Assembly: GCA_964389405.1 (NCBI GenBank)
Contig: CAYMDS010000001.1
Location: forward strand, 1-39,202
Direction: 5' to 3'
DNA length: 39,202 bases
DNA from: an uncultured Gammaproteobacteria bacterium
Lineage (GTDB): Bacteria > Patescibacteriota > Microgenomatia > Levybacterales > UBA12049
Program-made: the position numbers and the translations under genes
The notes under the pieces: model-generated
The model's database searches: none
What the model was told of the DNA's origin: nothing
What the model saw: the letters and a program-made list of their open reading frames with translations, nothing else
Shown here: positions 1 to 39,202 of the stretch, one piece after another
Layout: each line of letters starts with the position of its first letter
How positions within the stretch are numbered: the stretch's first letter is position 1

Positions 1-3000
1 TTCTTATCCTTCTTATCTCATTATCACTAATAGTGTCAAGCCTTACGCCTTATGTAGGTACAGTCGGACCAGTTCAAGCAAATGAACCTACATTAAGTTC
101 TATTTCAGGCGCTTCAAAAAGTATAAAAGAAAATGGAGAAACAGATTCAAAAGCAAAAGATTTATTAGTAAACGCTTTATCTGAAGAAATCAAGACACCG
201 CGCATGATACAAAAGACATCAAAAGATAATAAGAGCGTGAAATTTATCTTCCATAAAGAACCAAGAGTCAGAATTATTAAAGACGGACAGGAGATCGAGT
301 TTGAAACGAAAGAGTTGGGTAATCGAAAAGTAAATCCTAAAGATTCAAAGATATTTAAAGATAAAGAAGTTACATATACAGAGGTTATTCCGGGAATTGA
401 TCTTAAATATAGTATAAACGACTCTGTATTAATTGAAGAGTTTATAGTAAAGAATAAAGATACCGCCAATATGTTAAAAGGCTATATCAGTCAAAAAGTT
501 CGAACAAGTGGCATTAATCTTGTTTCCAAAGATTCTGATGCTTTTGCTTTCTATACACAAGATAATAAAGAAATTTTCCAATTCTCAGCTCCATTCGCAA
601 AAGACGCAAAGGGAGATAAAACATTTGATATACAACTTACGATGAATGAGGAAATAGGTGGTTATGTGCTTAAAAAAACTTTAGGTGAGGCTTCGCGGAG
701 ATGGTTGATGGATCCTGAAAGATCATATCCTGTGATTATTGATCCGAGCGTAGTTGTTTCAGGAGGAATTACTGAGTCGGAAGCCCAGTATGGAAGTATG
801 CAAAGAAAATTGGCATCCTTTACACGTGTAGCGGGTAACAAAATAGATGATGCAGGTGATCCAGGAGGCATGAACGGTAGTTCTCCTCAGCTTGTAAGAA
901 CATCGACTGGAGTTTTGTATGCAGTAATAAATGATGGAGGAGATATCGAGATCTGGAAATCTACAGATGGGATTACTTGGTCTGAGCCTGCAAGCAATGG
1001 TCCTACCGATCTTGGCACATCTGCAGAAGTAGCAATAGCTATAGATTCTTCAAACGTTATCCATATTCTTTATGAGAATAATGATAATTCTCAAGATTTA
1101 AAATACATTACCTACGCCTCCGATGCTTTTAATGTAGGAGGTGCGGAGATTGCAATAAATCTTGGTGGGACAGGGAATAGTTTTAGGGGGATCGATATTG
1201 CTTTGGATAACCTGGGAAAGCCTCATGTTATCGGAATACAATTCGGTGGGTCAAATAGATTAAAATATGCAAATAAAACAGGAGCGAACTGGAGTTCTGA
1301 TGTCGACGCCCATCAAGGGGTCGGTATGCACATGGCAAGTATAGCTATAAATGAAGATTATATTCCCGAAATAGCCTTTATTGATACTACGAATGATGAT
1401 TTAATCGCTCTTGAGGGAAATGCAAATAACGCTACCGCCTTTACTGATACAAGTCCTGTAGTTGATAATTCTGTACATAATACAGCAGGTGTATATGGTA
1501 CAGATATAGCTGTAGACCTATCCGGAAATACTTGGATTTCTTATATCGATGCAACTACTCAGTATGTGACTTTGGCTAAACACAATGATTCAGATTCTTG
1601 GGGCACGTGGTCTACGACAAACAACACCAATGTAGGCAGCGAACCTAATATCGCAGTAGAGAATGGAAATGTATATGTAGGGTATGTTGATGAAAACGCT
1701 GATGTCGCATGGGATAGATATAACGGTAGCTGGCTAGGTGAGAAAGTGAGAAGGGCAGGTACTTTTCAGGACGTGAGGCTTAGATGGTCACATAATAGCC
1801 ATAGTTTTAGCACAAACTTTGACTATCTTTATTCTGATGGTACTGATATATATTGGGATTCTTTGTCGGATAATTTTTATGCCTTTTATAATGATGGGGG
1901 AGATGTATCATATAAAAAATCTACAGACGGTGGAGTGCAGTGGAATACCGCAGTGACAGTCGATGATGGTGATGCTGATAACTATAATCCAAGTATTTCG
2001 GTTTCGAATAATATTATTCATGTCTTTTGGGTTGATGATGGAGCGGAAAGAATCGAAGGCAGGCGCATCGATACCGGCTCTTCGGATGCACAAGGTACAC
2101 TTTGCCAGACTTCGGTGGATGGCACTTTGGGAAGTACCTTTATGGTTACTGTGGCTAAATTGTCAGATACTGCATCTATTATCGCTTATTCAGATACCAG
2201 CAGTGATAGTGAGGTAAATATATTTTCACTCGCTGGATTAGATGGTGCGTGTACCGGAAATTCAACTTCTATACTGACGGGTACAGTCACTTTTGGTACT
2301 CAGGGACCGGGGCTTACCGCTGGAGATCGTCCGCTTTTAATACCCCTCTCCTCAACAAGTGTAGGTATGATCTTTCAGGATGGCACCGATTTATCTTATG
2401 CGCAGTATTTCACAACCAATAACGAGTGGACTCGGAATAATCAGACTATAGCATCTGTAACGCATAACGTGTATTCCGCTGCGACGAATGGTACGACTAT
2501 CTGGCTTTTGGTTGCTGATACGACTCAAGCTGATGACGTATTTCTCTACACCTACCCCACAGCTAATACTGGAGCTATCGAATCCACCACTCTTGATGCT
2601 GATGTAGTGGGTTCTTCTTCAGATATGGAAGACAGTATACTAGATATGTATTGTGTAGCTGCGGATGATTGTAAAATTGTGTTTATTGACAATTTAGATA
2701 CAACCGCGCCTGATCTGATGTTTGTTGACTGCGACAATGCGACTTGCTCATCAAATACTATCAATAATATCGATAGTGATGTCGGAGATGCGTCTGTGGG
2801 GGGTAATCCTAAAATTTACTGCGTAGCCTCTGATAATTGTAAAATACTTTATGGCGACATGTCGGATGTAGCGCCGGATGCGGTGTTTGTGGATTGCTCT
2901 GTTGGTGATTGTGATAACGCTGGTACGCCTGGCACATGTGCATCGGGTGGAAGGACTTGTACTGTAATTGATACCGATTTAGGTGCTGCAGATTCAGAGT

Positions 3001-4181
3001 TCTATGGAGATATATTCTGTATTGCTGATGATAACTGTAAGCTGATTTATTTCAATACTGTCGACGAAACGAATGATGTATTATACTTTGTGGATTGTGC
3101 TAATGCTGTATGTTCTGGAGCTACACCTGGTAATATCGCGCAGGATTTTAATGGTGATACATCTTATGCCAATGTCCATATGTCTTTATACTGTGTATCT
3201 GATACAGATTGTAAGGCGTTGTATCATGATGCAGTAAATGGTGATTTAACCATGATTGATTGTTCGAATGCGGCATGCAGCGCACAGGATAGCGGCAGTC
3301 CATCTGATATTGATACTGGTGTGGGAGGAACAACAGTTAGCGCGCCTAATGATATCGATTGTAGTCCCGGATCCACAGACTGTAAGATAGTTTATATAGA
3401 TAGTTCTGAGAATGAGGTCAGTTTTGTGGATTGTCCGGATAGTGCTTGTACCTCCTCAGGTAGAACAATAACTAAGTTAGATGATACAGCTGGATCAAAT
3501 GTAGCTGATGTAGGTTTGGGGAATGAGATGGCCAGAATTGATTGTGTTTCTGCCACAGACTGTAAAGGCAGTTGGAGCGATGGTGCTACCTATAGTTACT
3601 TTTTTGATTGTGATAATGCTACATGTACTGCGGGTTCCGCAGAGCGATTGGTGACACCGGCATATGGTTCAGCTGTCGATTGCACAGGGGGAACATCTGA
3701 TTGTAAATTAGTATACTATGATGCCTATGTATCAGTTAATGATGGCCCGGTAACTTTTACTGACTGCACAAATGATAAATGCATACCCGACTGGACTGAT
3801 GCCTCAGATCCATGGACGGGGGAAAGCCAAATCGAATCAGTAACCATTACCTATGATTCGACGAACTCAGATATAGTAGCAAGTGCCATTATGGACTCTT
3901 CAGATCAGGCATATTTCAGAATAAGTGATGCAACCACCATTTCATGGGGAACAGAGTATTCATATAACTTAACAGCAGGGGATTTAGGACATCTGTCTTC
4001 GCCTGAATCCGCGGCGGGTTTTGGGGGAATGGGAATAGTATATAGACAGGGTAGTAATTTCGAGTTTGCCACTTTGCCTGAAAAAATATGGATATTTATT
4101 TTTATCACCCCTTTTTTCCCTATCTTTATTAAAGATATTAGAAAGCGTAAGATATCTAAGAAAATAAGCTGCATTCTTTAA
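1..4181 (+). CDS. Giant secreted/cell-surface protein (5' end off-window): Asp-box/beta-propeller-like N-terminal half, seven tandem 4-Cys repeats, C-terminal tripartite sorting signal
   Basis: The ORF track gives 33..4181, but the same frame is open from nt 3. It reads LILLISLSLIVSSLTPYVGTVGPVQA/NE, a signal-peptide h-region plus an AXA-like site, so the true start lies upstream of the window. Asp-box SxDxGxxW occurs at nt 960-980 (STDGITW) and 1920-1943 (STDGGVQW), with recurrent blade-like (I/V)x(I/V)xYxD segments. The C-terminus is ATLPEKIWIFIFITPFFPIFIKDIRKRKISKKISCIL. Confidence 0.85.
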   Translation, partial: LILLISLSLIVSSLTPYVGTVGPVQANEPTLSSISGASKSIKENGETDSKAKDLLVNALSEEIKTPRMIQKTSKDNKSVKFIFHKEPRVRIIKDGQEIEFETKELGNRKVNPKDSKIFKDKEVTYTEVIPGIDLKYSINDSVLIEEFIVKNKDTANMLKGYISQKVRTSGINLVSKDSDAFAFYTQDNKEIFQFSAPFAKDAKGDKTFDIQLTMNEEIGGYVLKKTLGEASRRWLMDPERSYPVIIDPSVVVSGGITESEAQYGSMQRKLASFTRVAGNKIDDAGDPGGMNGSSPQLVRTSTGVLYAVINDGGDIEIWKSTDGITWSEPASNGPTDLGTSAEVAIAIDSSNVIHILYENNDNSQDLKYITYASDAFNVGGAEIAINLGGTGNSFRGIDIALDNLGKPHVIGIQFGGSNRLKYANKTGANWSSDVDAHQGVGMHMASIAINEDYIPEIAFIDTTNDDLIALEGNANNATAFTDTSPVVDNSVHNTAGVYGTDIAVDLSGNTWISYIDATTQYVTLAKHNDSDSWGTWSTTNNTNVGSEPNIAVENGNVYVGYVDENADVAWDRYNGSWLGEKVRRAGTFQDVRLRWSHNSHSFSTNFDYLYSDGTDIYWDSLSDNFYAFYNDGGDVSYKKSTDGGVQWNTAVTVDDGDADNYNPSISVSNNIIHVFWVDDGAERIEGRRIDTGSSDAQGTLCQTSVDGTLGSTFMVTVAKLSDTASIIAYSDTSSDSEVNIFSLAGLDGACTGNSTSILTGTVTFGTQGPGLTAGDRPLLIPLSSTSVGMIFQDGTDLSYAQYFTTNNEWTRNNQTIASVTHNVYSAATNGTTIWLLVADTTQADDVFLYTYPTANTGAIESTTLDADVVGSSSDMEDSILDMYCVAADDCKIVFIDNLDTTAPDLMFVDCDNATCSSNTINNIDSDVGDASVGGNPKIYCVASDNCKILYGDMSDVAPDAVFVDCSVGDCDNAGTPGTCASGGRTCTVIDTDLGAADSEFYGDIFCIADDNCKLIYFNTVDETNDVLYFVDCANAVCSGATPGNIAQDFNGDTSYANVHMSLYCVSDTDCKALYHDAVNGDLTMIDCSNAACSAQDSGSPSDIDTGVGGTTVSAPNDIDCSPGSTDCKIVYIDSSENEVSFVDCPDSACTSSGRTITKLDDTAGSNVADVGLGNEMARIDCVSATDCKGSWSDGATYSYFFDCDNATCTAGSAERLVTPAYGSAVDCTGGTSDCKLVYYDAYVSVNDGPVTFTDCTNDKCIPDWTDASDPWTGESQIESVTITYDSTNSDIVASAIMDSSDQAYFRISDATTISWGTEYSYNLTAGDLGHLSSPESAAGFGGMGIVYRQGSNFEFATLPEKIWIFIFITPFFPIFIKDIRKRKISKKISCIL
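2652..3782 (+). repeat. Seven tandem protein-level repeats (~50-60 aa each) with four conserved Cys: C-x(4-6)-DCK-x2-(Y/F)...(F/M)-x-DC-x(3-4)-C
   Basis: Read from the translation: YCVAADDCKIVF..FVDCDNATC; YCVASDNCKILY..FVDCSVGDC; FCIADDNCKLIY..FVDCANAVC; YCVSDTDCKALY..MIDCSNAAC; DCSPGSTDCKIVY..FVDCPDSAC; DCVSATDCKGSW..FFDCDNATC; DCTGGTSDCKLVY..FTDCTNDKC. Confidence 0.85.
4074..4178 (+). other. C-terminal sorting-signal-like tail: LPEK motif, hydrophobic helix (IWIFIFITPFFPIFI), basic cluster (KDIRKRKISKK)
   Basis: These are the last 35 codons of the giant ORF. The tripartite layout matches PEP-CTERM/PGF-CTERM-type signals but the signature motif differs. An exosortase-family gene lies immediately downstream. 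Confidence 0.65.
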
Positions 4182-4206
4182 AGCAAATTATCTTAAGTCT
4201 CAACAT

Positions 4207-4824
4207 ATGGAAGACATAAAACAAATTAAAAATGTAAAAAGTACTCCGAAAAGACAGGCTGTAATTAACTTATTTATTATTCTCACTATCCTGCTTCTGG
4301 TTTTGCCTTTTTATAATACTATTTCTGATATCTTTACCAGAATAGTTATAAATTTTGATTGGTACCGACCGATAAAAGATTATATTGTGCCTGCGCAGGT
4401 CAGGATGGTTGCTGTAATTCTTATGCCTTTTGGCCTAAAGCCATCAATTATGGGTGAGTATCTCGCAATAGGTAGGGAAGATCCATATCTTATAGAAATA
4501 GCTTGGAATTGTATCGGATGGCAGTCAATGTTATTTTTTCTCATATCCGGATGGATAGTACTTCAAGGCAATGATTATACGACACTTAGTAGAATTAAGA
4601 CATGGATAGGGGGTTTTGTAGGTACTTTTTTACTCAATCTTTTAAGAATAAGCTCAATTGTTTTATTAGCTTACTTTTTTGGTCAAGACACAGCATCATT
4701 TTTCCATGATTATGGATCTACATTAGTAGTTATAGCCTGGTTAATTTTTTTCTGGTGGTTTTCTTATAAGTTTTTTCTTGAAGAAAAAGATTTTACTCTG
4801 GATAATTTTTTTGAGCGTAAGTAA
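4207..4824 (+). CDS. Exosortase/archaeosortase-family (EpsH-like) membrane protein, unusually small (205 aa)
   Basis: About 5-6 TM segments. AWNC(102)IGWQSM, LLNLLR(147)ISS and FFH(167)DYG reproduce the Cys / N-x-x-R / His pattern I associate with the family core. It starts 26 nt after the stop of the gene encoding the putative substrate. Confidence 0.7.
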   Translation: MEDIKQIKNVKSTPKRQAVINLFIILTILLLVLPFYNTISDIFTRIVINFDWYRPIKDYIVPAQVRMVAVILMPFGLKPSIMGEYLAIGREDPYLIEIAWNCIGWQSMLFFLISGWIVLQGNDYTTLSRIKTWIGGFVGTFLLNLLRISSIVLLAYFFGQDTASFFHDYGSTLVVIAWLIFFWWFSYKFFLEEKDFTLDNFFERK

Positions 4825-5012
4825 ATTTTAAAATTGTATTTATAGAAAATTTAGATTCGCAGGACTAAATTCTGCATGATTTGAGTTAGGAGGGAAGTGT
4901 AAAGAAAAAAATACGAAAGTCCTGTAGTAAATATTATTGATATATTTTGATATAGTTATGAAGATATAATTTGTGGATAACTTTTAGATTTAGATTATTA
5001 TATCAATCTAAA

Positions 5013-5480
5013 CTATGGTTCAAGTCGTGCTATATTTAACTCTGAAGCGTATGTTATGATCTGGGGATCTGTAGATACGATGACATATTGTAGTTTTGAG
5101 GCCATAGCCAGTAAAAGACTGTCAGTAAAGCTTATATGATTGGAGTTTTCATCATTTGTAGGATGTTGATATAGTGAAAAGGCAGTTTTCACGATTTGCT
5201 TATTTGGAGAATTTATGGTGCAGTTGGCAATAATTTGCCGCAAGTATGATGCTACGACGTCATGTAATTGTTTTTTTTCTGAAACTTGTAAAGAATATCG
5301 CGCAGGAATTACATGTGTGGTAAATAATTCGAATTCATTTAATATAAAATCCGGAATCACCCGCTTCATGAGCGGAATTTTTCTATAAACATACAGATAT
5401 TTTTTCGATATCTCATCCTCCTGATCGTTATATTTTTGTAACAATTCAGCCACCAATATACTTGTATCGATAATATACAT
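5013..5480 (-). CDS. PIN-domain toxin (VapC-like ribonuclease)
   Basis: MYIIDTSILV start with Asp5, then NEFE, FTDSLLL and VSTDPQ acidic positions typical of PIN domains. The ORF could start at 5498, but the Met at 5480 gives the canonical N-terminus and sits 1 nt after the antitoxin stop. Confidence 0.8.
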   Translation of the reverse strand: MYIIDTSILVAELLQKYNDQEDEISKKYLYVYRKIPLMKRVIPDFILNEFELFTTHVIPARYSLQVSEKKQLHDVVASYLRQIIANCTINSPNKQIVKTAFSLYQHPTNDENSNHISFTDSLLLAMASKLQYVIVSTDPQIITYASELNIARLEP

Positions 5481-5481
5481 A

Positions 5482-5757
5482 TTAAGACTTCTTCTCAACA
5501 GCTTGATTCGTGGAAGATAAGGCAGAATCTAGGTTGTTTGTGTTAATTTTTGTACCTTTAGGAAGCTTGATTCGTTTAGAAAGACGTTTGACTGATAAAT
5601 TAAATATTTTTAACGTGCTTTTCTCTTCCTCGTTCATTCTCTCTATGTATTCCTTTATGAGATCATCAATCACCTGTGATTTAGGTATTCCTAATTTTGC
5701 GGCCAATGCATGTAATTGTTGATATGTATTGTTAGTTATACTAATAGTTTTATACAT
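5482..5757 (-). CDS. Ribbon-helix-helix (CopG/VapB-like) antitoxin
   Basis: 91 aa. KTISITNNTYQQLHALAAKLGIPKSQVIDDLIKEYIERM fits a beta-strand plus two helices RHH. It lies directly upstream of, and is coupled to, the PIN gene. Confidence 0.7.
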   Translation of the reverse strand: MYKTISITNNTYQQLHALAAKLGIPKSQVIDDLIKEYIERMNEEEKSTLKIFNLSVKRLSKRIKLPKGTKINTNNLDSALSSTNQAVEKKS

Positions 5758-5769
5758 AGTATTAGTATA

Positions 5770-5797
5770 GTTATAACATATATTATAATAATTGCAA
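5770..5797 (-). promoter_or_regulatory. Candidate sigma70-type promoter of the antitoxin-toxin operon (TTGCAA-N16 with TGt-TATAAC extended -10)
   Basis: On the minus strand, -35 TTGCAA is at 5797-5792, TGt at 5778-5776 and -10 TATAAC at 5775-5770. Only 12 nt separate the -10 from the ATG (5757) and there is no SD, implying a near-leaderless mRNA. The AT-rich background makes chance matches likely. Confidence 0.3.
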
Positions 5798-5875
5798 TAG
5801 GCTATTGTAGTTAAATCATCCTGATTGAGGCTATTTGCGATACAAATGAAATAATGTTGTATTATTTACGTATAT

Positions 5876-7702
5876 ATGTGGTTACCGCCTTTATTTATTT
5901 CAGTTATAAATTTATCGAATTTCTTTATAGATAAATTTCCGAATATAGACTGGTATCCTTTTTGGTATTTAGGTAATCCTTATAGATTTCTCACAGGTCC
6001 TGTTATACCTTTTGCGTTATATTTGTTTTCTTTAGTTTCAATTCCAGGTTATGTTGCTTATTGTCTGATTATAGCTTTAAGTCTAATTTTAGGTGGATTA
6101 GGGCTATTCTTCTATTTTAAATTTAACGGAGTAAGTAAATCCAATTCTTTTTTTCCTGCTTTGTGTTTTATTTTTATCCCAATAATGTATATAGTTCTTC
6201 CTTATCAAAATGGTCTTAAATATATAGCTATAGGTATATATCCACTGCTTTTTTTACTGTATCAGAAAAGTCTGATTTCACCTACTAAGCTTAAGGGGTT
6301 TATTTCTTCTTTTATAATTACTTTTATTCTTCTTATAAATAGTTCTTCCTTTTTACCTTTATTCATAGCGTTAATTGCTTTAGTCATTTCAGAAAAGGAT
6401 AAAGGTAGAGAAAAAAATGTTTTGGAACTGATTCTATTTATATCTCTTGCTATTTCATTATCTTTATTTTGGTATACACCTGAATATATCGGGATAATTT
6501 TAATGAATCCATCAATTGGCGGCTTGCCGCTTATTAAAGTATCAAGTAATTTATTTAATTTACTATTTCAGCTCTTGCCTATTATTTTTGCTTTATTGAT
6601 TTCTAAATTTAAATACTTGAAGCTTTCGGGCTTTAAATTTTTTTCTGTTACATTTTTCGCATCTTTAGTTTTTTTATCATTCATTCGATTTATCGCTGAT
6701 CCGGATTTTATCATGGACTGGACCGGGTTTTTTCCTGAGATTCAGTTGGCGCTAGCTATGGTTATCAGTAGCTTCAGTAAAGAGTTTAAGAAAAAAGGAT
6801 ATGTAATATTAGCTACAGTTTTTATTTTATTTTATGGATACATCGTTTTAACTGTTTACCACACTGACTTTAGTAATGGTTTTGAGAATAAATATAAAAC
6901 CAGAATAGAACAAACTCTCTCAAATAATGTGAAGCCTAATAATCGTATTTTTTTATCAGGTAATCCTGTTTTTTGGTTAAGCGATAGAGATGAAATCATG
7001 CAGGTTCGAGGAGGAAATGATCTGGGGAGTATTAATACTTGGTGGATGCATGGAGCATATCAAATACGTGAAGGCGATGATGCATCGCTTGCTGCAGTCT
7101 GGTTAAGAATATTTGGTGTATCTTATATACTAATAAATTCAAAAGATTCTGAAGAATATTTTAAAGATTTTAAAAACATCGAAAGATATAGAGATAGTAA
7201 GTATTTTAGCTTGCAATATTATGAAAAAGGCAACTTTCTGTATAAAGTAAAAAATTCAGCTCTTGTGCGTATTGCTGATGTTGGAATTTTAAGTACGCCC
7301 TCGCCTAGAGACGGCGCTGATGTTAGAAATTTATTAGCTTACGCTGGGAATTTTAAGCAGGAGATAGAATTCAGATCCAATAAGTCTAATCAAATTATAG
7401 TATCTGGAGAAATGAAAAAAGATGAGGTGATATCTTTAGCTGTTTCATTTGATAGAAACTGGAAAATCGAAAAAGGTGAAGGAAGAATACTTGGTGATGC
7501 GTTGGATAATATAGTTATAATGCCGGAAAAGCATGGAAAGCAGGAATTTATATTGAAATATAAAAGAGATTTTTTTGATTGGGCTATACCAATGATTTTT
7601 TCTATGATTATTATATTCATGATTTATCGCACTGAACGGATAATATTATTTATAAAAAGAATCATAAGCAAATTTTCTCTAGGTCTTCAGGATGATTACT
7701 AG
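5876..7702 (+). CDS. Large polytopic membrane protein, GT-C-fold-like glycosyltransferase candidate (YfhO/ArnT/PMT-type architecture)
   Basis: 608 aa: ~10+ TM helices, a ~250-aa extracytoplasmic domain and a final C-terminal TM helix. The C-terminal SFDRNWKIEKGEG..ILG..VIMPEKHGKQEFILKY pattern resembles that of the 1074-aa protein at 21621. Confidence 0.5.
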   Translation: MWLPPLFISVINLSNFFIDKFPNIDWYPFWYLGNPYRFLTGPVIPFALYLFSLVSIPGYVAYCLIIALSLILGGLGLFFYFKFNGVSKSNSFFPALCFIFIPIMYIVLPYQNGLKYIAIGIYPLLFLLYQKSLISPTKLKGFISSFIITFILLINSSSFLPLFIALIALVISEKDKGREKNVLELILFISLAISLSLFWYTPEYIGIILMNPSIGGLPLIKVSSNLFNLLFQLLPIIFALLISKFKYLKLSGFKFFSVTFFASLVFLSFIRFIADPDFIMDWTGFFPEIQLALAMVISSFSKEFKKKGYVILATVFILFYGYIVLTVYHTDFSNGFENKYKTRIEQTLSNNVKPNNRIFLSGNPVFWLSDRDEIMQVRGGNDLGSINTWWMHGAYQIREGDDASLAAVWLRIFGVSYILINSKDSEEYFKDFKNIERYRDSKYFSLQYYEKGNFLYKVKNSALVRIADVGILSTPSPRDGADVRNLLAYAGNFKQEIEFRSNKSNQIIVSGEMKKDEVISLAVSFDRNWKIEKGEGRILGDALDNIVIMPEKHGKQEFILKYKRDFFDWAIPMIFSMIIIFMIYRTERIILFIKRIISKFSLGLQDDY

Positions 7703-7785
7703 TTGACATCGTTTTAAGACGTATTCTACTCTAAAAACAGGAGCTAATCTATTAGCTAGATGAGTTTAATCAGAAAAGGCTTAAT

Positions 7786-9135
7786 ATGGAAAATGAAAAA
7801 GTTAAAAGAGGTATAGATTTTTCAAATAGAGTTGGGGAAGGACAATCAGCAGCTTACCGCAAATCCTTATCTTGGTGGCGTGGTGGAAAACTTAATAAGC
7901 GTACATCTCTTTTTTTACTTTTGGTATTTAGTCTGAATTTTATAGGAGTGATACCTATTTTCCAAAGAGATGTTTCAGGGGCTTTTGAATCTTCTGCGGC
8001 GTTTATGCTAATCGCAGGGCTTTTAGAGAAATTTATATTCATTCCGACTAATATATTTTTTACAAGTATTACGATAATATCGCTTTCCATAGCACCTTTA
8101 TCTTTCTATCTATTTATAAGAAAGATCGCTTTGCGTCATGAATTGACTGCGTTAATTGCCACATTAATATATATATTTCCCAATCCATTTTTCGACTACA
8201 CCCCATCCCTTGGTGCAGCTATAATTTATGGTGATGGAGCGCATGCTGTAGTTTTTTCATTTCTCCCTTTATTTCTTCTGTACGTTGAATCATTTATAGC
8301 ATCAGGCATTCCTATTCTAGGAGTACTTACTATTATCGGAACAGCGATAATCGCTATTCTATCTCCGTTTATGATGTTTAATCTTATATTTATTTATCCA
8401 GTTTTGGCTGTGGCCGAAGGTTTTTTGGGTGATCTTAGGGTGAAAATGCTTAGGATGGTTTTTGTTTTTGTAGCGGCTTTTAGTCTTTCAATTTTTTGGT
8501 ATTTTCCTACATTTTTTTCACGTGGTATACAGTTATCGCATGTTGTCTATACTATTGACAAGAGCTTTCACCTTTTTCCTTTATTAATACCATTAGTTCC
8601 TCTCTTCGGCGCATTATTTTTTCTGGTTTTCGATAGAAGAAAAAGATTAAAACCTATTTTTATAGGCGCGTCTTTGCTGATTATTTATGTAATGTTTTTC
8701 ACTGCCAGTCGGGATATCATGATCGGGGGTGTATTTACTCCTGAGCGTTATAGGCTAGAGCTAAATTTCGCGTCCTCCATAACCTTATCATTACTTGTTA
8801 TTATTTTTACTGAAACATTTATGAGGGATGCTTTAAAGTATAGAAAGAACAAAGTATTTTTTGCATTTATACTGGTTCTCACTTTTGCCTCGGTTGCCAT
8901 ATTCGTTTTAATGGGTTTATTATCTGTTTATAGCTCATATCTTTTTATGAAGCTTGAGCCTACTCAAAGAAGTAGTGGTATAGGCATCGGCAATCTGGTG
9001 CGAATTTTTCGCTTTGATGATATTCCATCTCTGATTATGGATTTTATTTCTCTCGGAACTTTTATTTTTCTACTCTATATTCTTAAGGCTTATCCTTCAT
9101 TACATAAAAAAATTCCCAAAACATCTTCGGCTTGA
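7786..9135 (+). CDS. Polytopic integral membrane protein (about 11-12 TM helices); glycan polymerase/ligase or GT-C-like candidate
   Basis: 449 aa, almost entirely hydrophobic helices, sitting between a GT-C-like gene and a GT4 gene. No diagnostic motif recognised. Confidence 0.35.
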   Translation: MENEKVKRGIDFSNRVGEGQSAAYRKSLSWWRGGKLNKRTSLFLLLVFSLNFIGVIPIFQRDVSGAFESSAAFMLIAGLLEKFIFIPTNIFFTSITIISLSIAPLSFYLFIRKIALRHELTALIATLIYIFPNPFFDYTPSLGAAIIYGDGAHAVVFSFLPLFLLYVESFIASGIPILGVLTIIGTAIIAILSPFMMFNLIFIYPVLAVAEGFLGDLRVKMLRMVFVFVAAFSLSIFWYFPTFFSRGIQLSHVVYTIDKSFHLFPLLIPLVPLFGALFFLVFDRRKRLKPIFIGASLLIIYVMFFTASRDIMIGGVFTPERYRLELNFASSITLSLLVIIFTETFMRDALKYRKNKVFFAFILVLTFASVAIFVLMGLLSVYSSYLFMKLEPTQRSSGIGIGNLVRIFRFDDIPSLIMDFISLGTFIFLLYILKAYPSLHKKIPKTSSA

Positions 9136-9252
9136 AAGAGTTCTTCAATTATAGTACGCTGAATATAGTAATTAGCATCTGATGCGAGGTTGTAGCTTAA
9201 ATGGAGCATTAAGTTTGGTTAGTTCAATTCTTTAACTATTAGTATCTGTCCA

Positions 9253-10512
9253 ATGAGAAAGAAAAAGACTTTACATATCGCCCTTGTTCATTGTGGCTTC
9301 GCCTATTCCGGCGGCGGAGAGCGACTTATTATTGAGGAGGCCCGGGGTTTAGTGAAGAAAGGACACCATGTAGATGTTTTTGTTCCAACATGGAATAAAG
9401 CTTTATGCTACCCAGATGTTCTCAAAAAGATTACAGTTTACACGCTTTTTCCTTTTATTCCCTTGAACATTCCAATGAAGCACGCGTTGGAGCAAGTCTT
9501 CGCTGCATTATTAGTGCCTTTTTATTCATTCCGTTTTCTAAAATACGATATTTTGATAGGTGCTAATCAGCCCGGTGCCTGGATAGCATATTGTGTCTCT
9601 AAAATGCTTAGAAAGCCATATGTAGTTTACATGAACCAACCGAATAGACTTTTATACCCTCGGAAAATTGATATAAAGGAAAAATGGGCAAATATAAAAG
9701 ATTATGCATTTGTCCATTCTTTAATAGTTAAGCTGAAATTTTTCGTTAATATTGCAGATAAAGTATCATTTACAAGAGGGAGCTCGATTTTAGTGAATGG
9801 TGATTACATTGGGAGCATAATCCAAAGAATTTATAAGAAGGATTTCATAACATGTCCGGCTGGCGCTTACCCCCAGGATTTTTCCCTTCTTCGTGTAAAC
9901 CCTCATACAGCTTATGTTGGTAAGTTTAGCTTTCGGAATAAAGACGGCATGAAATTTGATATAGAAAAGCCATATGTACTCATAACGAACAGACATCAGC
10001 CCCAAAAACGATTTGACTATGGAATTAAGGCATTTAATATATTCAGAAAAAGATATCCTGATATGAAGCTTATTATTCCTGGTCCGTTTACGGATGAAAC
10101 TAATAAATTGAAAAAAATCGTCAATAGATTAAAGCTTAATAATTATGTACTTTTTGTCGGACAGATATCTGAGAAAGATTTACAGAAGCTTTATCGTGAA
10201 TCAGTTCTTTATATTTATACAGCACCCGAAGAGGATTACGGGATGGGAATTGTTGAGGCGATGGGATGGGGAGTGCCTGTGGTCGCTTGGAATCATGCTG
10301 GACCGACAGTTACTATAAAAGATGGATTAACAGGCTATTTGGCAAAGCCATATGACATAACAGATTTTGCTGAGAAAATGCATGAGGCTATTAAAATAAT
10401 GCCTGAGAGAGCCGAGATGGGAAAGCGTGCCTGGAACCATGTGCGAGATAATTTTTCTTGGGATAGTCACATAAATATCCTGGAGCGATCTCTGTACCAA
10501 GCCCTAGCCTAA
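9253..10512 (+). CDS. Glycosyltransferase, GT-B fold, family 4-like
   Basis: N-terminal SGGGERLIIEE and a C-terminal E-x7-E motif (PEEDYGMGIVEAMGWGVPVVAWNHAGP). Paralog of 24848..26191. Confidence 0.85.
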   Translation: MRKKKTLHIALVHCGFAYSGGGERLIIEEARGLVKKGHHVDVFVPTWNKALCYPDVLKKITVYTLFPFIPLNIPMKHALEQVFAALLVPFYSFRFLKYDILIGANQPGAWIAYCVSKMLRKPYVVYMNQPNRLLYPRKIDIKEKWANIKDYAFVHSLIVKLKFFVNIADKVSFTRGSSILVNGDYIGSIIQRIYKKDFITCPAGAYPQDFSLLRVNPHTAYVGKFSFRNKDGMKFDIEKPYVLITNRHQPQKRFDYGIKAFNIFRKRYPDMKLIIPGPFTDETNKLKKIVNRLKLNNYVLFVGQISEKDLQKLYRESVLYIYTAPEEDYGMGIVEAMGWGVPVVAWNHAGPTVTIKDGLTGYLAKPYDITDFAEKMHEAIKIMPERAEMGKRAWNHVRDNFSWDSHINILERSLYQALA

Positions 10513-10579
10513 TACAGAAAAGTAATAATAGATAAATTATTTTGATATAAAACTCTAGAATACATTTTAATTTTTAGTG

Positions 10580-10601
10580 ACCAGTATACATGTATACTGG
10601 T
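10580..10601. promoter_or_regulatory. 22-bp perfect palindrome ACCAGTATACATGTATACTGGT, 7 nt upstream of the TrpR-like gene start; candidate operator
   Basis: Read directly from the sequence. It shares the 16-bp core AGTATACATGTATACT with the palindrome at 11034-11059. Confidence 0.6.
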
Positions 10602-10608
10602 TATATAT

Positions 10609-11040
10609 ATGCCTAGAGCATCGAAAAGAAAAATTAGATCAGAGCTCCTGGAAGAAATGCGTGACAACTTCGCATTCCTAATTTCGTCTTTAACTATTTC
10701 ATCTGATATCCAAAGTTTTTTTACAGTTTTTTTGACAGAAGAAGAAAAAATTATGCTTACCAAACGGTTGATGATTCATCTGATGCTTAAAAGCGGTTAT
10801 GAGATTTCTGAAATATGTGCTACTGTCGGTGTGAGTCGGGAAACAATCAGGACACATAAATCAGTTTGGATTACGAGTGATGAAAAATATAAAAAACTTA
10901 TAGCGAAATTAGCACAAAGAAAAAAGACTAAAGAGTTCTGGAAGAAAGTGGAAAAAGCTTTAAAGCCGTTAGAGTATGCTCTAACAGCGAAAACCAATAT
11001 GAAATCCCGCGCGAAACTATTTGATTACTCCTCTGACTAG
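10609..11040 (+). CDS. TrpR/YerC-YecD family helix-turn-helix regulator
   Basis: 143 aa. LTEEEKIMLTKRLMIHLMLKSGYEISEICATVGVSRETI matches the Trp-repressor-like fold pattern (helices plus an HTH ending in SxxTI). Confidence 0.7.
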   Translation: MPRASKRKIRSELLEEMRDNFAFLISSLTISSDIQSFFTVFLTEEEKIMLTKRLMIHLMLKSGYEISEICATVGVSRETIRTHKSVWITSDEKYKKLIAKLAQRKKTKEFWKKVEKALKPLEYALTAKTNMKSRAKLFDYSSD

Positions 11041-11059
11041 TATACATGTATACTAGTCA
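11034..11059. promoter_or_regulatory. 26-bp perfect palindrome TGACTAGTATACATGTATACTAGTCA overlapping the stop codon of the TrpR-like gene; second operator-like site
   Basis: Read directly from the sequence. It contains two ACTAGT hexamers and has the same 16-bp core as the upstream palindrome. No U-run follows it, so a simple terminator is unlikely. Confidence 0.55.
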
Positions 11060-11119
11060 TCCGATGCAAAAAGATTAATTATAGGTAAGAATTTGTTTTG
11101 TTGCTGAGTAATCATTTAA

Positions 11120-11941
11120 TCAGTTACTTAAAACTTGTCTTACGGTCTCATTTAATCTGTCGGCTGCTTCGGTGGTTGCAGCGCTTGGGTAGTTGGCCAT
11201 TATCCATAAAGGTTTATTTGTTTCCCGTCTAGCCTTAAGCACTCTGTTCAGATCATAAATTAACTGATCCTCAGTCCATCCGGCTTTAACATATAAACCA
11301 TGTGTATTAGGTAGTAATGGATTAATATCTACTCCAGAAGTTGCGGCGTATTCAGTATCTCTTACGTCAGGCCCGCTTACAAATACGAATCCTCTTTCTC
11401 CGGGTTTTTCTTCAATCCAGCGTTCTATTTTTTCACCCTTTCCGACTAGAGCATGATTTTCAGCCAGTAATACCGCACCTGTAGATTCCAGTTCTCTTTG
11501 AAATTTCTCGCTCAATCTTTTCCTCCAGCCTCCATTATGTCTTTTTAATACCGGCCAGTGCCAGCTGATAGTAGCATCGGTTTCAGCGACTAGTATTCCT
11601 GTTGCTTTTCGCCAGAAGGGCATCGAAACCGCCAGACTCTGCGGCCAACGCATTAAGTAATTTACAAAAGAATCATTGGCGGCTGGTTTAGGTGAGACAA
11701 TTCTATCTATCATCCAGGGTGGATGGATATTAACAACATAATCCTCTAAAAGATGATCAGAATTTGCTCGTGGTTTACTTAATAATTCAAAAACTGTACC
11801 TGGACTTGGTATTGGTTCATAGGCATTATAACCCATGGATGTGGCGCCAATTATACCTTTTGTTAATGGATCATAAAGCTTTCTTTGTCCTGAAGCGATA
11901 TAGGCTGCTTCTGATAATCCTACTCTAACAATTTCTGCCAT
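11120..11941 (-). CDS. Hypothetical protein (273 aa), no recognisable motif; visibly GC-richer than its neighbours
   Basis: Long ORF with non-repetitive, globular-looking composition (W/P/G-rich). Opposite strand to the flanking glycan genes. Confidence 0.6.
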   Translation of the reverse strand: MAEIVRVGLSEAAYIASGQRKLYDPLTKGIIGATSMGYNAYEPIPSPGTVFELLSKPRANSDHLLEDYVVNIHPPWMIDRIVSPKPAANDSFVNYLMRWPQSLAVSMPFWRKATGILVAETDATISWHWPVLKRHNGGWRKRLSEKFQRELESTGAVLLAENHALVGKGEKIERWIEEKPGERGFVFVSGPDVRDTEYAATSGVDINPLLPNTHGLYVKAGWTEDQLIYDLNRVLKARRETNKPLWIMANYPSAATTEAADRLNETVRQVLSN

Positions 11942-11992
11942 GTTTTATTTTAATTATTCTGTAGCGGATTATTACACAGTTGCAGCCAGGAA

Positions 11993-12598
11993 TCAATATT
12001 CCTCAATTGCCTCGGGGGTTTGGATGGTGAGCTGTCGTGAGCAGGAGTCGTAGTTGCCGGTGGCGTAAACTGCCTTGTCTTTAAACGGAGTAAATGAAGC
12101 ATCGCGTCCGCGATTGAGGTGGATTGTAGTATTATCAGATAATTCGAGAATGTAGCGGTATCTCGGACTGGTATTGTCATCTGGTGAAAGAAAATTGCTG
12201 AAGTATTTAATTATTCTTTGAATTTTTGCAACTACATGATCCGGTTCTGTATCGGTTACTTTAAGAACTTTTACTACTCCTTTATGTGTTTGTACTCCTT
12301 TATCACATAGAGCATGGGTCGTTCCGAAAAAACCGAGAAACGAAAGAGCCAGTGCTACACCCATAATACCAATGGACCCCTTAAGAGTAAATGAAAAAGC
12401 TTTTTGTTTTTTAATTTCTTCAAGAAGTTCTGTAATTCTACGTAGAGGATTACCGATGTGGACATTTATAAGTGTATCGTCATCAGATGTTTCTGAAACC
12501 TTTGTTTTATTTAGGACAGCAGATGTTACGGGATCTTTTTTCACAACTGTTTCGACTTGTGGTGCAGCATTTGATGGAAGCTTAGTAGACTCATCCAT
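11993..12598 (-). CDS. Hypothetical single-pass membrane protein (201 aa)
   Basis: Polar N-terminal region, one TM helix (IGIMGVALALSFLGFFGT) and a ~100-aa C-terminal domain. Lies 51 nt upstream of, and co-oriented with, 11120..11941. Confidence 0.55.
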   Translation of the reverse strand: MDESTKLPSNAAPQVETVVKKDPVTSAVLNKTKVSETSDDDTLINVHIGNPLRRITELLEEIKKQKAFSFTLKGSIGIMGVALALSFLGFFGTTHALCDKGVQTHKGVVKVLKVTDTEPDHVVAKIQRIIKYFSNFLSPDDNTSPRYRYILELSDNTTIHLNRGRDASFTPFKDKAVYATGNYDSCSRQLTIQTPEAIEEY

Positions 12599-12685
12599 AA
12601 ATAAAGATTACGAAAGGAGCATATAAAATGCAATAAGCAAGTTTCCTGAATTTATTGGAGGTGATATACTAGAGTACGTATTGAT

Positions 12686-14344
12686 ATGAGTGAACCTGCA
12701 AAACATCAGTCTGAAAATCATCTTAATGACTGGATGAAAAAAATACATGATGCGTCTTTTAAACACCAGGCTCCTTTAGAAATTGATGAAAAGAGTAAAG
12801 AAGGTAAAGAAAGCTTAAGAAATGTATCGGCCATTAAATCATATGATCATATAATAATAGGATTTTTCCTCCTCTTGGGCCTTTTATATCGTCTGGTAGT
12901 TATTTTCTTTATAACAGGCACAGAGAATGCAGGTGTAGGGTGGTATGGAGATACTTATCATCATTGGCAAATAGCGTATCTGACTAAGACGACAGGGTTT
13001 TCTCATGGCTTTCTTCGTTTATGGGATCTGAAAGGAATGGAGTATTTTTGGGGACTTTTACATCCGCTTTTGATGAATTTTTTATTTTTAATTACCGGTA
13101 GTACGAATATTATTCTTAGTAGAATGCTGAGTACGGGATTTGGTTTAGCGTCTGTCTATATGTTATTTCTTCTTGGAATGAGGTATTTTGGCAGAAGAGT
13201 AGCCTATGCAATTGCTTTTTTTAGTGCTTTTTTTTCGATTGCAGTTTTTAATGACGCGTCCGGAATGCTTGAGCCGATAGGTTTATTTTTTATGTTACTA
13301 GGTATCTATACATGGCCCAGGTTGCCATTTATGACTGCAATTTCTTTTGTGCTGGCATCTATGGTGCGCGCGGAAATGTGGGTTTTCAGTATTGGTTTAC
13401 TTTTCGGAATTTTAATAAAGCCTGGAAATACACACCGAAAAACTATAGTTATATTATTATGGTCAATTTTCATGGTTCTTTACATGAAATATTTTTTGGA
13501 TCATACAGGAAACGCTATCTATCCGATATATTGGAACTTCCTGGCGAATGCACTTGGGGAGTGGGCTGGAGATGATCCTTTAACCTCCCTTCAGCTTACG
13601 GTACGACCTATCCTGATGGTAATAGGAGCAATAAGTGCGGTAATGCTTGGTTTTATTATTTATAAGCGCCCAAAAAACATACTGCTTCTTCTTCTAGGAT
13701 TTGGCAATATTTTTTTCGTGACCAGCTTTATGGGTTTTGGACACTATATTCATGGTTGGGAGTGGTGGTTTCCGGTAATTCGTTTTTTTGTATTTCCGTA
13801 TATGTTCGCTGCCTTAATGCTATTTGCATTGATTAATAAATTAAGGATAGGCAGTCAGGCTATGGTAAGTGTTTTGGTGATGCTTGCGGTAGGGGTTTTG
13901 ACCGTTACTACACAATTGGCCTGGGTGCCAATTCTTCAAAGATTTAAAGAGACACGTCCAGAGTGGGAGCGAAGCATAAGCTGGGGACGGGAAGTTGGAA
14001 AATACTATAAAGAAGGTACTCTTCTTTTTCCCGACGGTGATCCGCATTTTACTTATACTTCTGTGCAGTATGGGCATGTTGAAGGGCAAAATATACTGAG
14101 TCAAATGTTTGACCCTTTTTATTATATAGATGAAGATCAAGTATTTGGGCAGTGGAGTAAGTACAAGAAAGCAATTAATAATGACTGGATTAAAAAACAC
14201 GATATACGCTTAGCTGTTTTTCGGACCGACACTGAAAGATATATAAGACTTATAGAAAAAGAGCCTGAAATTTTTGAAAAGGTTTCAACATTGGAAGGAG
14301 GGGTATATGAAATATGGCGAATTTATCCGGAAAAGATAAGATAA
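12686..14344 (+). CDS. Polytopic membrane protein, GT-C-fold-like glycosyltransferase candidate
   Basis: 552 aa: ~12 TM helices followed by a ~140-aa soluble C-terminal domain. An early loop reads GWYGDTYHHWQIAY. First gene of a + strand operon with overlapping downstream genes. Confidence 0.45.
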   Translation: MSEPAKHQSENHLNDWMKKIHDASFKHQAPLEIDEKSKEGKESLRNVSAIKSYDHIIIGFFLLLGLLYRLVVIFFITGTENAGVGWYGDTYHHWQIAYLTKTTGFSHGFLRLWDLKGMEYFWGLLHPLLMNFLFLITGSTNIILSRMLSTGFGLASVYMLFLLGMRYFGRRVAYAIAFFSAFFSIAVFNDASGMLEPIGLFFMLLGIYTWPRLPFMTAISFVLASMVRAEMWVFSIGLLFGILIKPGNTHRKTIVILLWSIFMVLYMKYFLDHTGNAIYPIYWNFLANALGEWAGDDPLTSLQLTVRPILMVIGAISAVMLGFIIYKRPKNILLLLLGFGNIFFVTSFMGFGHYIHGWEWWFPVIRFFVFPYMFAALMLFALINKLRIGSQAMVSVLVMLAVGVLTVTTQLAWVPILQRFKETRPEWERSISWGREVGKYYKEGTLLFPDGDPHFTYTSVQYGHVEGQNILSQMFDPFYYIDEDQVFGQWSKYKKAINNDWIKKHDIRLAVFRTDTERYIRLIEKEPEIFEKVSTLEGGVYEIWRIYPEKIR

Positions 14345-15144
14345 AAGACTTTGATTATGAAAAAAAAGTTTGGGGTTCAGGAATTGTGCATCCTTCACCT
14401 TTCTATATTCAAGGATTAAAGCTTAAGTATACGCTTGAAGCCTTAAAAGATGTAAAAGGGAAAATTTTAGATATCGGATGTGGTGGTGGTAATATCGCAA
14501 AGGCCATTAAGAAATACAGGCCGGATCTAGATATTTACGGTATTGATATTTCAAAAAAAGCAATAGATGAAGCTCTTAAAGATCCGATGAGGGTAAGTTT
14601 TTCTGTAGGTACATGTGAGAAAATACCTTTTAAAGATAATGCATTTGATGCATTAGTTATGTACGATGTCTTGGAGCATGTGGAAAAACCTGAAATCGCT
14701 TTACGGGAGATGAAGAGAGTCGTTAAGAAAAATGGAAAGATTCATATATTCTCTCCTCTGGATGGTCAGCCGTGGACTCTTTATTCTTTTATATATAAGC
14801 TGGGGTGGCAGCCTAAAAATACTCATACAGGACATCTGCATGTTTTCTCAAGTAATTCCTTTGAAGAACTTCTTAATAAAAACCGTTTTCATGTCATAAG
14901 TAAGAAATATTCATTTCATTATTTTTTCTCTCTATTTGATATAGCATATTTTAGCCTTCTTGAAATTATGAAATATAATCCTGATAGTTCAATTGAGGGT
15001 ATGATTGAATCCAGAAAGAAAAGTATACCGGCTAAGCTATTTAATATACTGTATCGTATAGTTATAGCTAGCGGGTATTATGAGTCTCAAGTGTTATCAA
15101 GTATTCCTGGCGGCGGCGGACATTTTACTGTTAAACCAATATGA
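14314..15144 (+). CDS. Class I SAM-dependent methyltransferase
   Basis: Motif I ILDIGCGGGNIA, then the acidic loop DIYGIDIS and DALVMYDVLEHV. Overlaps the upstream gene by 31 nt. Confidence 0.85.
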   Translation: MANLSGKDKIKDFDYEKKVWGSGIVHPSPFYIQGLKLKYTLEALKDVKGKILDIGCGGGNIAKAIKKYRPDLDIYGIDISKKAIDEALKDPMRVSFSVGTCEKIPFKDNAFDALVMYDVLEHVEKPEIALREMKRVVKKNGKIHIFSPLDGQPWTLYSFIYKLGWQPKNTHTGHLHVFSSNSFEELLNKNRFHVISKKYSFHYFFSLFDIAYFSLLEIMKYNPDSSIEGMIESRKKSIPAKLFNILYRIVIASGYYESQVLSSIPGGGGHFTVKPI

Positions 15145-16160
15145 AAAATCCTAAAAATTTTTTTAAGTCAAAGACTATTCTTATAACAGGGGGGACCGGA
15201 TCATTTGGCAGTTTTTTCGTCCGCGAAATACTTAATTACCTACCTGAGAAAATAATCATTTATTCAAGAGATGAAGACAAGCAGTACAGTATGCAGCATG
15301 AGCTGAAGGCATATAAGCAGCGTTTGAGATTCGTGATCGGAGATATACGCGATAAAAGCTCATTGCTTAAAGCGATGAAAGAGCATGTAGATATACTTAT
15401 ACATGCCGCAGCGATGAAGCAAATACCAAGCACAGAATACAATATCTCAGAGGCGGTAAGGACAAATATATTAGGAGCGCAAAATATTACCGAAGCATGT
15501 CTTGAGACTAATGTCGATAAAGCTATTGCGATCAGTACAGATAAAGCAGTAGAGCCCATTAATGTCATGGGAATGACTAAGGGCCTTCAGGAGAGAATTT
15601 TTGTCTTGGCAAATAAATATAGAAACGGCGCTAAAACCAAGTTTGCTGTAGTCCGTTATGGAAATGTCATTAACTCTCGTGGATCAGTCATTCCTCTTTT
15701 TAAAAAACAAATAGCCTTAGGTGGTCCGATAACTCTCACTGATCCTACTATGACCCGTTTTATTTTAACTCTGGAACAGGGGAAGAAGCTCGTTATGTCT
15801 GCTCTGGGATCAATGGTAGGTGGTGAAATCTTTGTGCCGAAAATAAAGCCAATCCGGATTATTGATTTAGCTGAGGTGATGGTAGAGAAGCTAAAACCGA
15901 CTAATGGAAGTATCGTAAGAGTAGGTATTCGCCCTGGTGAAAAACTGCATGAGGTGCTAATTTCAGAGCAGGAATCATTATATACAGTTGATAAAAAGAC
16001 TCACTATATCGTCCTTCCGCAAATAGATCTAGAAGAAATCGGACATACATATCTTATAAAGCCAGTGAAGAAAAAGGTATTTTCATATTCTTCAGATAAT
16101 GGATCATATTTGACGAAAAAAGAAATTTACGAGGTTTTAAAAAAAGACAGAGCCTTATAG
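15141..16160 (+). CDS. UDP-GlcNAc 4,6-dehydratase family enzyme (CapD/PseB/CapE-like short-chain dehydrogenase)
   Basis: ILITGGTGSFGS Rossmann motif, STDKAVEPINVMGMTK, RYGNVINSRGSVIPLF. The usual YxxxK is MxxxK (M143..K147, nt 15567-15581), as I recall for the CapE/FnlA/WbjB subgroup. ATGA overlap with the upstream methyltransferase. Confidence 0.8.
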   Translation: MKNPKNFFKSKTILITGGTGSFGSFFVREILNYLPEKIIIYSRDEDKQYSMQHELKAYKQRLRFVIGDIRDKSSLLKAMKEHVDILIHAAAMKQIPSTEYNISEAVRTNILGAQNITEACLETNVDKAIAISTDKAVEPINVMGMTKGLQERIFVLANKYRNGAKTKFAVVRYGNVINSRGSVIPLFKKQIALGGPITLTDPTMTRFILTLEQGKKLVMSALGSMVGGEIFVPKIKPIRIIDLAEVMVEKLKPTNGSIVRVGIRPGEKLHEVLISEQESLYTVDKKTHYIVLPQIDLEEIGHTYLIKPVKKKVFSYSSDNGSYLTKKEIYEVLKKDRAL

Positions 16161-16168
16161 TTTTACTT

Positions 16169-16921
16169 CTACATAACCATCTCAATAGGGGAATCAGCTA
16201 GTTGACCGTTTTTCGCATAAGTTACTAATCTATTAAGTTCTCCTTCGATAAGGTCATGACTTCCTTTTCTTCCGCGAACGCTATATGCCCAGATCTTAAT
16301 GGGTTTTTTCCCTACTTGCAAACGATCTTCGTGATGTAGCTTAAGGTAATAAGGGATTCTTGCAAATTGCTGAGGTGATGAGACAACAGCCAAATTTGTT
16401 ATTCCATGTAATGGGCTTTCTGGATTATCGATTTGTTGAAAAAGGCTTGTGAATTGATGGCCTGTATGTACAATATTTACTACTCCTTCAGGTGTTAGAA
16501 CATTATCTATGACTAGTATATTCTCTGAAGGCATGTTGGTAAATCGCGAATTCGCTACTCGGCGAAAATCAGCGTTTTCGTCAGGTGTACCATTATAAAC
16601 TAAAAGTGGTCCACATTCTCTAATCATAGCATCATCTATGCTTAACGGCCGTTCTCCTGTAAGTTTTTCAATTCTTGATCTAGTTATCTCACGAACTACA
16701 GCTGCGGCAGCCCGAATTCTGTCGCGGCCTTGGTAATGGCCTGCGTGAGGCTCTTTCTCGCTTTTAAGTGGTTTATTATAGAGTCCATACCCGCTCACAC
16801 ATAGTACTGCTTGAATATCCGGCGGGTATATTCTTTTTCTTTCGGTTGCTACCCTTTCGAGATCATCAACAATAGATAATGCTGAAAGACGTAATTTCGC
16901 AGGATCAAACTCTTTAGTCAT
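16169..16921 (-). CDS. Hypothetical protein (250 aa); weak resemblance to DUF218/YdcF-type proteins
   Basis: VLCVSGYG..., YNGTPDENADF and LAVVSSPQQFAR loosely follow the DUF218 pattern (G-rich start, T-x-E-N-A, Ser-Ser..R). Visibly GC-richer than its neighbours. Last gene of a minus-strand operon. Confidence 0.3.
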   Translation of the reverse strand: MTKEFDPAKLRLSALSIVDDLERVATERKRIYPPDIQAVLCVSGYGLYNKPLKSEKEPHAGHYQGRDRIRAAAAVVREITRSRIEKLTGERPLSIDDAMIRECGPLLVYNGTPDENADFRRVANSRFTNMPSENILVIDNVLTPEGVVNIVHTGHQFTSLFQQIDNPESPLHGITNLAVVSSPQQFARIPYYLKLHHEDRLQVGKKPIKIWAYSVRGRKGSHDLIEGELNRLVTYAKNGQLADSPIEMVM

Positions 16922-16976
16922 GCTGGAGATTTTAAGAGAGTATAGTATAATTTGTCAAATTATTGTAATTAATACT

Positions 16977-17843
16977 TTAGATAAATACGTATTTGATAAG
17001 TTTCGCATAGCCATCCCTTAGCCGTAGACAGTAATTCCCTCGATTTCTATATATTGGATTATTGTCGGAAATGACTTCTGAACCACCCGGGAGATTTTCG
17101 TAATACTCAATCTGTTGTAAATACATAGTTTTTTCTTTTATTTTAATATTTACATTAGGATAAGGGTAAAGGAGGCCACGGACTAGATTATTTAGTTTAT
17201 TAAATTCCATATTTTTTAGTTCTATAAATTTAATTTCACTTTGTGCAGGATTTCGGCGTTTGTTTGGTGGATATTTTATGGGATTTTTTTGCGGTTTAAA
17301 TTTTAACTTATTATTAACTGCATCTGTAATTAGTTGTTTAGTCATAATCGTACCAACGTCAGTCATTCTTTTGAAGATATCCTGCACACTTCCTGCAAAT
17401 GATATCAACTCCTGTGAGTAAATTGGACCGCCATCGATGATATCGTTCATCCTAAATATCGTAACTCCTGTCTTTTTTTCATTTCTTAAAACTTGATGCT
17501 GTATGGGTGTTCCGCCCCTAAAACGCGGAAGAAGGGAAGGGTGTAAGCAGAGACAGGTGAATTCTTTTATAGTTTTTTTATCAACTATCCAGGACCAGCT
17601 GTAAAAACAAGCGATATCAATTTTTTGGCTTTTTAATAGATTATAAATTGTGCTGTTATCGTTTTCTTTAACTATTGTAAATGAAGTTTCTTTTTGATCT
17701 TTAAGCCTAAATTTACATTGGTGTTTATCATTTGCGATTAAGAGGGGGATCGAAAAGTCTTTTCTTATTTTTTGGTATTTTTTAATCTCCCGAAATATAT
17801 CATATCCCCATTGTCTATATATAATAAATGCAACTTTTAACAT
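16977..17843 (-). CDS. Formyltransferase (Fmt/PurN-like fold), probably a sugar N-formyltransferase
   Basis: CLHPSLLPRFRGGTPIQHQVL and KKTGVTIFRMNDIIDGGPIYSQ match the formyl_trans_N catalytic motifs. It sits in a sugar-modification operon. Confidence 0.75.
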   Translation of the reverse strand: MLKVAFIIYRQWGYDIFREIKKYQKIRKDFSIPLLIANDKHQCKFRLKDQKETSFTIVKENDNSTIYNLLKSQKIDIACFYSWSWIVDKKTIKEFTCLCLHPSLLPRFRGGTPIQHQVLRNEKKTGVTIFRMNDIIDGGPIYSQELISFAGSVQDIFKRMTDVGTIMTKQLITDAVNNKLKFKPQKNPIKYPPNKRRNPAQSEIKFIELKNMEFNKLNNLVRGLLYPYPNVNIKIKEKTMYLQQIEYYENLPGGSEVISDNNPIYRNRGNYCLRLRDGYAKLIKYVFI

Positions 17844-18541
17844 ATTTCATATCTAATCAAATGATATGCTTCGGCAATGGTTACTCCGATCTCTTTTCCA
17901 TAAGTATGTGCAAGGTGTATCAAGTTCTCGATACTCCTAGGAAATGGATCTTTTCTTACCTGAGTAGTATGACATTTATAAAGGTTTAATTTGAAATCCA
18001 ATAAGTTACCGCCTTTATATTTTTCGGAAAGGTCTAAAAATACGTTTGGTTGTTTAACAGTTCTTGTAGACCATATATATGGTTCATAATATTCCAGCAC
18101 TATTGGTATAAAATGACGTATTTTTTTAGGAACAGGGCGAAGTACTGTCATGCAGGCATCAAATACAGCGCGATGATCCTGGTTATAGCTACTTGAAGTG
18201 GGTATGGCTATGATATTAGGTTTAAATTCATCTACTATGTCTTCAATCGGTTCAACTATATCTTTTTGGGCTAGTGTATCAAGCCGGCAAAATTCATCTC
18301 CTGTAAATATAGTTTTACTTTTTACTCGTGCAAATTTTTCAACATTTTGAATTTCTTTACTTCTGATATTTCCAATTGTTTTTCCTGTCACTAACTGCCG
18401 ACTGTTTCCAACGCTTATATATACAATTAAAACTTCTGCTTTCTCCTTTTTACATTTCCCGATTAGACCTCCTGTGCCAAGTGCTTCATCATCAGGATGG
18501 GGTGAAATAACAAGAAGTTTTGATTTATCGTTTATTACCAT
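17837..18541 (-). CDS. PIG-L/LmbE-family N-acetyl-sugar deacetylase
   Basis: LLVISPHPDDEALGTGG is the family signature, with downstream NQDHRAV. Overlaps the formyltransferase gene by 7 nt. Confidence 0.85.
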   Translation of the reverse strand: MVINDKSKLLVISPHPDDEALGTGGLIGKCKKEKAEVLIVYISVGNSRQLVTGKTIGNIRSKEIQNVEKFARVKSKTIFTGDEFCRLDTLAQKDIVEPIEDIVDEFKPNIIAIPTSSSYNQDHRAVFDACMTVLRPVPKKIRHFIPIVLEYYEPYIWSTRTVKQPNVFLDLSEKYKGGNLLDFKLNLYKCHTTQVRKDPFPRSIENLIHLAHTYGKEIGVTIAEAYHLIRYEIC

Positions 18542-19292
18542 AATTATTTATAAAACTTTTAAACTGTATCAAATCATGAGTGATATCCACGTTTATATCA
18601 GAATCGATTACTGAACTCAATGGTCGTCTAGCTTTATTGAAGTGGTTTTTATATTTTGTTTTTAGAACCCTTTTTTTATCTATCAAAAATACATCACAAA
18701 ATAGTTTCGCAAATTTATACCAGCTAATCTTTTTCTTACTAAAAACATTTATTATTCCGGACTTGTCTTTGTTATTAAAGATTTCAAAAGCGACCCTATT
18801 TATTGAGACAGGATTTATAAACATATTTATATAAGTATTAGTTTTTTTTCCTTGTAGTAGATTATTTACGATATAGGTTTTTTTACTATAAAAATTTGTA
18901 CGAATAATTAAAGATTTATCTCCCAATAATTTCTCGCCGAATAACTTTGACCATCCGTAAATATTTCGAGGTTTAAACGCATAGTCCGTTGAAATATGAA
19001 TCAGTTTTTTATTATATTTTTGACATGCTTCTAGGATGTATGATGGTGCGAGTCCGTTAACATTAAATGCTTTAGCAGGATTTTTTTCACATAATTCTAT
19101 ATCTGTGATCGCTGCGCAGTTGATAACGTACTTTCCTGAAAAAGGAATTAAGACCTTATAAATTTCGTGAGGATTTGTTATATCACAACTGTTACGATCA
19201 TAAGATATCGTCTCATTTCTGTACACATTTATAAATGTACGTGCAAGTATTGAGTCGGCGCCAAAAATTAAGTATTTAGGTTTTTTATTCAT
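18525..19292 (-). CDS. RmlD-like NAD(P)-dependent sugar-nucleotide reductase (short-chain dehydrogenase fold)
   Basis: YLIFGADSILAR N-terminal Rossmann-like segment, VINCAAITDIELCEKNP and LIHISTDYAF (cf. the RmlD STDYVF motif). Overlaps the deacetylase gene by 17 nt. Confidence 0.65.
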   Translation of the reverse strand: MNKKPKYLIFGADSILARTFINVYRNETISYDRNSCDITNPHEIYKVLIPFSGKYVINCAAITDIELCEKNPAKAFNVNGLAPSYILEACQKYNKKLIHISTDYAFKPRNIYGWSKLFGEKLLGDKSLIIRTNFYSKKTYIVNNLLQGKKTNTYINMFINPVSINRVAFEIFNNKDKSGIINVFSKKKISWYKFAKLFCDVFLIDKKRVLKTKYKNHFNKARRPLSSVIDSDINVDITHDLIQFKSFINNYGNKR

Positions 19293-19344
19293 CTATCATT
19301 GATTTTTCAATAATTATATACTACAGTTATTAAATTCGGAAATT

Positions 19345-20346
19345 ATGAAAAATGGACTAGTTTCTGTCATTATCGTAACCTTAAACAATTTGGAGTGGTT
19401 AAAAAAGTGCTTAAACGCTTTGAATGATCAGGAATATAAGAATATAGAAGTTTTCGTAGTCGACAACGGCTCATCAGATAACACCGTTTCTTATTTAAAA
19501 AAACATATGCCTGAAATAATTTGTATTACGTCTGGGGAAAATATAGGATTTGGCAGAGCATGTAACCTGGCTTTAAAAAAGGCTAATGGGGAATATGTTC
19601 TTATATATAATGACGATGCAATCTGTGAAAAAGATTTTATAAAAAAATTGGTAGTAAGAATTAAAAAAGAACCATTAATTGGTGCGATACAAGGAACTCT
19701 ATTATTTGCTGACAGAAGAAATATTATTGAGTCCGCAGGGGCATATCTGACGCCTACCGGAATTCTCATAAAAGATTTCGGGGGAGAATTTGATGAGAAG
19801 TTAGCTCTCGAAAAAGAAGTTTTTAACGCTAATTTGCCGCTTATCAGAATGTCCGTGCTTAAGAAAGTCGGGTTTTTTGATGATGATTATTTTTTGTATT
19901 TCGAAGAAGCAGATTTATGTTGGCGAATATGGCTTTCGGGAAGTAAAATATTATATCATCCTAATGCGAAAATTTATCATGCAAGGGGTGTAACCACGAA
20001 GCGTCTACAAGCCCCTGTAATCGTAGAAAGCACTTTTCGTAACAGGATAAATTCACTTATAAAAAATTTAGAACCCGGCAGTCTTTTAAAGATTCTTCCA
20101 TTTCATCTTACAATTTGCATTGGTGGAATGATGGCCTATATTTTGAAGGGTAAGCCCCAAGGAGCAATGGCGATACTAAAAGCCTTAATATGGAATATTA
20201 AATCGATAAATAATACTTTGAAAAAAAGGAAAATAATAAATCGAATGAGAAAAAGAAAAGACTCTGAATTGCTGCCAATCATAATGCGACCTATGTCTGC
20301 CTCATATCTTATGAAAACTTCTTTAGATTATTTAAGGCAATGGTAA
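19345..20346 (+). CDS. Glycosyltransferase family 2 (GT-A fold)
   Basis: VSVIIVTLNN..., VVDNGSSDNT, YNDDA and the FEEADLCWR motif, with a C-terminal hydrophobic segment. Confidence 0.85.
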   Translation: MKNGLVSVIIVTLNNLEWLKKCLNALNDQEYKNIEVFVVDNGSSDNTVSYLKKHMPEIICITSGENIGFGRACNLALKKANGEYVLIYNDDAICEKDFIKKLVVRIKKEPLIGAIQGTLLFADRRNIIESAGAYLTPTGILIKDFGGEFDEKLALEKEVFNANLPLIRMSVLKKVGFFDDDYFLYFEEADLCWRIWLSGSKILYHPNAKIYHARGVTTKRLQAPVIVESTFRNRINSLIKNLEPGSLLKILPFHLTICIGGMMAYILKGKPQGAMAILKALIWNIKSINNTLKKRKIINRMRKRKDSELLPIIMRPMSASYLMKTSLDYLRQW

Positions 20347-21575
20347 AAATAAATAAGGGTAGCTACTATACGCGTAAACGTTGCAGGCTTTGTATATCCA
20401 ATAATTTACGTTTAGTTATCGATTTCGGTTTCATGCCTCATGCAGGGAATTTCCTAACAAGAGAAGAAATCGGTAAAGAAAAATATTATCCTCTTCGTAT
20501 ATTTCTTTGTGTGGACTGCTTACTTTTGCAGATTATTGATATAGTTCCGTCAAATGTACATTTTAGTGATTATCGATATATTTCATCTGTCGGATTAAGT
20601 GACCATTTTACGCAATTTGCTAAGGAGTTAAATATGCCTAAGAACAGTTTCATAGTCGAAATAGGAAGTAATGATGGTGTTCTGCTTAGGCCTTTATTAG
20701 ATCGGGGATACCGCGTCTTGGGAGTTGATCCTGCTAAAAATATTGCACAGATAGCTAAAAAAAAAGGTATACCTATGATTATCGATTACTTCACAGAAAA
20801 AGTGGCATCAGATATCGAATCAAACTATGATAAAGCTGATGTCATTATCGCAAATAACGTCTTAGCGCATATTGACAATATGGATAATGTTTTTTTCGGT
20901 ATTAAATGTTTATTAAAAACAGACGGTGTGTTGATTTTCGAAGTACATTACCTTCCGGAGTTAATAGATAAACTCCAGTACGATTTTTTCTATACTGAAC
21001 ACCTAAGTTATTATATGCTGCATTCGCTTAAGCCTTTTTTAGATAAATATGGTTTTAGTATAACAGATGTCAAAGTTATTCCTGTTCATGGCGGTTCTAT
21101 CAGAGTATACGCAAAACAAAAAAATGGGAAGGTTCCGGAATCAAAAAATGTGACGGATTTAATGAAAAGAGAGGAAGATCTGCTAAATCCTAAGGCATAT
21201 CCTTTATTTGCTAAAAAGATTAATGGACATAAAAAACAACTTCTGCATTTACTACAAAGATTGAAGCAGGAAGGTAAAAAAGTAGTAGGATATGGAGCAT
21301 CAGGACGGGCAAATACAGTTCTAAATGCTGCAGGTATTGACGGGAGTTTACTTTCATATATAGTAGATGCGTCAATAGAAAGGTATAATCGTTTCACTCC
21401 AGGTGTACATATTCCCATCGTTTCACCTTCTGAGTTTCATGATGATAATGTAGACTATGCACTTCTTTTCGCGTGGAGTTATAAAGAAATGATACTTAAA
21501 AAAGAAAAGAAATTTATTAAAAACGGCGGTAAATTTATAATACCCTTTCCTTCAATTGACATTATCCCAAAGTAG
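20340..21575 (+). CDS. NDP-sugar C-methyltransferase-type enzyme (Zn-ribbon + class I SAM MTase + C-methyltransferase C-terminal domain)
   Basis: N-terminal CRLC...CVDC zinc-ribbon pattern, VEIGSNDGVLL SAM motif and a ~150-aa C-terminal domain (VGYGASGRANTVLN). Overlaps the GT2 gene by 7 nt. Confidence 0.7.
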   Translation: MVKINKGSYYTRKRCRLCISNNLRLVIDFGFMPHAGNFLTREEIGKEKYYPLRIFLCVDCLLLQIIDIVPSNVHFSDYRYISSVGLSDHFTQFAKELNMPKNSFIVEIGSNDGVLLRPLLDRGYRVLGVDPAKNIAQIAKKKGIPMIIDYFTEKVASDIESNYDKADVIIANNVLAHIDNMDNVFFGIKCLLKTDGVLIFEVHYLPELIDKLQYDFFYTEHLSYYMLHSLKPFLDKYGFSITDVKVIPVHGGSIRVYAKQKNGKVPESKNVTDLMKREEDLLNPKAYPLFAKKINGHKKQLLHLLQRLKQEGKKVVGYGASGRANTVLNAAGIDGSLLSYIVDASIERYNRFTPGVHIPIVSPSEFHDDNVDYALLFAWSYKEMILKKEKKFIKNGGKFIIPFPSIDIIPK

Positions 21576-21620
21576 TCTTTTATATTGAGGAATCTGAGAA
21601 AAAAGAAGTATAATTAAATC

Positions 21621-24600
21621 GTGAATCCTAAAAAAACTTCAGTTATTTTTTTATCTTCCCGTTTTATCGTTAATACGTTATTTATAGTTTTTAGCTTAGG
21701 AGTTATTCTATTTCTGGCATACTTTTTTGGCTTTCGTATTTTAAGAAATCCGCTTTCAGGAAATGATGCCATTAATAATTTAACGTATGCATCATGGATT
21801 GCTGAGTATTACCCTAAAATTCCGCTTTGGTATCCACTAGCTGGGGGAGGAACGTCGTTTCTTATCGGATATCCAAGCCTTTATTCATGGAGTGCAGCTG
21901 TACTTCATAAAAATACTTCGTTAACTCTTATCCAGGCAATGGGTGTATTAAGCTTCGCGTGTTTATTACTTCCTGCCTGGAGTGTTTTCGCATTCGTATG
22001 GATGCGTTTTAAAATGCGGCCGGCAGCACTTTTTGCAGGCATCTTTTATTTACTTTCACCTATTTCATATGTTCTTATATCAGGTGCCGGATTTCTATCA
22101 CACGCATACTCATATATATTTACTGTACCCTTTTTTATTTTTTATGATATGTATCTTGGGTCATGGCTTCATAAGACTTCAAATACGAAAAAAATATTTG
22201 CTTTACTTATGGCTGGTATATTCTTCGTATTAACTACTTTGGCCCATCCTGTATCTTCGCTTGGTTTTATGGTGATTTTCGGTTTTTATAGTCTTTTCTT
22301 AGGCTTTTGTACGAATAGATTCAGGGGTATAAAAAGAGGTTTTATTGCGATTCTCACAGCAGCGATTGTTTTTTATTTACTTTCATTTTTCTGGTTTAAG
22401 CCATTTCAGGATTTCACCGGTTTTTCCAACCGAGATATAACCTTTACAGCCAATACAGAAACGCTGCCACCAGTTAAGTTCGCCGGTATGCTGGGTTTAA
22501 TCGGTCCGCAGACGGGTTATCCATTTCCTAACTTATCAATTGTGCCATTTGTTTGGATCATGGCATTAATTGGTACGTTTTTGGGTTTACTTAAAAAAAA
22601 CTATAAATTATTTTTGCTTGGTTTATTGGGATTTTTTAGTTTATACCAGACCGGAACTTATACTTTATGGATTTTATTAACAAAAATTAATTGGTTACTA
22701 GGCTCTTTTTTTGTCAATCGATATTATTACACATCGACAGCTATTCTTCCTCCGATAGTCGCAGGAGTTGGATTGTGGTATTTAGTCAGTTTGCCGATAG
22801 ATCCCCTGACTAGAAGAATAAAGAAGCTACATGTGGTGCTTTCTTTCCCATATAAACTTATTGCATCATCGGTTCTGATGATTAGTGCAGTAGTGATCTT
22901 ACTGGGAGGTCTTTTTTATTTTAATCACTTCAGCGGTTACAGCAGTCCCCGAAAACCTTGGTTATTTCATTATGGGGAGGAAGGTGGTGTTCCATTAAAA
23001 TTCATATGGAACAGATCTTTAGAAGATTTTTGTGATAGAAGTTCTAAAAACTATAATGAAGTTTTATGTGAAAATCCTGCAGTGAATAAATATGTAGAGC
23101 CGGCTACTTTTCTTTTTTATTGTGATCAATATGCTTATAAGGATAAAAAGAATAGACCTTATCAATGTGCTGGGAACGTAAAAGAAAGTGATATGGCTTC
23201 ATTTGTAGATACATGTAAAAATAAAACTTATACCTCGCCTTATTATGAGGATTTGTGTCTTTCTGTGTCAAAGACCCCAGCGGAGCAACTTTTGCATTGG
23301 CCTTCGGTCCGTTTGTCAGATTCTACACTAAAAGAATTACATACCGCGTCATTTTTGAGAGCAGACAATCCTTACAATTATTTATCAAAATATGAAATAC
23401 GTTTGGATATTACACCAGGACTCGGAACATGGACAAAAGAATGGGGTGTGAATAATAGAAGTAGTATTATAAACGCTTATACAGGACAGCTAGTTTTGAA
23501 CAAATCCTTTCAAAGTTACTTTAGAGATGTGATGTTCTCAAAAGATTTGGTAAAAAGCTCTCTTGCAATCGATGAAGCTGCAAAATATTACGGGACATCC
23601 GCGATAATTAATACAGGGAATGACCAGACATCTAAATTCCAAGATCAATTGTGGAAAAATGAGAAGCTTAAAGAAGGAGGCACGATCTGGGTTCCTCCAT
23701 TCCAAACAGGTATTTACGATCTTAAACAAAATAATAAAGTATTAGTAATTGGTACCAAGAATAAACAGGCATATAAGCAAATATTCCAGCTTGCTACTTT
23801 AGGTGTTATGCCTTATGAAAAGGCTTTACTCTTTGAGGGGAAAGAACATATCGACAGTTACTCCCAAAATGAGTTGGATAAATATAATTTAATAGTTCTC
23901 CATGGTTATTCATATAAAAATAAAAATAAAGCGTTTTCGTATCTTAAGCAGTTTTTAGAAAACGGAGGAAATGTATTTATAGATACAGGCTGGCAGTTCG
24001 TATCAAAAGATTGGGGAGGCGAGAAAGGTACGGAGTTTCCTGAGTGGTTTCCTGTTAAAAAAATTCAGTGGGGAAGTGCCGGAAGTAGTTGGGCTAACGC
24101 CGTAGTAGATTCAGAGTCAATTGGAAATATTTCATTAGCCGATTTTAATCCGTTAACATGGGAAGATACTTCATGGGGGCTTTCTTATGCAGAATCTAAA
24201 GATGTAGCCGGAACTCCTCTTATTACTATTTCCGGGAAGGTTATAGCAGCTTATAGACAGTTTGGGAAAGGAAGAATAGTGTGGTCAGGAATGAACTTGC
24301 CTGCTCATGCATTAGGTCCTGAGAACGAAGAAGAGATCCGGTTTATAACAAGAGTCTTTGAAGATCTCATTGAGAAGAATATAAATGTTAATTTATCGAA
24401 ATATAAAATTGAACGATCGCCTGATGTATTGAAAGTTGTATTTAATGGTAGTATACCACCGGAAAGCACATTTTATTTTAAAGAAGCATATCATCCATAC
24501 TGGAAGGCTGCGATAATAAAGCAAGGTAGTGGTAAAAAAACAATGCTACCGATAGAATCTGTCGGACCGCGGTTTATGGGTGTAGTACTCGACGAATTGC

Positions 24601-24845
24601 AGCCAGGAGATATACTTGTTATGACGTTTGAAACGTCAAAAATATTATTGATAACTTCTATTGTTTCTTTTTTGACATTTATTATATTAATATTTTTATT
24701 CATAGATATGCTTTTGACAGGAGGTAGAATAGTTCGAAGCTTACCTTTGAAAAATATTAAGACAGAAATACCTGGTGCCCATATCTTAAAGAGCCAAGTC
24801 CGAAAAATGAAGGATTCAGTTATCAAGGATGAAGAAGAATATTAA
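21621..24845 (+). CDS. Very large polytopic membrane protein (1074 aa), GT-C-fold/YfhO-like glycosyltransferase candidate
   Basis: ~430-aa multi-TM N-terminal domain, ~560-aa extracytoplasmic domain, then AYHPYWKAAIIKQGSG...MGVVL..PGDILVMTFE and a terminal TM helix. This is the architecture I associate with YfhO-type GT-C enzymes. GTG start. Confidence 0.5.
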   Translation: MNPKKTSVIFLSSRFIVNTLFIVFSLGVILFLAYFFGFRILRNPLSGNDAINNLTYASWIAEYYPKIPLWYPLAGGGTSFLIGYPSLYSWSAAVLHKNTSLTLIQAMGVLSFACLLLPAWSVFAFVWMRFKMRPAALFAGIFYLLSPISYVLISGAGFLSHAYSYIFTVPFFIFYDMYLGSWLHKTSNTKKIFALLMAGIFFVLTTLAHPVSSLGFMVIFGFYSLFLGFCTNRFRGIKRGFIAILTAAIVFYLLSFFWFKPFQDFTGFSNRDITFTANTETLPPVKFAGMLGLIGPQTGYPFPNLSIVPFVWIMALIGTFLGLLKKNYKLFLLGLLGFFSLYQTGTYTLWILLTKINWLLGSFFVNRYYYTSTAILPPIVAGVGLWYLVSLPIDPLTRRIKKLHVVLSFPYKLIASSVLMISAVVILLGGLFYFNHFSGYSSPRKPWLFHYGEEGGVPLKFIWNRSLEDFCDRSSKNYNEVLCENPAVNKYVEPATFLFYCDQYAYKDKKNRPYQCAGNVKESDMASFVDTCKNKTYTSPYYEDLCLSVSKTPAEQLLHWPSVRLSDSTLKELHTASFLRADNPYNYLSKYEIRLDITPGLGTWTKEWGVNNRSSIINAYTGQLVLNKSFQSYFRDVMFSKDLVKSSLAIDEAAKYYGTSAIINTGNDQTSKFQDQLWKNEKLKEGGTIWVPPFQTGIYDLKQNNKVLVIGTKNKQAYKQIFQLATLGVMPYEKALLFEGKEHIDSYSQNELDKYNLIVLHGYSYKNKNKAFSYLKQFLENGGNVFIDTGWQFVSKDWGGEKGTEFPEWFPVKKIQWGSAGSSWANAVVDSESIGNISLADFNPLTWEDTSWGLSYAESKDVAGTPLITISGKVIAAYRQFGKGRIVWSGMNLPAHALGPENEEEIRFITRVFEDLIEKNINVNLSKYKIERSPDVLKVVFNGSIPPESTFYFKEAYHPYWKAAIIKQGSGKKTMLPIESVGPRFMGVVLDELQPGDILVMTFETSKILLITSIVSFLTFIILIFLFIDMLLTGGRIVRSLPLKNIKTEIPGAHILKSQVRKMKDSVIKDEEEY

Positions 24846-24847
24846 TT

Positions 24848-26191
24848 ATGGTGAAAAAAAAACTTAAAATTGCTATTTTTCATTTAGCCTTTTTGTATTC
24901 AGGGGGCGGAGAACGACTAGTTCTGGAAGAGGCGATCAGGCTTAAAAAGTTGGGACACTCAGTTACTTGTTATACGCCGGCTTTTGATGAACAAAAGTGT
25001 TTTCCAGAACTTATGAAAAAAGTGGAGTTGCGGCGTATACTTCCTAGAATTCTACCCGGATGGTATCCAGATAGCGCGCTTTTATCTATTTTAGCTACCT
25101 GTGTTTTGACTCCTTTATTTTTCTATAAATTTAGAAAATACGATATTTACTTCGGGGCAAATCAGCCAGGTCCTTGGATCGCTTTTCTGCTATCTATAAT
25201 TAATAGGAAGCCGTACGCGATTTATCTTGCCCAACCTACTCGTCTTATTCATCCTAGATTAATTGATCAGCAAGTAGGATTAAGGCTTTTATTTGGTTTC
25301 AGTATGCTAAATATACTTACAAATGTTTTTCGGCCTTTCATATGGTTGTTTGATTTTGTAAGCATAAAAAACGCAACGACTGTTTTCGCTAATGGGACAT
25401 ACGCCAGGGGTTTATTGGAGGAAGTTTATCGTATAAAAGCCACCAACTGTCCTGCCGGAAGTAAAAAACAAATCAGAATCACAAAAGATATGATTTCCAA
25501 TAGATTTAGAGGTGAAGAAGTGCTAAATCAAATTAAGATTAAAAAACCATATATCTTAATTACTAACAGACATTTTCCTCATAAAAAATTTGAATATGGA
25601 CTTGAAGCTTTCCAGAAGTTAAAAAGAAAAAAATTAAGTCTGGTTATAGCCGGACAGGAGACTGACTATACGAAACACTTAAAAGCTAATTATCTGAAGG
25701 ATAAAAGAATATATTTCGTGGGACTCCTATCTGAGAAAGATTTACATTCTGCGTATCAGCAAGCATCTGTATATATATACCCAGCACCTGAAGAAGATTT
25801 TGGTATGGGAATAATAGAAGCTATGAGTTATGGAGTGCCTGTCGTCGCGTGGGGTAATGCAGGACCCACTGGTATTATAAAGCACGGTTATGACGGATTT
25901 CTCGCCAAGCCTTTTGATACAGATAATTTTTCTTTTTATATCCACAGTCTACTTCGTAACAGATCGACTTATGAAAAAGTAGCAATAAACTCTCAGGAAA
26001 AGATAACAAAGCATTTTAGTTACGCAAAACATATAAAGATTCTAAGTATAGGTTTTAAAAAAACTATTGTTTTATGGAAGAAAGGATTCTCTGACAAAAA
26101 AATATTTAAGAAGCGAAGAATATTAACTGGAGCACTTGAAAGGTTAGATATTTCTAGAATATCGGTAGGGAATATACACATTCGTAAATGA
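24848..26191 (+). CDS. Glycosyltransferase, GT-B fold, family 4-like (paralog of 9253..10512)
   Basis: SGGGERLVLEE, GANQPGPWIAF and PEEDFGMGIIEAMSYGVPVVAWGNAGP (E-x7-E). Starts 2 nt after the 1074-aa gene. Confidence 0.85.
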   Translation: MVKKKLKIAIFHLAFLYSGGGERLVLEEAIRLKKLGHSVTCYTPAFDEQKCFPELMKKVELRRILPRILPGWYPDSALLSILATCVLTPLFFYKFRKYDIYFGANQPGPWIAFLLSIINRKPYAIYLAQPTRLIHPRLIDQQVGLRLLFGFSMLNILTNVFRPFIWLFDFVSIKNATTVFANGTYARGLLEEVYRIKATNCPAGSKKQIRITKDMISNRFRGEEVLNQIKIKKPYILITNRHFPHKKFEYGLEAFQKLKRKKLSLVIAGQETDYTKHLKANYLKDKRIYFVGLLSEKDLHSAYQQASVYIYPAPEEDFGMGIIEAMSYGVPVVAWGNAGPTGIIKHGYDGFLAKPFDTDNFSFYIHSLLRNRSTYEKVAINSQEKITKHFSYAKHIKILSIGFKKTIVLWKKGFSDKKIFKKRRILTGALERLDISRISVGNIHIRK

Positions 26192-26472
26192 GACAGCGAA
26201 AAGAAATATCCAGTCACAATATAGTCCATTATTTATTTACTGTAGTAGAATATATCTTTAAAGGGATAATTCAAGGAGTAGAGTGGTTATTTGTAGCCAT
26301 AGCAGGGTTTTTTATCTTTCAGACTAAGAAAACTCCCTATGATATCCTTATAGGATTACCTCTCTTTTTAATTGGTATAGGATTCGTTTTGAATAATCTA
26401 ATTACAGTATTTTTTAGCGTGTTATCATATAGATATAACAGGGGGGTTTGTCGCTGGTGCGATAGAAGATAA
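26188..26472 (+). CDS. Small membrane protein (94 aa, 2-3 TM helices) with C-terminal CxxC
   Basis: ATGA start/stop overlap with the GT4 gene. Hydrophobic helices and a C-terminal GVCRWCDRR. Confidence 0.5.
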   Translation: MRQRKEISSHNIVHYLFTVVEYIFKGIIQGVEWLFVAIAGFFIFQTKKTPYDILIGLPLFLIGIGFVLNNLITVFFSVLSYRYNRGVCRWCDRR

Positions 26473-26497
26473 TAAATAAAAAGTAAAATCTAAAAAA

Positions 26498-26722
26498 TTA
26501 TTCAACTTTTTGTTGAATGCCTAGTAGCCACAGAACTGCTTCTTTTTTATATCTTCTATCACCTCGGGAATTAATGCGAATGGCCGGAAGCTTCCCCCGC
26601 TTCCCCCATCTTTTAATTGTTAGCGGTGATACTCGTAAGATGTTAGCTACTTCTCTTACTGTTAATAGATCCGGGAGTTTTTCAATAGAAAGATTTTTGT
26701 TTGCGGAAAGATCACCGTTCAT
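26498..26722 (-). CDS. Excisionase/MerR-type helix-turn-helix DNA-binding protein (74 aa)
   Basis: LLTVREVANILRVSPLTIKRWGKRGKLPAIRINSRGDRRYKKEAV matches the excisionase-family HTH pattern. Confidence 0.65.
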   Translation of the reverse strand: MNGDLSANKNLSIEKLPDLLTVREVANILRVSPLTIKRWGKRGKLPAIRINSRGDRRYKKEAVLWLLGIQQKVE

Positions 26723-26794
26723 AGTACCTAAATATGTAAAACCTAATTACACAGTAACAAACTATAACAAACTTGTCAATAGCAATCGTGGGTA

Positions 26795-26860
26795 TAAAAA
26801 AAGTATCTAGCAAAAAGAATTAGTATTAAATTTAATACTTTATACTTAATACTAGATACT
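26795..26860 (-). terminator. Candidate intrinsic terminator downstream of rplL: compound hairpin followed by a U-run
   Basis: Minus strand: AGTATCTAG (26860-26852) pairs with CTAGATACT (26810-26802). This encloses the perfect 18-bp palindrome AGTATTAAATTTAATACT (26822-26839) and is followed by TTTTTT (26801-26796). Confidence 0.5.
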
Positions 26861-26863
26861 ATT

Positions 26864-27253
26864 TTATTTAAGTTCAACCGTTCCACCTGCCGTTGTGAGC
26901 TTTTCTTTAGCCTCTTCAGCAGTTTTCTTATTTACCTGCGTCAGGACTTCTTTTGGAGCTGTATCAGCAAGGTCTTTCGCTTCTTTGAGTCCCAATGTCG
27001 GAACCAGTTCTCTTATCGCTTTAATGACAGCGATTTTATTAGCTCCGGCACTTGTCAGTACTACGTTGAATACAGTCTGTTCTTCCTTCGGCTCATTTGA
27101 TGCTTCAGCAGGACCCGCTGCCGGGGCTGCCACAGCCATAGCCTGGGCTGAGACTCCAAACTTTTCCTCTAGTGCTTTTACAAGATCTGACAATTCTAAA
27201 ACTGACATTTCTTCAATCGCGCTCATTAATTCTTCTTTTGTAAGTTTTGCCAT
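26864..27253 (-). CDS. rplL: 50S ribosomal protein L7/L12
   Basis: [34 protein letters not shown], an Ala/Pro hinge and C-terminal [18 protein letters not shown]...VELK. A strong SD (GGGAGGTG) sits upstream. Confidence 0.97.
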
Positions 27254-27277
27254 ATGTCACCTCCCTTCGGTCAGTGA

Positions 27278-27348
27278 GAATAAAGAATCAAGATACATGA
27301 ATCGCAAATGGTGTTTGTTCTTGAATCTTGCTTCTTGAATCATGATTC
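27278..27348. repeat. Heptamer-periodic imperfect hairpin in the rplJ-rplL spacer (GAATAAA GAATCAA GATACAT GAATCGC / CTTGAAT CTTGCTT CTTGAAT CATGATT)
   Basis: Read by eye. The left arm 27278-27305 is complementary to the right arm 27321-27348 at roughly two-thirds of positions. Both arms have 7-nt periodicity. Confidence 0.4.
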
Positions 27349-27350
27349 GC

Positions 27351-27911
27351 TCACTGCTTTTTTTCTTTAACTGCACTTAAAGTCATTACAAATCTTTGTA
27401 AATTCCAGTTAAGAGCCCTATGGAATCCTGATATAGGAGATTGTAATTGTCCAAGGAGTTGGGCTCTGAGATGTGGCAAAGGTGGGAGTTTAGATAACTT
27501 ATCTATTTGAGTAGCATCTAGAATTTGGCCGTCTATAAATCCCTTTTTTACAACAGGTAAATTTAATGCCTTGATTGATTTAGCAAGCTCTTTTAAAGGC
27601 GATAGAACATCATCATATATAAAAAGCGTAGCGGTAGGACCATCAAAATTGAGAGTTGAGAGTTGAGAGTTGATAGCTTCGTTGTCTTTCGTGCCATCAT
27701 TCAATGCAATTTTGAGTAGTGTATTTTTGGTGGCGACGTACTCTGCATTAATTGACTTCATGGCGCGTTTTATTGTCTCAAGCTGTTGGTGGGTGAGGCC
27801 TTGATAGTCAGTGAAGACGAATCCTTTCGCATTTTGGACTTTTTCAACAATTTCGCCTACAATCGCTTGCTTTTTTTGTTTATTTGCACTTACTTGTTTA
27901 TCATTTTTCAT
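27351..27911 (-). CDS. rplJ: 50S ribosomal protein L10
   Basis: Position upstream of rplL, size (186 aa), and KQAIVGEIVEKVQNAKGFVFTDYQGLTHQQLETIKRAMK, typical of the L10 N-terminus. Confidence 0.93.
   Translation of the reverse strand: MKNDKQVSANKQKKQAIVGEIVEKVQNAKGFVFTDYQGLTHQQLETIKRAMKSINAEYVATKNTLLKIALNDGTKDNEAINSQLSTLNFDGPTATLFIYDDVLSPLKELAKSIKALNLPVVKKGFIDGQILDATQIDKLSKLPPLPHLRAQLLGQLQSPISGFHRALNWNLQRFVMTLSAVKEKKQ
27649..27676. repeat. Four tandem heptamers inside rplJ (+ strand TTGAGAG x3, TTGATAG), encoding part of INSQLSTLNF
   Basis: Read directly. Confidence 0.9.
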
Positions 27912-27940
27912 AAAAAAAAAGACACTCCTTTACGAGTGCC
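27912..27940 (-). promoter_or_regulatory. Terminator-like hairpin plus U9 immediately before the rplJ start codon (candidate L10-leader attenuator / SD-sequestering element)
   Basis: Minus strand: GGCACTC-GTAAAG-GAGTGTC (7-bp stem with one G-U) followed directly by TTTTTTTTT and then ATG. The only SD-like AAGGAG lies in the loop and 3' arm. Confidence 0.5.
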
Positions 27941-27945
27941 GGAAA

Positions 27946-28001
27946 GAATTTAGAATTATGAATTTAGAATTATGAATTCTAAACTATGAATTCTGAATTG
28001 T
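27946..28001. repeat. Eight tandem heptamers (GAATTTA GAATTAT GAATTTA GAATTAT GAATTCT AAACTAT GAATTCT GAATTGT) with a central 9-bp/3-nt-loop hairpin, in the rplJ 5' leader
   Basis: Read directly. The hairpin core is 27963-27971 / 27975-27983. Confidence 0.7.
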
Positions 28002-28092
28002 TTAAGCTCCTCGATGGGACTTATTTATTAATGCCCATTGTCTTAGGTTTTCGTATGATATCACGGCGATCTCATGATTGTCAACGCTCGGG

Positions 28093-29196
28093 TCACACAA
28101 GCATGTGCCCTGCGAGAAGAATAATTGGTAACAGCAGAAGGGCTACAAGCATCATATTGGTAGGATCCATTTGTCCAGCAGCATAATTCTCCATAGGAGT
28201 CAGAGTAGCTGTCGGAAAATCTGTACTTGTGGGAGGGATTGATGTAGGTGTTGTGTCCTGGCATACTGAAGGAGCTATTCCGCAGGACGTTCCACAGGAT
28301 AAGGGCTTAGGAGGATTTACTGCCCACGCATGCCAGGCTGGATCATCTTCAGTTAGCGGGCCATCTACACCTTTCCAATTTTCTGCTCGTTCCCGACATG
28401 CCTCTTTATCGTAAGTGGACTCTCCATACTCACACTCAGGCCAACCACTTCTTCTTGAATCTTCTTCACAATATGGAGTGTTTGTTGGTGTAGGTGAAGA
28501 AGAAGGATCCGGAGTCGGTGTGTCATCCTGATCCGGAGTAGGAGAAGGTGTAGTGGTAGGCGTTGGGCCGCCAAAAGTTGGGATCTGTGTAATCTCCGGA
28601 CCACCGTCTCCTGTAGGATCGCCTGTAAGTATTAAACTTAACGGTATAACTGTACCTAAGACATTATCAGTAGCGTTATCTACCGGTGCGACAGAGAGTA
28701 TATAAGAGGACTCACCGAAATGCACTAAAGCTTCCTCTCCTTCAGTAGGCGCTTCTGCTATAAAGCTTACTGATGCAGCTTTCGTGACAGTAGTTATAGC
28801 ATTGGTCGGATCAAAGCCTACAGATAGTTCCGCGCGGATTCTTCCTGGTGTAAGAAGTGGTCCATCTAGAAGAGAAGGGAAGGCTTGAGTGTTAGGTATA
28901 AATGAGGAATTTGGATCAACAGTGAGCTTAGTGGGATCATAAAGTATGTCAATTAGTATATAGGATACAGCATGAGATCCCGGGTTTACCATAATATCGA
29001 CAGTGAAATTTTCTCCTGTATTTTTAGATATAGGTGAAGGTGAATAATATAACGTAGCATTTCCAGATGCAGCAGTTCTATTTTCTTTAGGGTTTTTTAA
29101 CGATACGATTGTAAGGGGGATAGCTAAAATCACTGCGATCAAATACGCAATTACAAAAAGTAACACCTTATCTTTCCACAGTCTTTTTACATGCAT
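28093..29196 (-). CDS. Membrane-anchored surface protein: N-terminal signal anchor, cohesin-like beta-sandwich domain, Pro/Thr linker, Cys-rich domain, C-terminal hydrophobic helix
   Basis: MHVKRLWKDKVLLFVIAYLIAVILAIPL; GENFTVDIMVNPGSHAVSYILIDILYDPTKLTV (cohesin-type pattern); PTPTTTPSPTPDQDDTPTPDPSSSPTPTNTP; 7 Cys in ~80 aa; C-terminal MMLVALLLLPIILLAGHMLV. Visibly GC-richer than the flanking ribosomal genes. Confidence 0.6.
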   Translation of the reverse strand: MHVKRLWKDKVLLFVIAYLIAVILAIPLTIVSLKNPKENRTAASGNATLYYSPSPISKNTGENFTVDIMVNPGSHAVSYILIDILYDPTKLTVDPNSSFIPNTQAFPSLLDGPLLTPGRIRAELSVGFDPTNAITTVTKAASVSFIAEAPTEGEEALVHFGESSYILSVAPVDNATDNVLGTVIPLSLILTGDPTGDGGPEITQIPTFGGPTPTTTPSPTPDQDDTPTPDPSSSPTPTNTPYCEEDSRRSGWPECEYGESTYDKEACRERAENWKGVDGPLTEDDPAWHAWAVNPPKPLSCGTSCGIAPSVCQDTTPTSIPPTSTDFPTATLTPMENYAAGQMDPTNMMLVALLLLPIILLAGHMLV

Positions 29197-29253
29197 ATAC
29201 CAATAGTATTCTTTTTAGAAAAGTGTTGTCAATAAATTGAAGCGAAAGAAGAA

Positions 29254-30084
29254 TTAACTAAGTGAATTGATGTCCAGTCTGATGCCGGGGGACATAGTAG
29301 ATTTAAGGGTAACATTCTTTATGTTTTTCATTTGGATTGCTGTTATCGCCGTTCTTATATTTTCTGAAAGTTTATTTTCTCCAAATGAAACTTTTCCTAC
29401 CATCATATGAAGTATGGGGAATTTTGCTTCAGTTTTAAAGTTTATTTGTCCTCCTTCATATTGCTTTGCGGCATCATTTGGCTTCGGGGTTACTGTGCCA
29501 TTTTTGGGATTTGGCATAAGGCCTTTCGGACCCAAGACTCGTGCTATACGAGCAAGTTTAGGCATAGAATCAGGTGTTGCTATAAGAATGTCAAAGTCAA
29601 TTACTCCTGATTCTACTTTTTTAATTAAATCTTCAAGACTCTTCGAATCCTCTGATTGACTGACTATGGTAACGCGCGTTTTTTTTCCGGAACCATGTGG
29701 AAGTGTTACATTACCAGATATGCCTTTCTCTGTGGTATTAATATGAAGTTCCACAGATTCATCGTATTTGGCAAGTCCGAGTTTAGGAAGAAGTGATAAA
29801 GCTTCAGTTAGTGAATATTGTTTGGATTTATCTAGGAGAGCTACTTTTTGTTGATATACACCTGATCTTTTGGATTTGGCATGTTTAGAGGCGTATTTGC
29901 TTTTCGTTTTTGGTTTAATTTCGGATGTGTTTATAGGAGGGTTATCTTTTGGATTTTCTTTCGTTTCTGCATTATCAGCCTCTCTTTTTTCTGCACGCTT
30001 TGCCTCTGCCCGTTTGCGAGCTTCTTCCTCTTGTTTTTTTTCTTTTTCTTCATCGCCGAGCGATTTGATTCTAATTTTACCCAT
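29254..30084 (-). CDS. rplA: 50S ribosomal protein L1 with a ~65-aa Lys/Glu-rich N-terminal extension
   Basis: Core: YSLTEALSLLPKL...YDESVELHINT...GNVTLPHGSGKKTRV...LGPKGLMPNPKNGTVT...HMMVGKVSF. 276 aa, versus about 230 aa as I recall for typical L1. Confidence 0.93.
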   Translation of the reverse strand: MGKIRIKSLGDEEKEKKQEEEARKRAEAKRAEKREADNAETKENPKDNPPINTSEIKPKTKSKYASKHAKSKRSGVYQQKVALLDKSKQYSLTEALSLLPKLGLAKYDESVELHINTTEKGISGNVTLPHGSGKKTRVTIVSQSEDSKSLEDLIKKVESGVIDFDILIATPDSMPKLARIARVLGPKGLMPNPKNGTVTPKPNDAAKQYEGGQINFKTEAKFPILHMMVGKVSFGENKLSENIRTAITAIQMKNIKNVTLKSTMSPGIRLDINSLS

Positions 30085-30094
30085 AGTTTATTAA

Positions 30095-30171
30095 AGTTAT
30101 AAGTTATGAGTCCTGAGTTATGAGTCAAACTGCATTTCTAACTCATAATTCATAATTTATAACTCATAACT
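30095..30171. repeat. ~77-bp heptamer-built hairpin element (AGTTATA AGTTATG AGTCCTG AGTTATG AGT ... ACTCATA ATTCATA ATTTATA ACTCATA ACT), rplK-rplA spacer
   Basis: Arm pairing checked by hand: ~32-bp stem with a few mismatches and G-U pairs, ~15-nt loop. Near-identical copy at 30610-30686. Confidence 0.8.
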
Positions 30172-30177
30172 TGCTGT

Positions 30178-30600
30178 TTATTTTACCTCAACGCCCATAC
30201 TACGTGCTGTACCAATTACTATCTTAACTGCTGGCTGTAATTCATTCGTATTCAGGTCTTCCATTTTTTGTTTTGCTATCTCTTCAGCTTGAGATACAGA
30301 AATCACACCGCCTGATTCACGGCCTGGTTTCTGAGAGCCTTTTTCTTTTTTTAAAGCCTTCTTAATCATCTCAGCAACCGGTGGCTTTTTCGTAATGAAG
30401 GTGAATGTTCTATCTTCATAAACTGTTATAACTACAGGAAGAATATTGCCTTTTTGATCGGCTGTTTTATCATTGTAAGCCTTTACGAATTCCATGATCG
30501 GCAATCCGTGTTGACCTAAGGCAGGGCCTACAGGTGGTGCTGGAGTTGCAGCACCTGCTGGAATATTAAGTTTAATAAGTGTTTTAATTTTTTTAGCCAT
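30178..30600 (-). CDS. rplK: 50S ribosomal protein L11
   Basis: [43 protein letters not shown] is the canonical L11 N-terminus. Confidence 0.97.
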
Positions 30601-30609
30601 ATATTAAAA

Positions 30610-30686
30610 AATTATGAGTTATGAGTGCTGAGTTATGAGTTTAACTACGTTATTTACTCATAATTCATAATTCGTAACTCATAACT
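30610..30686. repeat. Second copy of the ~77-bp heptamer-built hairpin element (AATTATG AGTTATG AGTGCTG AGTTATG AGT ... ACTCATA ATTCATA ATTCGTA ACTCATA ACT), nusG-rplK spacer
   Basis: Arm pairing checked by hand. Same architecture and nearly the same sequence as 30095-30171. Confidence 0.8.
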
Positions 30687-30689
30687 ATT

Positions 30690-31262
30690 TTATATTTTTT
30701 TCACTTGTAAAAAATCTAACTCTACCACTGTTTCTCTTCCGAATAAAGTAACCAATACTTTCAGTTTACCCCGCGCTTCATCTATCGCATCAACAGTTCC
30801 TAGGAAATCAGTAAGAGGGCCATCAACAATTTTTACTGCCTCGCCAGTCGTGAAAGCAGTTTTATATAGAGGTTGTTCCTGCTTCATGAATTGTTTTATC
30901 GCTTCAACCTCATTGTCAGAAATTGGGGTAGGCTTATTGCCAGCACCGATAAAAGCAGTCACACCTTGAGTGGATCTTACTAAAAGCCATGTCTCATCAT
31001 CCAGAATCATCCGAATTAGAACGTATCCTGGAAAAATTTTCTCCTGAACATTTTCCTTTTTTCCGGATGATACTTTTATAGTGCTTCTAGTTGGAACGAT
31101 AATATCGAAAACCCTTTCATCAAATCCTAAAGATTGCACCCGCTGCTGCAGATTTTTCGCCACCTTATTCTCATGGCCGGCATAAGTATGAACGATGTAC
31201 CACTTGCCCTGATCTGATGCGGTCTTTGCTTTTTCTTCTGTGACTGTAGTTGTAGTATCCAT
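30690..31262 (-). CDS. nusG: Transcription termination/antitermination factor NusG
   Basis: KWYIVHTYAGHENKVAKNL (NGN domain) and GEAVKIVDGPLTDFLGTV...LKVLVTLFGRETVVELDF (KOW domain). Confidence 0.95.
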   Translation of the reverse strand: MDTTTTVTEEKAKTASDQGKWYIVHTYAGHENKVAKNLQQRVQSLGFDERVFDIIVPTRSTIKVSSGKKENVQEKIFPGYVLIRMILDDETWLLVRSTQGVTAFIGAGNKPTPISDNEVEAIKQFMKQEQPLYKTAFTTGEAVKIVDGPLTDFLGTVDAIDEARGKLKVLVTLFGRETVVELDFLQVKKI

Positions 31263-31372
31263 ATATTCCTTTCTCCCGATTTAATCGGGATTCAGTCAAA
31301 ATAAAAGATTAAAAATGAGATCTCAAAGATTTTATTTTTAATTTATATTTCTGAGATTTTATCTTTGATTTT

Positions 31373-31873
31373 TTATTTGCCATTTCCGACGATAACCTGT
31401 GCTGGTCTTAATACAGTATCAAACAACATATACCCAGCCCGCACTTCTTTCAATACCTTATTCTCTTCCCCCTCTATGCTACTTATCGCTTCCATAAGAT
31501 ATGGATCGAAATCTTTTCCTATAGTATCAATCTTTATAACTCCTTCGATTTTCAAAATACTAAGAAATTGGTCAATGCTTACTCTTATATTCTTATCTTC
31601 TGTATGTAAAGCCGCAAGAGTTAATGTATCTAAAACAGGAAGAATTCGCAAGAGCAAATCTCTATTTGCTGATTTTACCCACTCAGATTTTTTTTCTCTT
31701 ACCCACTTTTCCTGATTCTGGTAATCCGCAAGCGCTCTTTTCCACTTACCTTCAAACTCTTTAACTTTGTTCTCCAATTCCTCAATTTTATTGTTTTCTT
31801 TAGTATCTTCAACTACTTCCTGATTTTCATTTTTTTCTTCATTATTTTTCGCGTTATTATCATCTTTTTTCAT
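31373..31873 (-). CDS. grpE: Nucleotide exchange factor GrpE
   Basis: Acidic/Lys-rich N-terminus, KRALADYQNQEKWVRE, DPYLMEAI...VLRPAQVIV. Lies downstream of hrcA. Confidence 0.9.
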   Translation of the reverse strand: MKKDDNNAKNNEEKNENQEVVEDTKENNKIEELENKVKEFEGKWKRALADYQNQEKWVREKKSEWVKSANRDLLLRILPVLDTLTLAALHTEDKNIRVSIDQFLSILKIEGVIKIDTIGKDFDPYLMEAISSIEGEENKVLKEVRAGYMLFDTVLRPAQVIVGNGK

Positions 31874-31919
31874 TTTTTTTATTTTTTGAGATTTGATTTT
31901 TAAGCTTTAATTTTTTCTC

Positions 31920-32663
31920 CTACCATCCCTTGGCGATTTCATGCACTAATCCCCGTATTTTGCGGATAGTTGGAACTACATATGTATAATTCAAACGGAC
32001 TGGTCCTATAACGCCTATAGCGCCTCGATGCTGCATGGGTGTCTCATAGGTGGTATACACCAAACTATATGGTCCCTGAAGAATTGAGGCTAAATCATCA
32101 CCTAGAAGAATTTGCACATCTTCATCTTGTGCCATGGGCTGAGAGACAAGCTGTTGCAGGTATTCATGGCGATCTATAGCTTCAAGCAGGTGCTTCGTAA
32201 CGTCTATATCGTAAAATTCAGGCATATCCAAAATATTTGCATAACCTGAACAGTAAAGATCACCTTCATCAGTCGTCGCGATAGCAAGGACTCCTGTTCT
32301 TTCAGCCAAAGATCTAGCAACTTCACGAAGGAAACGACCTGACTGCTCTCTGTAATCCCAAACCTTTTCCTTCATCGCGACCTCTTCGCCCACAGAAATA
32401 TCTTTCTCCCTCATCAGCTCATTTACATAAAACTTCATACCGCGGGGAGTCGGCATACGACCTGCAGACGAATGAGGCTTCTGAAGATAGCCCATCTCAG
32501 TAAGCTTCACCATTTCATTTCTAATAGTTGCGGGACTTGCGCTTATACTATGCCGTTTTTCGAGCGTTTCTGATCCTACAGGCTCTGCAGTACTAATATA
32601 TTCTTCCACCAGAGCCTTTAATATCTCTATTTGTCGCTGGGTTAGATTGTGAATTCCTTCCAT
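31920..32663 (-). CDS. hrcA: Heat-inducible transcription repressor HrcA (short form, 247 aa)
   Basis: LTQRQIEILKALVEEYISTAEPVGSETL...SPATIRNEMVKLTEMGYLQKPHSSAGRMPT is the canonical HrcA winged-helix N-terminus. Confidence 0.9.
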   Translation of the reverse strand: MEGIHNLTQRQIEILKALVEEYISTAEPVGSETLEKRHSISASPATIRNEMVKLTEMGYLQKPHSSAGRMPTPRGMKFYVNELMREKDISVGEEVAMKEKVWDYREQSGRFLREVARSLAERTGVLAIATTDEGDLYCSGYANILDMPEFYDIDVTKHLLEAIDRHEYLQQLVSQPMAQDEDVQILLGDDLASILQGPYSLVYTTYETPMQHRGAIGVIGPVRLNYTYVVPTIRKIRGLVHEIAKGW

Positions 32664-32760
32664 AAATACGAATTAATTTTAATTATAATAGTCTAAATTT
32701 ATCCAAATGATTAATAGCGATATATTCGAATTATTCCTATCCGGATAGATTAGAATCTAA

Positions 32761-32787
32761 TTAGCAAAATAATATCACGAGTGCCAA
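32761..32787. promoter_or_regulatory. Degenerate CIRCE-like operator (minus strand TTGGCACTC-N9-TTTTGCTAA; consensus as recalled TTAGCACTC-N9-GAGTGCTAA)
   Basis: 8/9 and 6/9 half-site matches. It lies ~100 nt upstream of the hrcA start and overlaps the predicted promoter spacer and -10. Confidence 0.55.
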
Positions 32788-32797
32788 ATTGTGTCAA
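32769..32797 (-). promoter_or_regulatory. Near-consensus sigma70 promoter of hrcA-grpE: TTGACA-N17-TATTAT
   Basis: Minus strand: -35 at 32797-32792, 17-nt spacer caatttggcactcgtga, -10 at 32774-32769. Confidence 0.6.
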
Positions 32798-32880
32798 GCC
32801 CTATAGTGTCCGATCTTTCAATTTTCTTACTCATCTGTGAAGCGTTTATCACTATCTTTACCTATACTGTATATTAACTT

Positions 32881-33261
32881 ATGTTTGTGTTACTTATTAT
32901 AACTTTATTCGGTATACTTTTCTCCTTCATTGCTACTCAAAACACTGTCAATGTCCCAATTCAGTTGATAAACCTACAATTTACTAATGTACCTTTATAC
33001 CTAGTAATTTTATGCTCCTTATTAATAGGGATATTCTTATCTTGGGGATTAAGTCTTGTAGATTGGGCTTCAAATACCTTGGCTCTTTCCAAAAAAAATG
33101 GAGACCTGAAGCATTCTCAAAAAGAAATCTCTAAACTACAAAATCAAGTCAATAATTTGCAAATAGAAAATTCAAGACTCCGTGGAGAAAAAGAGGAAAT
33201 TAAGAAAGATTATTCACCTCCCAGCCTTCTTGATCGCTTCCGTCACATTGCATCAATTTAA
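32881..33261 (+). CDS. Small membrane protein with a LapA/DUF1049-like two-TM domain and a C-terminal coiled coil
   Basis: LLIITLFGILFSFIATQNTVNVPIQLINLQFTNVPLYLVILCSLLIGIFLSWG, followed by heptad-like KLQNQVNNLQIENSRLRGEKEE. Confidence 0.6.
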   Translation: MFVLLIITLFGILFSFIATQNTVNVPIQLINLQFTNVPLYLVILCSLLIGIFLSWGLSLVDWASNTLALSKKNGDLKHSQKEISKLQNQVNNLQIENSRLRGEKEEIKKDYSPPSLLDRFRHIASI

Positions 33262-34394
33262 TAATATAATTCAGGGTCAGCTGCAATTTCTTTCCAATTT
33301 ACAAAGTTGTCGTTATAAAATCCTGCTGTTGCTATCATTGCCGCATTATCGGTGCATAAAGATGGAATAGGAATCCGTAAGTCAATTTCAAATTTCAAAT
33401 TTCCAATTTCAAATTTCAAATTATCAGTTAAACTCTTATTTGCTGCGACTCCTCCACCCAGTATTAATGATTTAACTTTATATTCTTTAACAGCACTTAA
33501 TGTTTTAAATACAAGAACATCTACTATAGCTTTCTGAACCGATGCGCAAAGATCTGCAATCAACTGTAAATTTTCATCCTGAGGCGAATCGAAGGATTTC
33601 TCAAGGTTTCGCTGCAAAGACTCCTCGCTTCCCAAAGCCTGACTCAGAATGACAGTTCGGGTTTTACCAAAATCCCACCCATTTTTCTTAATTAAATTTA
33701 AAACAGATGTCTTAAGGCCGCTAAAGCTGAAATCATAGTCTTTAGAATCCCACATGGGACGAGGTAATAAAAATGCTTTTGGGTCACCTTTTTCAGCCAA
33801 TTTAGAAATAACAGGTCCGGCAGGATAGCGCAACCCTAAGAGTCTGCCTATCTTATCAAATGCCTCCCCGGCCGCATCATCTCTTGTGCCACCTATCACT
33901 GTCAAATCCCCATGGCTCTTCATATAAACAAGATCCGTATGCCCTCCTGAAACTACCAAGGCAATAGCAGGAAACCTTATCTTTTCCATTTTCCATTTTC
34001 CATTAACCATTAACCAGTTGGCGTAGATATGTCCATAAAGATGATTAACCGGGATAATAGGAATCTTCCAAAGATAGCTTAAAGTCTTTGCTGTCTCAAC
34101 TCCCACAAGCAGTGATCCGATGAGTCCCGGTCCATACGTTACTGCAATTGCATCTATTGCCGGGTGTTTAATATTCATACCCGCCTGCTGCAATGACTCT
34201 TTAATAACAGGAATTATAAACTTTATCTGCTCACGGGCAGCATTTTCAGGAATAATACCTCCCGTAGCAGCGTGATTTGCAAGTGAGGTTGCTAGACTGT
34301 TTGATACTAGCTTAACGAGTCGGCTCTTTACTGTTCCTTCAATCACAGCTGCCCCTGTTTCATCGCAACTTGTTTCAATTCCCAAAATTTTCAT
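33258..34394 (-). CDS. tsaD: tRNA N6-adenosine threonylcarbamoyltransferase TsaD (Kae1/Gcp family)
   Basis: MKILGIETSCDETGAAVI, PVNHLYGHIYAN, ALVVSGGHTDLV, DDAAGEAFDK, CTDNAAMIA. 378 aa, with repeat-derived insertions. Confidence 0.95.
   Translation of the reverse strand: MKILGIETSCDETGAAVIEGTVKSRLVKLVSNSLATSLANHAATGGIIPENAAREQIKFIIPVIKESLQQAGMNIKHPAIDAIAVTYGPGLIGSLLVGVETAKTLSYLWKIPIIPVNHLYGHIYANWLMVNGKWKMEKIRFPAIALVVSGGHTDLVYMKSHGDLTVIGGTRDDAAGEAFDKIGRLLGLRYPAGPVISKLAEKGDPKAFLLPRPMWDSKDYDFSFSGLKTSVLNLIKKNGWDFGKTRTVILSQALGSEESLQRNLEKSFDSPQDENLQLIADLCASVQKAIVDVLVFKTLSAVKEYKVKSLILGGGVAANKSLTDNLKFEIGNLKFEIDLRIPIPSLCTDNAAMIATAGFYNDNFVNWKEIAADPELYY
33381..33422. repeat. Six tandem heptamers inside tsaD (+ strand GTCAATT TCAAATT TCAAATT TCCAATT TCAAATT TCAAATT), encoding NLKFEIG NLKFEID
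   Basis: Read directly. 42 nt equals a 2 x 21-nt in-frame duplication. Confidence 0.9.
33983..34017. repeat. Five tandem heptamers inside tsaD (+ strand TTTCCAT x3, TAACCAT, TAACCAG), encoding part of WLMVNGKWKMEK
   Basis: Read directly. The repeat lies in the loop between the HxxGH metal motif and the SGGHT strand. Confidence 0.9.
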
Positions 34395-34473
34395 CTCTGA
34401 AATTGTACCACAATAATTTAAACCCGTGAGATACTAATGAAAATATAACGTAGAAAAATTGGAGATAAGCTCT

Positions 34474-34504
34474 GCACCTTTGAACCTATGGACCTTTGCA
34501 CCTG
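34474..34504. repeat. Four tandem octamers (GCACCTTT GAACCTAT GGACCTTT GCACCTG) in the spacer between the DHH-like gene and tsaD
   Basis: Read directly. The ACC trinucleotide recurs with a strict 8-nt period. Confidence 0.7.
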
Positions 34505-34507
34505 TTG

Positions 34508-35560
34508 TTAAACATTTGAGGATCCTTTATATACTTTCGGAGTAAGCCAGTCAGTCGGCGGATTTAGATCATCGGAACCATTTCCAGGTTGTGGCTGCGG
34601 ATTAACTTGTTTTTTTGGCGGCTGATTAATAAATTGTTGCGATGGGTTTTGTTTTGGTATGAATTTATTTCCATGTTGATTATGGGTTTGACCTCTTTGG
34701 TCAAAATTTGGCTTTCTGTCATTTGCCTGCTGCCCCATAGGCCTTCTATGCGGCTGTTGTATTTTCCCTTGAGCTGTGGGGCGAAAAGATAAATCTTCTG
34801 ACTGCATATTTCTCGATATAGTCTGCCTCACCGCACCCTGTCTCATGAGTATTCCTGCCATTTCAAATGCGAGATAAGATGTTTTCTTACTTTGAAAACT
34901 ATCAGTTGCATGCATAATGCCATCTAACAAATTCTGGGCTATATCAGTATCCACAGGCGTACGAAGATCGGAAAGAAGCTGCGTCATATGCTCGCTTACT
35001 GACGACATACGATTAGAAACGAGAACTACATCACCATAGCCTTCATTTTCTTGTTTGTTATCGATATTTACAATAGTAACATTTTTCAAAACATCAGGTC
35101 TGAAAAGACTATGAATTTGAGAAAGCTTGGGAGTACCTACCGTAAACAGGAGATCCAAGCTGTCACCGCTACCTCCTCTAGTGTATTTTATGTCTGTTTC
35201 AGTAAAATTTAAACCTTCTTCTCCTGCCTTCACTACTATATTTAAATAATTATTCTCGATAGTATAGGATACTTTTTCTATCTCACCCTCCCTATAGGGA
35301 AATGAAACTATAAGATCAGCCCCAGAAGATTCAAGGCTCGTTTTTACCTTATTGATGCCTACTAAATTCGATACCTCAACGATAGGCTCTGTGGAGCAGA
35401 TAACGGAAACATTCTTTCCCATCTGAGAAAGAGCAAGATAAAGACCCAGAGCAGCTCCCATATCATCAATCGTAGGATTTTCCTTGACAGCCACAGCTAT
35501 GGTTTTGGCACGATTTAGTGCTTCTTGAATGCGTTGAAGATTTGAAGTCGAATTATCCAT
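34508..35560 (-). CDS. DHH-family (NrnA-like) protein with degenerate catalytic motifs and a Gln/Pro-rich C-terminal tail
   Basis: IAVAVKENPTIDDMGAALGLYLAL resembles DHH motif I. VNIDNKQENEGYGDV aligns with the IDHH...fg motif, but DHH is replaced by DNK. No GGGH (DHHA1) motif seen. Tail: QQPHRRPMGQQANDRKPNFDQRGQTHNQ...PQPQPGNG. Confidence 0.55.
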   Translation of the reverse strand: MDNSTSNLQRIQEALNRAKTIAVAVKENPTIDDMGAALGLYLALSQMGKNVSVICSTEPIVEVSNLVGINKVKTSLESSGADLIVSFPYREGEIEKVSYTIENNYLNIVVKAGEEGLNFTETDIKYTRGGSGDSLDLLFTVGTPKLSQIHSLFRPDVLKNVTIVNIDNKQENEGYGDVVLVSNRMSSVSEHMTQLLSDLRTPVDTDIAQNLLDGIMHATDSFQSKKTSYLAFEMAGILMRQGAVRQTISRNMQSEDLSFRPTAQGKIQQPHRRPMGQQANDRKPNFDQRGQTHNQHGNKFIPKQNPSQQFINQPPKKQVNPQPQPGNGSDDLNPPTDWLTPKVYKGSSNV

Positions 35561-35589
35561 ACATTAATAACCTTAAAACTATAGGTTAT

Positions 35590-37053
35590 TTATGTGAAAG
35601 ATATTACCATATCTCCTATAGTAATGTCAAGATTGTGAGCAAGAACAAGTCCAGCCTCACCTTTAACAACTTTAGGTATCGGATTTTTACCTACCCTGAG
35701 TGAGTTAATAGTCGTTTCACCTATTATTTTATCCTCTCTTACAATACGTATTTTATCGTTCTTAGCAAGTCTTCCCTCTGTAAGAGATACTCCGTAGGCA
35801 TAGGTTTTCTCAAATGGAAACTTCGCAAGTATTTTCGCTTTCCCAAGTATCGTTTCCAAATTCATCTGGCGCTTGCCTTCCAGTACATCATTCAGTTCAT
35901 CCAGCATCTCATATATTATCTTATAGTTTTTTACTAGAATCTTTTCTGCATTAGCTAGCCTCTCCACATCAGATCTGATTTTAGTATTGAAGCTTAAAAC
36001 AATTGCCCCTGTGGCCTTCGCCTGTAGCACATCTGCCTCAGTTATCTCGCCTACTTTTTTTGAGACTAAGGCGACACCTTTCGGCAATGCCTGCACTACG
36101 GCTTCCAGCGACCCTTGTGTATCTGATGTAAGAATTAGAGACAACCCTTCCTGATCTTTAGTTTTATGGTATATGAAATTTTCTGCTGATACTTTTTCCG
36201 TTGTCTTAGAAGGCATTATCGCGTTTATCTTAGAACTTACTATCCCCCCAACTGGTAGAATATTATGGCTTCCCAAAACTTCTACTCCCTCTCCCACTGA
36301 TGCTTCATCTACTGGTTTTTGAAATTCATTTAATAATGTCCTAACCCTAAATATTTCCCCTTCGCAACTCACTTCATCCCTTGCTTTTATAGTACCGTTT
36401 TTTACTATAATAGTCGCCTTTGCACCTGCTCTATTATCAAGCTTTGATTCAATTACTACTGCTTTTAATGGGGCATTCTTACTGGAATTTTCGTTAATAT
36501 TTTTTAAATCTGCGACAAGTAAAATAAGGTCTAAAAGTTCTTTTATATTATGATTAGTTTTAGCGGATACTTCGATAACTGGAACGTCACCGCCGAATCC
36601 TTCAAGTAAAATATTTTCCCGAATTAATTCTTGTTTCACTTTCTCAGGATTTTTAGTGGGCAAATCACTCATCGTCAGCACAACTATAAAAGGTAATCCG
36701 GATGCCACGAGAAGCTGTATGCTTTCTTTTGTCTGAGGCTTTACACCATCAACTGATGAAACTATCAGAAGGCCTATGTCTGAGGCTATTGCACCCCGGC
36801 TTCTCATGTCTGAAAACGCTTCATGTCCTGGTGTATCTATAAAGGTTATACGAGCTTTTTTCTCTTCATAAATTGTTTCAATAGATGAAGCACCGATGCT
36901 TTGGGTTATGCCTCCATATTCGCGGGCTGCTAATGAAGTCTTACGGATAGAATCAAGTAAAGAAGTCTTACCGTGGTCTACATGACCCAAAACTGCTACT
37001 ACGGGTGGAAAGTAGGATTTATCATTAAGTTTTTTGTCGGTATTTTTGTCCAT
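35590..37053 (-). CDS. infB: Translation initiation factor IF-2, minimal form starting at the G domain
   Basis: PVVAVLGHVDHGKTSLLDSIRKT, DTPGHEAF, VVLTMSDL. 487 aa with only ~15 residues before the P-loop. Confidence 0.95.
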   Translation of the reverse strand: MDKNTDKKLNDKSYFPPVVAVLGHVDHGKTSLLDSIRKTSLAAREYGGITQSIGASSIETIYEEKKARITFIDTPGHEAFSDMRSRGAIASDIGLLIVSSVDGVKPQTKESIQLLVASGLPFIVVLTMSDLPTKNPEKVKQELIRENILLEGFGGDVPVIEVSAKTNHNIKELLDLILLVADLKNINENSSKNAPLKAVVIESKLDNRAGAKATIIVKNGTIKARDEVSCEGEIFRVRTLLNEFQKPVDEASVGEGVEVLGSHNILPVGGIVSSKINAIMPSKTTEKVSAENFIYHKTKDQEGLSLILTSDTQGSLEAVVQALPKGVALVSKKVGEITEADVLQAKATGAIVLSFNTKIRSDVERLANAEKILVKNYKIIYEMLDELNDVLEGKRQMNLETILGKAKILAKFPFEKTYAYGVSLTEGRLAKNDKIRIVREDKIIGETTINSLRVGKNPIPKVVKGEAGLVLAHNLDITIGDMVISFT

Positions 37054-37193
37054 AATTCTATTGTTGATATAGTGATTTTATTATTCACAGAAAACTCAGA
37101 AAGCTCTGCATACCAGTATTTCAGATTATCTGAAACTCTGACAATCAGATCTTCTGGCTTCTGAGTATTCCGATTACTTATTTGGAATTTCAT
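36999..37193 (-). CDS. Small ORF in the ylxR position between nusA and infB; possible degenerate YlxR/DUF448-like remnant
   Basis: Its ATG is 2 nt after the nusA stop. QKPEDLIVRV resembles the YlxR K-x-E-L-I-R-(I/V)-V segment, but the CxxC pair is absent and the ORF overlaps infB by 55 nt. Confidence 0.25.
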   Translation of the reverse strand: MKFQISNRNTQKPEDLIVRVSDNLKYWYAELSEFSVNNKITISTIELWTKIPTKNLMINPTFHP

Positions 37194-37195
37194 AC

Positions 37196-38347
37196 TTACT
37201 CTTCGGCTGTCTTTACCTCTGGCATCTCTACAATTTCTACCGGAGTAGTTAGTTCCTCATCTTTCGTACTAGCGTCTTCGGATTTCGTATCATCAGTAGT
37301 GACAGAAGCAGAAGCTGAAACGCTTATAGGAGTCTGATCAGAAGATGTAGCTTCTTTCGCCTCAACTTCGGGAATGGGGACAGCTTCGACTGATGCATCC
37401 TCTCTCCCTTCGATTTCTATTCTATATCCAGTAAGTTTTGATGCTATACGCACATTCTGGCCTTCTTTTCCAATTGCAAGTGATAGTTCATCCTTTGGCA
37501 CAGAAACTGTGGCTATTTTCTCTTCTTCATTTATCTGGACAGTAATATTTTTAGCAGGTGAGAGAGCCTGGGCTATATATGTCTTTATATCATCTGACCA
37601 CTGGATGATATCTATTTTTTCCATCCCGTTAAATTCCTGGATTATAGCCTGCACCCTTACTCCTTTTTGACCTACGCAGCTTCCCACAGGATCTATACCT
37701 TGCTGGTTTGAAAAAACTGCAATCTTAGTTCTGTTACCTGCTTCCCTCGCTATCGCTTTGATGATTACACTTCCCTGTGCTACCTCAGGCACTTCTCTTT
37801 TAAATAAACCTTCAATAAGACCTGTATGTGATCTGGAGACGATAATCTCCTCACCTTTTAAACCTTCTTTAATTTCCCGAAGATAAACTGCTAACCGTTG
37901 ATTCAAATGGTATTTTTCATTACCGATTTGATCCTGTTGGGGCATTAGTGCCTCAGTTTTTCCAATATCTACAATAATATTTGGGCCTGCGAAACGAAGA
38001 ATCATGCCGTTTACTACACTACCGATTTTCACTCTATAATCAGAAAAAATCGCTTCTTTTTCTTTCTCGCGGATTTTCTGAAGAATTACTTGCTTGGCGG
38101 TTTGAGCTGCAATTCTCCCGAATCCTGGTGGAGTGACATCTTCATCATTGTGAAAAATATGTGCCTCACCTGTACTGGGATTTAATTCAGCACGATATTC
38201 TTCTATTTCTACTCCGGGATGGTCTTTACGATAGGCTGCCAAAATAGCGTTTTTTACCGTTTCTAAAACGACATTTGGATCGACTCCACGCTCGGATGCG
38301 ACTTGATTTAAAGCTAATACGAATTCTGATCTTTGAACCACTGGCAT
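37196..38347 (-). CDS. nusA: Transcription termination/antitermination factor NusA with an acidic C-terminal tail
   Basis: N-terminal LALNQVASERGVD, S1 domain (IGSVVNGMILRF...), KH domains (DPVGSCVGQKGVRVQAIIQEF; LAIGKEGQNVRIASKLTGYRIEI). Confidence 0.95.
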   Translation of the reverse strand: MPVVQRSEFVLALNQVASERGVDPNVVLETVKNAILAAYRKDHPGVEIEEYRAELNPSTGEAHIFHNDEDVTPPGFGRIAAQTAKQVILQKIREKEKEAIFSDYRVKIGSVVNGMILRFAGPNIIVDIGKTEALMPQQDQIGNEKYHLNQRLAVYLREIKEGLKGEEIIVSRSHTGLIEGLFKREVPEVAQGSVIIKAIAREAGNRTKIAVFSNQQGIDPVGSCVGQKGVRVQAIIQEFNGMEKIDIIQWSDDIKTYIAQALSPAKNITVQINEEEKIATVSVPKDELSLAIGKEGQNVRIASKLTGYRIEIEGREDASVEAVPIPEVEAKEATSSDQTPISVSASASVTTDDTKSEDASTKDEELTTPVEIVEMPEVKTAEE

Positions 38348-38437
38348 AATGATCTAAGTATACCAAATATACCAAACAGGTTCAATCACATAAACTAAAC
38401 TAGCTTAGATATCGCTCTTGCGTTTTGTATTTTTAGT

Positions 38438-39202
38438 TTAAATAACACTTGTTGAGATATTGCCCATACCGTCAACGCTCATGGATACATTGCTGCCTCT
38501 TTTTATTTCATCTTTCAATTTTTTCTGCGCAAGGATATCCTCGATATTAGATTCGATGTAGCGCCTTAAAGGCCTTGCCCCGAATTCTATATCAAAACCT
38601 TCTTGTAAGATTTTAGTGAGTAATTTCTCATCGTACGTGAATATTATATCTTGTTCTAGTAATCTTTTCGCTAAATCTGCCAATAGAATCTTCGCAATTT
38701 GGGTCATCTCAGCTATCTCTAGAGACTTAAAGACTACCACATCATCAAAACGATTTAAAAGCTCAGGCCGGAATAAATGCTGTGTCTGGAGAGTATCGAG
38801 TAACCTCTTAGAAAAATCTTTATCGATAACTGCGTCCTTTTTAATTTCTTGTCTGATGAACTCAGCTCCTGCATTTGATGTCGCTATAATTATACTATTA
38901 ACGAAATTTACGGTCTTACCCTTGTTATCAGTTAAGCGTCCATCCTCTAGTACCTGTAAAAAAAGGTCTAGTATCTTAGGGTGAGCCTTCTCAAATTCAT
39001 CAAGTAATACCAGAGAGGATGGTCGGTCTGAAATTTTATCTGTAAGTTCTCCGCGCTCTTCTCCTTCACCCGGAGGTGCCCCCAAAAGCCGTTTTACGCC
39101 TTCCTCATCTGCATATTCACTCATATCAAGTCTGATCATTCTTTCTTCTCCACCATAATAAAGCGCAGAGTATCTGGTGAGTTTTGATACAATAAGCTGA
39201 TG
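38438..39202 (-). CDS. Clp/Hsp100-family AAA+ chaperone (ClpB/ClpC-type), C-terminal D2 portion; 5' end off-window
   Basis: The frame stays open to the window edge (HQLIVSKLTRYSALYYGGEERMIRLDMSEY...). LLDEFEKAHPKILDLFLQVLEDGRLTD, ATSNAG, FRPELLNRFDDVVVF, GARPLRRYIE. Confidence 0.9.
   Translation of the reverse strand, partial: HQLIVSKLTRYSALYYGGEERMIRLDMSEYADEEGVKRLLGAPPGEGEERGELTDKISDRPSSLVLLDEFEKAHPKILDLFLQVLEDGRLTDNKGKTVNFVNSIIIATSNAGAEFIRQEIKKDAVIDKDFSKRLLDTLQTQHLFRPELLNRFDDVVVFKSLEIAEMTQIAKILLADLAKRLLEQDIIFTYDEKLLTKILQEGFDIEFGARPLRRYIESNIEDILAQKKLKDEIKRGSNVSMSVDGMGNISTSVI

Follow-up and report, generated by a model that had tools for sequence, protein, structure and literature searches.

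A probable exosortase-type C-terminal processing module, with a giant tail-bearing protein and a 205-residue enzyme, in a Microgenomates-like CPR bacterium

The window analysed here is the whole stretch of 39,202 nucleotides, which makes up one entire contig. The genes and features referred to below are located in it as follows (coordinates, strand, description).

1..4181, + strand: 3′ fragment of a giant tail-bearing gene, 1392 codons; frame open from base 3, stop codon at 4179-4181
3..44, + strand: hydrophobic segment LILLISLSLIVSSL, by ortholog alignment probably the last membrane helix before the ectodomain (signal-anchor)
2640..3782, + strand: seven tandem repeats of ~55 aa in the ectodomain, with four Cys each (C-x5-C ... 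DC-x4-C)
4056..4085, + strand: signature motif N-F-E-F-A-T-L-P-E-K, with the conserved core L-P-E at 4074-4082
4086..4130, + strand: hydrophobic helix of the tail, IWIFIFITPFFPIFI, Pro-containing, with no spacer after the motif
4131..4181, + strand: basic cluster KDIRKRKISKKISCIL and stop codon
4207..4824, + strand: 205-aa exosortase/archaeosortase-family enzyme (TIGR04178, PF09721, invariant residues, AF2 model)
4510-4512, 4645-4647 and 4705-4707, + strand: codons of C102, R147 and H167 of the enzyme
5013..5498, - strand: PIN-domain protein (weak PIN match, E 0.0011)
5482..5757, - strand: small overlapping ORF, probably an antitoxin, so called from size, overlap and sequence only
5013..5757, - strand: two-gene PIN cassette inserted between the enzyme and GT-C genes, outside the module
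5876..7702, + strand: 608-aa polytopic glycosyltransferase with GT-C fold (PF10131/PTPS_related-like), recurring as a neighbour of the enzyme
7786..9135, + strand: 449-aa polytopic membrane protein, recurring in related loci; ~12 hydrophobic segments predicted
9253..26191, no strand assigned: glycan-biosynthesis island
12686..14344, + strand: 552-aa membrane protein, recurring in 9 related loci (10 hits)

The giant ORF is a 3′ fragment of its gene, since its frame is open from base 3 and the window is the complete contig. Its C-terminus reads ...NFEFATLPEK-IWIFIFITPFFPIFI-KDIRKRKISKKISCIL, i.e., a short motif followed by a hydrophobic stretch of 15 residues and a basic cluster, just as the original prediction had described it. 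The spacer between this ORF and that of the enzyme is 25 nt, and not 26 nt as first given, and no terminator lies between the two genes, which makes their co-transcription plausible. No other tail-bearing ORF was found within the 39-kb window.

The three segments by which the 205-aa protein had been recognised, AWNC(102)IGWQS, LLNLLR(147)I and FFH(167)DYG, are all present at exactly those residues. The protein scored above both curated family cut-offs, with 46 bits for TIGR04178 (cut-off 23; E 4.9e-12) and 36.6 bits for PF09721 (Exosortase_EpsH; gathering score 25.7), and precomputed PF09721 matches are present in most of its homologs. Positions 1-91 of the 97 of TIGR04178 are collinear with enzyme residues 96-185. 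Across 41 homologs with 44-85% identity, C102, N144, R147 and H167 were invariant, as had been predicted for the Cys and for the Arg in an N-x-x-R context; the near-invariant Cys, Arg (N-x-x-R) and His of the superfamily are all found in the enzyme. On these sequence grounds the protein is a member of the exosortase/archaeosortase superfamily, in agreement with the prediction, and the invariance taken together with the collinear TIGR04178 match indirectly places C102, R147 and H167 in the catalytic columns. A triad of Cys, Arg and His has been proposed for the family (Haft 2023 preprint), and it is backed by active-site mutants of the family member ArtA, itself proteolytic (2018 review); according to the same review, cleavage by bacterial exosortases had not yet been analysed by experiment.

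The AF2 model of the enzyme (mean pLDDT 84.4) is polytopic, hydrophobic segments being also predicted, and has long helices at residues 14-31, 33-49, 53-75, 105-118, 126-158 and 160-190. This secondary structure, together with the charge distribution and the architecture of the fusion proteins described below, suggests a six-pass, N-in/C-in topology with the triad near the outer leaflet. When PDB sequences were searched with a profile of the enzyme-family alignment, no match was obtained at E up to 10; in Foldseek the AF2 model had none with E below 0.5, and tblastn of the enzyme against plasmids was likewise negative. None of the named Xrt, Art or cyanoexosortase subfamily models was matched above its cut-off: the closest scores were those for ArtC (23.4 vs 100), ArtF (22.7 vs 150) and XrtX (21.3 vs 170), followed by XrtG (18 vs 102.75), XrtM (14.5 vs 125), XrtV (14.2 vs 313) and CrtC (13.7 vs 225). 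The enzyme is indeed short, but not so short as to be without precedent, as the term 'miniature' had implied, since NCBIfam models of 150-187 positions exist.

The association between enzyme and tail was analysed in related loci. Among the 77 homologous enzyme genes having enough upstream DNA, 49 were preceded within 3 kb on the same strand by a strict tail ORF (PE, helix and basic cluster), 41 of them within 1 kb; at the other 28 this adjacent tail was missing, some of these having relaxed tails or distant partners. When ORFs of ≥300 aa from 80+ related loci were compared, the tail pattern was present in 45 of the 87 located up to 3 kb upstream of the enzyme gene and in 4 of the 278 at other positions (odds ratio 73 by Fisher's test, p = 1.5e-28), a forward statistic that is conditional on the presence of the enzyme, through which the loci had been collected. 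A reverse scan of GTDB genomes with the pattern N[FY]EFA[TVP][VLI]PE retrieved 13 loci, and the enzyme lay downstream in 11 of them, which confirmed the co-occurrence from the side of the tail; in one of the remaining two, the enzyme was located on a different contig of that MAG, and the other locus lies on a contig that is too short. In addition, enzyme clades track tail subtypes, the subtypes being those assigned with the strict detector, as the relaxed detector used for the tree was noisy. The pairing of enzyme and tail therefore exceeds chance. A module of one enzyme and one substrate had been proposed, and the conserved adjacent pair stands; many genomes, however, carry two or more such pairs.

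In 11 orthologous tails, N[FY]EF[AG]x[LVI]PE was invariant. Over a set of 57 tails, the residue before P-E was V, I or L in 54 (V 28, I 17, L 9) and the six commonest residues after it were N (19), K (13), R (7), Y (5), A (5) and S (4), so that Pro is absent from these six and the P-E-P signature is not reproduced. Pro is frequent within the tail helix, at +11 in 29 and at +14 in 36 of the 57. PE was also the commonest dipeptide before a C-terminal helix and basic cluster (49 cases), the next being VP (26), which overlaps V-P-E; P-E was replaced in two orthologs, by LPD in L021 and VDE in L013. The tail of the window matched none of the named sorting-signal HMMs, including TIGR02595 (PEP-CTERM) at E up to 10. 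Hence the proposal that T-L-P-E-K is a signature outside the named classes holds as regards these models, but only [V/I/L]-P-E, and not the K, is kept across the related tails. Judged by this conservation the core is [V/I/L]-P-E, and the signal is a degenerate PEP-CTERM-like one rather than a distinct 'LPEK' class.

Both the window and the related tails have the motif abutting the helix, a basic cluster after it, and a position at the extreme C-terminus; a motif that abuts the helix without spacer is a trait of signals cut by membrane-embedded enzymes (Haft 2023 preprint). The ectodomains of other tail subtypes showed no BLAST similarity to that of the window, and P-E, helix and basic tail were still kept. 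We counted this persistence across dissimilar ectodomains in favour of processing, as it suggests a constraint on the tail itself. The idea of a portable tail carried by wholly unrelated passengers was weakened, because the ectodomains differ but an N-terminal GT2 is common to the carriers.

The nature of the giant protein became apparent from its complete relatives. A cleavable signal peptide at the first residues, LILLISLSLIVSSL, was rejected, since this segment aligns to internal hydrophobic segments of orthologs (aa 758 in L026, 155 in L013 and 972 in L024); a K/R-rich stretch lies N-terminal to the equivalent helix in the fusion protein P0262. Residue 5 of the window protein aligns to residue 831 of an independently called, complete ortholog of 1872 aa, which has HTH_28 and GT2 Pfam matches. 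Of the 25 tail ORFs whose 5′ end is complete, 20 had a synthase-type GT2; among the other five, four are split genes in which a GT2 ORF lies immediately upstream, and one is a false positive. GT2 Pfam domains, the D-x-D and QxxRW motifs and flanking membrane helices were found in L015, L026, L024, L030, L012, L091 and L101. By orthology, the missing 5′ part of the window gene would thus encode one or more HTH domains and a processive GT2 synthase. A logic resembling that of ArtA and S-layer glycoprotein anchoring had been suggested. To judge by the complete relatives, the substrate is not a simple secreted glycoprotein of the S-layer type, their ectodomain being C-terminal to HTH and processive GT2 synthase domains in a membrane protein; the analogy with ArtA and the S-layer glycoprotein is accordingly only partial.

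In three relatives the tail and the enzyme domain are joined in a single chain. P0262 and P0283 contain, in this order, GT2, ectodomain, 'FPIEVPEN' with helix and basic residues, and an exosortase domain, and P0232 contains, again in this order, an exosortase domain, an ectodomain and a C-terminal 'GIIVPE...KRKK' tail. Relatives of the module come from MAGs of ultra-small (CPR/Microgenomates) bacteria, in line with the CPR-like cell that had been suggested, and also from MAGs labelled Chloroflexi and Dormiibacterota.

Homologs of the 608-aa GT-C protein occur in >40 loci, often directly downstream of the enzyme, and carry PF10131. Its AF2 model (pLDDT 84.7) shows the GT-C fold, with a polytopic N-terminal module and a soluble extracytoplasmic domain, and in Foldseek it retrieved AftD (7e-7), STT3, PglB, AglB, DPY19, AftA and ArnT, each at probability 1.0, the TM-scores being 0.27-0.45. 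An exact look-up of the 608-aa product returned no record, and its homologs had no credible match in NCBIfam. The 608-, 449-, 552-, 273- and 201-aa neighbours gave no NCBIfam match and no Pfam match above cut-off, the 449-aa protein having a sub-threshold holin match alone, and PDB sequence searches with the 608-, 552- and 449-aa proteins were negative. The PIN gene is also present in the closest syntenic locus, L001. Further downstream, the island at 9253..26191 encodes two GT4 and one GT2 glycosyltransferases, sugar dehydratase/epimerases, a formyltransferase, a PIG-L deacetylase, methyltransferases and a 1074-aa PF10131-like membrane protein, so that the glycosylation island noted nearby is present.

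In our view this locus of a CPR (Microgenomates-like) bacterium is probably a module dedicated to C-terminal processing of the exosortase type, which would operate as follows. The substrate would begin in the cytoplasm with one or more HTH domains, followed by a processive GT2 synthase and its membrane helices, continue through a final N-in/C-out helix into a huge Cys-repeat and propeller-like ectodomain, and end in [V/I/L]-P-E, the short helix containing Pro, and a basic cluster in the cytoplasm. Cys102, Arg147 and His167 of the enzyme would sit near the outer leaflet, and the enzyme would recognise P-E where the motif meets the tail helix and cut there via a Cys-acyl intermediate. The new C-terminus may then be released, or transferred to an acceptor (lipid, wall component or glycan), and the GT-C glycosyltransferase(s) and the sugar island would most likely provide either the glycosylation of the ectodomain or the acceptor. 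The giant tail is most likely processed by the adjacent enzyme. Counted against processing was that the substrate would stay anchored in the membrane through its synthase part, and what is gained by losing the tail helix is not evident.

The latter point also fits an alternative that we regard as unlikely, though the least so of those weighed, namely that the small protein belongs to the synthase machinery as a subunit with a structural or regulatory role, serving as a dock for the tail helix or acting on the glycan or lipid that is made, while the tail stays uncut as a permanent second anchor. The older 'EpsH' annotation in EPS loci implied such an action on a glycan or lipid product, the present locus is one of polysaccharide synthesis and glycosylation, the single-chain fusions would suit a stable complex equally well, and bacterial exosortase cleavage was still without experimental analysis in the 2018 review. 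The invariance of Cys, Arg and His across the 41 homologs, however, argues for catalysis, the short Pro-rich helix, abutting P-E and basic cluster have the canonical architecture of a cleaved signal, and the family includes the proteolytic ArtA (2018 review).

It is still less probable that the adjacency reflects only a shared surface-glycan operon, with unlinked true substrates and a giant tail that is an ordinary C-terminal anchor. The 28 of 77 enzyme genes without a strict tail neighbour would be explained in this way, but not the fact that within the loci the tail pattern hardly occurs outside the ORF that lies upstream of the enzyme gene (45 near it, 4 at other places), the correspondence of enzyme clade and tail subtype, the fusions joining tail and enzyme in both orders, or the lack of a second tail-bearing ORF in the window's 39 kb.

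We give little credence to the view that an ordinary PEP-CTERM/XrtA or ArtA/PGF-CTERM system merely escaped the models, even though one of 10 related tails passed TIGR02595, marginally (16.6 vs 16 bits), and one further related tail weakly matched the C-termini of PEP-CTERM proteins. Every named subfamily score of the enzyme is far under its cut-off, the window tail has no match, and the third motif position is not Pro. The module shares with the PEP-CTERM/exosortase system of Gram-negative bacteria (XrtA, EpsH) the PF09721/TIGR04178 superfamily, a P-E core abutting a short helix and basic cluster, and linkage to a polysaccharide/glycosylation locus. It differs in its 205-aa enzyme, which fails the Xrt models, in its [V/I/L]-P-E-x motif instead of P-E-P, in having adjacent targets at about one per enzyme gene, counted at the loci, and not many Sec-secreted paralogs in a one-to-many relation, in its CPR relatives, presumed monoderm, and in a substrate fused to a GT2 synthase. 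With ArtA/PGF-CTERM, known from the S-layer glycoprotein of Haloferax volcanii, it has in common the superfamily, the proposed Cys/Arg/His triad, large glycosylated surface proteins in a single-membrane cell, and archaeosortases (ArtC, ArtF) as the enzyme's weak best subfamily matches; but the motif there is PGF, ArtA has several unlinked substrates, of the two, only ArtA has been shown to lead to lipid anchoring, and the substrate here would be tethered by its N-terminal synthase domain. That the 'LPEK' tail is a variant LPXTG signal for a classical sortase can practically be dismissed: beyond a superficial L-P-x likeness and a sortase gene (PF04203) ~1.2 kb downstream of the enzyme gene in one related genome, the tails have no T-G and no spacer between motif and helix, Leu is in the minority before P-E, and the conserved neighbour is an exosortase-family gene.

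The preferred reading, an exosortase-type processing module, was also compared with smaller and more specialised systems. XrtG (187 model positions), XrtX (168), ArtF (166) and XrtM (150) resemble the enzyme in size but not in score (18-23 bits against cut-offs of 103-170, XrtM lower, as given above), and we know of no cognate tail or substrate fusion for any of them. XrtG is a Gram-positive form encoded beside a GT2 and a PF10131-like membrane protein and presumably comes closest to the module in its set of genes; no XrtG-associated model was matched by the module's GT2 and GT-C proteins. JDVT-CTERM with its myxosortase-like protease is similar in having a single target beside the enzyme, seen by conserved neighbourhood, but the enzyme there is CPBP/Rce1-like and the signal differs (Haft 2023 preprint). 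An exosortase-associated GT2 is already a curated family, the XrtP-associated glycosyltransferase (NF053846). With its D-x-D and QxxRW, the GT2 domain of the full-length relatives is of the same synthase type as this family and the processive synthases PgaC/IcaA, CelA and NodC; the relatives scored far below the equivalog cut-offs, and their GT2 is fused to HTH domains, a giant ectodomain and a sorting-type tail.

Our literature search retrieved no paper joining exosortases or archaeosortases with Patescibacteria, candidate phyla radiation, Saccharibacteria or Microgenomates and nothing relevant on CPR and Parcubacteria or on XrtG, ArtF, XrtX or XrtM, and a synthase-fused giant substrate paired with a small exosortase was not found described in the searched libraries and literature. 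Enzyme and tail proteins are at present labelled only 'exosortase/archaeosortase family protein' or 'hypothetical', and for annotation our results argue for a new enzyme subfamily model and a new tail model. On a more tentative note, the loci may represent an undescribed, widespread CPR machine, in which polysaccharide synthase, giant ectodomain and exosortase-type signal lie in one polypeptide, sometimes with the exosortase fused as well, and the enzyme would transfer the freed C-terminus onto the polymer produced by the GT2 of the substrate protein itself, or onto a lipid or wall acceptor. If true, this would be a cis-coupled synthase-adhesin-sortase system, mechanistically apart from the way in which PEP-CTERM or ArtA systems sort secreted proteins.

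It is commonly assumed that CPR bacteria live in attachment to other cells. To our knowledge, little has been established about the way in which their surface structures are made and anchored, and the majority of their large surface proteins carry no annotation. The module offers a testable handle in the form of three residues that are candidates for catalysis, a tail defined by [V/I/L]-P-E, and GT2-fusion and GT-C partners, and the enzyme-substrate fusions could be minimal systems for showing exosortase chemistry in vitro. It would widen exosortase biology to bacteria presumed to have a single membrane, and to a membrane-embedded synthase as the substrate.

We compared the 205-aa protein of the window (hereafter the enzyme) with the curated models of the exosortase/archaeosortase family. 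It scored 46 bits against the signature model TIGR04178 (cut-off 23; E = 4.9e-12), residues 96-185 aligning with positions 1-91 of 97, and 36.6 bits against Pfam PF09721 (cut-off 25.7). As both curated cut-offs were exceeded, the enzyme belongs to the exosortase/archaeosortase superfamily, as originally predicted. All named Xrt and Art subfamily models remained far under their cut-offs (ArtC, 23 vs 100; ArtF, 22.7 vs 150; XrtX, 21 vs 170; XrtG, 18 vs 103), and the enzyme is outside every named subfamily. Its miniature size had been highlighted; NCBIfam holds exosortase-family models of 150-187 positions (XrtM, ArtF, XrtX and XrtG) and, therefore, small size alone is not new. The genes of the window considered here are the following:

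2640..3782, + strand: seven tandem four-Cys repeats of about 55 aa (aa 880-1260 of the giant ORF fragment), C-x5-C ... [FM]xDC-x4-C
4207..4824, + strand: enzyme ORF, 205 aa, containing AWNC102IGWQS, LLNLLR147I and FFH167DYG
5013..5757, - strand: PIN-domain gene (weak PIN match) and small overlapping ORF, between the enzyme and GT-C genes
5876..7702, + strand: 608-aa protein; most loci have a homolog, in many cases directly following the enzyme gene
7786..9135, + strand: 449-aa polytopic membrane protein, recurring in many enzyme loci
12686..14344, + strand: 552-aa polytopic membrane protein, recurring in enzyme loci
21621..24845: 1074-aa PF10131-like membrane protein, the second PF10131-like protein of the window

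A word-indexed search returned 195 homologs of the enzyme, mostly of 180-220 aa, named in their sources only as "exosortase/archaeosortase family protein" or "hypothetical" and hosted by Woese-, Chisholm-, Curtiss-, Spechtbacteria and other Patescibacteria. In an exhaustive profile search, E ≤1e-3 was reached by 521 cluster representatives and E ≤1e-10 by 194. Complete or near-complete CPR genomes with the enzyme include CP011214.1, OY970314.1 and the 894-kb contig CAWGXL010000011.1. Residues C102, N144, R147 and H167 were invariant in 41 aligned homologs (44-85% identity). Cys, Arg and His form the triad proposed for the family (Haft 2023 preprint), and mutagenesis of ArtA backs the predicted active-site residues (review PMC6098224). 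The AF2 model of the enzyme is polytopic (pLDDT 84.4), and no solved structure resembling it was found by sequence or by fold.

The giant ORF upstream, on the + strand, has a GTG start called at base 33, in a frame open from base 3, and ends at 4181 with ...YRQGSNFEFATLPEK-IWIFIFITPFFPIFI-KDIRKRKISKKISCIL. Re-reading of the sequence bore out the original description of this tail and of the motifs in the 205-aa ORF except on two points: the spacer between both genes counts 25 nt instead of 26, and the giant ORF is a fragment, the window being the entire 39,202-nt contig. No terminator-like site was found in the 25-nt spacer. The contig end also falls inside the giant gene in several of the closest related loci (L010, L099, L100 and L013), which suggests that this gene is hard to assemble, perhaps through repeats or strain variation.

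The hydrophobic stretch at the first residues of the fragment aligned with internal hydrophobic segments of its orthologs (aa 758, 155 and 972). The part of the orthologs upstream of that segment contains one HTH domain, or two, together with a synthase-type glycosyltransferase domain (GT2; Glycos_transf_2, Glyco_tranf_2_3 or Glyco_trans_2_3 in Pfam), with D-x-D and QxxRW motifs and flanking hydrophobic helices; its closest NCBIfam models, all below cut-off, were PgaC/IcaA, CelA, NodC and "XrtP-associated glycosyltransferase". Of the tail-bearing ORFs, 25 were complete at the 5' end and 20 of these contained GT2; one of the other five was a false positive, and in four the gene was split, the GT2 ORF lying directly upstream. 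An independently called 1872-aa gene (HTH_28 and GT2 in Pfam), adjoining an enzyme 61% identical to that of the window, shares 45% identity with the window ectodomain, aa 5 of the window corresponding to its aa 831, and its product ends NFEFSTLPENLWVMLL... Given the HTH and GT2 domains that orthologs carry upstream of the aligned part, about 800 codons, encoding a predicted HTH-GT2 N-terminus, are most likely missing from the window. The N-terminal HTH domains of these synthase fusions, one or two per protein, are of transposase type (HTH_28, HTH_23, HTH_Tnp_1; L015, L024, L030, L012, L091 and L101), an odd start for a membrane glycosyltransferase.

The fragment itself comprises a conserved N-terminal ectodomain module with a weak DUF7948 match, sialidase/BNR-like S/T-D-G-x-x-W strings recognised by eye, the seven four-Cys repeats, to which nearly all its cysteines are confined, and a conserved module of about 130 aa preceding the tail. 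In P0262, a protein from the profile search, the final helix ahead of the ectodomain is preceded by a K/R-rich segment, which would fit N-in/C-out anchoring and an external ectodomain.

We also analyzed the association of tail and enzyme genes in GTDB contigs, with one genome per species and enzyme genes detected by an HMM of the family. Strict tails were defined as P-E followed by 12-26 uncharged hydrophobic residues and at least three K/R in 10, within the last 75 residues. Upstream DNA of 1.5 kb or more was available for 77 enzyme genes; in 41 of these, a same-strand ORF with a strict tail ended within 1 kb upstream, and in 49 within 3 kb. For ORFs of at least 300 aa, the numbers with and without a tail were 45 and 42 near the enzyme and 4 and 274 elsewhere (odds ratio 73, p = 1.5e-28). 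Several of the misses had relaxed tails, with P-E kept in L061, L082 and L074 and replaced by P-D in L021 (2..4597; core FEFAPLPDF) and by D-E in L013 (3..3551; core FEFATVDER), the remainder of both orthologous tails being kept. In L021, the enzyme gene lies 5.4 kb from the altered-core tail gene. Conversely, genomes were scanned for N[FY]EFA[TVP][VLI]PE, and 13 loci were returned; the enzyme was downstream in 11, in one it was encoded on a different contig of that MAG, and in one the contig was too short to judge. The adjacent pairing thus also held in the reverse direction.

Many MAGs carry two or more enzyme genes, each usually with its own upstream partner, and tail subtypes follow enzyme clades (N[FY]EFAx[LVI]PE; DWxVSVPEN; S-L-Q-I-P-E-N; P-x-I-I-V-P-E-[AF]). 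The window contains no second tail-bearing ORF. Several loci of its clade have, between the giant and enzyme genes, a gene of about 260-330 aa that is absent from the window (L015, 9116..9982; L023, 8272..9042; L025, 3574..4422; L030, 8910..9911; L091, 8401..9198), with a conserved C-terminus ...IFINGxLK...IGPIxDLxxS. In L101, a classical sortase (PF04203, 11841..12407) and a LytR_C protein are encoded less than 2 kb downstream of the mini-exosortase and, therefore, both sorting systems coexist in that genome.

In 57 distinct tails, P-E was preceded by V (28), I (17) or L (9) and followed by N (19), K (13), R (7), Y (5), A (5) or S (4). A short helix comes next, in which Pro is common at +11 and +14, and K/R predominate from about +18. 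PE was the commonest dipeptide before tail-type helices (49 cases), followed by VP (26), which overlaps with it in V-P-E. The motif abuts the helix with no spacer, a trait noted as typical of signals processed by enzymes lying deep in the membrane (Haft 2023 preprint). The window tail matched no NCBIfam sorting-signal model; of 10 related tails, one just passed the PEP-CTERM model (16.6 vs 16 bits) and a second showed weak resemblance to the C-termini of PEP-CTERM proteins. Hence, the tail does lie outside the named signal models, but the distinct "LPEK" class proposed for it did not hold, its K being variable (13 of 57). From these counts and scores, the signature is best written as [V/I/L]-P-E-x, a degenerate PEP-CTERM-like signal of which LPEK is one instance. 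This tail would work like PEP-CTERM, yet it fails both the PEP-CTERM model and the P-E-P definition.

The exhaustive profile search also retrieved single-chain proteins. P0262 (946 aa) and P0283 (1227 aa) consist of GT2, ectodomain, FPIEVPEN with helix and basic linker, and exosortase domain, while P0232 (458 aa) starts with the exosortase domain, followed by one extra helix, the ectodomain and a C-terminal GIIVPETILPMIFVAPFVPILSVWIKRKK tail of IIVPE type. These Rosetta-stone fusions, present in both orders, link tail and enzyme functionally. The architectures imply an N-in/C-in topology for the enzyme; given this topology and the AF2 helices, C102, R147 and H167 probably lie towards the outer leaflet. 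The enzyme domain is N-terminal in several proteins of 430-475 aa, and in P0254 VPE is replaced by VVSE.

The 608-aa protein had no Pfam or NCBIfam match, its homologs carry PF10131 (PTPS_related), and its AF2 model (pLDDT 84.7) matched the GT-C enzymes AftD, STT3, PglB, AglB, DPY19, AftA and ArnT with probability 1.0; by this model, it is predicted to have a GT-C glycosyltransferase fold. The 449-aa and 552-aa proteins had no Pfam match above cut-off and none in NCBIfam or among PDB sequences; in the Chloroflexi-labelled L081 and L084, the 552-aa homolog directly follows the enzyme ORF and overlaps it. The glycosylation island described next to the module is genuine, with two GT4, one GT2, dehydratase/epimerases, a formyltransferase, a PIG-L deacetylase, C- and other methyltransferases and the 1074-aa PF10131-like protein. 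A free 143-aa Trp-repressor/HTH protein is encoded inside it (10609..11040). The PIN gene and its overlapping ORF are a probable toxin-antitoxin pair; L001/L010, the closest syntenic locus, also carries that PIN gene. The region 26864..39139 (- strand) is ordinary chromosomal context, with IF-2 (Pfam; just 487 aa) and, by eye, candidate ribosomal-protein (L7/L12-type) and transcription-factor genes. Many MAGs with the CPR-type locus (L001/L010, L011, L014 and others) are labelled "uncultured Gammaproteobacteria" or "Bathyarchaeia", labels that are probably generic or wrong.

The analysis shows the parts of this module, their conservation and their linkage. In the proposed mechanism, the synthase-fusion protein would insert with its ectodomain outside, and the tail helix, its basic cluster on the inner side, would hold the far end. 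On the outer face, [V/I/L]-P-E would be recognised by the mini-exosortase, which would cleave through Cys102, a chemistry proposed by homology with ArtA and the exosortase model, and the new C-terminus would be released or passed to an acceptor. The GT-C enzyme or enzymes and the sugar island may glycosylate the ectodomain or supply the acceptor. The main puzzle of the cleavage reading is that a second anchor would be removed though the synthase domain still anchors the protein, and its main rival is a non-cleaving enzyme that forms a complex instead.

The logic of dedicated one-to-one enzyme/target pairs is already known (Haft 2023 preprint), as are small exosortases and, in NCBIfam, exosortase-associated GT2s. 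Four features appear to be undescribed in curated libraries and searchable literature: this enzyme clade; the [V/I/L]PE signal; the clade's systematic pairing, in CPR MAGs and in MAGs labelled Chloroflexi or Dormiibacterota, with HTH-GT2-ectodomain fusions and GT-C partners; and the single-chain enzyme-substrate fusions.

Follow-up and report, generated by a model that had tools for sequence, protein, structure and literature searches.

A cell-surface glycan locus of Patescibacteria with GT-C-fold proteins in a conserved exosortase cassette

Gene content of the locus

Positions 5876–26472 of the window, the whole 39,202-nucleotide stretch of DNA analysed, hold a genuine cell-surface glycan-building locus of about 20 kb from an ultra-small bacterium of the Patescibacteria (MAG labels are unreliable). 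The identities of its enzyme genes come from Pfam and NCBIfam profile matches, which recovered every gene listed by a first-pass annotation of this DNA. The island is 97% coding and, consistent with the overlapping start and stop codons reported in that annotation, six of its 17 gene junctions overlap, by 4–31 nt. Four genes encode polytopic proteins of 608, 449, 552 and 1074 residues, here called g608 (5876–7702), g449 (7786–9135), g552 (12686–14344) and g1074 (21621–24845). All four lie on the forward strand and each product has 10–13 hydrophobic segments.

Several genes were missing from the earlier list. A TrpR/YerC-like HTH gene (10609–11040, forward strand; PF01371, 4.5e-7) is a lineage-specific insert seen, among relatives, in G180 only. 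The soluble protein g273 (11120–11941, reverse strand) has no homologue in any of the related loci compared, while the single-TM protein g201 (11993–12598, reverse strand) is kept within the genus and family only. A further soluble protein, g250, lies within the sugar-nucleotide genes described below. At the end of the island, a gene for a 94-residue protein with two TM helices (26188–26472, forward strand) overlaps the stop codon of the second GT4 gene and is conserved in G098. Just before the island, a PIN-like gene (5013–5498, reverse strand) has a conserved location in close relatives only, and lies outside the core.

Four polytopic proteins of the GT-C fold

All four polytopic proteins are homologues within the GT-C fold superfamily; fold searches, family profiles and hhalign comparisons agree on this, and the classification as GT-C proposed in the first-pass annotation thus holds. 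AF2 models of g608 (pLDDT 85.7) and g552 (pLDDT 91.9) were searched against the PDB with Foldseek. Every match at a probability of at least 0.98 is GT-C-fold, as are the best 26 matches of g608 and the best 29 of g552, while transporters appear in both searches only at E>0.3. The GT-C matches include AftD, STT3, PglB, AglB, DPY19, AftA, AftB, ArnT, ALG9, PIG-M and Pmt, together with PIG-U, a non-catalytic subunit of the GPI transamidase.

Two family profiles, PF10131 and PF13231, are informative; both belong to the Pfam GT-C clan CL0111 (PMC7801869). On its own, g1074 scores 22.3 and g608 13.7, both below the gathering score of 26.4, and g552 and g449 themselves have no GT-C-family match in the Pfam search; YfhO (PF09586) was not matched. 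At the level of families, PF10131 is matched by 9/10 members of the g1074 family and 19/43 of the g608 family, and PMT_2 (PF13231) by 30 of the 63 g552 family members. In hhalign, the g608 family aligns with that of g1074 (probability 97.8, E 9e-13) and with that of g449 (probability 99.6, E 4e-24). The protein g449 is thus a GT-C-like, membrane-only paralogue of the g608 TM domain; its family (116 representatives) is specific to Patescibacteria and found in low-GC loci only. Like g608 and g1074, it counts as PF10131-like. By contrast with this membrane-only form, g608 carries an outer beta-rich domain followed by a C-terminal TM helix, and g1074, a core gene of the cassette described below, combines about 11 TM helices with an outer domain of roughly 570 residues and a C-terminal TM helix.

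The PMT_2/ArnT-like g552, also a core gene, reaches a TM-score of 0.51 to ArnT. In its first outer loop D89, H92 and H93 are invariant, D89 in 63/63 family members, and in that of g1074 D49 is invariant (10/10). Family alignments of g608 and g449 show no conserved canonical acidic residue in this loop, and the g608 family seemingly lacks TM1; these two proteins may therefore be non-catalytic GT-C homologues.

The sugar-nucleotide, GT2 and GT4 genes of the island are typical of O-antigen or capsule loci, and the polytopic proteins could in principle be Wzy/WaaL-like polymerases or ligases, or transporters, of such a pathway lying beside an unrelated sorting module. The fold searches returned GT-C proteins instead, and the exosortase synteny described below is kept across phyla. 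In addition, among ORFs of at least 100 residues in the 39-kb window there is no match to Wzx, Wzy, an ABC exporter or a priming phosphotransferase, in agreement with the first-pass annotation; two Bac_transf genes are found on other contigs of the genome. Ordinary O-antigen or capsule synthesis is already disfavoured, and is very improbable.

Glycosyltransferases and donor supply

The first GT4 gene, GT4a (9253–10512, forward strand; PF00534, 7e-31), belongs to the cassette core, and a PimB' structure is among its matches. Its paralogue GT4b (24848–26191, forward strand; PF00534, 1e-31) is paired with g1074, and a second copy of this pair lies on contig C71.

The island's GT2 (19345–20346, forward strand; PF00535, 1e-29) is a soluble, generic GT-A enzyme. 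The first-pass annotation noted that a GT2 commonly makes the lipid-linked donor of GT-C enzymes, but this protein, in which no TM segment was found, is not of the GtrB/ArnC/DPMS type that makes polyprenyl-phosphate sugar donors. In the PDB it is related to GalT1 and to domains of chondroitin or heparosan synthases. Elsewhere in the genome, on contig C45, a gene encodes a DPMS-like GT2 with a fused GtrA_DPMS_TM domain. That it serves the island is a guess, since it has a PMT_2 gene of its own as neighbour there.

A swappable sugar-nucleotide module

Downstream of g552, and overlapping its end by 31 nt, is a core gene for a class-I SAM methyltransferase (14314–15144, forward strand; PF08241, 4e-24). 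It is followed by sugar-nucleotide genes which, as judged by comparing related loci, are a swappable module. The first encodes a UDP-HexNAc 4,6-dehydratase of the PseB/CapE/FnlA type (15141–16160, forward strand; Polysacc_synt_2, PF02719, 5.5e-104), which has MxxxK at residues 143–147 and scores 386 bits against the TIGR03589 cut-off of 407.75; G100, G025 and G098 lack it. Next to it, g250 (16169–16921, reverse strand) has no family match in profile searches; an unannotated gene of 264 codons occupies its position in locus L004, and was not detected as a g250 homologue at E<1e-6.

Three reverse-strand genes follow. The product of the first (16977–17843; PF00551, 6e-17) also matches ArnA and dTDP-amino-sugar formyltransferase models and is probably a sugar N-formyltransferase. 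Its gene overlaps that of a PIG-L/LmbE-family de-N-acetylase (17837–18541; PF02585, 2e-21), and the translational coupling of the two suggests that an N-formyl group replaces N-acetyl. The third encodes an RmlD-like 4-ketoreductase (18525–19292; PF04321, 1e-29; TIGR01214, 6e-33, below cut-off). Beyond the GT2 gene lies an NDP-hexose 3-C-methyltransferase of the TcaB9/KijD1/TylC3 family (20340–21575, forward strand; PF08421, PF08484), similar over its full length, at E of about 1e-75, to the structures of these enzymes (5t6b, 3ndi and 4rv9).

The dehydratase with its MxxxK motif, the reductase and the 3-C-methyltransferase resemble the FnlA/CapE–FnlB pathways to UDP-6-deoxy-L-HexNAc combined with C-methylation of the TcaB9/TylC3 kind. 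Unlike those pathways, the cluster contains neither a 2-epimerase nor an aminotransferase, and has the coupled deacetylase and formyltransferase instead.

The exosortase and its cargo

A sorted surface protein was said to lie beside the island. Such a protein does adjoin it: it belongs to a processive GT2 synthase fusion, of which it forms the ectodomain. The gene (3–4181, forward strand) runs off the contig start at its 5' end and encodes the C-terminal ectodomain, 1392 residues long, of this giant exosortase cargo; it falls outside the island coordinates yet belongs to the same system. At the C-terminus of the product, FEFATLPEK is followed by a TM helix and a basic tail. Relatives are fusions of an HTH, a GT2 synthase with QxxRW and the ectodomain, and the N-terminal part of this cargo is found at the end of contig C37. 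The next gene encodes a mini-exosortase of the exosortase/archaeosortase family (205 residues; 4207–4824, forward strand; TIGR04178, 4.9e-12; PF09721, 4.3e-9). It is single-copy in the genome, and C102, R147 and H167 are conserved in 56–57 of 57 homologues.

A cross-phylum set of 80 g552 loci was assembled from Patescibacteria, Dormibacterota and Chloroflexota (GC 0.31–0.71). The GT2 synthase was found in 41 of them; QxxRW is kept in all 40 strong homologues (E<1e-50), nearly all of which lie directly upstream of the exosortase and carry the VPE-type tail.

A GT4 and a PIG-L enzyme are the pair that makes GlcNAc-PI, mycothiol and bacillithiol, and the best NCBIfam matches of the island's pair are BshA/MshA and BshB/MshB. 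This raises the possibility of a logic like that of GPI anchors, in which GT4, PIG-L and GT-C enzymes would make a glycolipid and the exosortase would join the cleaved C-terminus of the cargo to it, with g608 and g449 as partners that bind lipid, a role comparable to that of PIG-U in the GPI transamidase. The hydrophobic C-terminal signal of the cargo, the conserved Cys, Arg and His of the exosortase, the want of a first-outer-loop acid in g608 and g449, and PIG-M and PIG-U among the fold matches of g552 would all fit. The PIG-L gene, however, belongs to the swappable module, and G100, G025 and G098 lack it, as do most loci; g608 and g449 are limited to Patescibacteria, and we know of no bacterial exosortase with evidence for a lipid anchor. 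Anchoring of this kind is decidedly unlikely.

Co-occurrence and synteny

Across 201 genomes of the order, eight have the exosortase. Strong matches to g608 occur in seven genomes and to g552 in five, all exosortase-positive (Fisher p 3e-12 and 2e-8), and g1074-family matches in seven, six of them exosortase-positive (p 2e-9); these values ignore kinship, the genomes representing 4–6 genera. Island core genes and exosortase are adjacent in G000, G100, G180, G098, G025, L002 and L005. In the cross-phylum set, a GT4 is present in 69/80 loci, the same mini-exosortase in 56, the methyltransferase in 50 and a g1074-like gene in 42. The usual order is GT2 synthase (with VPE, TM helix and basic tail), exosortase, GT4, g552, methyltransferase, g1074-like gene. 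Of the 56 loci with 6 kb or more of upstream sequence, 43 have the exosortase and 13 lack it; four of the 13 have a different layout (methyltransferase–g552–methyltransferase–GT4).

An alternative is a lipoglycan or wall-polymer pathway that has only its surface-gene neighbourhood in common with the exosortase, the sorted protein not being its substrate. A glycolipid assembled by GT4 enzymes on the inner face would be elongated outside by GT-C enzymes, with polyprenyl-phosphate sugars as donors. Mycobacterial LM/LAM is made in this way, by PimA/PimB and then PimE/Mpt/Aft/Emb. The gene set, with its pair of GT4s, its four GT-C proteins and the DPMS-like gene on another contig, fits such a pathway; PimB' among the matches of GT4a, AftA, AftB and AftD among the fold matches, and the g552 loci that have no exosortase also point towards it. 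Neighbourhood sharing alone is nevertheless a hard explanation, since strong homologues of g608, g552 and g1074 in the order are almost confined to exosortase-positive genomes and the order exosortase–GT4–g552 is constant from GC 0.31 to 0.71. We consider this alternative unlikely.

On the evidence of gene content and order, the link between island and exosortase goes beyond adjacency: core and exosortase co-occur and adjoin in related genomes and also across phyla. The 'sort and glycosylate' pathway, which the first-pass annotation called speculative, gains support from this co-occurrence and conserved adjacency, the acceptor being inferred. Linkage of these core genes to a mini-exosortase and a sorting-tagged polysaccharide synthase was not described in the literature searched.

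A model for glycosylation coupled to sorting

We put at roughly 70% the probability that the island encodes envelope-glycan GT-C homologues in the downstream half of a conserved exosortase cassette, whose putative function is glycosylation outside the membrane, coupled to sorting; acceptor and donors are likewise putative. In its usual order the cassette starts with a processive GT2 synthase bearing an extracellular C-terminal extension that ends in [IV][VI]PE[SNK], a TM helix and a basic tail, followed by the mini-exosortase. It continues with g608 and g449 (in Patescibacteria only), GT4, g552 and the SAM methyltransferase, and ends with the swappable sugar-nucleotide module, the g1074-like protein and the second GT4.

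Cytoplasmic enzymes would produce a modified 6-deoxy-HexNAc, which in this genome has probably undergone 3-C-methylation, de-N-acetylation and N-formylation. Sugars would be attached to lipid carriers by GT4 and GT2 enzymes, after which the GT-C enzymes, at the outer side of the membrane, would transfer sugars from lipid-linked donors to the Ser/Thr-rich ectodomain of the synthase fusion, to the polymer extruded by the synthase, or to both. The exosortase would cleave the C-terminal tail of the same ectodomain. Wzx, Wzy and ABC genes are probably missing because the sorted protein is part of a processive synthase; synthase-dependent export, with lipid-phosphate-sugar donors made elsewhere in the genome, would also explain why no priming gene is present.

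Comparison with known systems

Like the PEP-CTERM/exosortase system (EpsH, XrtA; Haft et al. 2006, PMC1569441), the cassette combines a Pro-Glu motif, TM helix and basic cluster with an exosortase-family membrane enzyme that has conserved Cys, Arg and His, amid polysaccharide biosynthesis genes. It differs in its very small exosortase (about 190–240 residues), in the motif, which is [IV][VI]PE[SNK] rather than PEP, and in the number of cargoes, one or two in a genome instead of many. Here a processive GT2 synthase supplies the cargo as its ectodomain, GT-C enzymes serve as dedicated partners, and the hosts are Patescibacteria, Dormibacterota and Chloroflexota. The island exosortase reaches no specific NCBIfam exosortase subtype model.

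The XrtG system of Firmicutes comprises a Firmicu-CTERM protein, XrtG and two XrtG-associated glycosyltransferases, and is likewise an exosortase system outside classical Gram-negative hosts, in an operon with a GT2 synthase-type glycosyltransferase (PMC12854382). It differs from the present cassette, in which synthase and cargo are fused in one protein and a PMT_2-like GT-C and a methyltransferase are core genes. Scores to its models are low here (TIGR03110, 18 bits against a cut-off of 102.75; TIGR03111, 52.9 against 363.95), and TIGR03112 is absent from the genome. PF10131-type membrane proteins may be present in XrtG clusters as well.

Bacterial protein O-mannosylation by PMT (GT39) and Ppm1, and the action of archaeal AglB and ArtA on the S-layer glycoprotein, share with the model a PMT_2- or AglB-like GT-C fold and a Ser/Thr-rich secreted target. 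In Haloferax one protein is both glycosylated by a GT-C enzyme and processed by an archaeosortase, but the genes are not in one cassette there. Unlike PMT and AglB, g552 itself has no PMT, PMT_2 or STT3 match, and the WWDxG motif is absent.

Three-component glycosylation systems (GtrA/GtrB/GtrC; CsbB/GtcA/YfhO; ArnC/ArnE-F/ArnT) also use a GT-C enzyme acting outside the membrane on a surface acceptor, and the GT2–GtrA fusion in this genome is of the DPMS/GtrB type. The island itself differs in having no GtrB/ArnC-type GT2, GtrA or YfhO match; its cassette has four GT-C proteins together with GT4s, and is linked to an exosortase.

Four polytopic proteins of the GT-C superfamily

The glycan gene island (5876-26472) encodes four polytopic proteins, named here by their length in residues: g608 (5876..7702), g449 (7786..9135), g552 (12686..14344) and g1074 (21621..24845). 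Membership of the GT-C superfamily of glycosyltransferases (Pfam clan CL0111), as proposed in the first-pass annotation, was assessed on the presence of an N-terminal polytopic membrane domain with ~8–13 transmembrane (TM) helices. All four proteins contain 10–13 hydrophobic segments, in agreement with the helices mapped on the AF2 models of two of them, g608 (pLDDT 85.7) and g552 (pLDDT 91.9). When these two models were searched against the PDB by fold, the top 26 matches of g608 and the top 29 of g552 were all GT-C-fold proteins (probability at least 0.98); these include AftD, STT3, PglB, AglB, DPY19, AftA, AftB, ArnT, ALG9, PIG-M, PIG-U and Pmt. The fold search covered g608 and g552, and the other two proteins are tied to g608 by hhalign, g449 with a probability of 99.6 and g1074 with a probability of 97.8. 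Judged by these alignments, g449 is a paralogue of the TM domain of g608 and consists of the membrane part only, and g1074 is a more distant paralogue of g608. Polytopic proteins in such an island might instead have been transporters; this reading was rejected on the two fold searches, which return GT-C proteins and place transporters only at E>0.3.

Taken singly, none of the four proteins reaches a Pfam threshold, but their families do match. Against PF10131 (PTPS_related; gathering threshold 26.4 bits) hmmscan scored g1074 at 22.3 bits and g608 at 13.7 bits, and a genome search that counted neighbouring matches in frame scored g1074 at 27.2 bits. At E up to 0.01 the same model is matched by 9/10 members of the g1074 family and by 19/43 members of the g608 family, with a best E of 1e-14 in the latter. 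The g552 family was sampled as 63 sequences out of >760 homologues; 30 of the 63 match PF13231 (PMT_2; CAZy GT39/GT83-like) with a best E of 1e-8, and one homologue carries the NCBI name ‘glycosyltransferase family 39 protein’, although g552 itself does not match PMT_2 even at E=10. PF10131, which has no known function, and PF13231 are both members of clan CL0111 (PMC7801869). NCBIfam returned nothing for the four proteins and ten homologues. Relatives were likewise absent from PDB sequence searches with g1074 and with three family profiles (A1, A2 and A3), fold comparison alone being successful. Together, the fold searches, the Pfam matches of the families and the hhalign links place all four proteins among the GT-Cs, and this comparative evidence shows the identity at the level of sequence and predicted structure.

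Conserved residues and subfamily assignment

The first extracytoplasmic loop of g552 contains D89, which is kept in 63/63 family members and is accompanied by H92 and H93, as well as D114 and E119. In the corresponding loop of g1074, D49 is kept in 10/10. This loop holds no conserved acidic residue in g608 or g449, where conserved acidic residues lie later (D281 and E288; D150); the g608 family seems to begin after TM1. Since the acidic loop residue is invariant in g552 and g1074 and missing from g608 and g449, two of the four proteins look catalytically canonical, while g608 and g449 may be atypical or accessory.

Oligosaccharyltransferases of the STT3/PglB/AglB type (GT66) are found among the fold matches, and the STT3 model PF02516 matches a single member of the g552 family (1/63). 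A GT66 reading was rejected because the WWDxG motif is present in none of the four polytopic proteins. YfhO (PF09586) gave no match to any of them even at E=10.

The exosortase and its sorting signal

The genome encodes a single exosortase-family gene, a mini-exosortase at 4207-4824 (+). It carries the TIGR04178 signature (46 bits; cut-off 23), and among 57 homologues C102 and H167 are kept in 57/57 and R147 in 56/57. The subtype models XrtG, XrtX, ArtC and ArtF scored 18–23 bits, far under their cut-offs of 100–170, and the genome has no match to TIGR03112, a PTPS-related soluble domain. The putative cargo is an ectodomain encoded at 3..4181 (+), open at the contig start. Its C-terminus consists of FEFATLPEK followed by a TM helix and a basic cluster; the motif across cassette loci is [IV][VI]PE[SNK], which does not contain the second proline of Pro-Glu-Pro. 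Pfam and NCBIfam scans of the cargo protein gave no PEP-CTERM model. The nearest known systems are PEP-CTERM/EpsH (PMC1569441) and XrtG (PMC12854382).

In a higher-GC relative (L057:1-6120) a 237-aa exosortase is preceded by a giant protein of 4889 aa with DUF2341 and Laminin_G_3 domains and by a 157-aa protein in which WPEP precedes a TM helix. Here the same exosortase subtype has cargo of a different kind.

Co-inheritance of GT-C genes with the exosortase

Co-occurrence was assessed across a sample of 201 genomes of the same order, of which 8 contain exosortase homologues. Strong matches to g608 occur in 7 genomes and strong matches to g552 in 5, every one of them among the exosortase-bearing 8; the g1074 family is matched in 7 genomes, and all but one of these belong to the same 8. 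Fisher p values for co-occurrence with the exosortase, uncorrected for phylogeny, range from 2e-9 to 3e-12. The genes are also physically adjacent in this genome and in four others of the order (G100, G180, G098 and G025). Two metagenome contigs, which are 41–66% identical to the window, show the adjacency as well.

A cross-phylum scan with the g552 family, taking one genome per species, yielded 80 loci whose GC contents span 0.31–0.71; they belong to Patescibacteria, Dormibacterota, Chloroflexota and a small number of other bins. The same mini-exosortase is present in 56 of these, a GT4 like that at 9253..10512 (GT4a) in 69, the methyltransferase in 50 and a g1074-like gene in 42, and the order is nearly always exosortase-(g449)-GT4-g552-methyltransferase-...-g1074. 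Among loci with 6 kb or more of sequence on the upstream side, the exosortase is found in 43/56. Distances between exosortases and between g552 proteins are correlated (Mantel r 0.72), which probably mirrors shared phylogeny and was not counted as evidence. Four low-GC loci (L081, L084, L088 and L090) have a methyltransferase(-)-g552-methyltransferase-GT4b layout and lack an exosortase within 10 kb, so association with an exosortase is not universal in the g552 family. Two loci labelled Bathyarchaeia (L098) and Nitrosotalea (L113), as well as several ‘uncultured Gammaproteobacteria’ bins, carry the cassette; the archaeal and proteobacterial labels probably reflect mis-binning or mislabelling, horizontal transfer being the other reading.

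The first-pass annotation had speculatively connected sorting and glycosylation in one pathway, a link that would have failed had the polytopic proteins classified as transporters or unrelated families, or had the island and the exosortase never occurred together. The polytopic proteins classify as GT-C, and island and exosortase co-occur and adjoin in relatives and across phyla, so the link survives on both counts. For the rest, we infer that transfer takes place outside the membrane, from donors that are likewise inferred, and that the acceptor is either the ectodomain or a polymer.

A synthase-type cargo

The gene directly 5' of the exosortase, with which it frequently overlaps by 4 nt, encodes a product whose C-terminus combines [IV][VI]PE[SNK] with a hydrophobic helix and a tail of Arg and Lys. 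Homologues of a membrane GT2 synthase occur in 41/80 g552 loci. Among strong synthase homologues (E<1e-50) the QxxRW motif of processive synthases is present in 40/40, and nearly all are encoded directly 5' of the exosortase. Ahead of the tail, the Dormibacterota synthase has a Ser/Thr-rich outer extension of ~180 aa; in Patescibacteria the outer extension exceeds 1300 aa.

In the genome studied here the synthase-cargo gene is split by the assembly. The end of contig C37 (9262-10696) encodes an HTH domain and TM helices and breaks off early in a GT2 domain, while the first 55 nt of the window (C1:1-55) are identical to those of contig C26 (C26:1-55) and are followed in the two contigs by paralogous ectodomains with FEF-x-T-[LV]-PE tails. 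The rest of the synthase domain is missing from the assembly, probably owing to a collapsed repeat. The window's ectodomain includes about seven tandem repeats (2650-3780, +) with four Cys each (…DCK…Y… F-x-DC-x3-C), for which no family match was found.

The synthase itself would export its product. Such synthase-driven export offers a simple reason for the absence of Wzx, Wzy and ABC exporter genes which, like a priming transferase, had not been recognised at first pass and are indeed not present in the window.

A proposed surface-assembly cassette

Comparative evidence shows GT-C genes co-inherited with and adjacent to an exosortase, a synthase-type cargo and a modular set of sugar genes. 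One reading is that the cassette is an undescribed, cross-phylum surface-assembly machine, to which we give roughly one chance in eight. The processive polysaccharide synthase would bear an ectodomain cleavable by the exosortase; the dedicated GT-C proteins, with GT4 and methyltransferase as partners, would make an acceptor, either a glycan or a glycolipid; and the mini-exosortase would transpeptidate the ectodomain onto it. If true, this would parallel the logic of the GPI transamidase in bacteria, and no exosortase would have had a defined acceptor before.

A literature search found no paper linking exosortases with GT-C enzymes, or with CPR/Patescibacteria, Dormibacter or GT39. To our knowledge, neither the attachment partner of exosortases nor glycosylation of their cargo has been established, and twenty years after PEP-CTERM was described its link to polysaccharide is still a correlation. 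We also know of almost no envelope biochemistry from Patescibacteria, Dormibacterota or Chloroflexota, the phyla across which cargo, sorting enzyme, polymer synthase and dedicated, putatively outside-acting glycosyltransferases are co-inherited as a compact unit of about 6–8 genes. The cassette supplies concrete candidates for heterologous reconstitution and places three GT-C subfamilies, none with a studied member, in a context.

Sugar module and donor supply

Only the window and its closest relatives combine the dehydratase, reductase, PIG-L deacetylase, formyltransferase, GT2 and C-methyltransferase, and one closest-relative contig lacks the reductase. This module is absent from three of the other genomes of the order (G100, G025 and G098). 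In L056 (GCA_900175145.1, 7279-16999) the core exosortase-g449-GT4-g552-methyltransferase is followed by a different set, comprising a sulfotransferase, a kinase, two SDRs, a split transketolase, an acetyltransferase and a DegT aminotransferase. Its absence from some relatives and its replacement in L056 indicate that the module is swappable.

Each enzyme recognised at first pass was recovered by Pfam, NCBIfam and PDB searches: two GT4s (9253..10512 and 24848..26191) and one GT2 outside the polytopic set, together with the PIG-L deacetylase, formyltransferase, RmlD-like reductase and a class-I SAM methyltransferase. The C-methyltransferase is related over its full length to TcaB9, KijD1 and TylC3, which are sugar 3-C-methyltransferases (E 1e-75). 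The Polysacc_synt_2 4,6-dehydratase scores 386 bits on the model of PseB, an inverting UDP-GlcNAc 4,6-dehydratase (TIGR03589), under the equivalog cut-off of 407.75, and its catalytic motif is MxxxK, as in CapE and FnlA. Because the window contains no DegT-type aminotransferase, the amine of the sugar would most likely come from de-N-acetylation of a GlcNAc-derived 6-deoxy sugar; at the 4-keto stage this sugar would undergo 3-C-methylation, followed by reduction and N-formylation. Similarity to the Arn enzymes is confined to the formyltransferase, which is like the N-terminal part of ArnA (60 bits against a cut-off of 777), and a reading as the Arn (L-Ara4N) pathway was rejected, the cluster having neither an ArnC-type GT2 nor an aminotransferase.

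The idea that the island GT2 makes a lipid-linked donor found no support, this protein being soluble and generic. In the PDB, GT4a gave only generic GT4 matches. Elsewhere in the genome, C45:5095-7014 encodes a DPMS-like GT2 fused to a GtrA_DPMS_TM domain and adjoining a PMT_2-type GT-C gene. With this gene as context, use of a polyprenyl-phosphate or -diphosphate sugar donor by the GT-C proteins is a candidate feature. The PMT_2-type gene on C45 is one of five further genes of this type in the genome, and the 1.28-Mb genome has about ten GT-C-type genes in all. On another contig (C2:22492-26525) a GT2 with a C-terminal TM helix lies between two PMT_2-type genes. A 5.5-kb contig (C71:248-4582; locus L053) carries a second g1074-like gene (1002 aa) paired with one like GT4b (24848..26191), and this repeated pair suggests that GT-C protein and GT4 work as a unit.

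Gene content of the window

The window is one entire contig of an assembly of 172 contigs that is ~90% complete, and the names on its protein matches are Levybacteria, Daviesbacteria and Patescibacteria. All of the reading frames called at first pass were found in place; within the island, genes overlap at 6/17 junctions, and the coding share is 97%. Two genes of the island, g250 and g273, have neither family nor PDB relatives. The rest of the window consists of housekeeping genes (rplL, rplJ, rplA, rplK, nusG, grpE, hrcA, tsaD, infB, nusA and clpB). A mobile origin of the island is disfavoured by its flat GC (0.30–0.39), the absence of an integrase and the position of the rplL operon next to the cassette in several relatives. 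Between rplA and rplJ, 28093-29196 (-) encodes a 367-aa protein with hydrophobic segments at both termini and a weak cohesin match; in one relative (L001) a 377-aa gene occupies the same place.

Follow-up and report, generated by a model that had tools for sequence, protein, structure and literature searches.

Why should the gene of a small TrpR-like protein lie between two long perfect palindromes, one immediately before its start codon and the other on its stop codon? The original prediction, which was made from the letters alone, had offered two answers, namely paired operators for autoregulation, possibly with DNA looping over the gene, or the recombination or boundary sites of a small gene cassette. 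The window, which is the whole stretch of 39,202 nucleotides that was analysed, belonged to an assembly of 1.28 Mb in 172 contigs with 37% G+C, which represents a CPR bacterium of the ultra-small, uncultivated kind. This assembly, labelled G000, was a MAG of about 90% completeness that contained a co-binned relative, and the comparison genomes were all MAGs.

Anatomy of the locus and fold of the encoded protein

The features of the locus were located as follows.

10580–10601, no strand: upstream palindrome O_U, ACCAGTATACATGTATACTGGT; perfect, 22 bp; promoter-proximal putative operator
10593–10598, forward strand: TATACT, a -10-like hexamer in the right arm of O_U, ending 10 nt before the ATG
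10609–11040, forward strand: gene of a predicted 143-aa TrpR-fold DNA-binding protein (ORF; PF01371; AlphaFold2 model)
11034–11059, no strand: downstream palindrome O_D, TGACTAGTATACATGTATACTAGTCA; perfect, 26 bp; stop-proximal putative operator
11038–11040, forward strand: TAG stop codon, within the left arm of O_D
11120–11941, reverse strand: 273-aa orphan gene, convergent, 60 nt from O_D; context only, outside the module

The right end of O_U was 7 nt from the ATG at 10609, and the palindrome could be extended to 26 bp (10578–10603) with one mismatched pair. O_U and O_D had AGTATACATGTATACT in common, and their centres, at 10590.5 and 11046.5, respectively, were separated by 456 bp. The coordinates, perfect symmetry, shared core, and spacing given in the original prediction were all confirmed on the sequence. 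At up to three mismatches, the window contained exactly two copies, O_U and O_D, whereas the shuffled window contained a mean of 0.21 copies and reached two in 0 of 100 shuffles.

The stems of both palindromes were AT-rich and had no T-run, and no terminator-like hairpin with a T-run was called between positions 10300 and 11300. The absence of a U-run, which had been noted from the letters, was upheld, and an intrinsic (Rho-independent) terminator was rejected. The likeness to the trp operator that had been drawn from ACTAGT failed as evidence, since this hexamer occurred in the stop-codon copy only. Both ACTAGT hexamers were confined to O_D, in which the T belongs to the stop codon, and their counterpart in the other six genome copies was ACCAGT, CCCAGT, or CCAAGT. 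The stop codon imposes a T at position 9 of O_D, counted from the centre, and this T was paired with an A in the right arm; O_U has a C:G pair there.

The 143-aa protein was composed of an N-terminal arm (MPRASKR), a TrpR core (residues ~10–102) including the helix-turn-helix (HTH) motif (residues ~62–90), and two extra C-terminal helices (residues 105–126 and 131–142). It matched the Pfam family Trp_repressor (PF01371) over residues 20–100 with a score of 30.3 bits (cut-off 27; E = 4.5e-7), and a profile of 54 orthologs matched the PDB entries 3kor, 3frw, and 3g1c with E values from 1.9e-9 (3kor) to 1e-5. The AlphaFold2 model, which was calculated for the monomer only, had a pLDDT of 84 and contained helices at residues 11–26, 31–41, 44–62, 66–73, 77–89, and 92–102 in addition to the two C-terminal helices. 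The best 30 PDB matches of the model in Foldseek were all TrpR or TrpR-like structures, including E. coli TrpR and 3kor, with target-normalised TM values of 0.69–0.82. However, the YerC/YecD equivalog model TIGR02531 gave 17.0 bits, below the cut-off of 42.2, whereas the 101-aa YerC-type protein of a congener (G002), used as a positive control in the same run, gave 67.6 bits. The protein belongs to the TrpR family but is not a canonical YerC/HisR.

Residues that were invariant in the ortholog group included Met1, Arg3, and Ser5 of the N-terminal arm and Arg134 of the last helix. The extra C-terminal helices of the model are a candidate oligomerisation interface. Close relatives in public databases numbered 82, carried the labels 'YerC', 'Trp family regulator', or hypothetical, and came from Levybacteria, Curtissbacteria, and other Microgenomates. 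By profile search, the family comprised 2,254 clusters at 50% identity, with 746 at E ≤ 1e-10. No catalytic domain was found in the protein by Pfam, NCBIfam, or the AlphaFold2 model, and PADLOC and PHROGs linked neither the protein nor its orphan neighbours to defence systems or phages.

Recurrence of the bracket and its relation to protein and promoter

The bracket was examined in 57 non-redundant homolog loci (25–97% identity) from many CPR genera by comparison of the 68 nt before the start with a 77-nt stretch around the stop. In 34 of these loci, the start and stop flanks had an exact word of 12 nt or more in common, compared with 0.16% of the 4,511 control windows that were drawn from these loci. 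Palindromes were located before the start and at or just after the stop both in orthologs, which are exactly 143 aa long in G001, G004, G030, G040, G027, and G038 (97–43% identity), and in distant paralogs (25–35% identity). The sequence of the palindrome was specific to the lineage, for example TGTCCAGTATACTAGTATACTGGACA in G004 and TACCACTAATATACTAGTATATTAGTGGTA in G040, and further lineages had CACTTTAATGATATATATCATTAAAGTG, TGATTCGATGTATTAATACATCGAATCA, and ACTTCGATGATTCGAATCATCGAAGT. The third paralog of the genome studied here had the palindrome GGATCATA-AGTTAGYA-TATGATCC. About 20% of the ortholog loci had no recognisable stop-proximal copy. These comparisons indicate that the bracket is a property of the whole protein family and not a peculiarity of the window gene. 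Because the layout recurs family-wide, a regulator and its putative binding site can be paired from the sequence alone.

The spacing corresponding to that of O_U and O_D was 454–486 bp in 25 ortholog loci. It showed no helical phasing (Rayleigh R 0.09–0.13, p ~0.7), with little phase dependence being expected at ~460 bp.

The site also followed the protein among genomes. Among 61 related genomes, five contained the motif GTATACWWGTATAC, which did not occur in any control orientation. Four of these genomes had the ortholog, and in all four the motif flanked the gene. The exception was G002, in which two motif copies were present, the ortholog was absent, and the syntenic site was empty, which suggests that sites can outlast the gene or that another protein binds them. 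One half of a condition that had been named as adverse to the original prediction, palindromes in relatives without the gene, was observed in this one genome and not in the other four.

Furthermore, the half-site varied together with the recognition helix. The helix SRET(I/V)R(T/V)H(K/R) was paired with the half-site GTATACT(G/A)G, SYETVR(T/S)YQ with GTATA(T/A)TAGT, and ETI(R/H)WY(K/R) with (A/G)(A/G)TATAT, a match of three classes against three that is uncorrected for shared ancestry and phylogenetically confounded. The symmetry of the sites and their co-variation with the helix indirectly fit a putative intertwined homodimer on a symmetric operator of ~18–20 bp.

The upstream copy overlapped promoter-like elements. 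Its centre preceded the ATG by 14–18 nt in 27 of 31 ortholog loci, its right arm provided a TATACT or TATATT hexamer, and a TTGACA-like box was located 17–18 nt upstream of the hexamer in many loci. At a threshold of at least 9 of 12 matches, a sigma-70-like promoter with a -10 element ending 4–10 nt before the ATG was found in 27 of 54 homolog loci, compared with 1.9% of control ATGs. The window locus itself had a weak -35 element (TTTTTA) and a promoter score of 8/12, and a stricter scan called no promoter here. A Shine-Dalgarno-like motif was found in only 4 of the 54 homolog loci. Since the -10 element is so near the ATG, a leaderless or near-leaderless mRNA would be expected, and the upstream palindrome is a putative operator over the -10 region of a leaderless-type promoter.

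The preferred reading is a predicted dimeric TrpR-family autorepressor with its primary operator on its promoter, a second operator at the 3' end of its gene, and a few extra sites, to which a probability of about 0.7 was given. The answer of paired operators for autoregulation was well supported comparatively by the family bracket, the helix co-variation, the promoter overlap, and the co-occurrence of motif and ortholog with one exception. The cognate site of the dimeric repressor would be (TGACC)AGTATAC-AT-GTATACT(GGTCA). Binding of the repressor to O_U over the -10 element would turn off its own transcription (negative autoregulation), and the same protein would bind O_D, on or just after the stop codon, as an auxiliary site. 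The auxiliary site may hold the repressor near the promoter through a loop of ~456 bp, may be a roadblock that stops RNA polymerase from reading out of or into the gene, or may act as a high-affinity reservoir. The few further copies, before a YerC-type gene, in the tyrosyl-tRNA synthetase (TyrRS) gene, and in a membrane-protein gene, would constitute a very small regulon.

Further copies, site symmetry, and alternative explanations

The 16-mer had seven perfect copies and one copy with a single mismatch in the genome, and all eight were among its 43 longest hairpin-capable palindromes. Two copies bracket the window gene, three were located on contig C147, and one each on C13, C6, and C57. Contig C147 (1.9 kb) is a diverged copy of window positions 10408–12046, with 77% nucleotide identity and a protein that is 85% identical; two of its three copies bracket its gene likewise, and the third was farther out.

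The copies beyond the brackets were three here. The copy at C13:172–197 followed the 3' end of a gene for an Xaa-Pro peptidase and preceded the promoter of a gene of the canonical YerC type, which is truncated by the contig end, and this site is kept at the same place in G002. The copy at C6:160–181 was identical to the 22-mer of O_U and was located in the variable linker of the TyrRS gene, where it encodes PVYMYTG. The G002 ortholog has equal length and shares 13 of 20 bases at this site, which indicates that the site was born by substitution and not by insertion. The copy at C57:715–730, inside a membrane-protein gene, likewise replaces sequence of equal length; it is kept in G002 as GGTATACATGTATACC and is not present in G001.

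No short-form copies (a single GTATAC) or half-site copies were found above chance in G000. None of the predicted sites was near amino-acid biosynthesis genes at the locations of the genome copies examined. A relative whose genome is 100% complete had three copies of the motif that belongs to a distant paralog, two bracketing the gene of this paralog and one ~25–30 nt before a tsaE-like gene. The regulons are very small. A common dispersed repeat, which had been named as a case that would count against the prediction, or a MITE was rejected, since there were only eight copies and the intragenic ones arose by substitution.

No conserved partner or target gene was found beside the family members. 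The neighbours vary (recF, rpsG, frr, gatB/yqeY-like, ProRS, and others), and the next gene pointed in the same direction in 39 of 56 loci and, as at the present locus, was convergent in the other 17. The stop-proximal copy as a promoter of the next gene was rejected for this genus, in which the next gene is convergent. In one clade only, it was located 17–23 nt before the start of a YjeF/NnrD-like gene and could be a promoter-operator there. Beyond the stop-proximal copy, several of the downstream genes were preceded by a separate TTGACA box. The 273-aa orphan next to O_D had no family match in Pfam, NCBIfam, PADLOC, and PHROGs, and it was not at this position in G001 and G002. The genes that flank the location in G004 were absent from G000.

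Among the congeners, G001 had the bracketed gene and no orphan, and G000 had both. In G002, the glycosyltransferase gene (83% aa identity) and the 201-aa gene were separated by ~155 bp, and both the TrpR-like gene and the orphan were absent. C147 had the bracketed gene, the third palindrome, and a different orphan of 260 aa, and its flanks were 92–96% identical to those of G002, so that it probably represents a G002-like strain binned into the MAG. The locus is polymorphic within the genus, which indicates that the unit was gained or lost whole.

Up to ~14 bp from the centre, the symmetry of the sites was higher than expected by chance (0.30). At positions 8–10, it was 0.88–0.92 in the stop-proximal copies and 0.58–0.74 in the promoter copies. 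The central 2–4 bp were free to vary (AT, TA, CA, TT, CG, and TG). The flanks outside the 16-bp core differed between copies of one protein, yet symmetrically (ACC/GGT, ACT/AGT, and CCC/GGG), and the orthologous sites of G002 and G000 differed by a double change (TGACC/GGTCA versus TGCCC/GGGCA). In the six loci with the stop codon within the left arm, 17 of 18 stop-codon bases were matched in the right arm. Such symmetric variation of the flanks among copies of one protein is not predicted by a protein-only model. It could be explained by a long symmetric footprint, with the N-terminal arm and the basic C-terminal helix reaching the flanks. Template switching during replication, which 'corrects' quasi-palindromes, could be an alternative source and could yield symmetry without function. 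In one clade, the asymmetry ACTATTATAC-TA-GTATATTAGT was kept in both the start and stop copies, which indicates that the sequence itself was selected and not just its pairing potential. G·T and A·C arm mismatches numbered 7 and 8, respectively, in the stop-proximal copies, and 19 and 14 in the promoter copies. This lack of a G·T bias argues against a strand-specific RNA hairpin, which was not supported, and together with the conserved mid-arm asymmetry it suggests that the constraint acts on double-stranded DNA.

The palindromes could instead be the ends or recombination sites of a mobile operator-gene-operator cassette, in which the HTH protein serves mobility or is cargo. The presence or absence of the whole unit among congeners (G002 empty; G001, G000, and C147 filled), the gene neighbours that differ by lineage, the presence of up to five paralogs per genome, and the variable orphan genes adjoining the stop-proximal palindrome are in favour of this explanation. 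This part of the cassette claim was borne out, whereas no feature of the palindromes pointed to recombination sites. Each palindrome was self-symmetric (ACC/GGT; TGACT/AGTCA), where site-specific recombination would give left/right hybrids, and the difference between O_U and O_D was stable in G000, G001, and L086, the 26-mer of O_D being identical at the same place in G001 and having one outer mismatch in L086. No solo palindrome or remnant was found at the empty site of G002, the copies in the TyrRS and membrane-protein genes were replacements of equal length and not insertions, the only two tyrosine recombinases of the assembly were on other contigs (C136 and C30), and the protein lacks a catalytic domain. 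A mobile cassette was considered improbable on these grounds, and membership of an integron was rejected (no nearby integrase, hybrids, array, or solo site). Slightly less probable still is a role of the palindromes as hairpins or cruciforms, that is, 3'-end, terminator, or boundary structures, independent of the protein. Arms that are perfect over 11–15 bp, variable flanks that stay complementary down to the base compensating the stop codon, the freely varying central 2–4 nt, the position of 6 of the 8 genome copies 3' of a gene, the higher symmetry of the stop-proximal copies, and the predicted RNA folds (-12.9 to -17.3 kcal/mol, z ~ -3.2 to -3.8) would all suit a paired structure. However, the palindromes have no T-run and no Rfam family (top match, a miRNA model with 23 bits against a gathering score of 80), and canonical terminators with an A-tract, GC stem, and T-tract are used elsewhere in the genome. 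A pairing role would not explain why the sequence common to the start and stop copies is specific to the lineage and varies with the recognition helix, and a mid-stem T·T mismatch is kept in one clade. Moreover, the mismatches were unbiased, loci without a stop-proximal copy had no substitute hairpin (median ΔG equal to the control), two copies were inside coding sequences, and the template switching mentioned above could account for the symmetry.

The least probable of these explanations is that the sites are bound by another TrpR-family protein, such as the canonical 101-aa YerC/YecD type, and that the 143-aa gene is a target. It would explain G002, in which the YerC-type gene and two motif copies occur without a 143-aa ortholog, and the retention in G000 and G002 of the copy upstream of the YerC-type gene. 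On the other hand, all paralogs of the 143-aa type, even those with only 25% identity, have a palindrome of their own at the start and stop of the gene, the motif copies of G001 are the two bracketing ones only, and the promoter of the YerC-type gene is covered by a small palindrome of another kind. The flanks of C147 also suggest that the G002-like strain does have the 143-aa gene. The autorepressor with paired operators was retained as the preferred reading. A further reading, which appears rather unlikely, would make the operator-repressor-operator unit a semi-autonomous CPR module that is copied, gained, and lost whole and diversifies into mutually orthogonal pairs of protein and site (five or fewer per genome). 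In this reading, the protein would be less a metabolic regulator of the classical type than a boundary or roadblock protein, which would set the limits of its own transcription unit and mark a few other sites, including those that arose by substitution in essential genes such as TyrRS. The symmetry of flank positions not contacted by the protein would reflect cruciform or hairpin extrusion as part of the mechanism.

Comparison with known systems and implications

Published TrpR-family members (TrpR and HisR/YerC) have 20-bp palindromic operators with a lineage-specific consensus and are often autoregulated, and one HisR site was validated in vitro (PMC9413887). HisR (B. subtilis YerC) shares with the present system the fold, the family, palindromic sites of ~20 bp, and, frequently, a site before its own gene (PMC9413887; 3kor, 3frw, 3g1c). 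In addition, one paralog group here (L016/L017) has the HisR outer half-sites CACTTTA...TAAAGTG. However, HisR has ~100 aa, whereas the present protein has 143 aa, with MPRASK conserved at the N-terminus and two additional helices at the C-terminus. The HisR operator, CACTTTA-N6-TAAAGTG, differs from the AGTATAC-AT-GTATACT with CC/GG-type flanks found here, which is longer (22–30 bp). HisR operators are located before his biosynthesis and transport genes, whereas no his genes were nearby or in the site set here, and the second copy at the stop codon, which is present here, has not been described for HisR.

E. coli TrpR (trpEDCBA, aroH, trpR) resembles the present system in its fold (TM 0.7–0.8), and its symmetric operator, its very small regulon, and its autoregulation through an operator overlapping its own promoter have putative equivalents here. 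The two proteins share only ~15% sequence identity, and their operator sequences are unrelated. The ligand of E. coli TrpR is tryptophan, and no evidence pointed to tryptophan as a ligand here. An operator at the 3' end of trpR is not known. At its own promoter, the present protein most likely acts in the manner of TrpR or HisR.

Looping repressors include LacI (O1/O2/O3), GalR (OE/OI), lambda CI (OL/OR), and coliphage 186 CI with the flanking FL/FR sites. These systems have a primary operator on the promoter and an auxiliary one tens to thousands of bp away, which in lambda and 186 is beyond the repressor gene. The two candidate operators described here, 456 bp apart, are similar in arrangement, but the candidate auxiliary site is linked to the stop codon, the spacing is unphased, and the layout belongs to a whole cellular family and not to one operon or phage. 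The 'stoperators' of mycobacteriophage L5 are sites of the repressor gp71 in transcribed regions that stop elongation; they number ~30, are asymmetric, and depend on orientation. They resemble the present sites in their location at gene ends or inside transcription units, in a possible roadblock function, and in having copies outside promoters, whereas the present sites are symmetric, few, and chromosomal in place of phage-borne. Integron attC cassettes are likewise short single-gene units between inverted-repeat sites with presence/absence variation. The sites here are nevertheless simple, self-symmetric, perfect palindromes of 22–30 bp without the attC architecture, and they form no array and have no integrase nearby.

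The literature searched contained no description of a second stop-codon operator kept across a large CPR-specific subfamily. The layout raises the question of what purpose an operator on a stop codon would serve.

Almost nothing is known about transcriptional regulation in CPR bacteria because they are uncultivated. Here, a large family displays its own putative binding site twice per gene, so that protein/operator pairs and specificity residues may be read from the sequence. Such orthogonal sets of small repressors and operators would be useful as parts in synthetic biology. For the biology of these bacteria, the layout points to leaderless promoters with the -10 box inside the operator.

Genes beside the stop-proximal palindrome and the make-up of the MAG

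The stop-proximal palindrome of the TrpR-type gene in the window was adjoined by an orphan gene, which was an insertion when compared with the related genomes G001 and G002. A 1.9-kb contig of the same assembly (G000), C147, carried another gene at the same place.

Window 11120–11941, minus strand: 273-aa orphan gene adjoining the stop-proximal palindrome
C147, L006:206–988: 260-aa gene, same place as the 273-aa orphan

The two products shared only faint similarity (24% over 107 aa, E = 0.002), and neither gene had a match in Pfam, NCBIfam, PADLOC, or PHROGs. The flanks of C147 were 92–96% identical to G002, but only 77–82% identical to the window. Judged from these identities, the G000 MAG therefore seems to include pieces of a second, G002-like population; its reported contamination is 4.5%.

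Variants and neighbors of the palindromic site

In G000, the motif copy on contig C13 was separated by 4 nt from a second palindrome, and both were located in the intergenic region that separates the peptidase gene from the YerC-type gene.

C13, L004:202–227: 26-nt hairpin-type palindrome, GCTTCCATGTATTGATACATGGAAGC, not related to the motif

The joint fold of the two elements gave −39.5 kcal/mol (z = −8.2). The second palindrome was absent from the corresponding place in G002.

The following loci belong to the related genome G004.

L011: G004, contig C15
L066: G004, contig C1, 160662

The stop-proximal site of G004 was a shortened form with one GTATAC unit (GTCCAGTATACTGGAC), its half-sites lying 10 bp nearer each other than in the promoter copy, and an additional full-length copy was located within a ychF-like GTPase gene. 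In the whole G000 genome, ACATGT, the center of the motif, was strongly under-represented (178 observed versus 428 expected from base composition), and GTATAC less so (276 versus 428).

One paralog group (L016 and L017, from G013 and G023) used the outer arms CACTTTA...TAAAGTG, which are the published half-sites of Firmicutes HisR, whereas the half-site spacing was 14 bp instead of the 6 bp in Firmicutes.

An orphan palindrome behind the cca gene

A further palindrome was located on another G000 contig.

C31:8585–8608: orphan palindrome, GTATAATA-AGTTAGTA-TATTATAC, 33 nt past the stop of the CCA-adding-enzyme gene

Its 8-nt spacer was the conserved one that also occurs in the sites on both sides of the C48 paralog, and the palindrome was almost identical to the stop-proximal site of the paralog in G006. 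Because a paralog lies immediately 3' of cca in two other relatives, this palindrome may be the leftover of a lost module.

Follow-up and report, generated by a model that had tools for sequence, protein, structure and literature searches.

The first heptanucleotide repeats were reported from cyanobacteria in 1990, and other phyla followed in about 2007-2015; to our knowledge, neither their origin nor their function has been explained. The STRR sensu stricto belong to heterocystous cyanobacteria, with the STRR1-3 units CCCCAGT, TTGGTCA, and CAACAGT, and Vioque reportedly located an STRR, in 1997, within helix P12 of the RNase P RNA. REP and REPIN elements carry a conserved GTAG at the 5' side of the hairpin, have a cognate RAYT (Y1 transposase), and occur in hundreds of copies per genome; REP elements near stop codons affect mRNA stability and upstream translation. 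Heptanucleotides are the commonest class of long simple-sequence repeats in prokaryotes, as the survey of Mrazek (2007) is summarised in a later paper (MacGregor 2015, PMC4679880). That paper itself describes TAACTGA heptamers in Beggiatoaceae, Cyanobacteria, and Bacteroidetes, in 169 direct sets and a single indirect one. These repeats are intergenic and over-represented in ribosomal-protein operons, and they closely precede start codons with no Shine-Dalgarno sequence; their patchy distribution across phyla suggests horizontal spread, without a known mechanism (PMC4679880).

The window analysed here, that is, the entire 39,202-nt stretch of DNA, which sets the scope for the source genome at 39 kb, comes from a member of the Patescibacteria (CPR), going by the names of its RplK homologues, and contains the following genes and hairpins, in order of transcription:

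31263-31372, minus strand: grpE-nusG spacer cassette, with a CAAAGAT-type hairpin (31299-31378), a small GC hairpin, and the SD-like motif GAAAGGAA
30690-31262, minus strand: nusG (Pfam NusG, E = 2e-30)
30601-30695, minus strand: GAGT-type heptamer hairpin, copy 2, in its extended form, in the nusG-rplK spacer (79-nt core, 30608-30686)
30178-30600, minus strand: rplK, encoding L11 (Pfam L11 N- and C-terminal domains)
30093-30171, minus strand: GAGT-type heptamer hairpin, copy 1, in the rplK-rplA spacer
29254-30084, minus strand: rplA, encoding an L1 that is extended N-terminally by about 90 aa (Pfam Ribosomal_L1, residues 105-266)
28093-29196, minus strand: hypothetical ORF of 367 aa, without a Pfam match
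27947-27999, minus strand: GAATTCT/AGAATTT heptamer hairpin, an insertion that interrupts the variable region of the putative L10 leader (27906-28065)
27351-27911, minus strand: rplJ (Pfam match)
27277-27335, minus strand: TTCAAGA-type heptamer hairpin in the rplJ-rplL spacer
26864-27253, minus strand: rplL (Pfam match)
26800-26862, minus strand: rplL terminator hairpin, with a 5' arm of four AGTATNN heptamers, followed by U7

The initial annotation singled out the two hairpins flanking rplK as near-identical. A direct-repeat search recovered both as 79-nt copies, at 30093-30171 and 30608-30686, with 67 of the 79 positions (85%) the same; they are paralogous copies of one palindromic cassette. 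The arms of copy 1 lie at 30094-30125 and 30141-30172, separated by a 15-nt loop; the element starts 5 nt past the rplK stop codon and ends 10 nt ahead of the rplA ATG. The core arms of copy 2 (30609-30640 and 30656-30687) also enclose a 15-nt loop and can be extended to 30601-30695, in which case the arms are 40 nt long and take in everything between the nusG stop codon and position -1 relative to the rplK ATG. The proposed stem of about 32 bp with a loop of about 15 nt was reproduced: the arms, 32 nt long in both copies, form 26 Watson-Crick and 2 G.U pairs in copy 1 and 25 Watson-Crick pairs and 1 G.U pair in copy 2, and the mismatches coincide, as had been noted, at central arm positions (14/15, 17, 19-20, and 24). 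The unit in both copies is a GAGTNNN heptamer in the 5' arm and NNNACTC in the 3' arm; TRF reported period 7 in all four arms, with 3.7-4.7 copies per arm, in agreement with the first estimate of about 4.5 units. The sequence TTATGAGT occurs 11 times in the window, compared with 2.2 expected, and 9 of the 11 occurrences are inside the two elements. The hairpins take up nearly all of the rplK-rplA (93 nt) and nusG-rplK (89 nt) spacers, in line with the original description; the 3' arms stop 8-10 nt short of the ATG of rplK and of rplA, neither of which is preceded by a GGAGG-like motif in these spacers. The same RplK is encoded in four other, independently assembled metagenome contigs in which the spacers are 100% identical to those of the window, so that the hairpins are not an assembly artefact.

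Folding calculations, which the initial annotation had proposed as a check, gave minimum free energies of -28.6 and -24.8 kcal/mol for the sense-strand RNAs (z = -6.75 and -6.15); none of 200 shuffled sequences folded as stably as either element. A single long hairpin is predicted from either RNA strand of both copies, with z between -6 and -8, and the antisense RNA is at least as stable as the sense RNA (-28.9 against -28.6 kcal/mol in one copy, -33.4 against -24.8 kcal/mol in the other). The stem is followed by U6 in copy 2 and by only UUU in copy 1. The promoter and terminator scans revealed nothing convincing between nusG, rplK, and rplA; strong promoter-like sites lie ahead of the hypothetical ORF and of rplJ. 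No tRNA or tmRNA was found in the whole window, and Rfam, at gathering thresholds, produced no match in it. The matches of both elements to miRNA-precursor models, which appeared when the region 26.5-31.5 kb was searched at E <= 10, are chance hits to eukaryotic models of a kind that any long hairpin attracts.

The observation that heptamer constructions recur elsewhere in the window was confirmed. Period 7 is found at 41 positions of the window and periods 3-6 and 8-12 at none; all the long period-7 hairpins lie within 26.8-31.4 kb, where the spacers hold GAGTTAT, CAAAGAT, GAATTCT, TTCAAGA, and AGTATNN units. The grpE-nusG spacer cassette is another cassette type of the same heptamer-hairpin class. 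Upstream of rplJ, a full-length alignment to the L10_leader model (RF00557) at 27906-28065 scores 31.4 bits (E = 0.024), which falls short of the gathering score of 44, and this region is probably a divergent member of the L10_leader family that is broken up by a heptamer hairpin. Three heptamer arrays are located inside coding sequences (rplJ and tsaD). In tsaD, one array matches a 6-aa insertion that shows up when the protein is compared with a solved TsaD structure.

The elements of the window resemble STRR and LSSR in that the tandem unit is 7 nt long, that one genome has many heptamer types, and that most arrays are intergenic, in a tendency to lengthen existing RNA helices (here, those of the L10 leader and the rplL terminator), and in that many units contain AGT or ACT. 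Unlike STRR, the arrays are paired as inverted arrays of fixed polarity, within discrete cassettes of about 80-110 nt that are copied between junctions; the host belongs to the Patescibacteria rather than the cyanobacteria, and the units differ from those of STRR1-3. The TAACTGA repeats are close as well: the 3'-arm unit TAACTCA differs from TAACTGA by one base, and, likewise, the window elements are intergenic, present in an r-protein operon upstream of starts without a Shine-Dalgarno sequence, and distributed across phyla in a patchy manner suggestive of horizontal spread. In contrast to the TAACTGA repeats, the TAACTCA/GAGTTAT units form inverted, hairpin-forming arrays anchored at the upstream stop codon.

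The initial annotation also proposed a REP/MITE-like palindromic family. The comparison with REP, BIME, and REPIN stands as far as there are further copies in a REP-like position: these are extragenic imperfect palindromes that follow stop codons and are rare in divergent spacers, and the family sequence is kept although individual sites turn over. REP, BIME, and REPIN are transcribed as mRNA hairpins, and the window elements presumably are as well. The differences are that GTAG is absent from the sequences checked, the core being (G/A)AGT every 7 nt, that the internal period is 7 nt, with several sequence types occurring together, and that no RAYT is among the 25 of 60 Pfam families listed. 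The MITE part of the proposal was not borne out. Like Correia/NEMIS, RUP, and Nezha, the elements are short, non-coding, and palindromic, their presence or absence differs between strains, and co-transcription, which is possible for MITEs, is likely here; unlike MITEs, they show no consistent target-site duplication at the sites compared, their arms consist of heptamers in tandem where MITEs have unique terminal inverted repeats, and the window revealed no autonomous IS to match them. They differ from intrinsic terminators in their AU-rich stems, with no call for the window elements in the terminator scan. Ribosomal protein leaders (the L1 operator and L10_leader, RF00557) occupy the same genomic positions, but no such model matches the two elements. 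A limited literature search uncovered no description of an inverted-array cassette, stop-codon anchoring, arm polarity, or occurrence in the CPR, and nothing relevant on the exact repeat strings or on heptamer hairpins in Nostoc.

We compared the operon with those of eight related genomes, with RplK 82-96% identical. Most of the secE-nusG, nusG-rplK, and rplK-rplA junctions of these relatives hold a 70-120-nt hairpin; the hairpins belong to several sequence types, which are distributed combinatorially over junctions and genomes (the latter denoted here by L numbers):

GAGT type: nusG-rplK and rplK-rplA in the window; rplK-rplA in L125; all three junctions in L130
AAGT type: secE-nusG in L129 and L131; nusG-rplK in L131; rplK-rplA in L253
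AAAAGTT type: nusG-rplK in L129; secE-nusG in L253
CAAAGAT type: grpE-nusG in the window; rplK-rplA in L127 and L129
CGGAT type: secE-nusG in L125; nusG-rplK in L253

Further copies of the GAGT type thus include three in L130 and one in L125. The copies homologous to copy 1 are 84% (L125) and 80% (L130) identical to it, and copy 2 is 88% identical to the orthologous spacer of L130. The 3' arm in L125 has one extra heptamer unit relative to the window, and five assemblies of the window strain are identical. A hairpin of similar size, whatever its sequence, occupies the nusG-rplK junction in 6 of the 8 lineages examined: one of about 30 bp is found in the window, L125, L127, L129, L130, and L131, with unrelated sequences. 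L254 has spacers of just 4 and 3 nt, and the hairpins, therefore, are dispensable; the rplK-rplA spacer of the P0020 locus is also only 4 nt long. Across about 190 kb of CPR sequence, the heptamer hairpins are concentrated in one operon region.

The evolution of the cassettes is uncoupled from that of the genes around them. Between the window and L130, the four-fold degenerate sites are saturated (24 of 73 identical in nusG, 31 of 61 in rplK, and 24 of 85 in rplA), despite which the nusG-rplK elements are 88% identical. Similarly, the grpE-nusG spacer of the window and the rplK-rplA spacer of L127, two non-orthologous junctions, are 90.7% identical over 107 nt, compared with 109 of 304 (36%) four-fold sites; both cassettes span exactly the distance from TAA to ATG, and the conservation of the CAAAGAT cassette reaches into the loop and tail. 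Overall, cassettes that are 88-91% identical are shared by genomes with 28-51% identical four-fold sites. The converse is seen in L130 and L131, which have identical RplK and 88-99% identical four-fold sites: the hairpins at secE-nusG and nusG-rplK are of different types, only 62-69% identical (62% at nusG-rplK), and at rplK-rplA, where L130 has a hairpin, L131 has none and the spacer is 2 nt long. The secE-nusG hairpins of L131 and L129 have an identical 27-mer in common, so the AAGT type is old; the GAGT copy at this junction in L130, going by these sequences, looks like an overwrite by a neighbouring copy. The empty rplK-rplA site of L131 (AAAATAA|CTATG) looks like a deletion. In the window, AATAAAC stands on either side of copy 1; the repeat around the element is reduced to ATAAA in L130 and is absent in L125, and no consistent target-site duplication was found at these sites or in the comparison of the filled L130 site with the empty one of L131. 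There is no transposase among the 25 of 60 Pfam families listed for the 29 window ORFs, and we found neither a mobilising enzyme nor a terminal signature for the cassettes. The transition from the GAGT to the AAGT type involves G-C to A-U double changes that keep the pairing; RNAalifold on eight family copies gave three pairs with double-sided changes, too few and too confounded by conversion to be read as covariation. The copies are, in short, fast-moving, non-coding palindromes built of 7-base repeats.

The class extends far beyond the CPR. A hairpin pattern consisting of GAGTTATGAGT, 8-30 nt, and ACTCATAAYTCA, for which we estimate about one chance match, was found in at least 120 GTDB genomes. 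The matches listed are mainly from Bacteroidota, Cyanobacteria, and Chloroflexota, but include Saccharibacteria, Planctomycetes, Clostridia, and Gammaproteobacteria, a taxon list that depends on scan order. At least 120 metagenome contigs match a one-arm pattern, and those listed span 27% to 68% GC; here, AT-rich GAGTNNN arrays occur even in contigs of 60-68% GC. The (G/A)AGT core of the arrays is constant and positions 5-7 vary (TAT, TTT, GAT, TAG, TCA, GCT, and others); many further heptamer arrays are present at the pattern loci, about half of them with AGT or ACT among the matches listed. An origin from phages is unlikely, as a viral collection of 2.9 million contigs contains a single match.

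The position of these hairpins follows a rule. Among the matches listed, 107 hairpins could be classified by context: 71 are in co-directional, 29 in convergent, and 7 in divergent spacers, and none lies inside an ORF. In the co-directional spacers of the matches listed, the stem begins a median of 3 nt past the upstream stop codon (within 20 nt in 83% of the cases), and the median distance from its end to the following start is 26 nt. The ORFs of the at least 120 GTDB loci were called by a crude, greedy ATG-to-stop procedure, with which the stop positions are robust. A T-run of at least 4 after the stem is present in only 4% of the co-directional cases among the matches listed. In the matches listed, mismatches of the G.U and A.C kinds are not biased towards the sense or the antisense strand (95 vs 116, Wilcoxon p = 0.24); together with the antisense strands of both window copies, which fold at least as well, this gives no sign of selection on the pairing of one transcript. 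Among the 129 genes directly upstream of hairpins in the matches listed, 7 encode the ATP synthase beta subunit, and at least six species of Flavobacteriaceae have a hairpin in the atpD-atpC spacer, which parallels the r-protein operon hairpins and the enrichment of TAACTGA repeats at translation genes (MacGregor 2015).

The two arms, moreover, have a fixed order. At 102 distinct metagenome loci (matches listed for the one-arm pattern), the GAGT-type array is 5' of the ACTC array in 54 and 3' of it in none. We repeated the count on 59 independent heptamer hairpins of other units, with the pattern matches masked: among the matches listed, the 5' arm contains AGT in 32 and ACT in 2, and has more G than C in 49 vs 7 (p = 7e-9). 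The control, 360 non-heptamer inverted repeats from the same loci of the matches listed, is unbiased (148 vs 160). Because a palindrome is the same on both strands, the G-bearing arm is therefore 5' on both strands. The polarity is not predicted by structure-only selection or by simple slippage; an oriented recognition or propagation process would predict it.

Our best explanation, in which we place roughly even confidence, is that these are non-autonomous heptamer-hairpin cassettes that are made and spread at the DNA level, rather than products of vertical descent under selection on RNA. They are a hairpin-forming variant of the heptanucleotide tandem repeats STRR/LSSR. The cassettes share one plan, with (G/A)AGTNNN heptamers in the 5' arm, a loop, and NNNACT(C/T) heptamers in the 3' arm, fit into the short gap that separates a stop codon from the following start codon, and are traded between junctions, overwritten by a neighbouring type, or cleanly deleted between near-identical strains. 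The combination of conserved types with quick turnover of sites and relocation between junctions is that of mobile or gene-converting DNA, unlike that of a vertically inherited regulatory RNA, and in these comparisons points to DNA-level mobility or gene conversion, not vertical descent. Under this explanation, 7-nt slippage inside the arms together with arm-to-arm templating would create the arrays, copy-to-copy gene conversion or trans-mobilisation would spread the cassettes between junctions, and hairpin-stimulated deletion would remove them cleanly. The cassettes are probably co-transcribed with nusG-rplK-rplA and would fold into an AU-rich stem of about 32 bp that loops out the whole spacer, bringing the upstream stop codon beside the downstream start codon at the stem base. 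Such apposition would keep termination-reinitiation coupling intact, making an insertion tolerable in a coupled, highly expressed operon, and could explain how operons that have spacers of only 2-4 nt in relatives put up with the cassettes. The recurrence of such hairpins in another highly expressed operon (atpD-atpC in Flavobacteriaceae) also counts in favour of this explanation. The modelled stem may, plausibly, have a modest effect on the mRNA as well, acting as a 3' barrier or intercistronic insulator.

A serious but, in our judgment, doubtful alternative is that the hairpins are selected intercistronic RNA structures, such as a site for RNase III or other processing, a barrier to 3'-exonucleases, an attenuator, or a translational insulator, which would segment the secE-nusG-rplKA transcript and set relative expression, with any heptamer hairpin able to substitute for another. 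The hairpin of about 30 bp at nusG-rplK in the window and five relatives, with unrelated sequences, is what selection at the level of structure would predict, and the clustering in one operon across about 190 kb of CPR sequence fits operon-specific selection equally well; both facts weaken the case for DNA mobility. Also in favour of selected RNA are the pairing kept through G-C to A-U double changes between the GAGT and AAGT types, conservation far above that of four-fold sites, recurrence at orthologous junctions of highly expressed operons (atpD-atpC in Flavobacteriaceae), the U6 after copy 2, and fold z-scores of about -6. The 88-91% conservation could, indeed, result from strong purifying selection instead of recent spread. 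Weighing against such selection are the spacers of 3-4 nt in L254 and the missing rplK-rplA hairpin of L131 with its otherwise identical RplK, the lack of G.U enrichment on the sense strand, antisense strands of both window copies that fold as well or better, and the scarcity of T-runs after the stem (4% of co-directional cases among the matches listed). Furthermore, selection on structure alone predicts neither the 5' location of the G arm nor the identity of cassettes at non-orthologous junctions. The narrower possibility raised in the initial annotation, a conserved RNA processing signal specific to r-protein operons, found no support, considering that the same junctions in relatives hold unrelated hairpins or 2-4-nt spacers and that G.U bias is absent.

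We also entertain, as an unlikely idea, that the hairpins are the footprint of an undescribed, phylogenetically widespread, sequence-specific system of nucleic-acid processing or propagation with an (N)AGT core and a fixed 7-nt register. Such a system would leave 3-4 positions free in each unit, could operate by nick-and-extend or recombinase-like copying, to give two examples, and would produce arrays that face inward, close behind stop codons; the cassettes would then be exchanged horizontally among strains, even between junctions. A propagation system would jointly explain the 7-nt period, the core with its free positions, the polarity, and the AT-rich units at 27-68% GC.

Another explanation, to which we assign a small probability, dispenses with both function and a trans-acting factor: heptamer hairpins would be a pure mutational by-product of 7-nt replication slippage and templated quasi-palindrome correction, generated and homogenised wherever they are harmless. 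It is consistent with period 7 being the sole enriched tandem period, also within coding sequences (rplJ and tsaD), with the many different heptamers of the same genomes, and with the prevalence of heptanucleotides among long simple-sequence repeats in prokaryotes, as summarised from Mrazek 2007 in PMC4679880. Local slippage is insufficient, however, to account for a 107-nt match of 91% identity that takes in loop and tail and links different junctions of genomes with saturated synonymous sites, and mutation alone leaves unexplained why these AT-rich GAGTNNN arrays also occur in contigs with 60-68% GC, as well as the arm polarity (54:0 and 49:7 among the matches listed).

Finally, the suggestion that the mRNA mimic by which L1 autoregulates the L11 operon is replaced or masked by these elements, which has in its favour their location at the E. 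coli-type L1 operator position (the leaders of rplK and rplA) and a small GGGAG-containing hairpin within the grpE-nusG cassette, is very hard to credit given that no relevant Rfam match at E <= 10 was found in the leaders (where Rfam may be without an L1-leader model), the only leader detected being the sub-threshold L10 leader upstream of rplJ, that the spacers are almost wholly AU-rich heptamer stem, and that both junctions in relatives are unrelated in sequence or 2-4 nt long. The two elements do not constitute the L1 operator, and the class is not one of intrinsic terminators.

Beyond what was initially noticed at this locus, the comparison adds interchangeable cassette types, a heptamer class that crosses phyla, and a rule of position and polarity. 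Patescibacteria thus join the hosts of the heptamer repeat class, and the locus and its relatives make up a compact comparative system for heptanucleotide repeats. For annotation, the implication is one of caution, in that long hairpins in the r-protein leaders of the CPR are not to be taken as regulatory RNAs. Any mechanism is constrained by four regularities: hairpins about 3 nt past stop codons, fixed arm polarity, conservation above the neutral level, and swapping between junctions and strains. These rules are testable in culturable carriers, for example, at the atpD-atpC spacer of Flavobacterium or in Nostoc.

Heptamer units also occur outside the spacers of the window's ribosomal protein operon. 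In at least six species of Flavobacteriaceae (loci L041, L056, L071, L096, L102, and L107), a GAGTTAT-type hairpin lies right after the atpD stop codon and is followed, in the atpD-atpC spacer, by an A-rich leader and then the atpC start. Two further occurrences were found in other sequences, namely, the related genome L129 and L255, the single match in the viral collection (IMG/VR):

L129, 3273-3311: plain (ACTCATA) x5.5 array, no hairpin, downstream of a DUF5995 gene and starting 8 nt past its stop codon
L255, 4643-8336: five or more additional heptamer hairpins of the AGTCGTC/AGTGGTC type in a 4-kb stretch

Given the position of the L129 array, GAGT/ACTC units in this clade are not confined to the ribosomal protein operon. 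The hairpins of L255 all share the 5'-AGT polarity, that is, the AGT-bearing arm is the 5' one.

The following features of the window were also noted:

10578-10604 and 11034-11060: pair of 24-27-nt palindromes (TGACCAGTATACATGTATACTGGT)
27649-27673: TTGAGAG x3.6 array within the rplJ coding sequence
27906-28065, minus strand: L10 leader (RF00557) match below threshold, upstream of rplJ
28093-29196, minus strand: 367-aa ORF inserted between rplA and rplJ
29254-30084, minus strand: RplA with an N-terminal extension, ~90-100 aa before the L1 domain
31263-31873: grpE-nusG region, with a CAAAGAT-type cassette at the junction
33384-33422 and 33982-34016: two heptamer arrays within the tsaD coding sequence

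The L10 leader match scores 31.4 bits, below the gathering score of 44, and its variable region is interrupted by an inserted GAATTCT-type heptamer hairpin (27947-27999). A strong promoter-like site (TTGACA-18-TATCAT, 28084-28055) is present in the region upstream of rplJ, and the relatives keep the terminal hairpin of the leader region (GGCACTCG..GAGTGTC plus a U-run). Within tsaD, the AATTTCA x5.6 array yields the duplicated peptide LKFEIGN/LKFEID, and the TTTTCCA x3.3 array matches in position a 6-aa insertion compared with PDB 3zet.

The 367-aa ORF has no Pfam matches, and a conserved promoter-like site of its own precedes it (TTGACA..TACTAT, 29232-29203). The ORF is found in the related genomes L125, L127, L130, and L131; in other relatives, inserts that are different and larger occupy the position. 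The RplA extension is rich in Lys and Glu, with the Pfam L1 match starting from residue 105. The TGACCAGTATACATGTATACTGGT palindromes, near-identical and each almost perfect, lie on either side of a 143-aa ORF (10609-11040); they have no heptamer basis and look operator-like.

In several spacers, the hairpin is followed by a motif similar to MacGregor's TAACTGA unit, immediately 5' of SD-like GAAAGGAA motifs:

Window, ~31290; L127, ~5865; L129, ~9975 and ~10480: TTGACTGA motif (L129 variant, GACTGACTGA)

The gene order upstream of nusG is grpE-hrcA in the window, whereas every relative fetched has secE there. The CAAAGAT-type cassette, located at the grpE-nusG junction in the window, occupies the rplK-rplA junction in L127 and L129. 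Together, the change of the nusG neighbor and the presence of this cassette at the junction suggest a rearrangement at a cassette.
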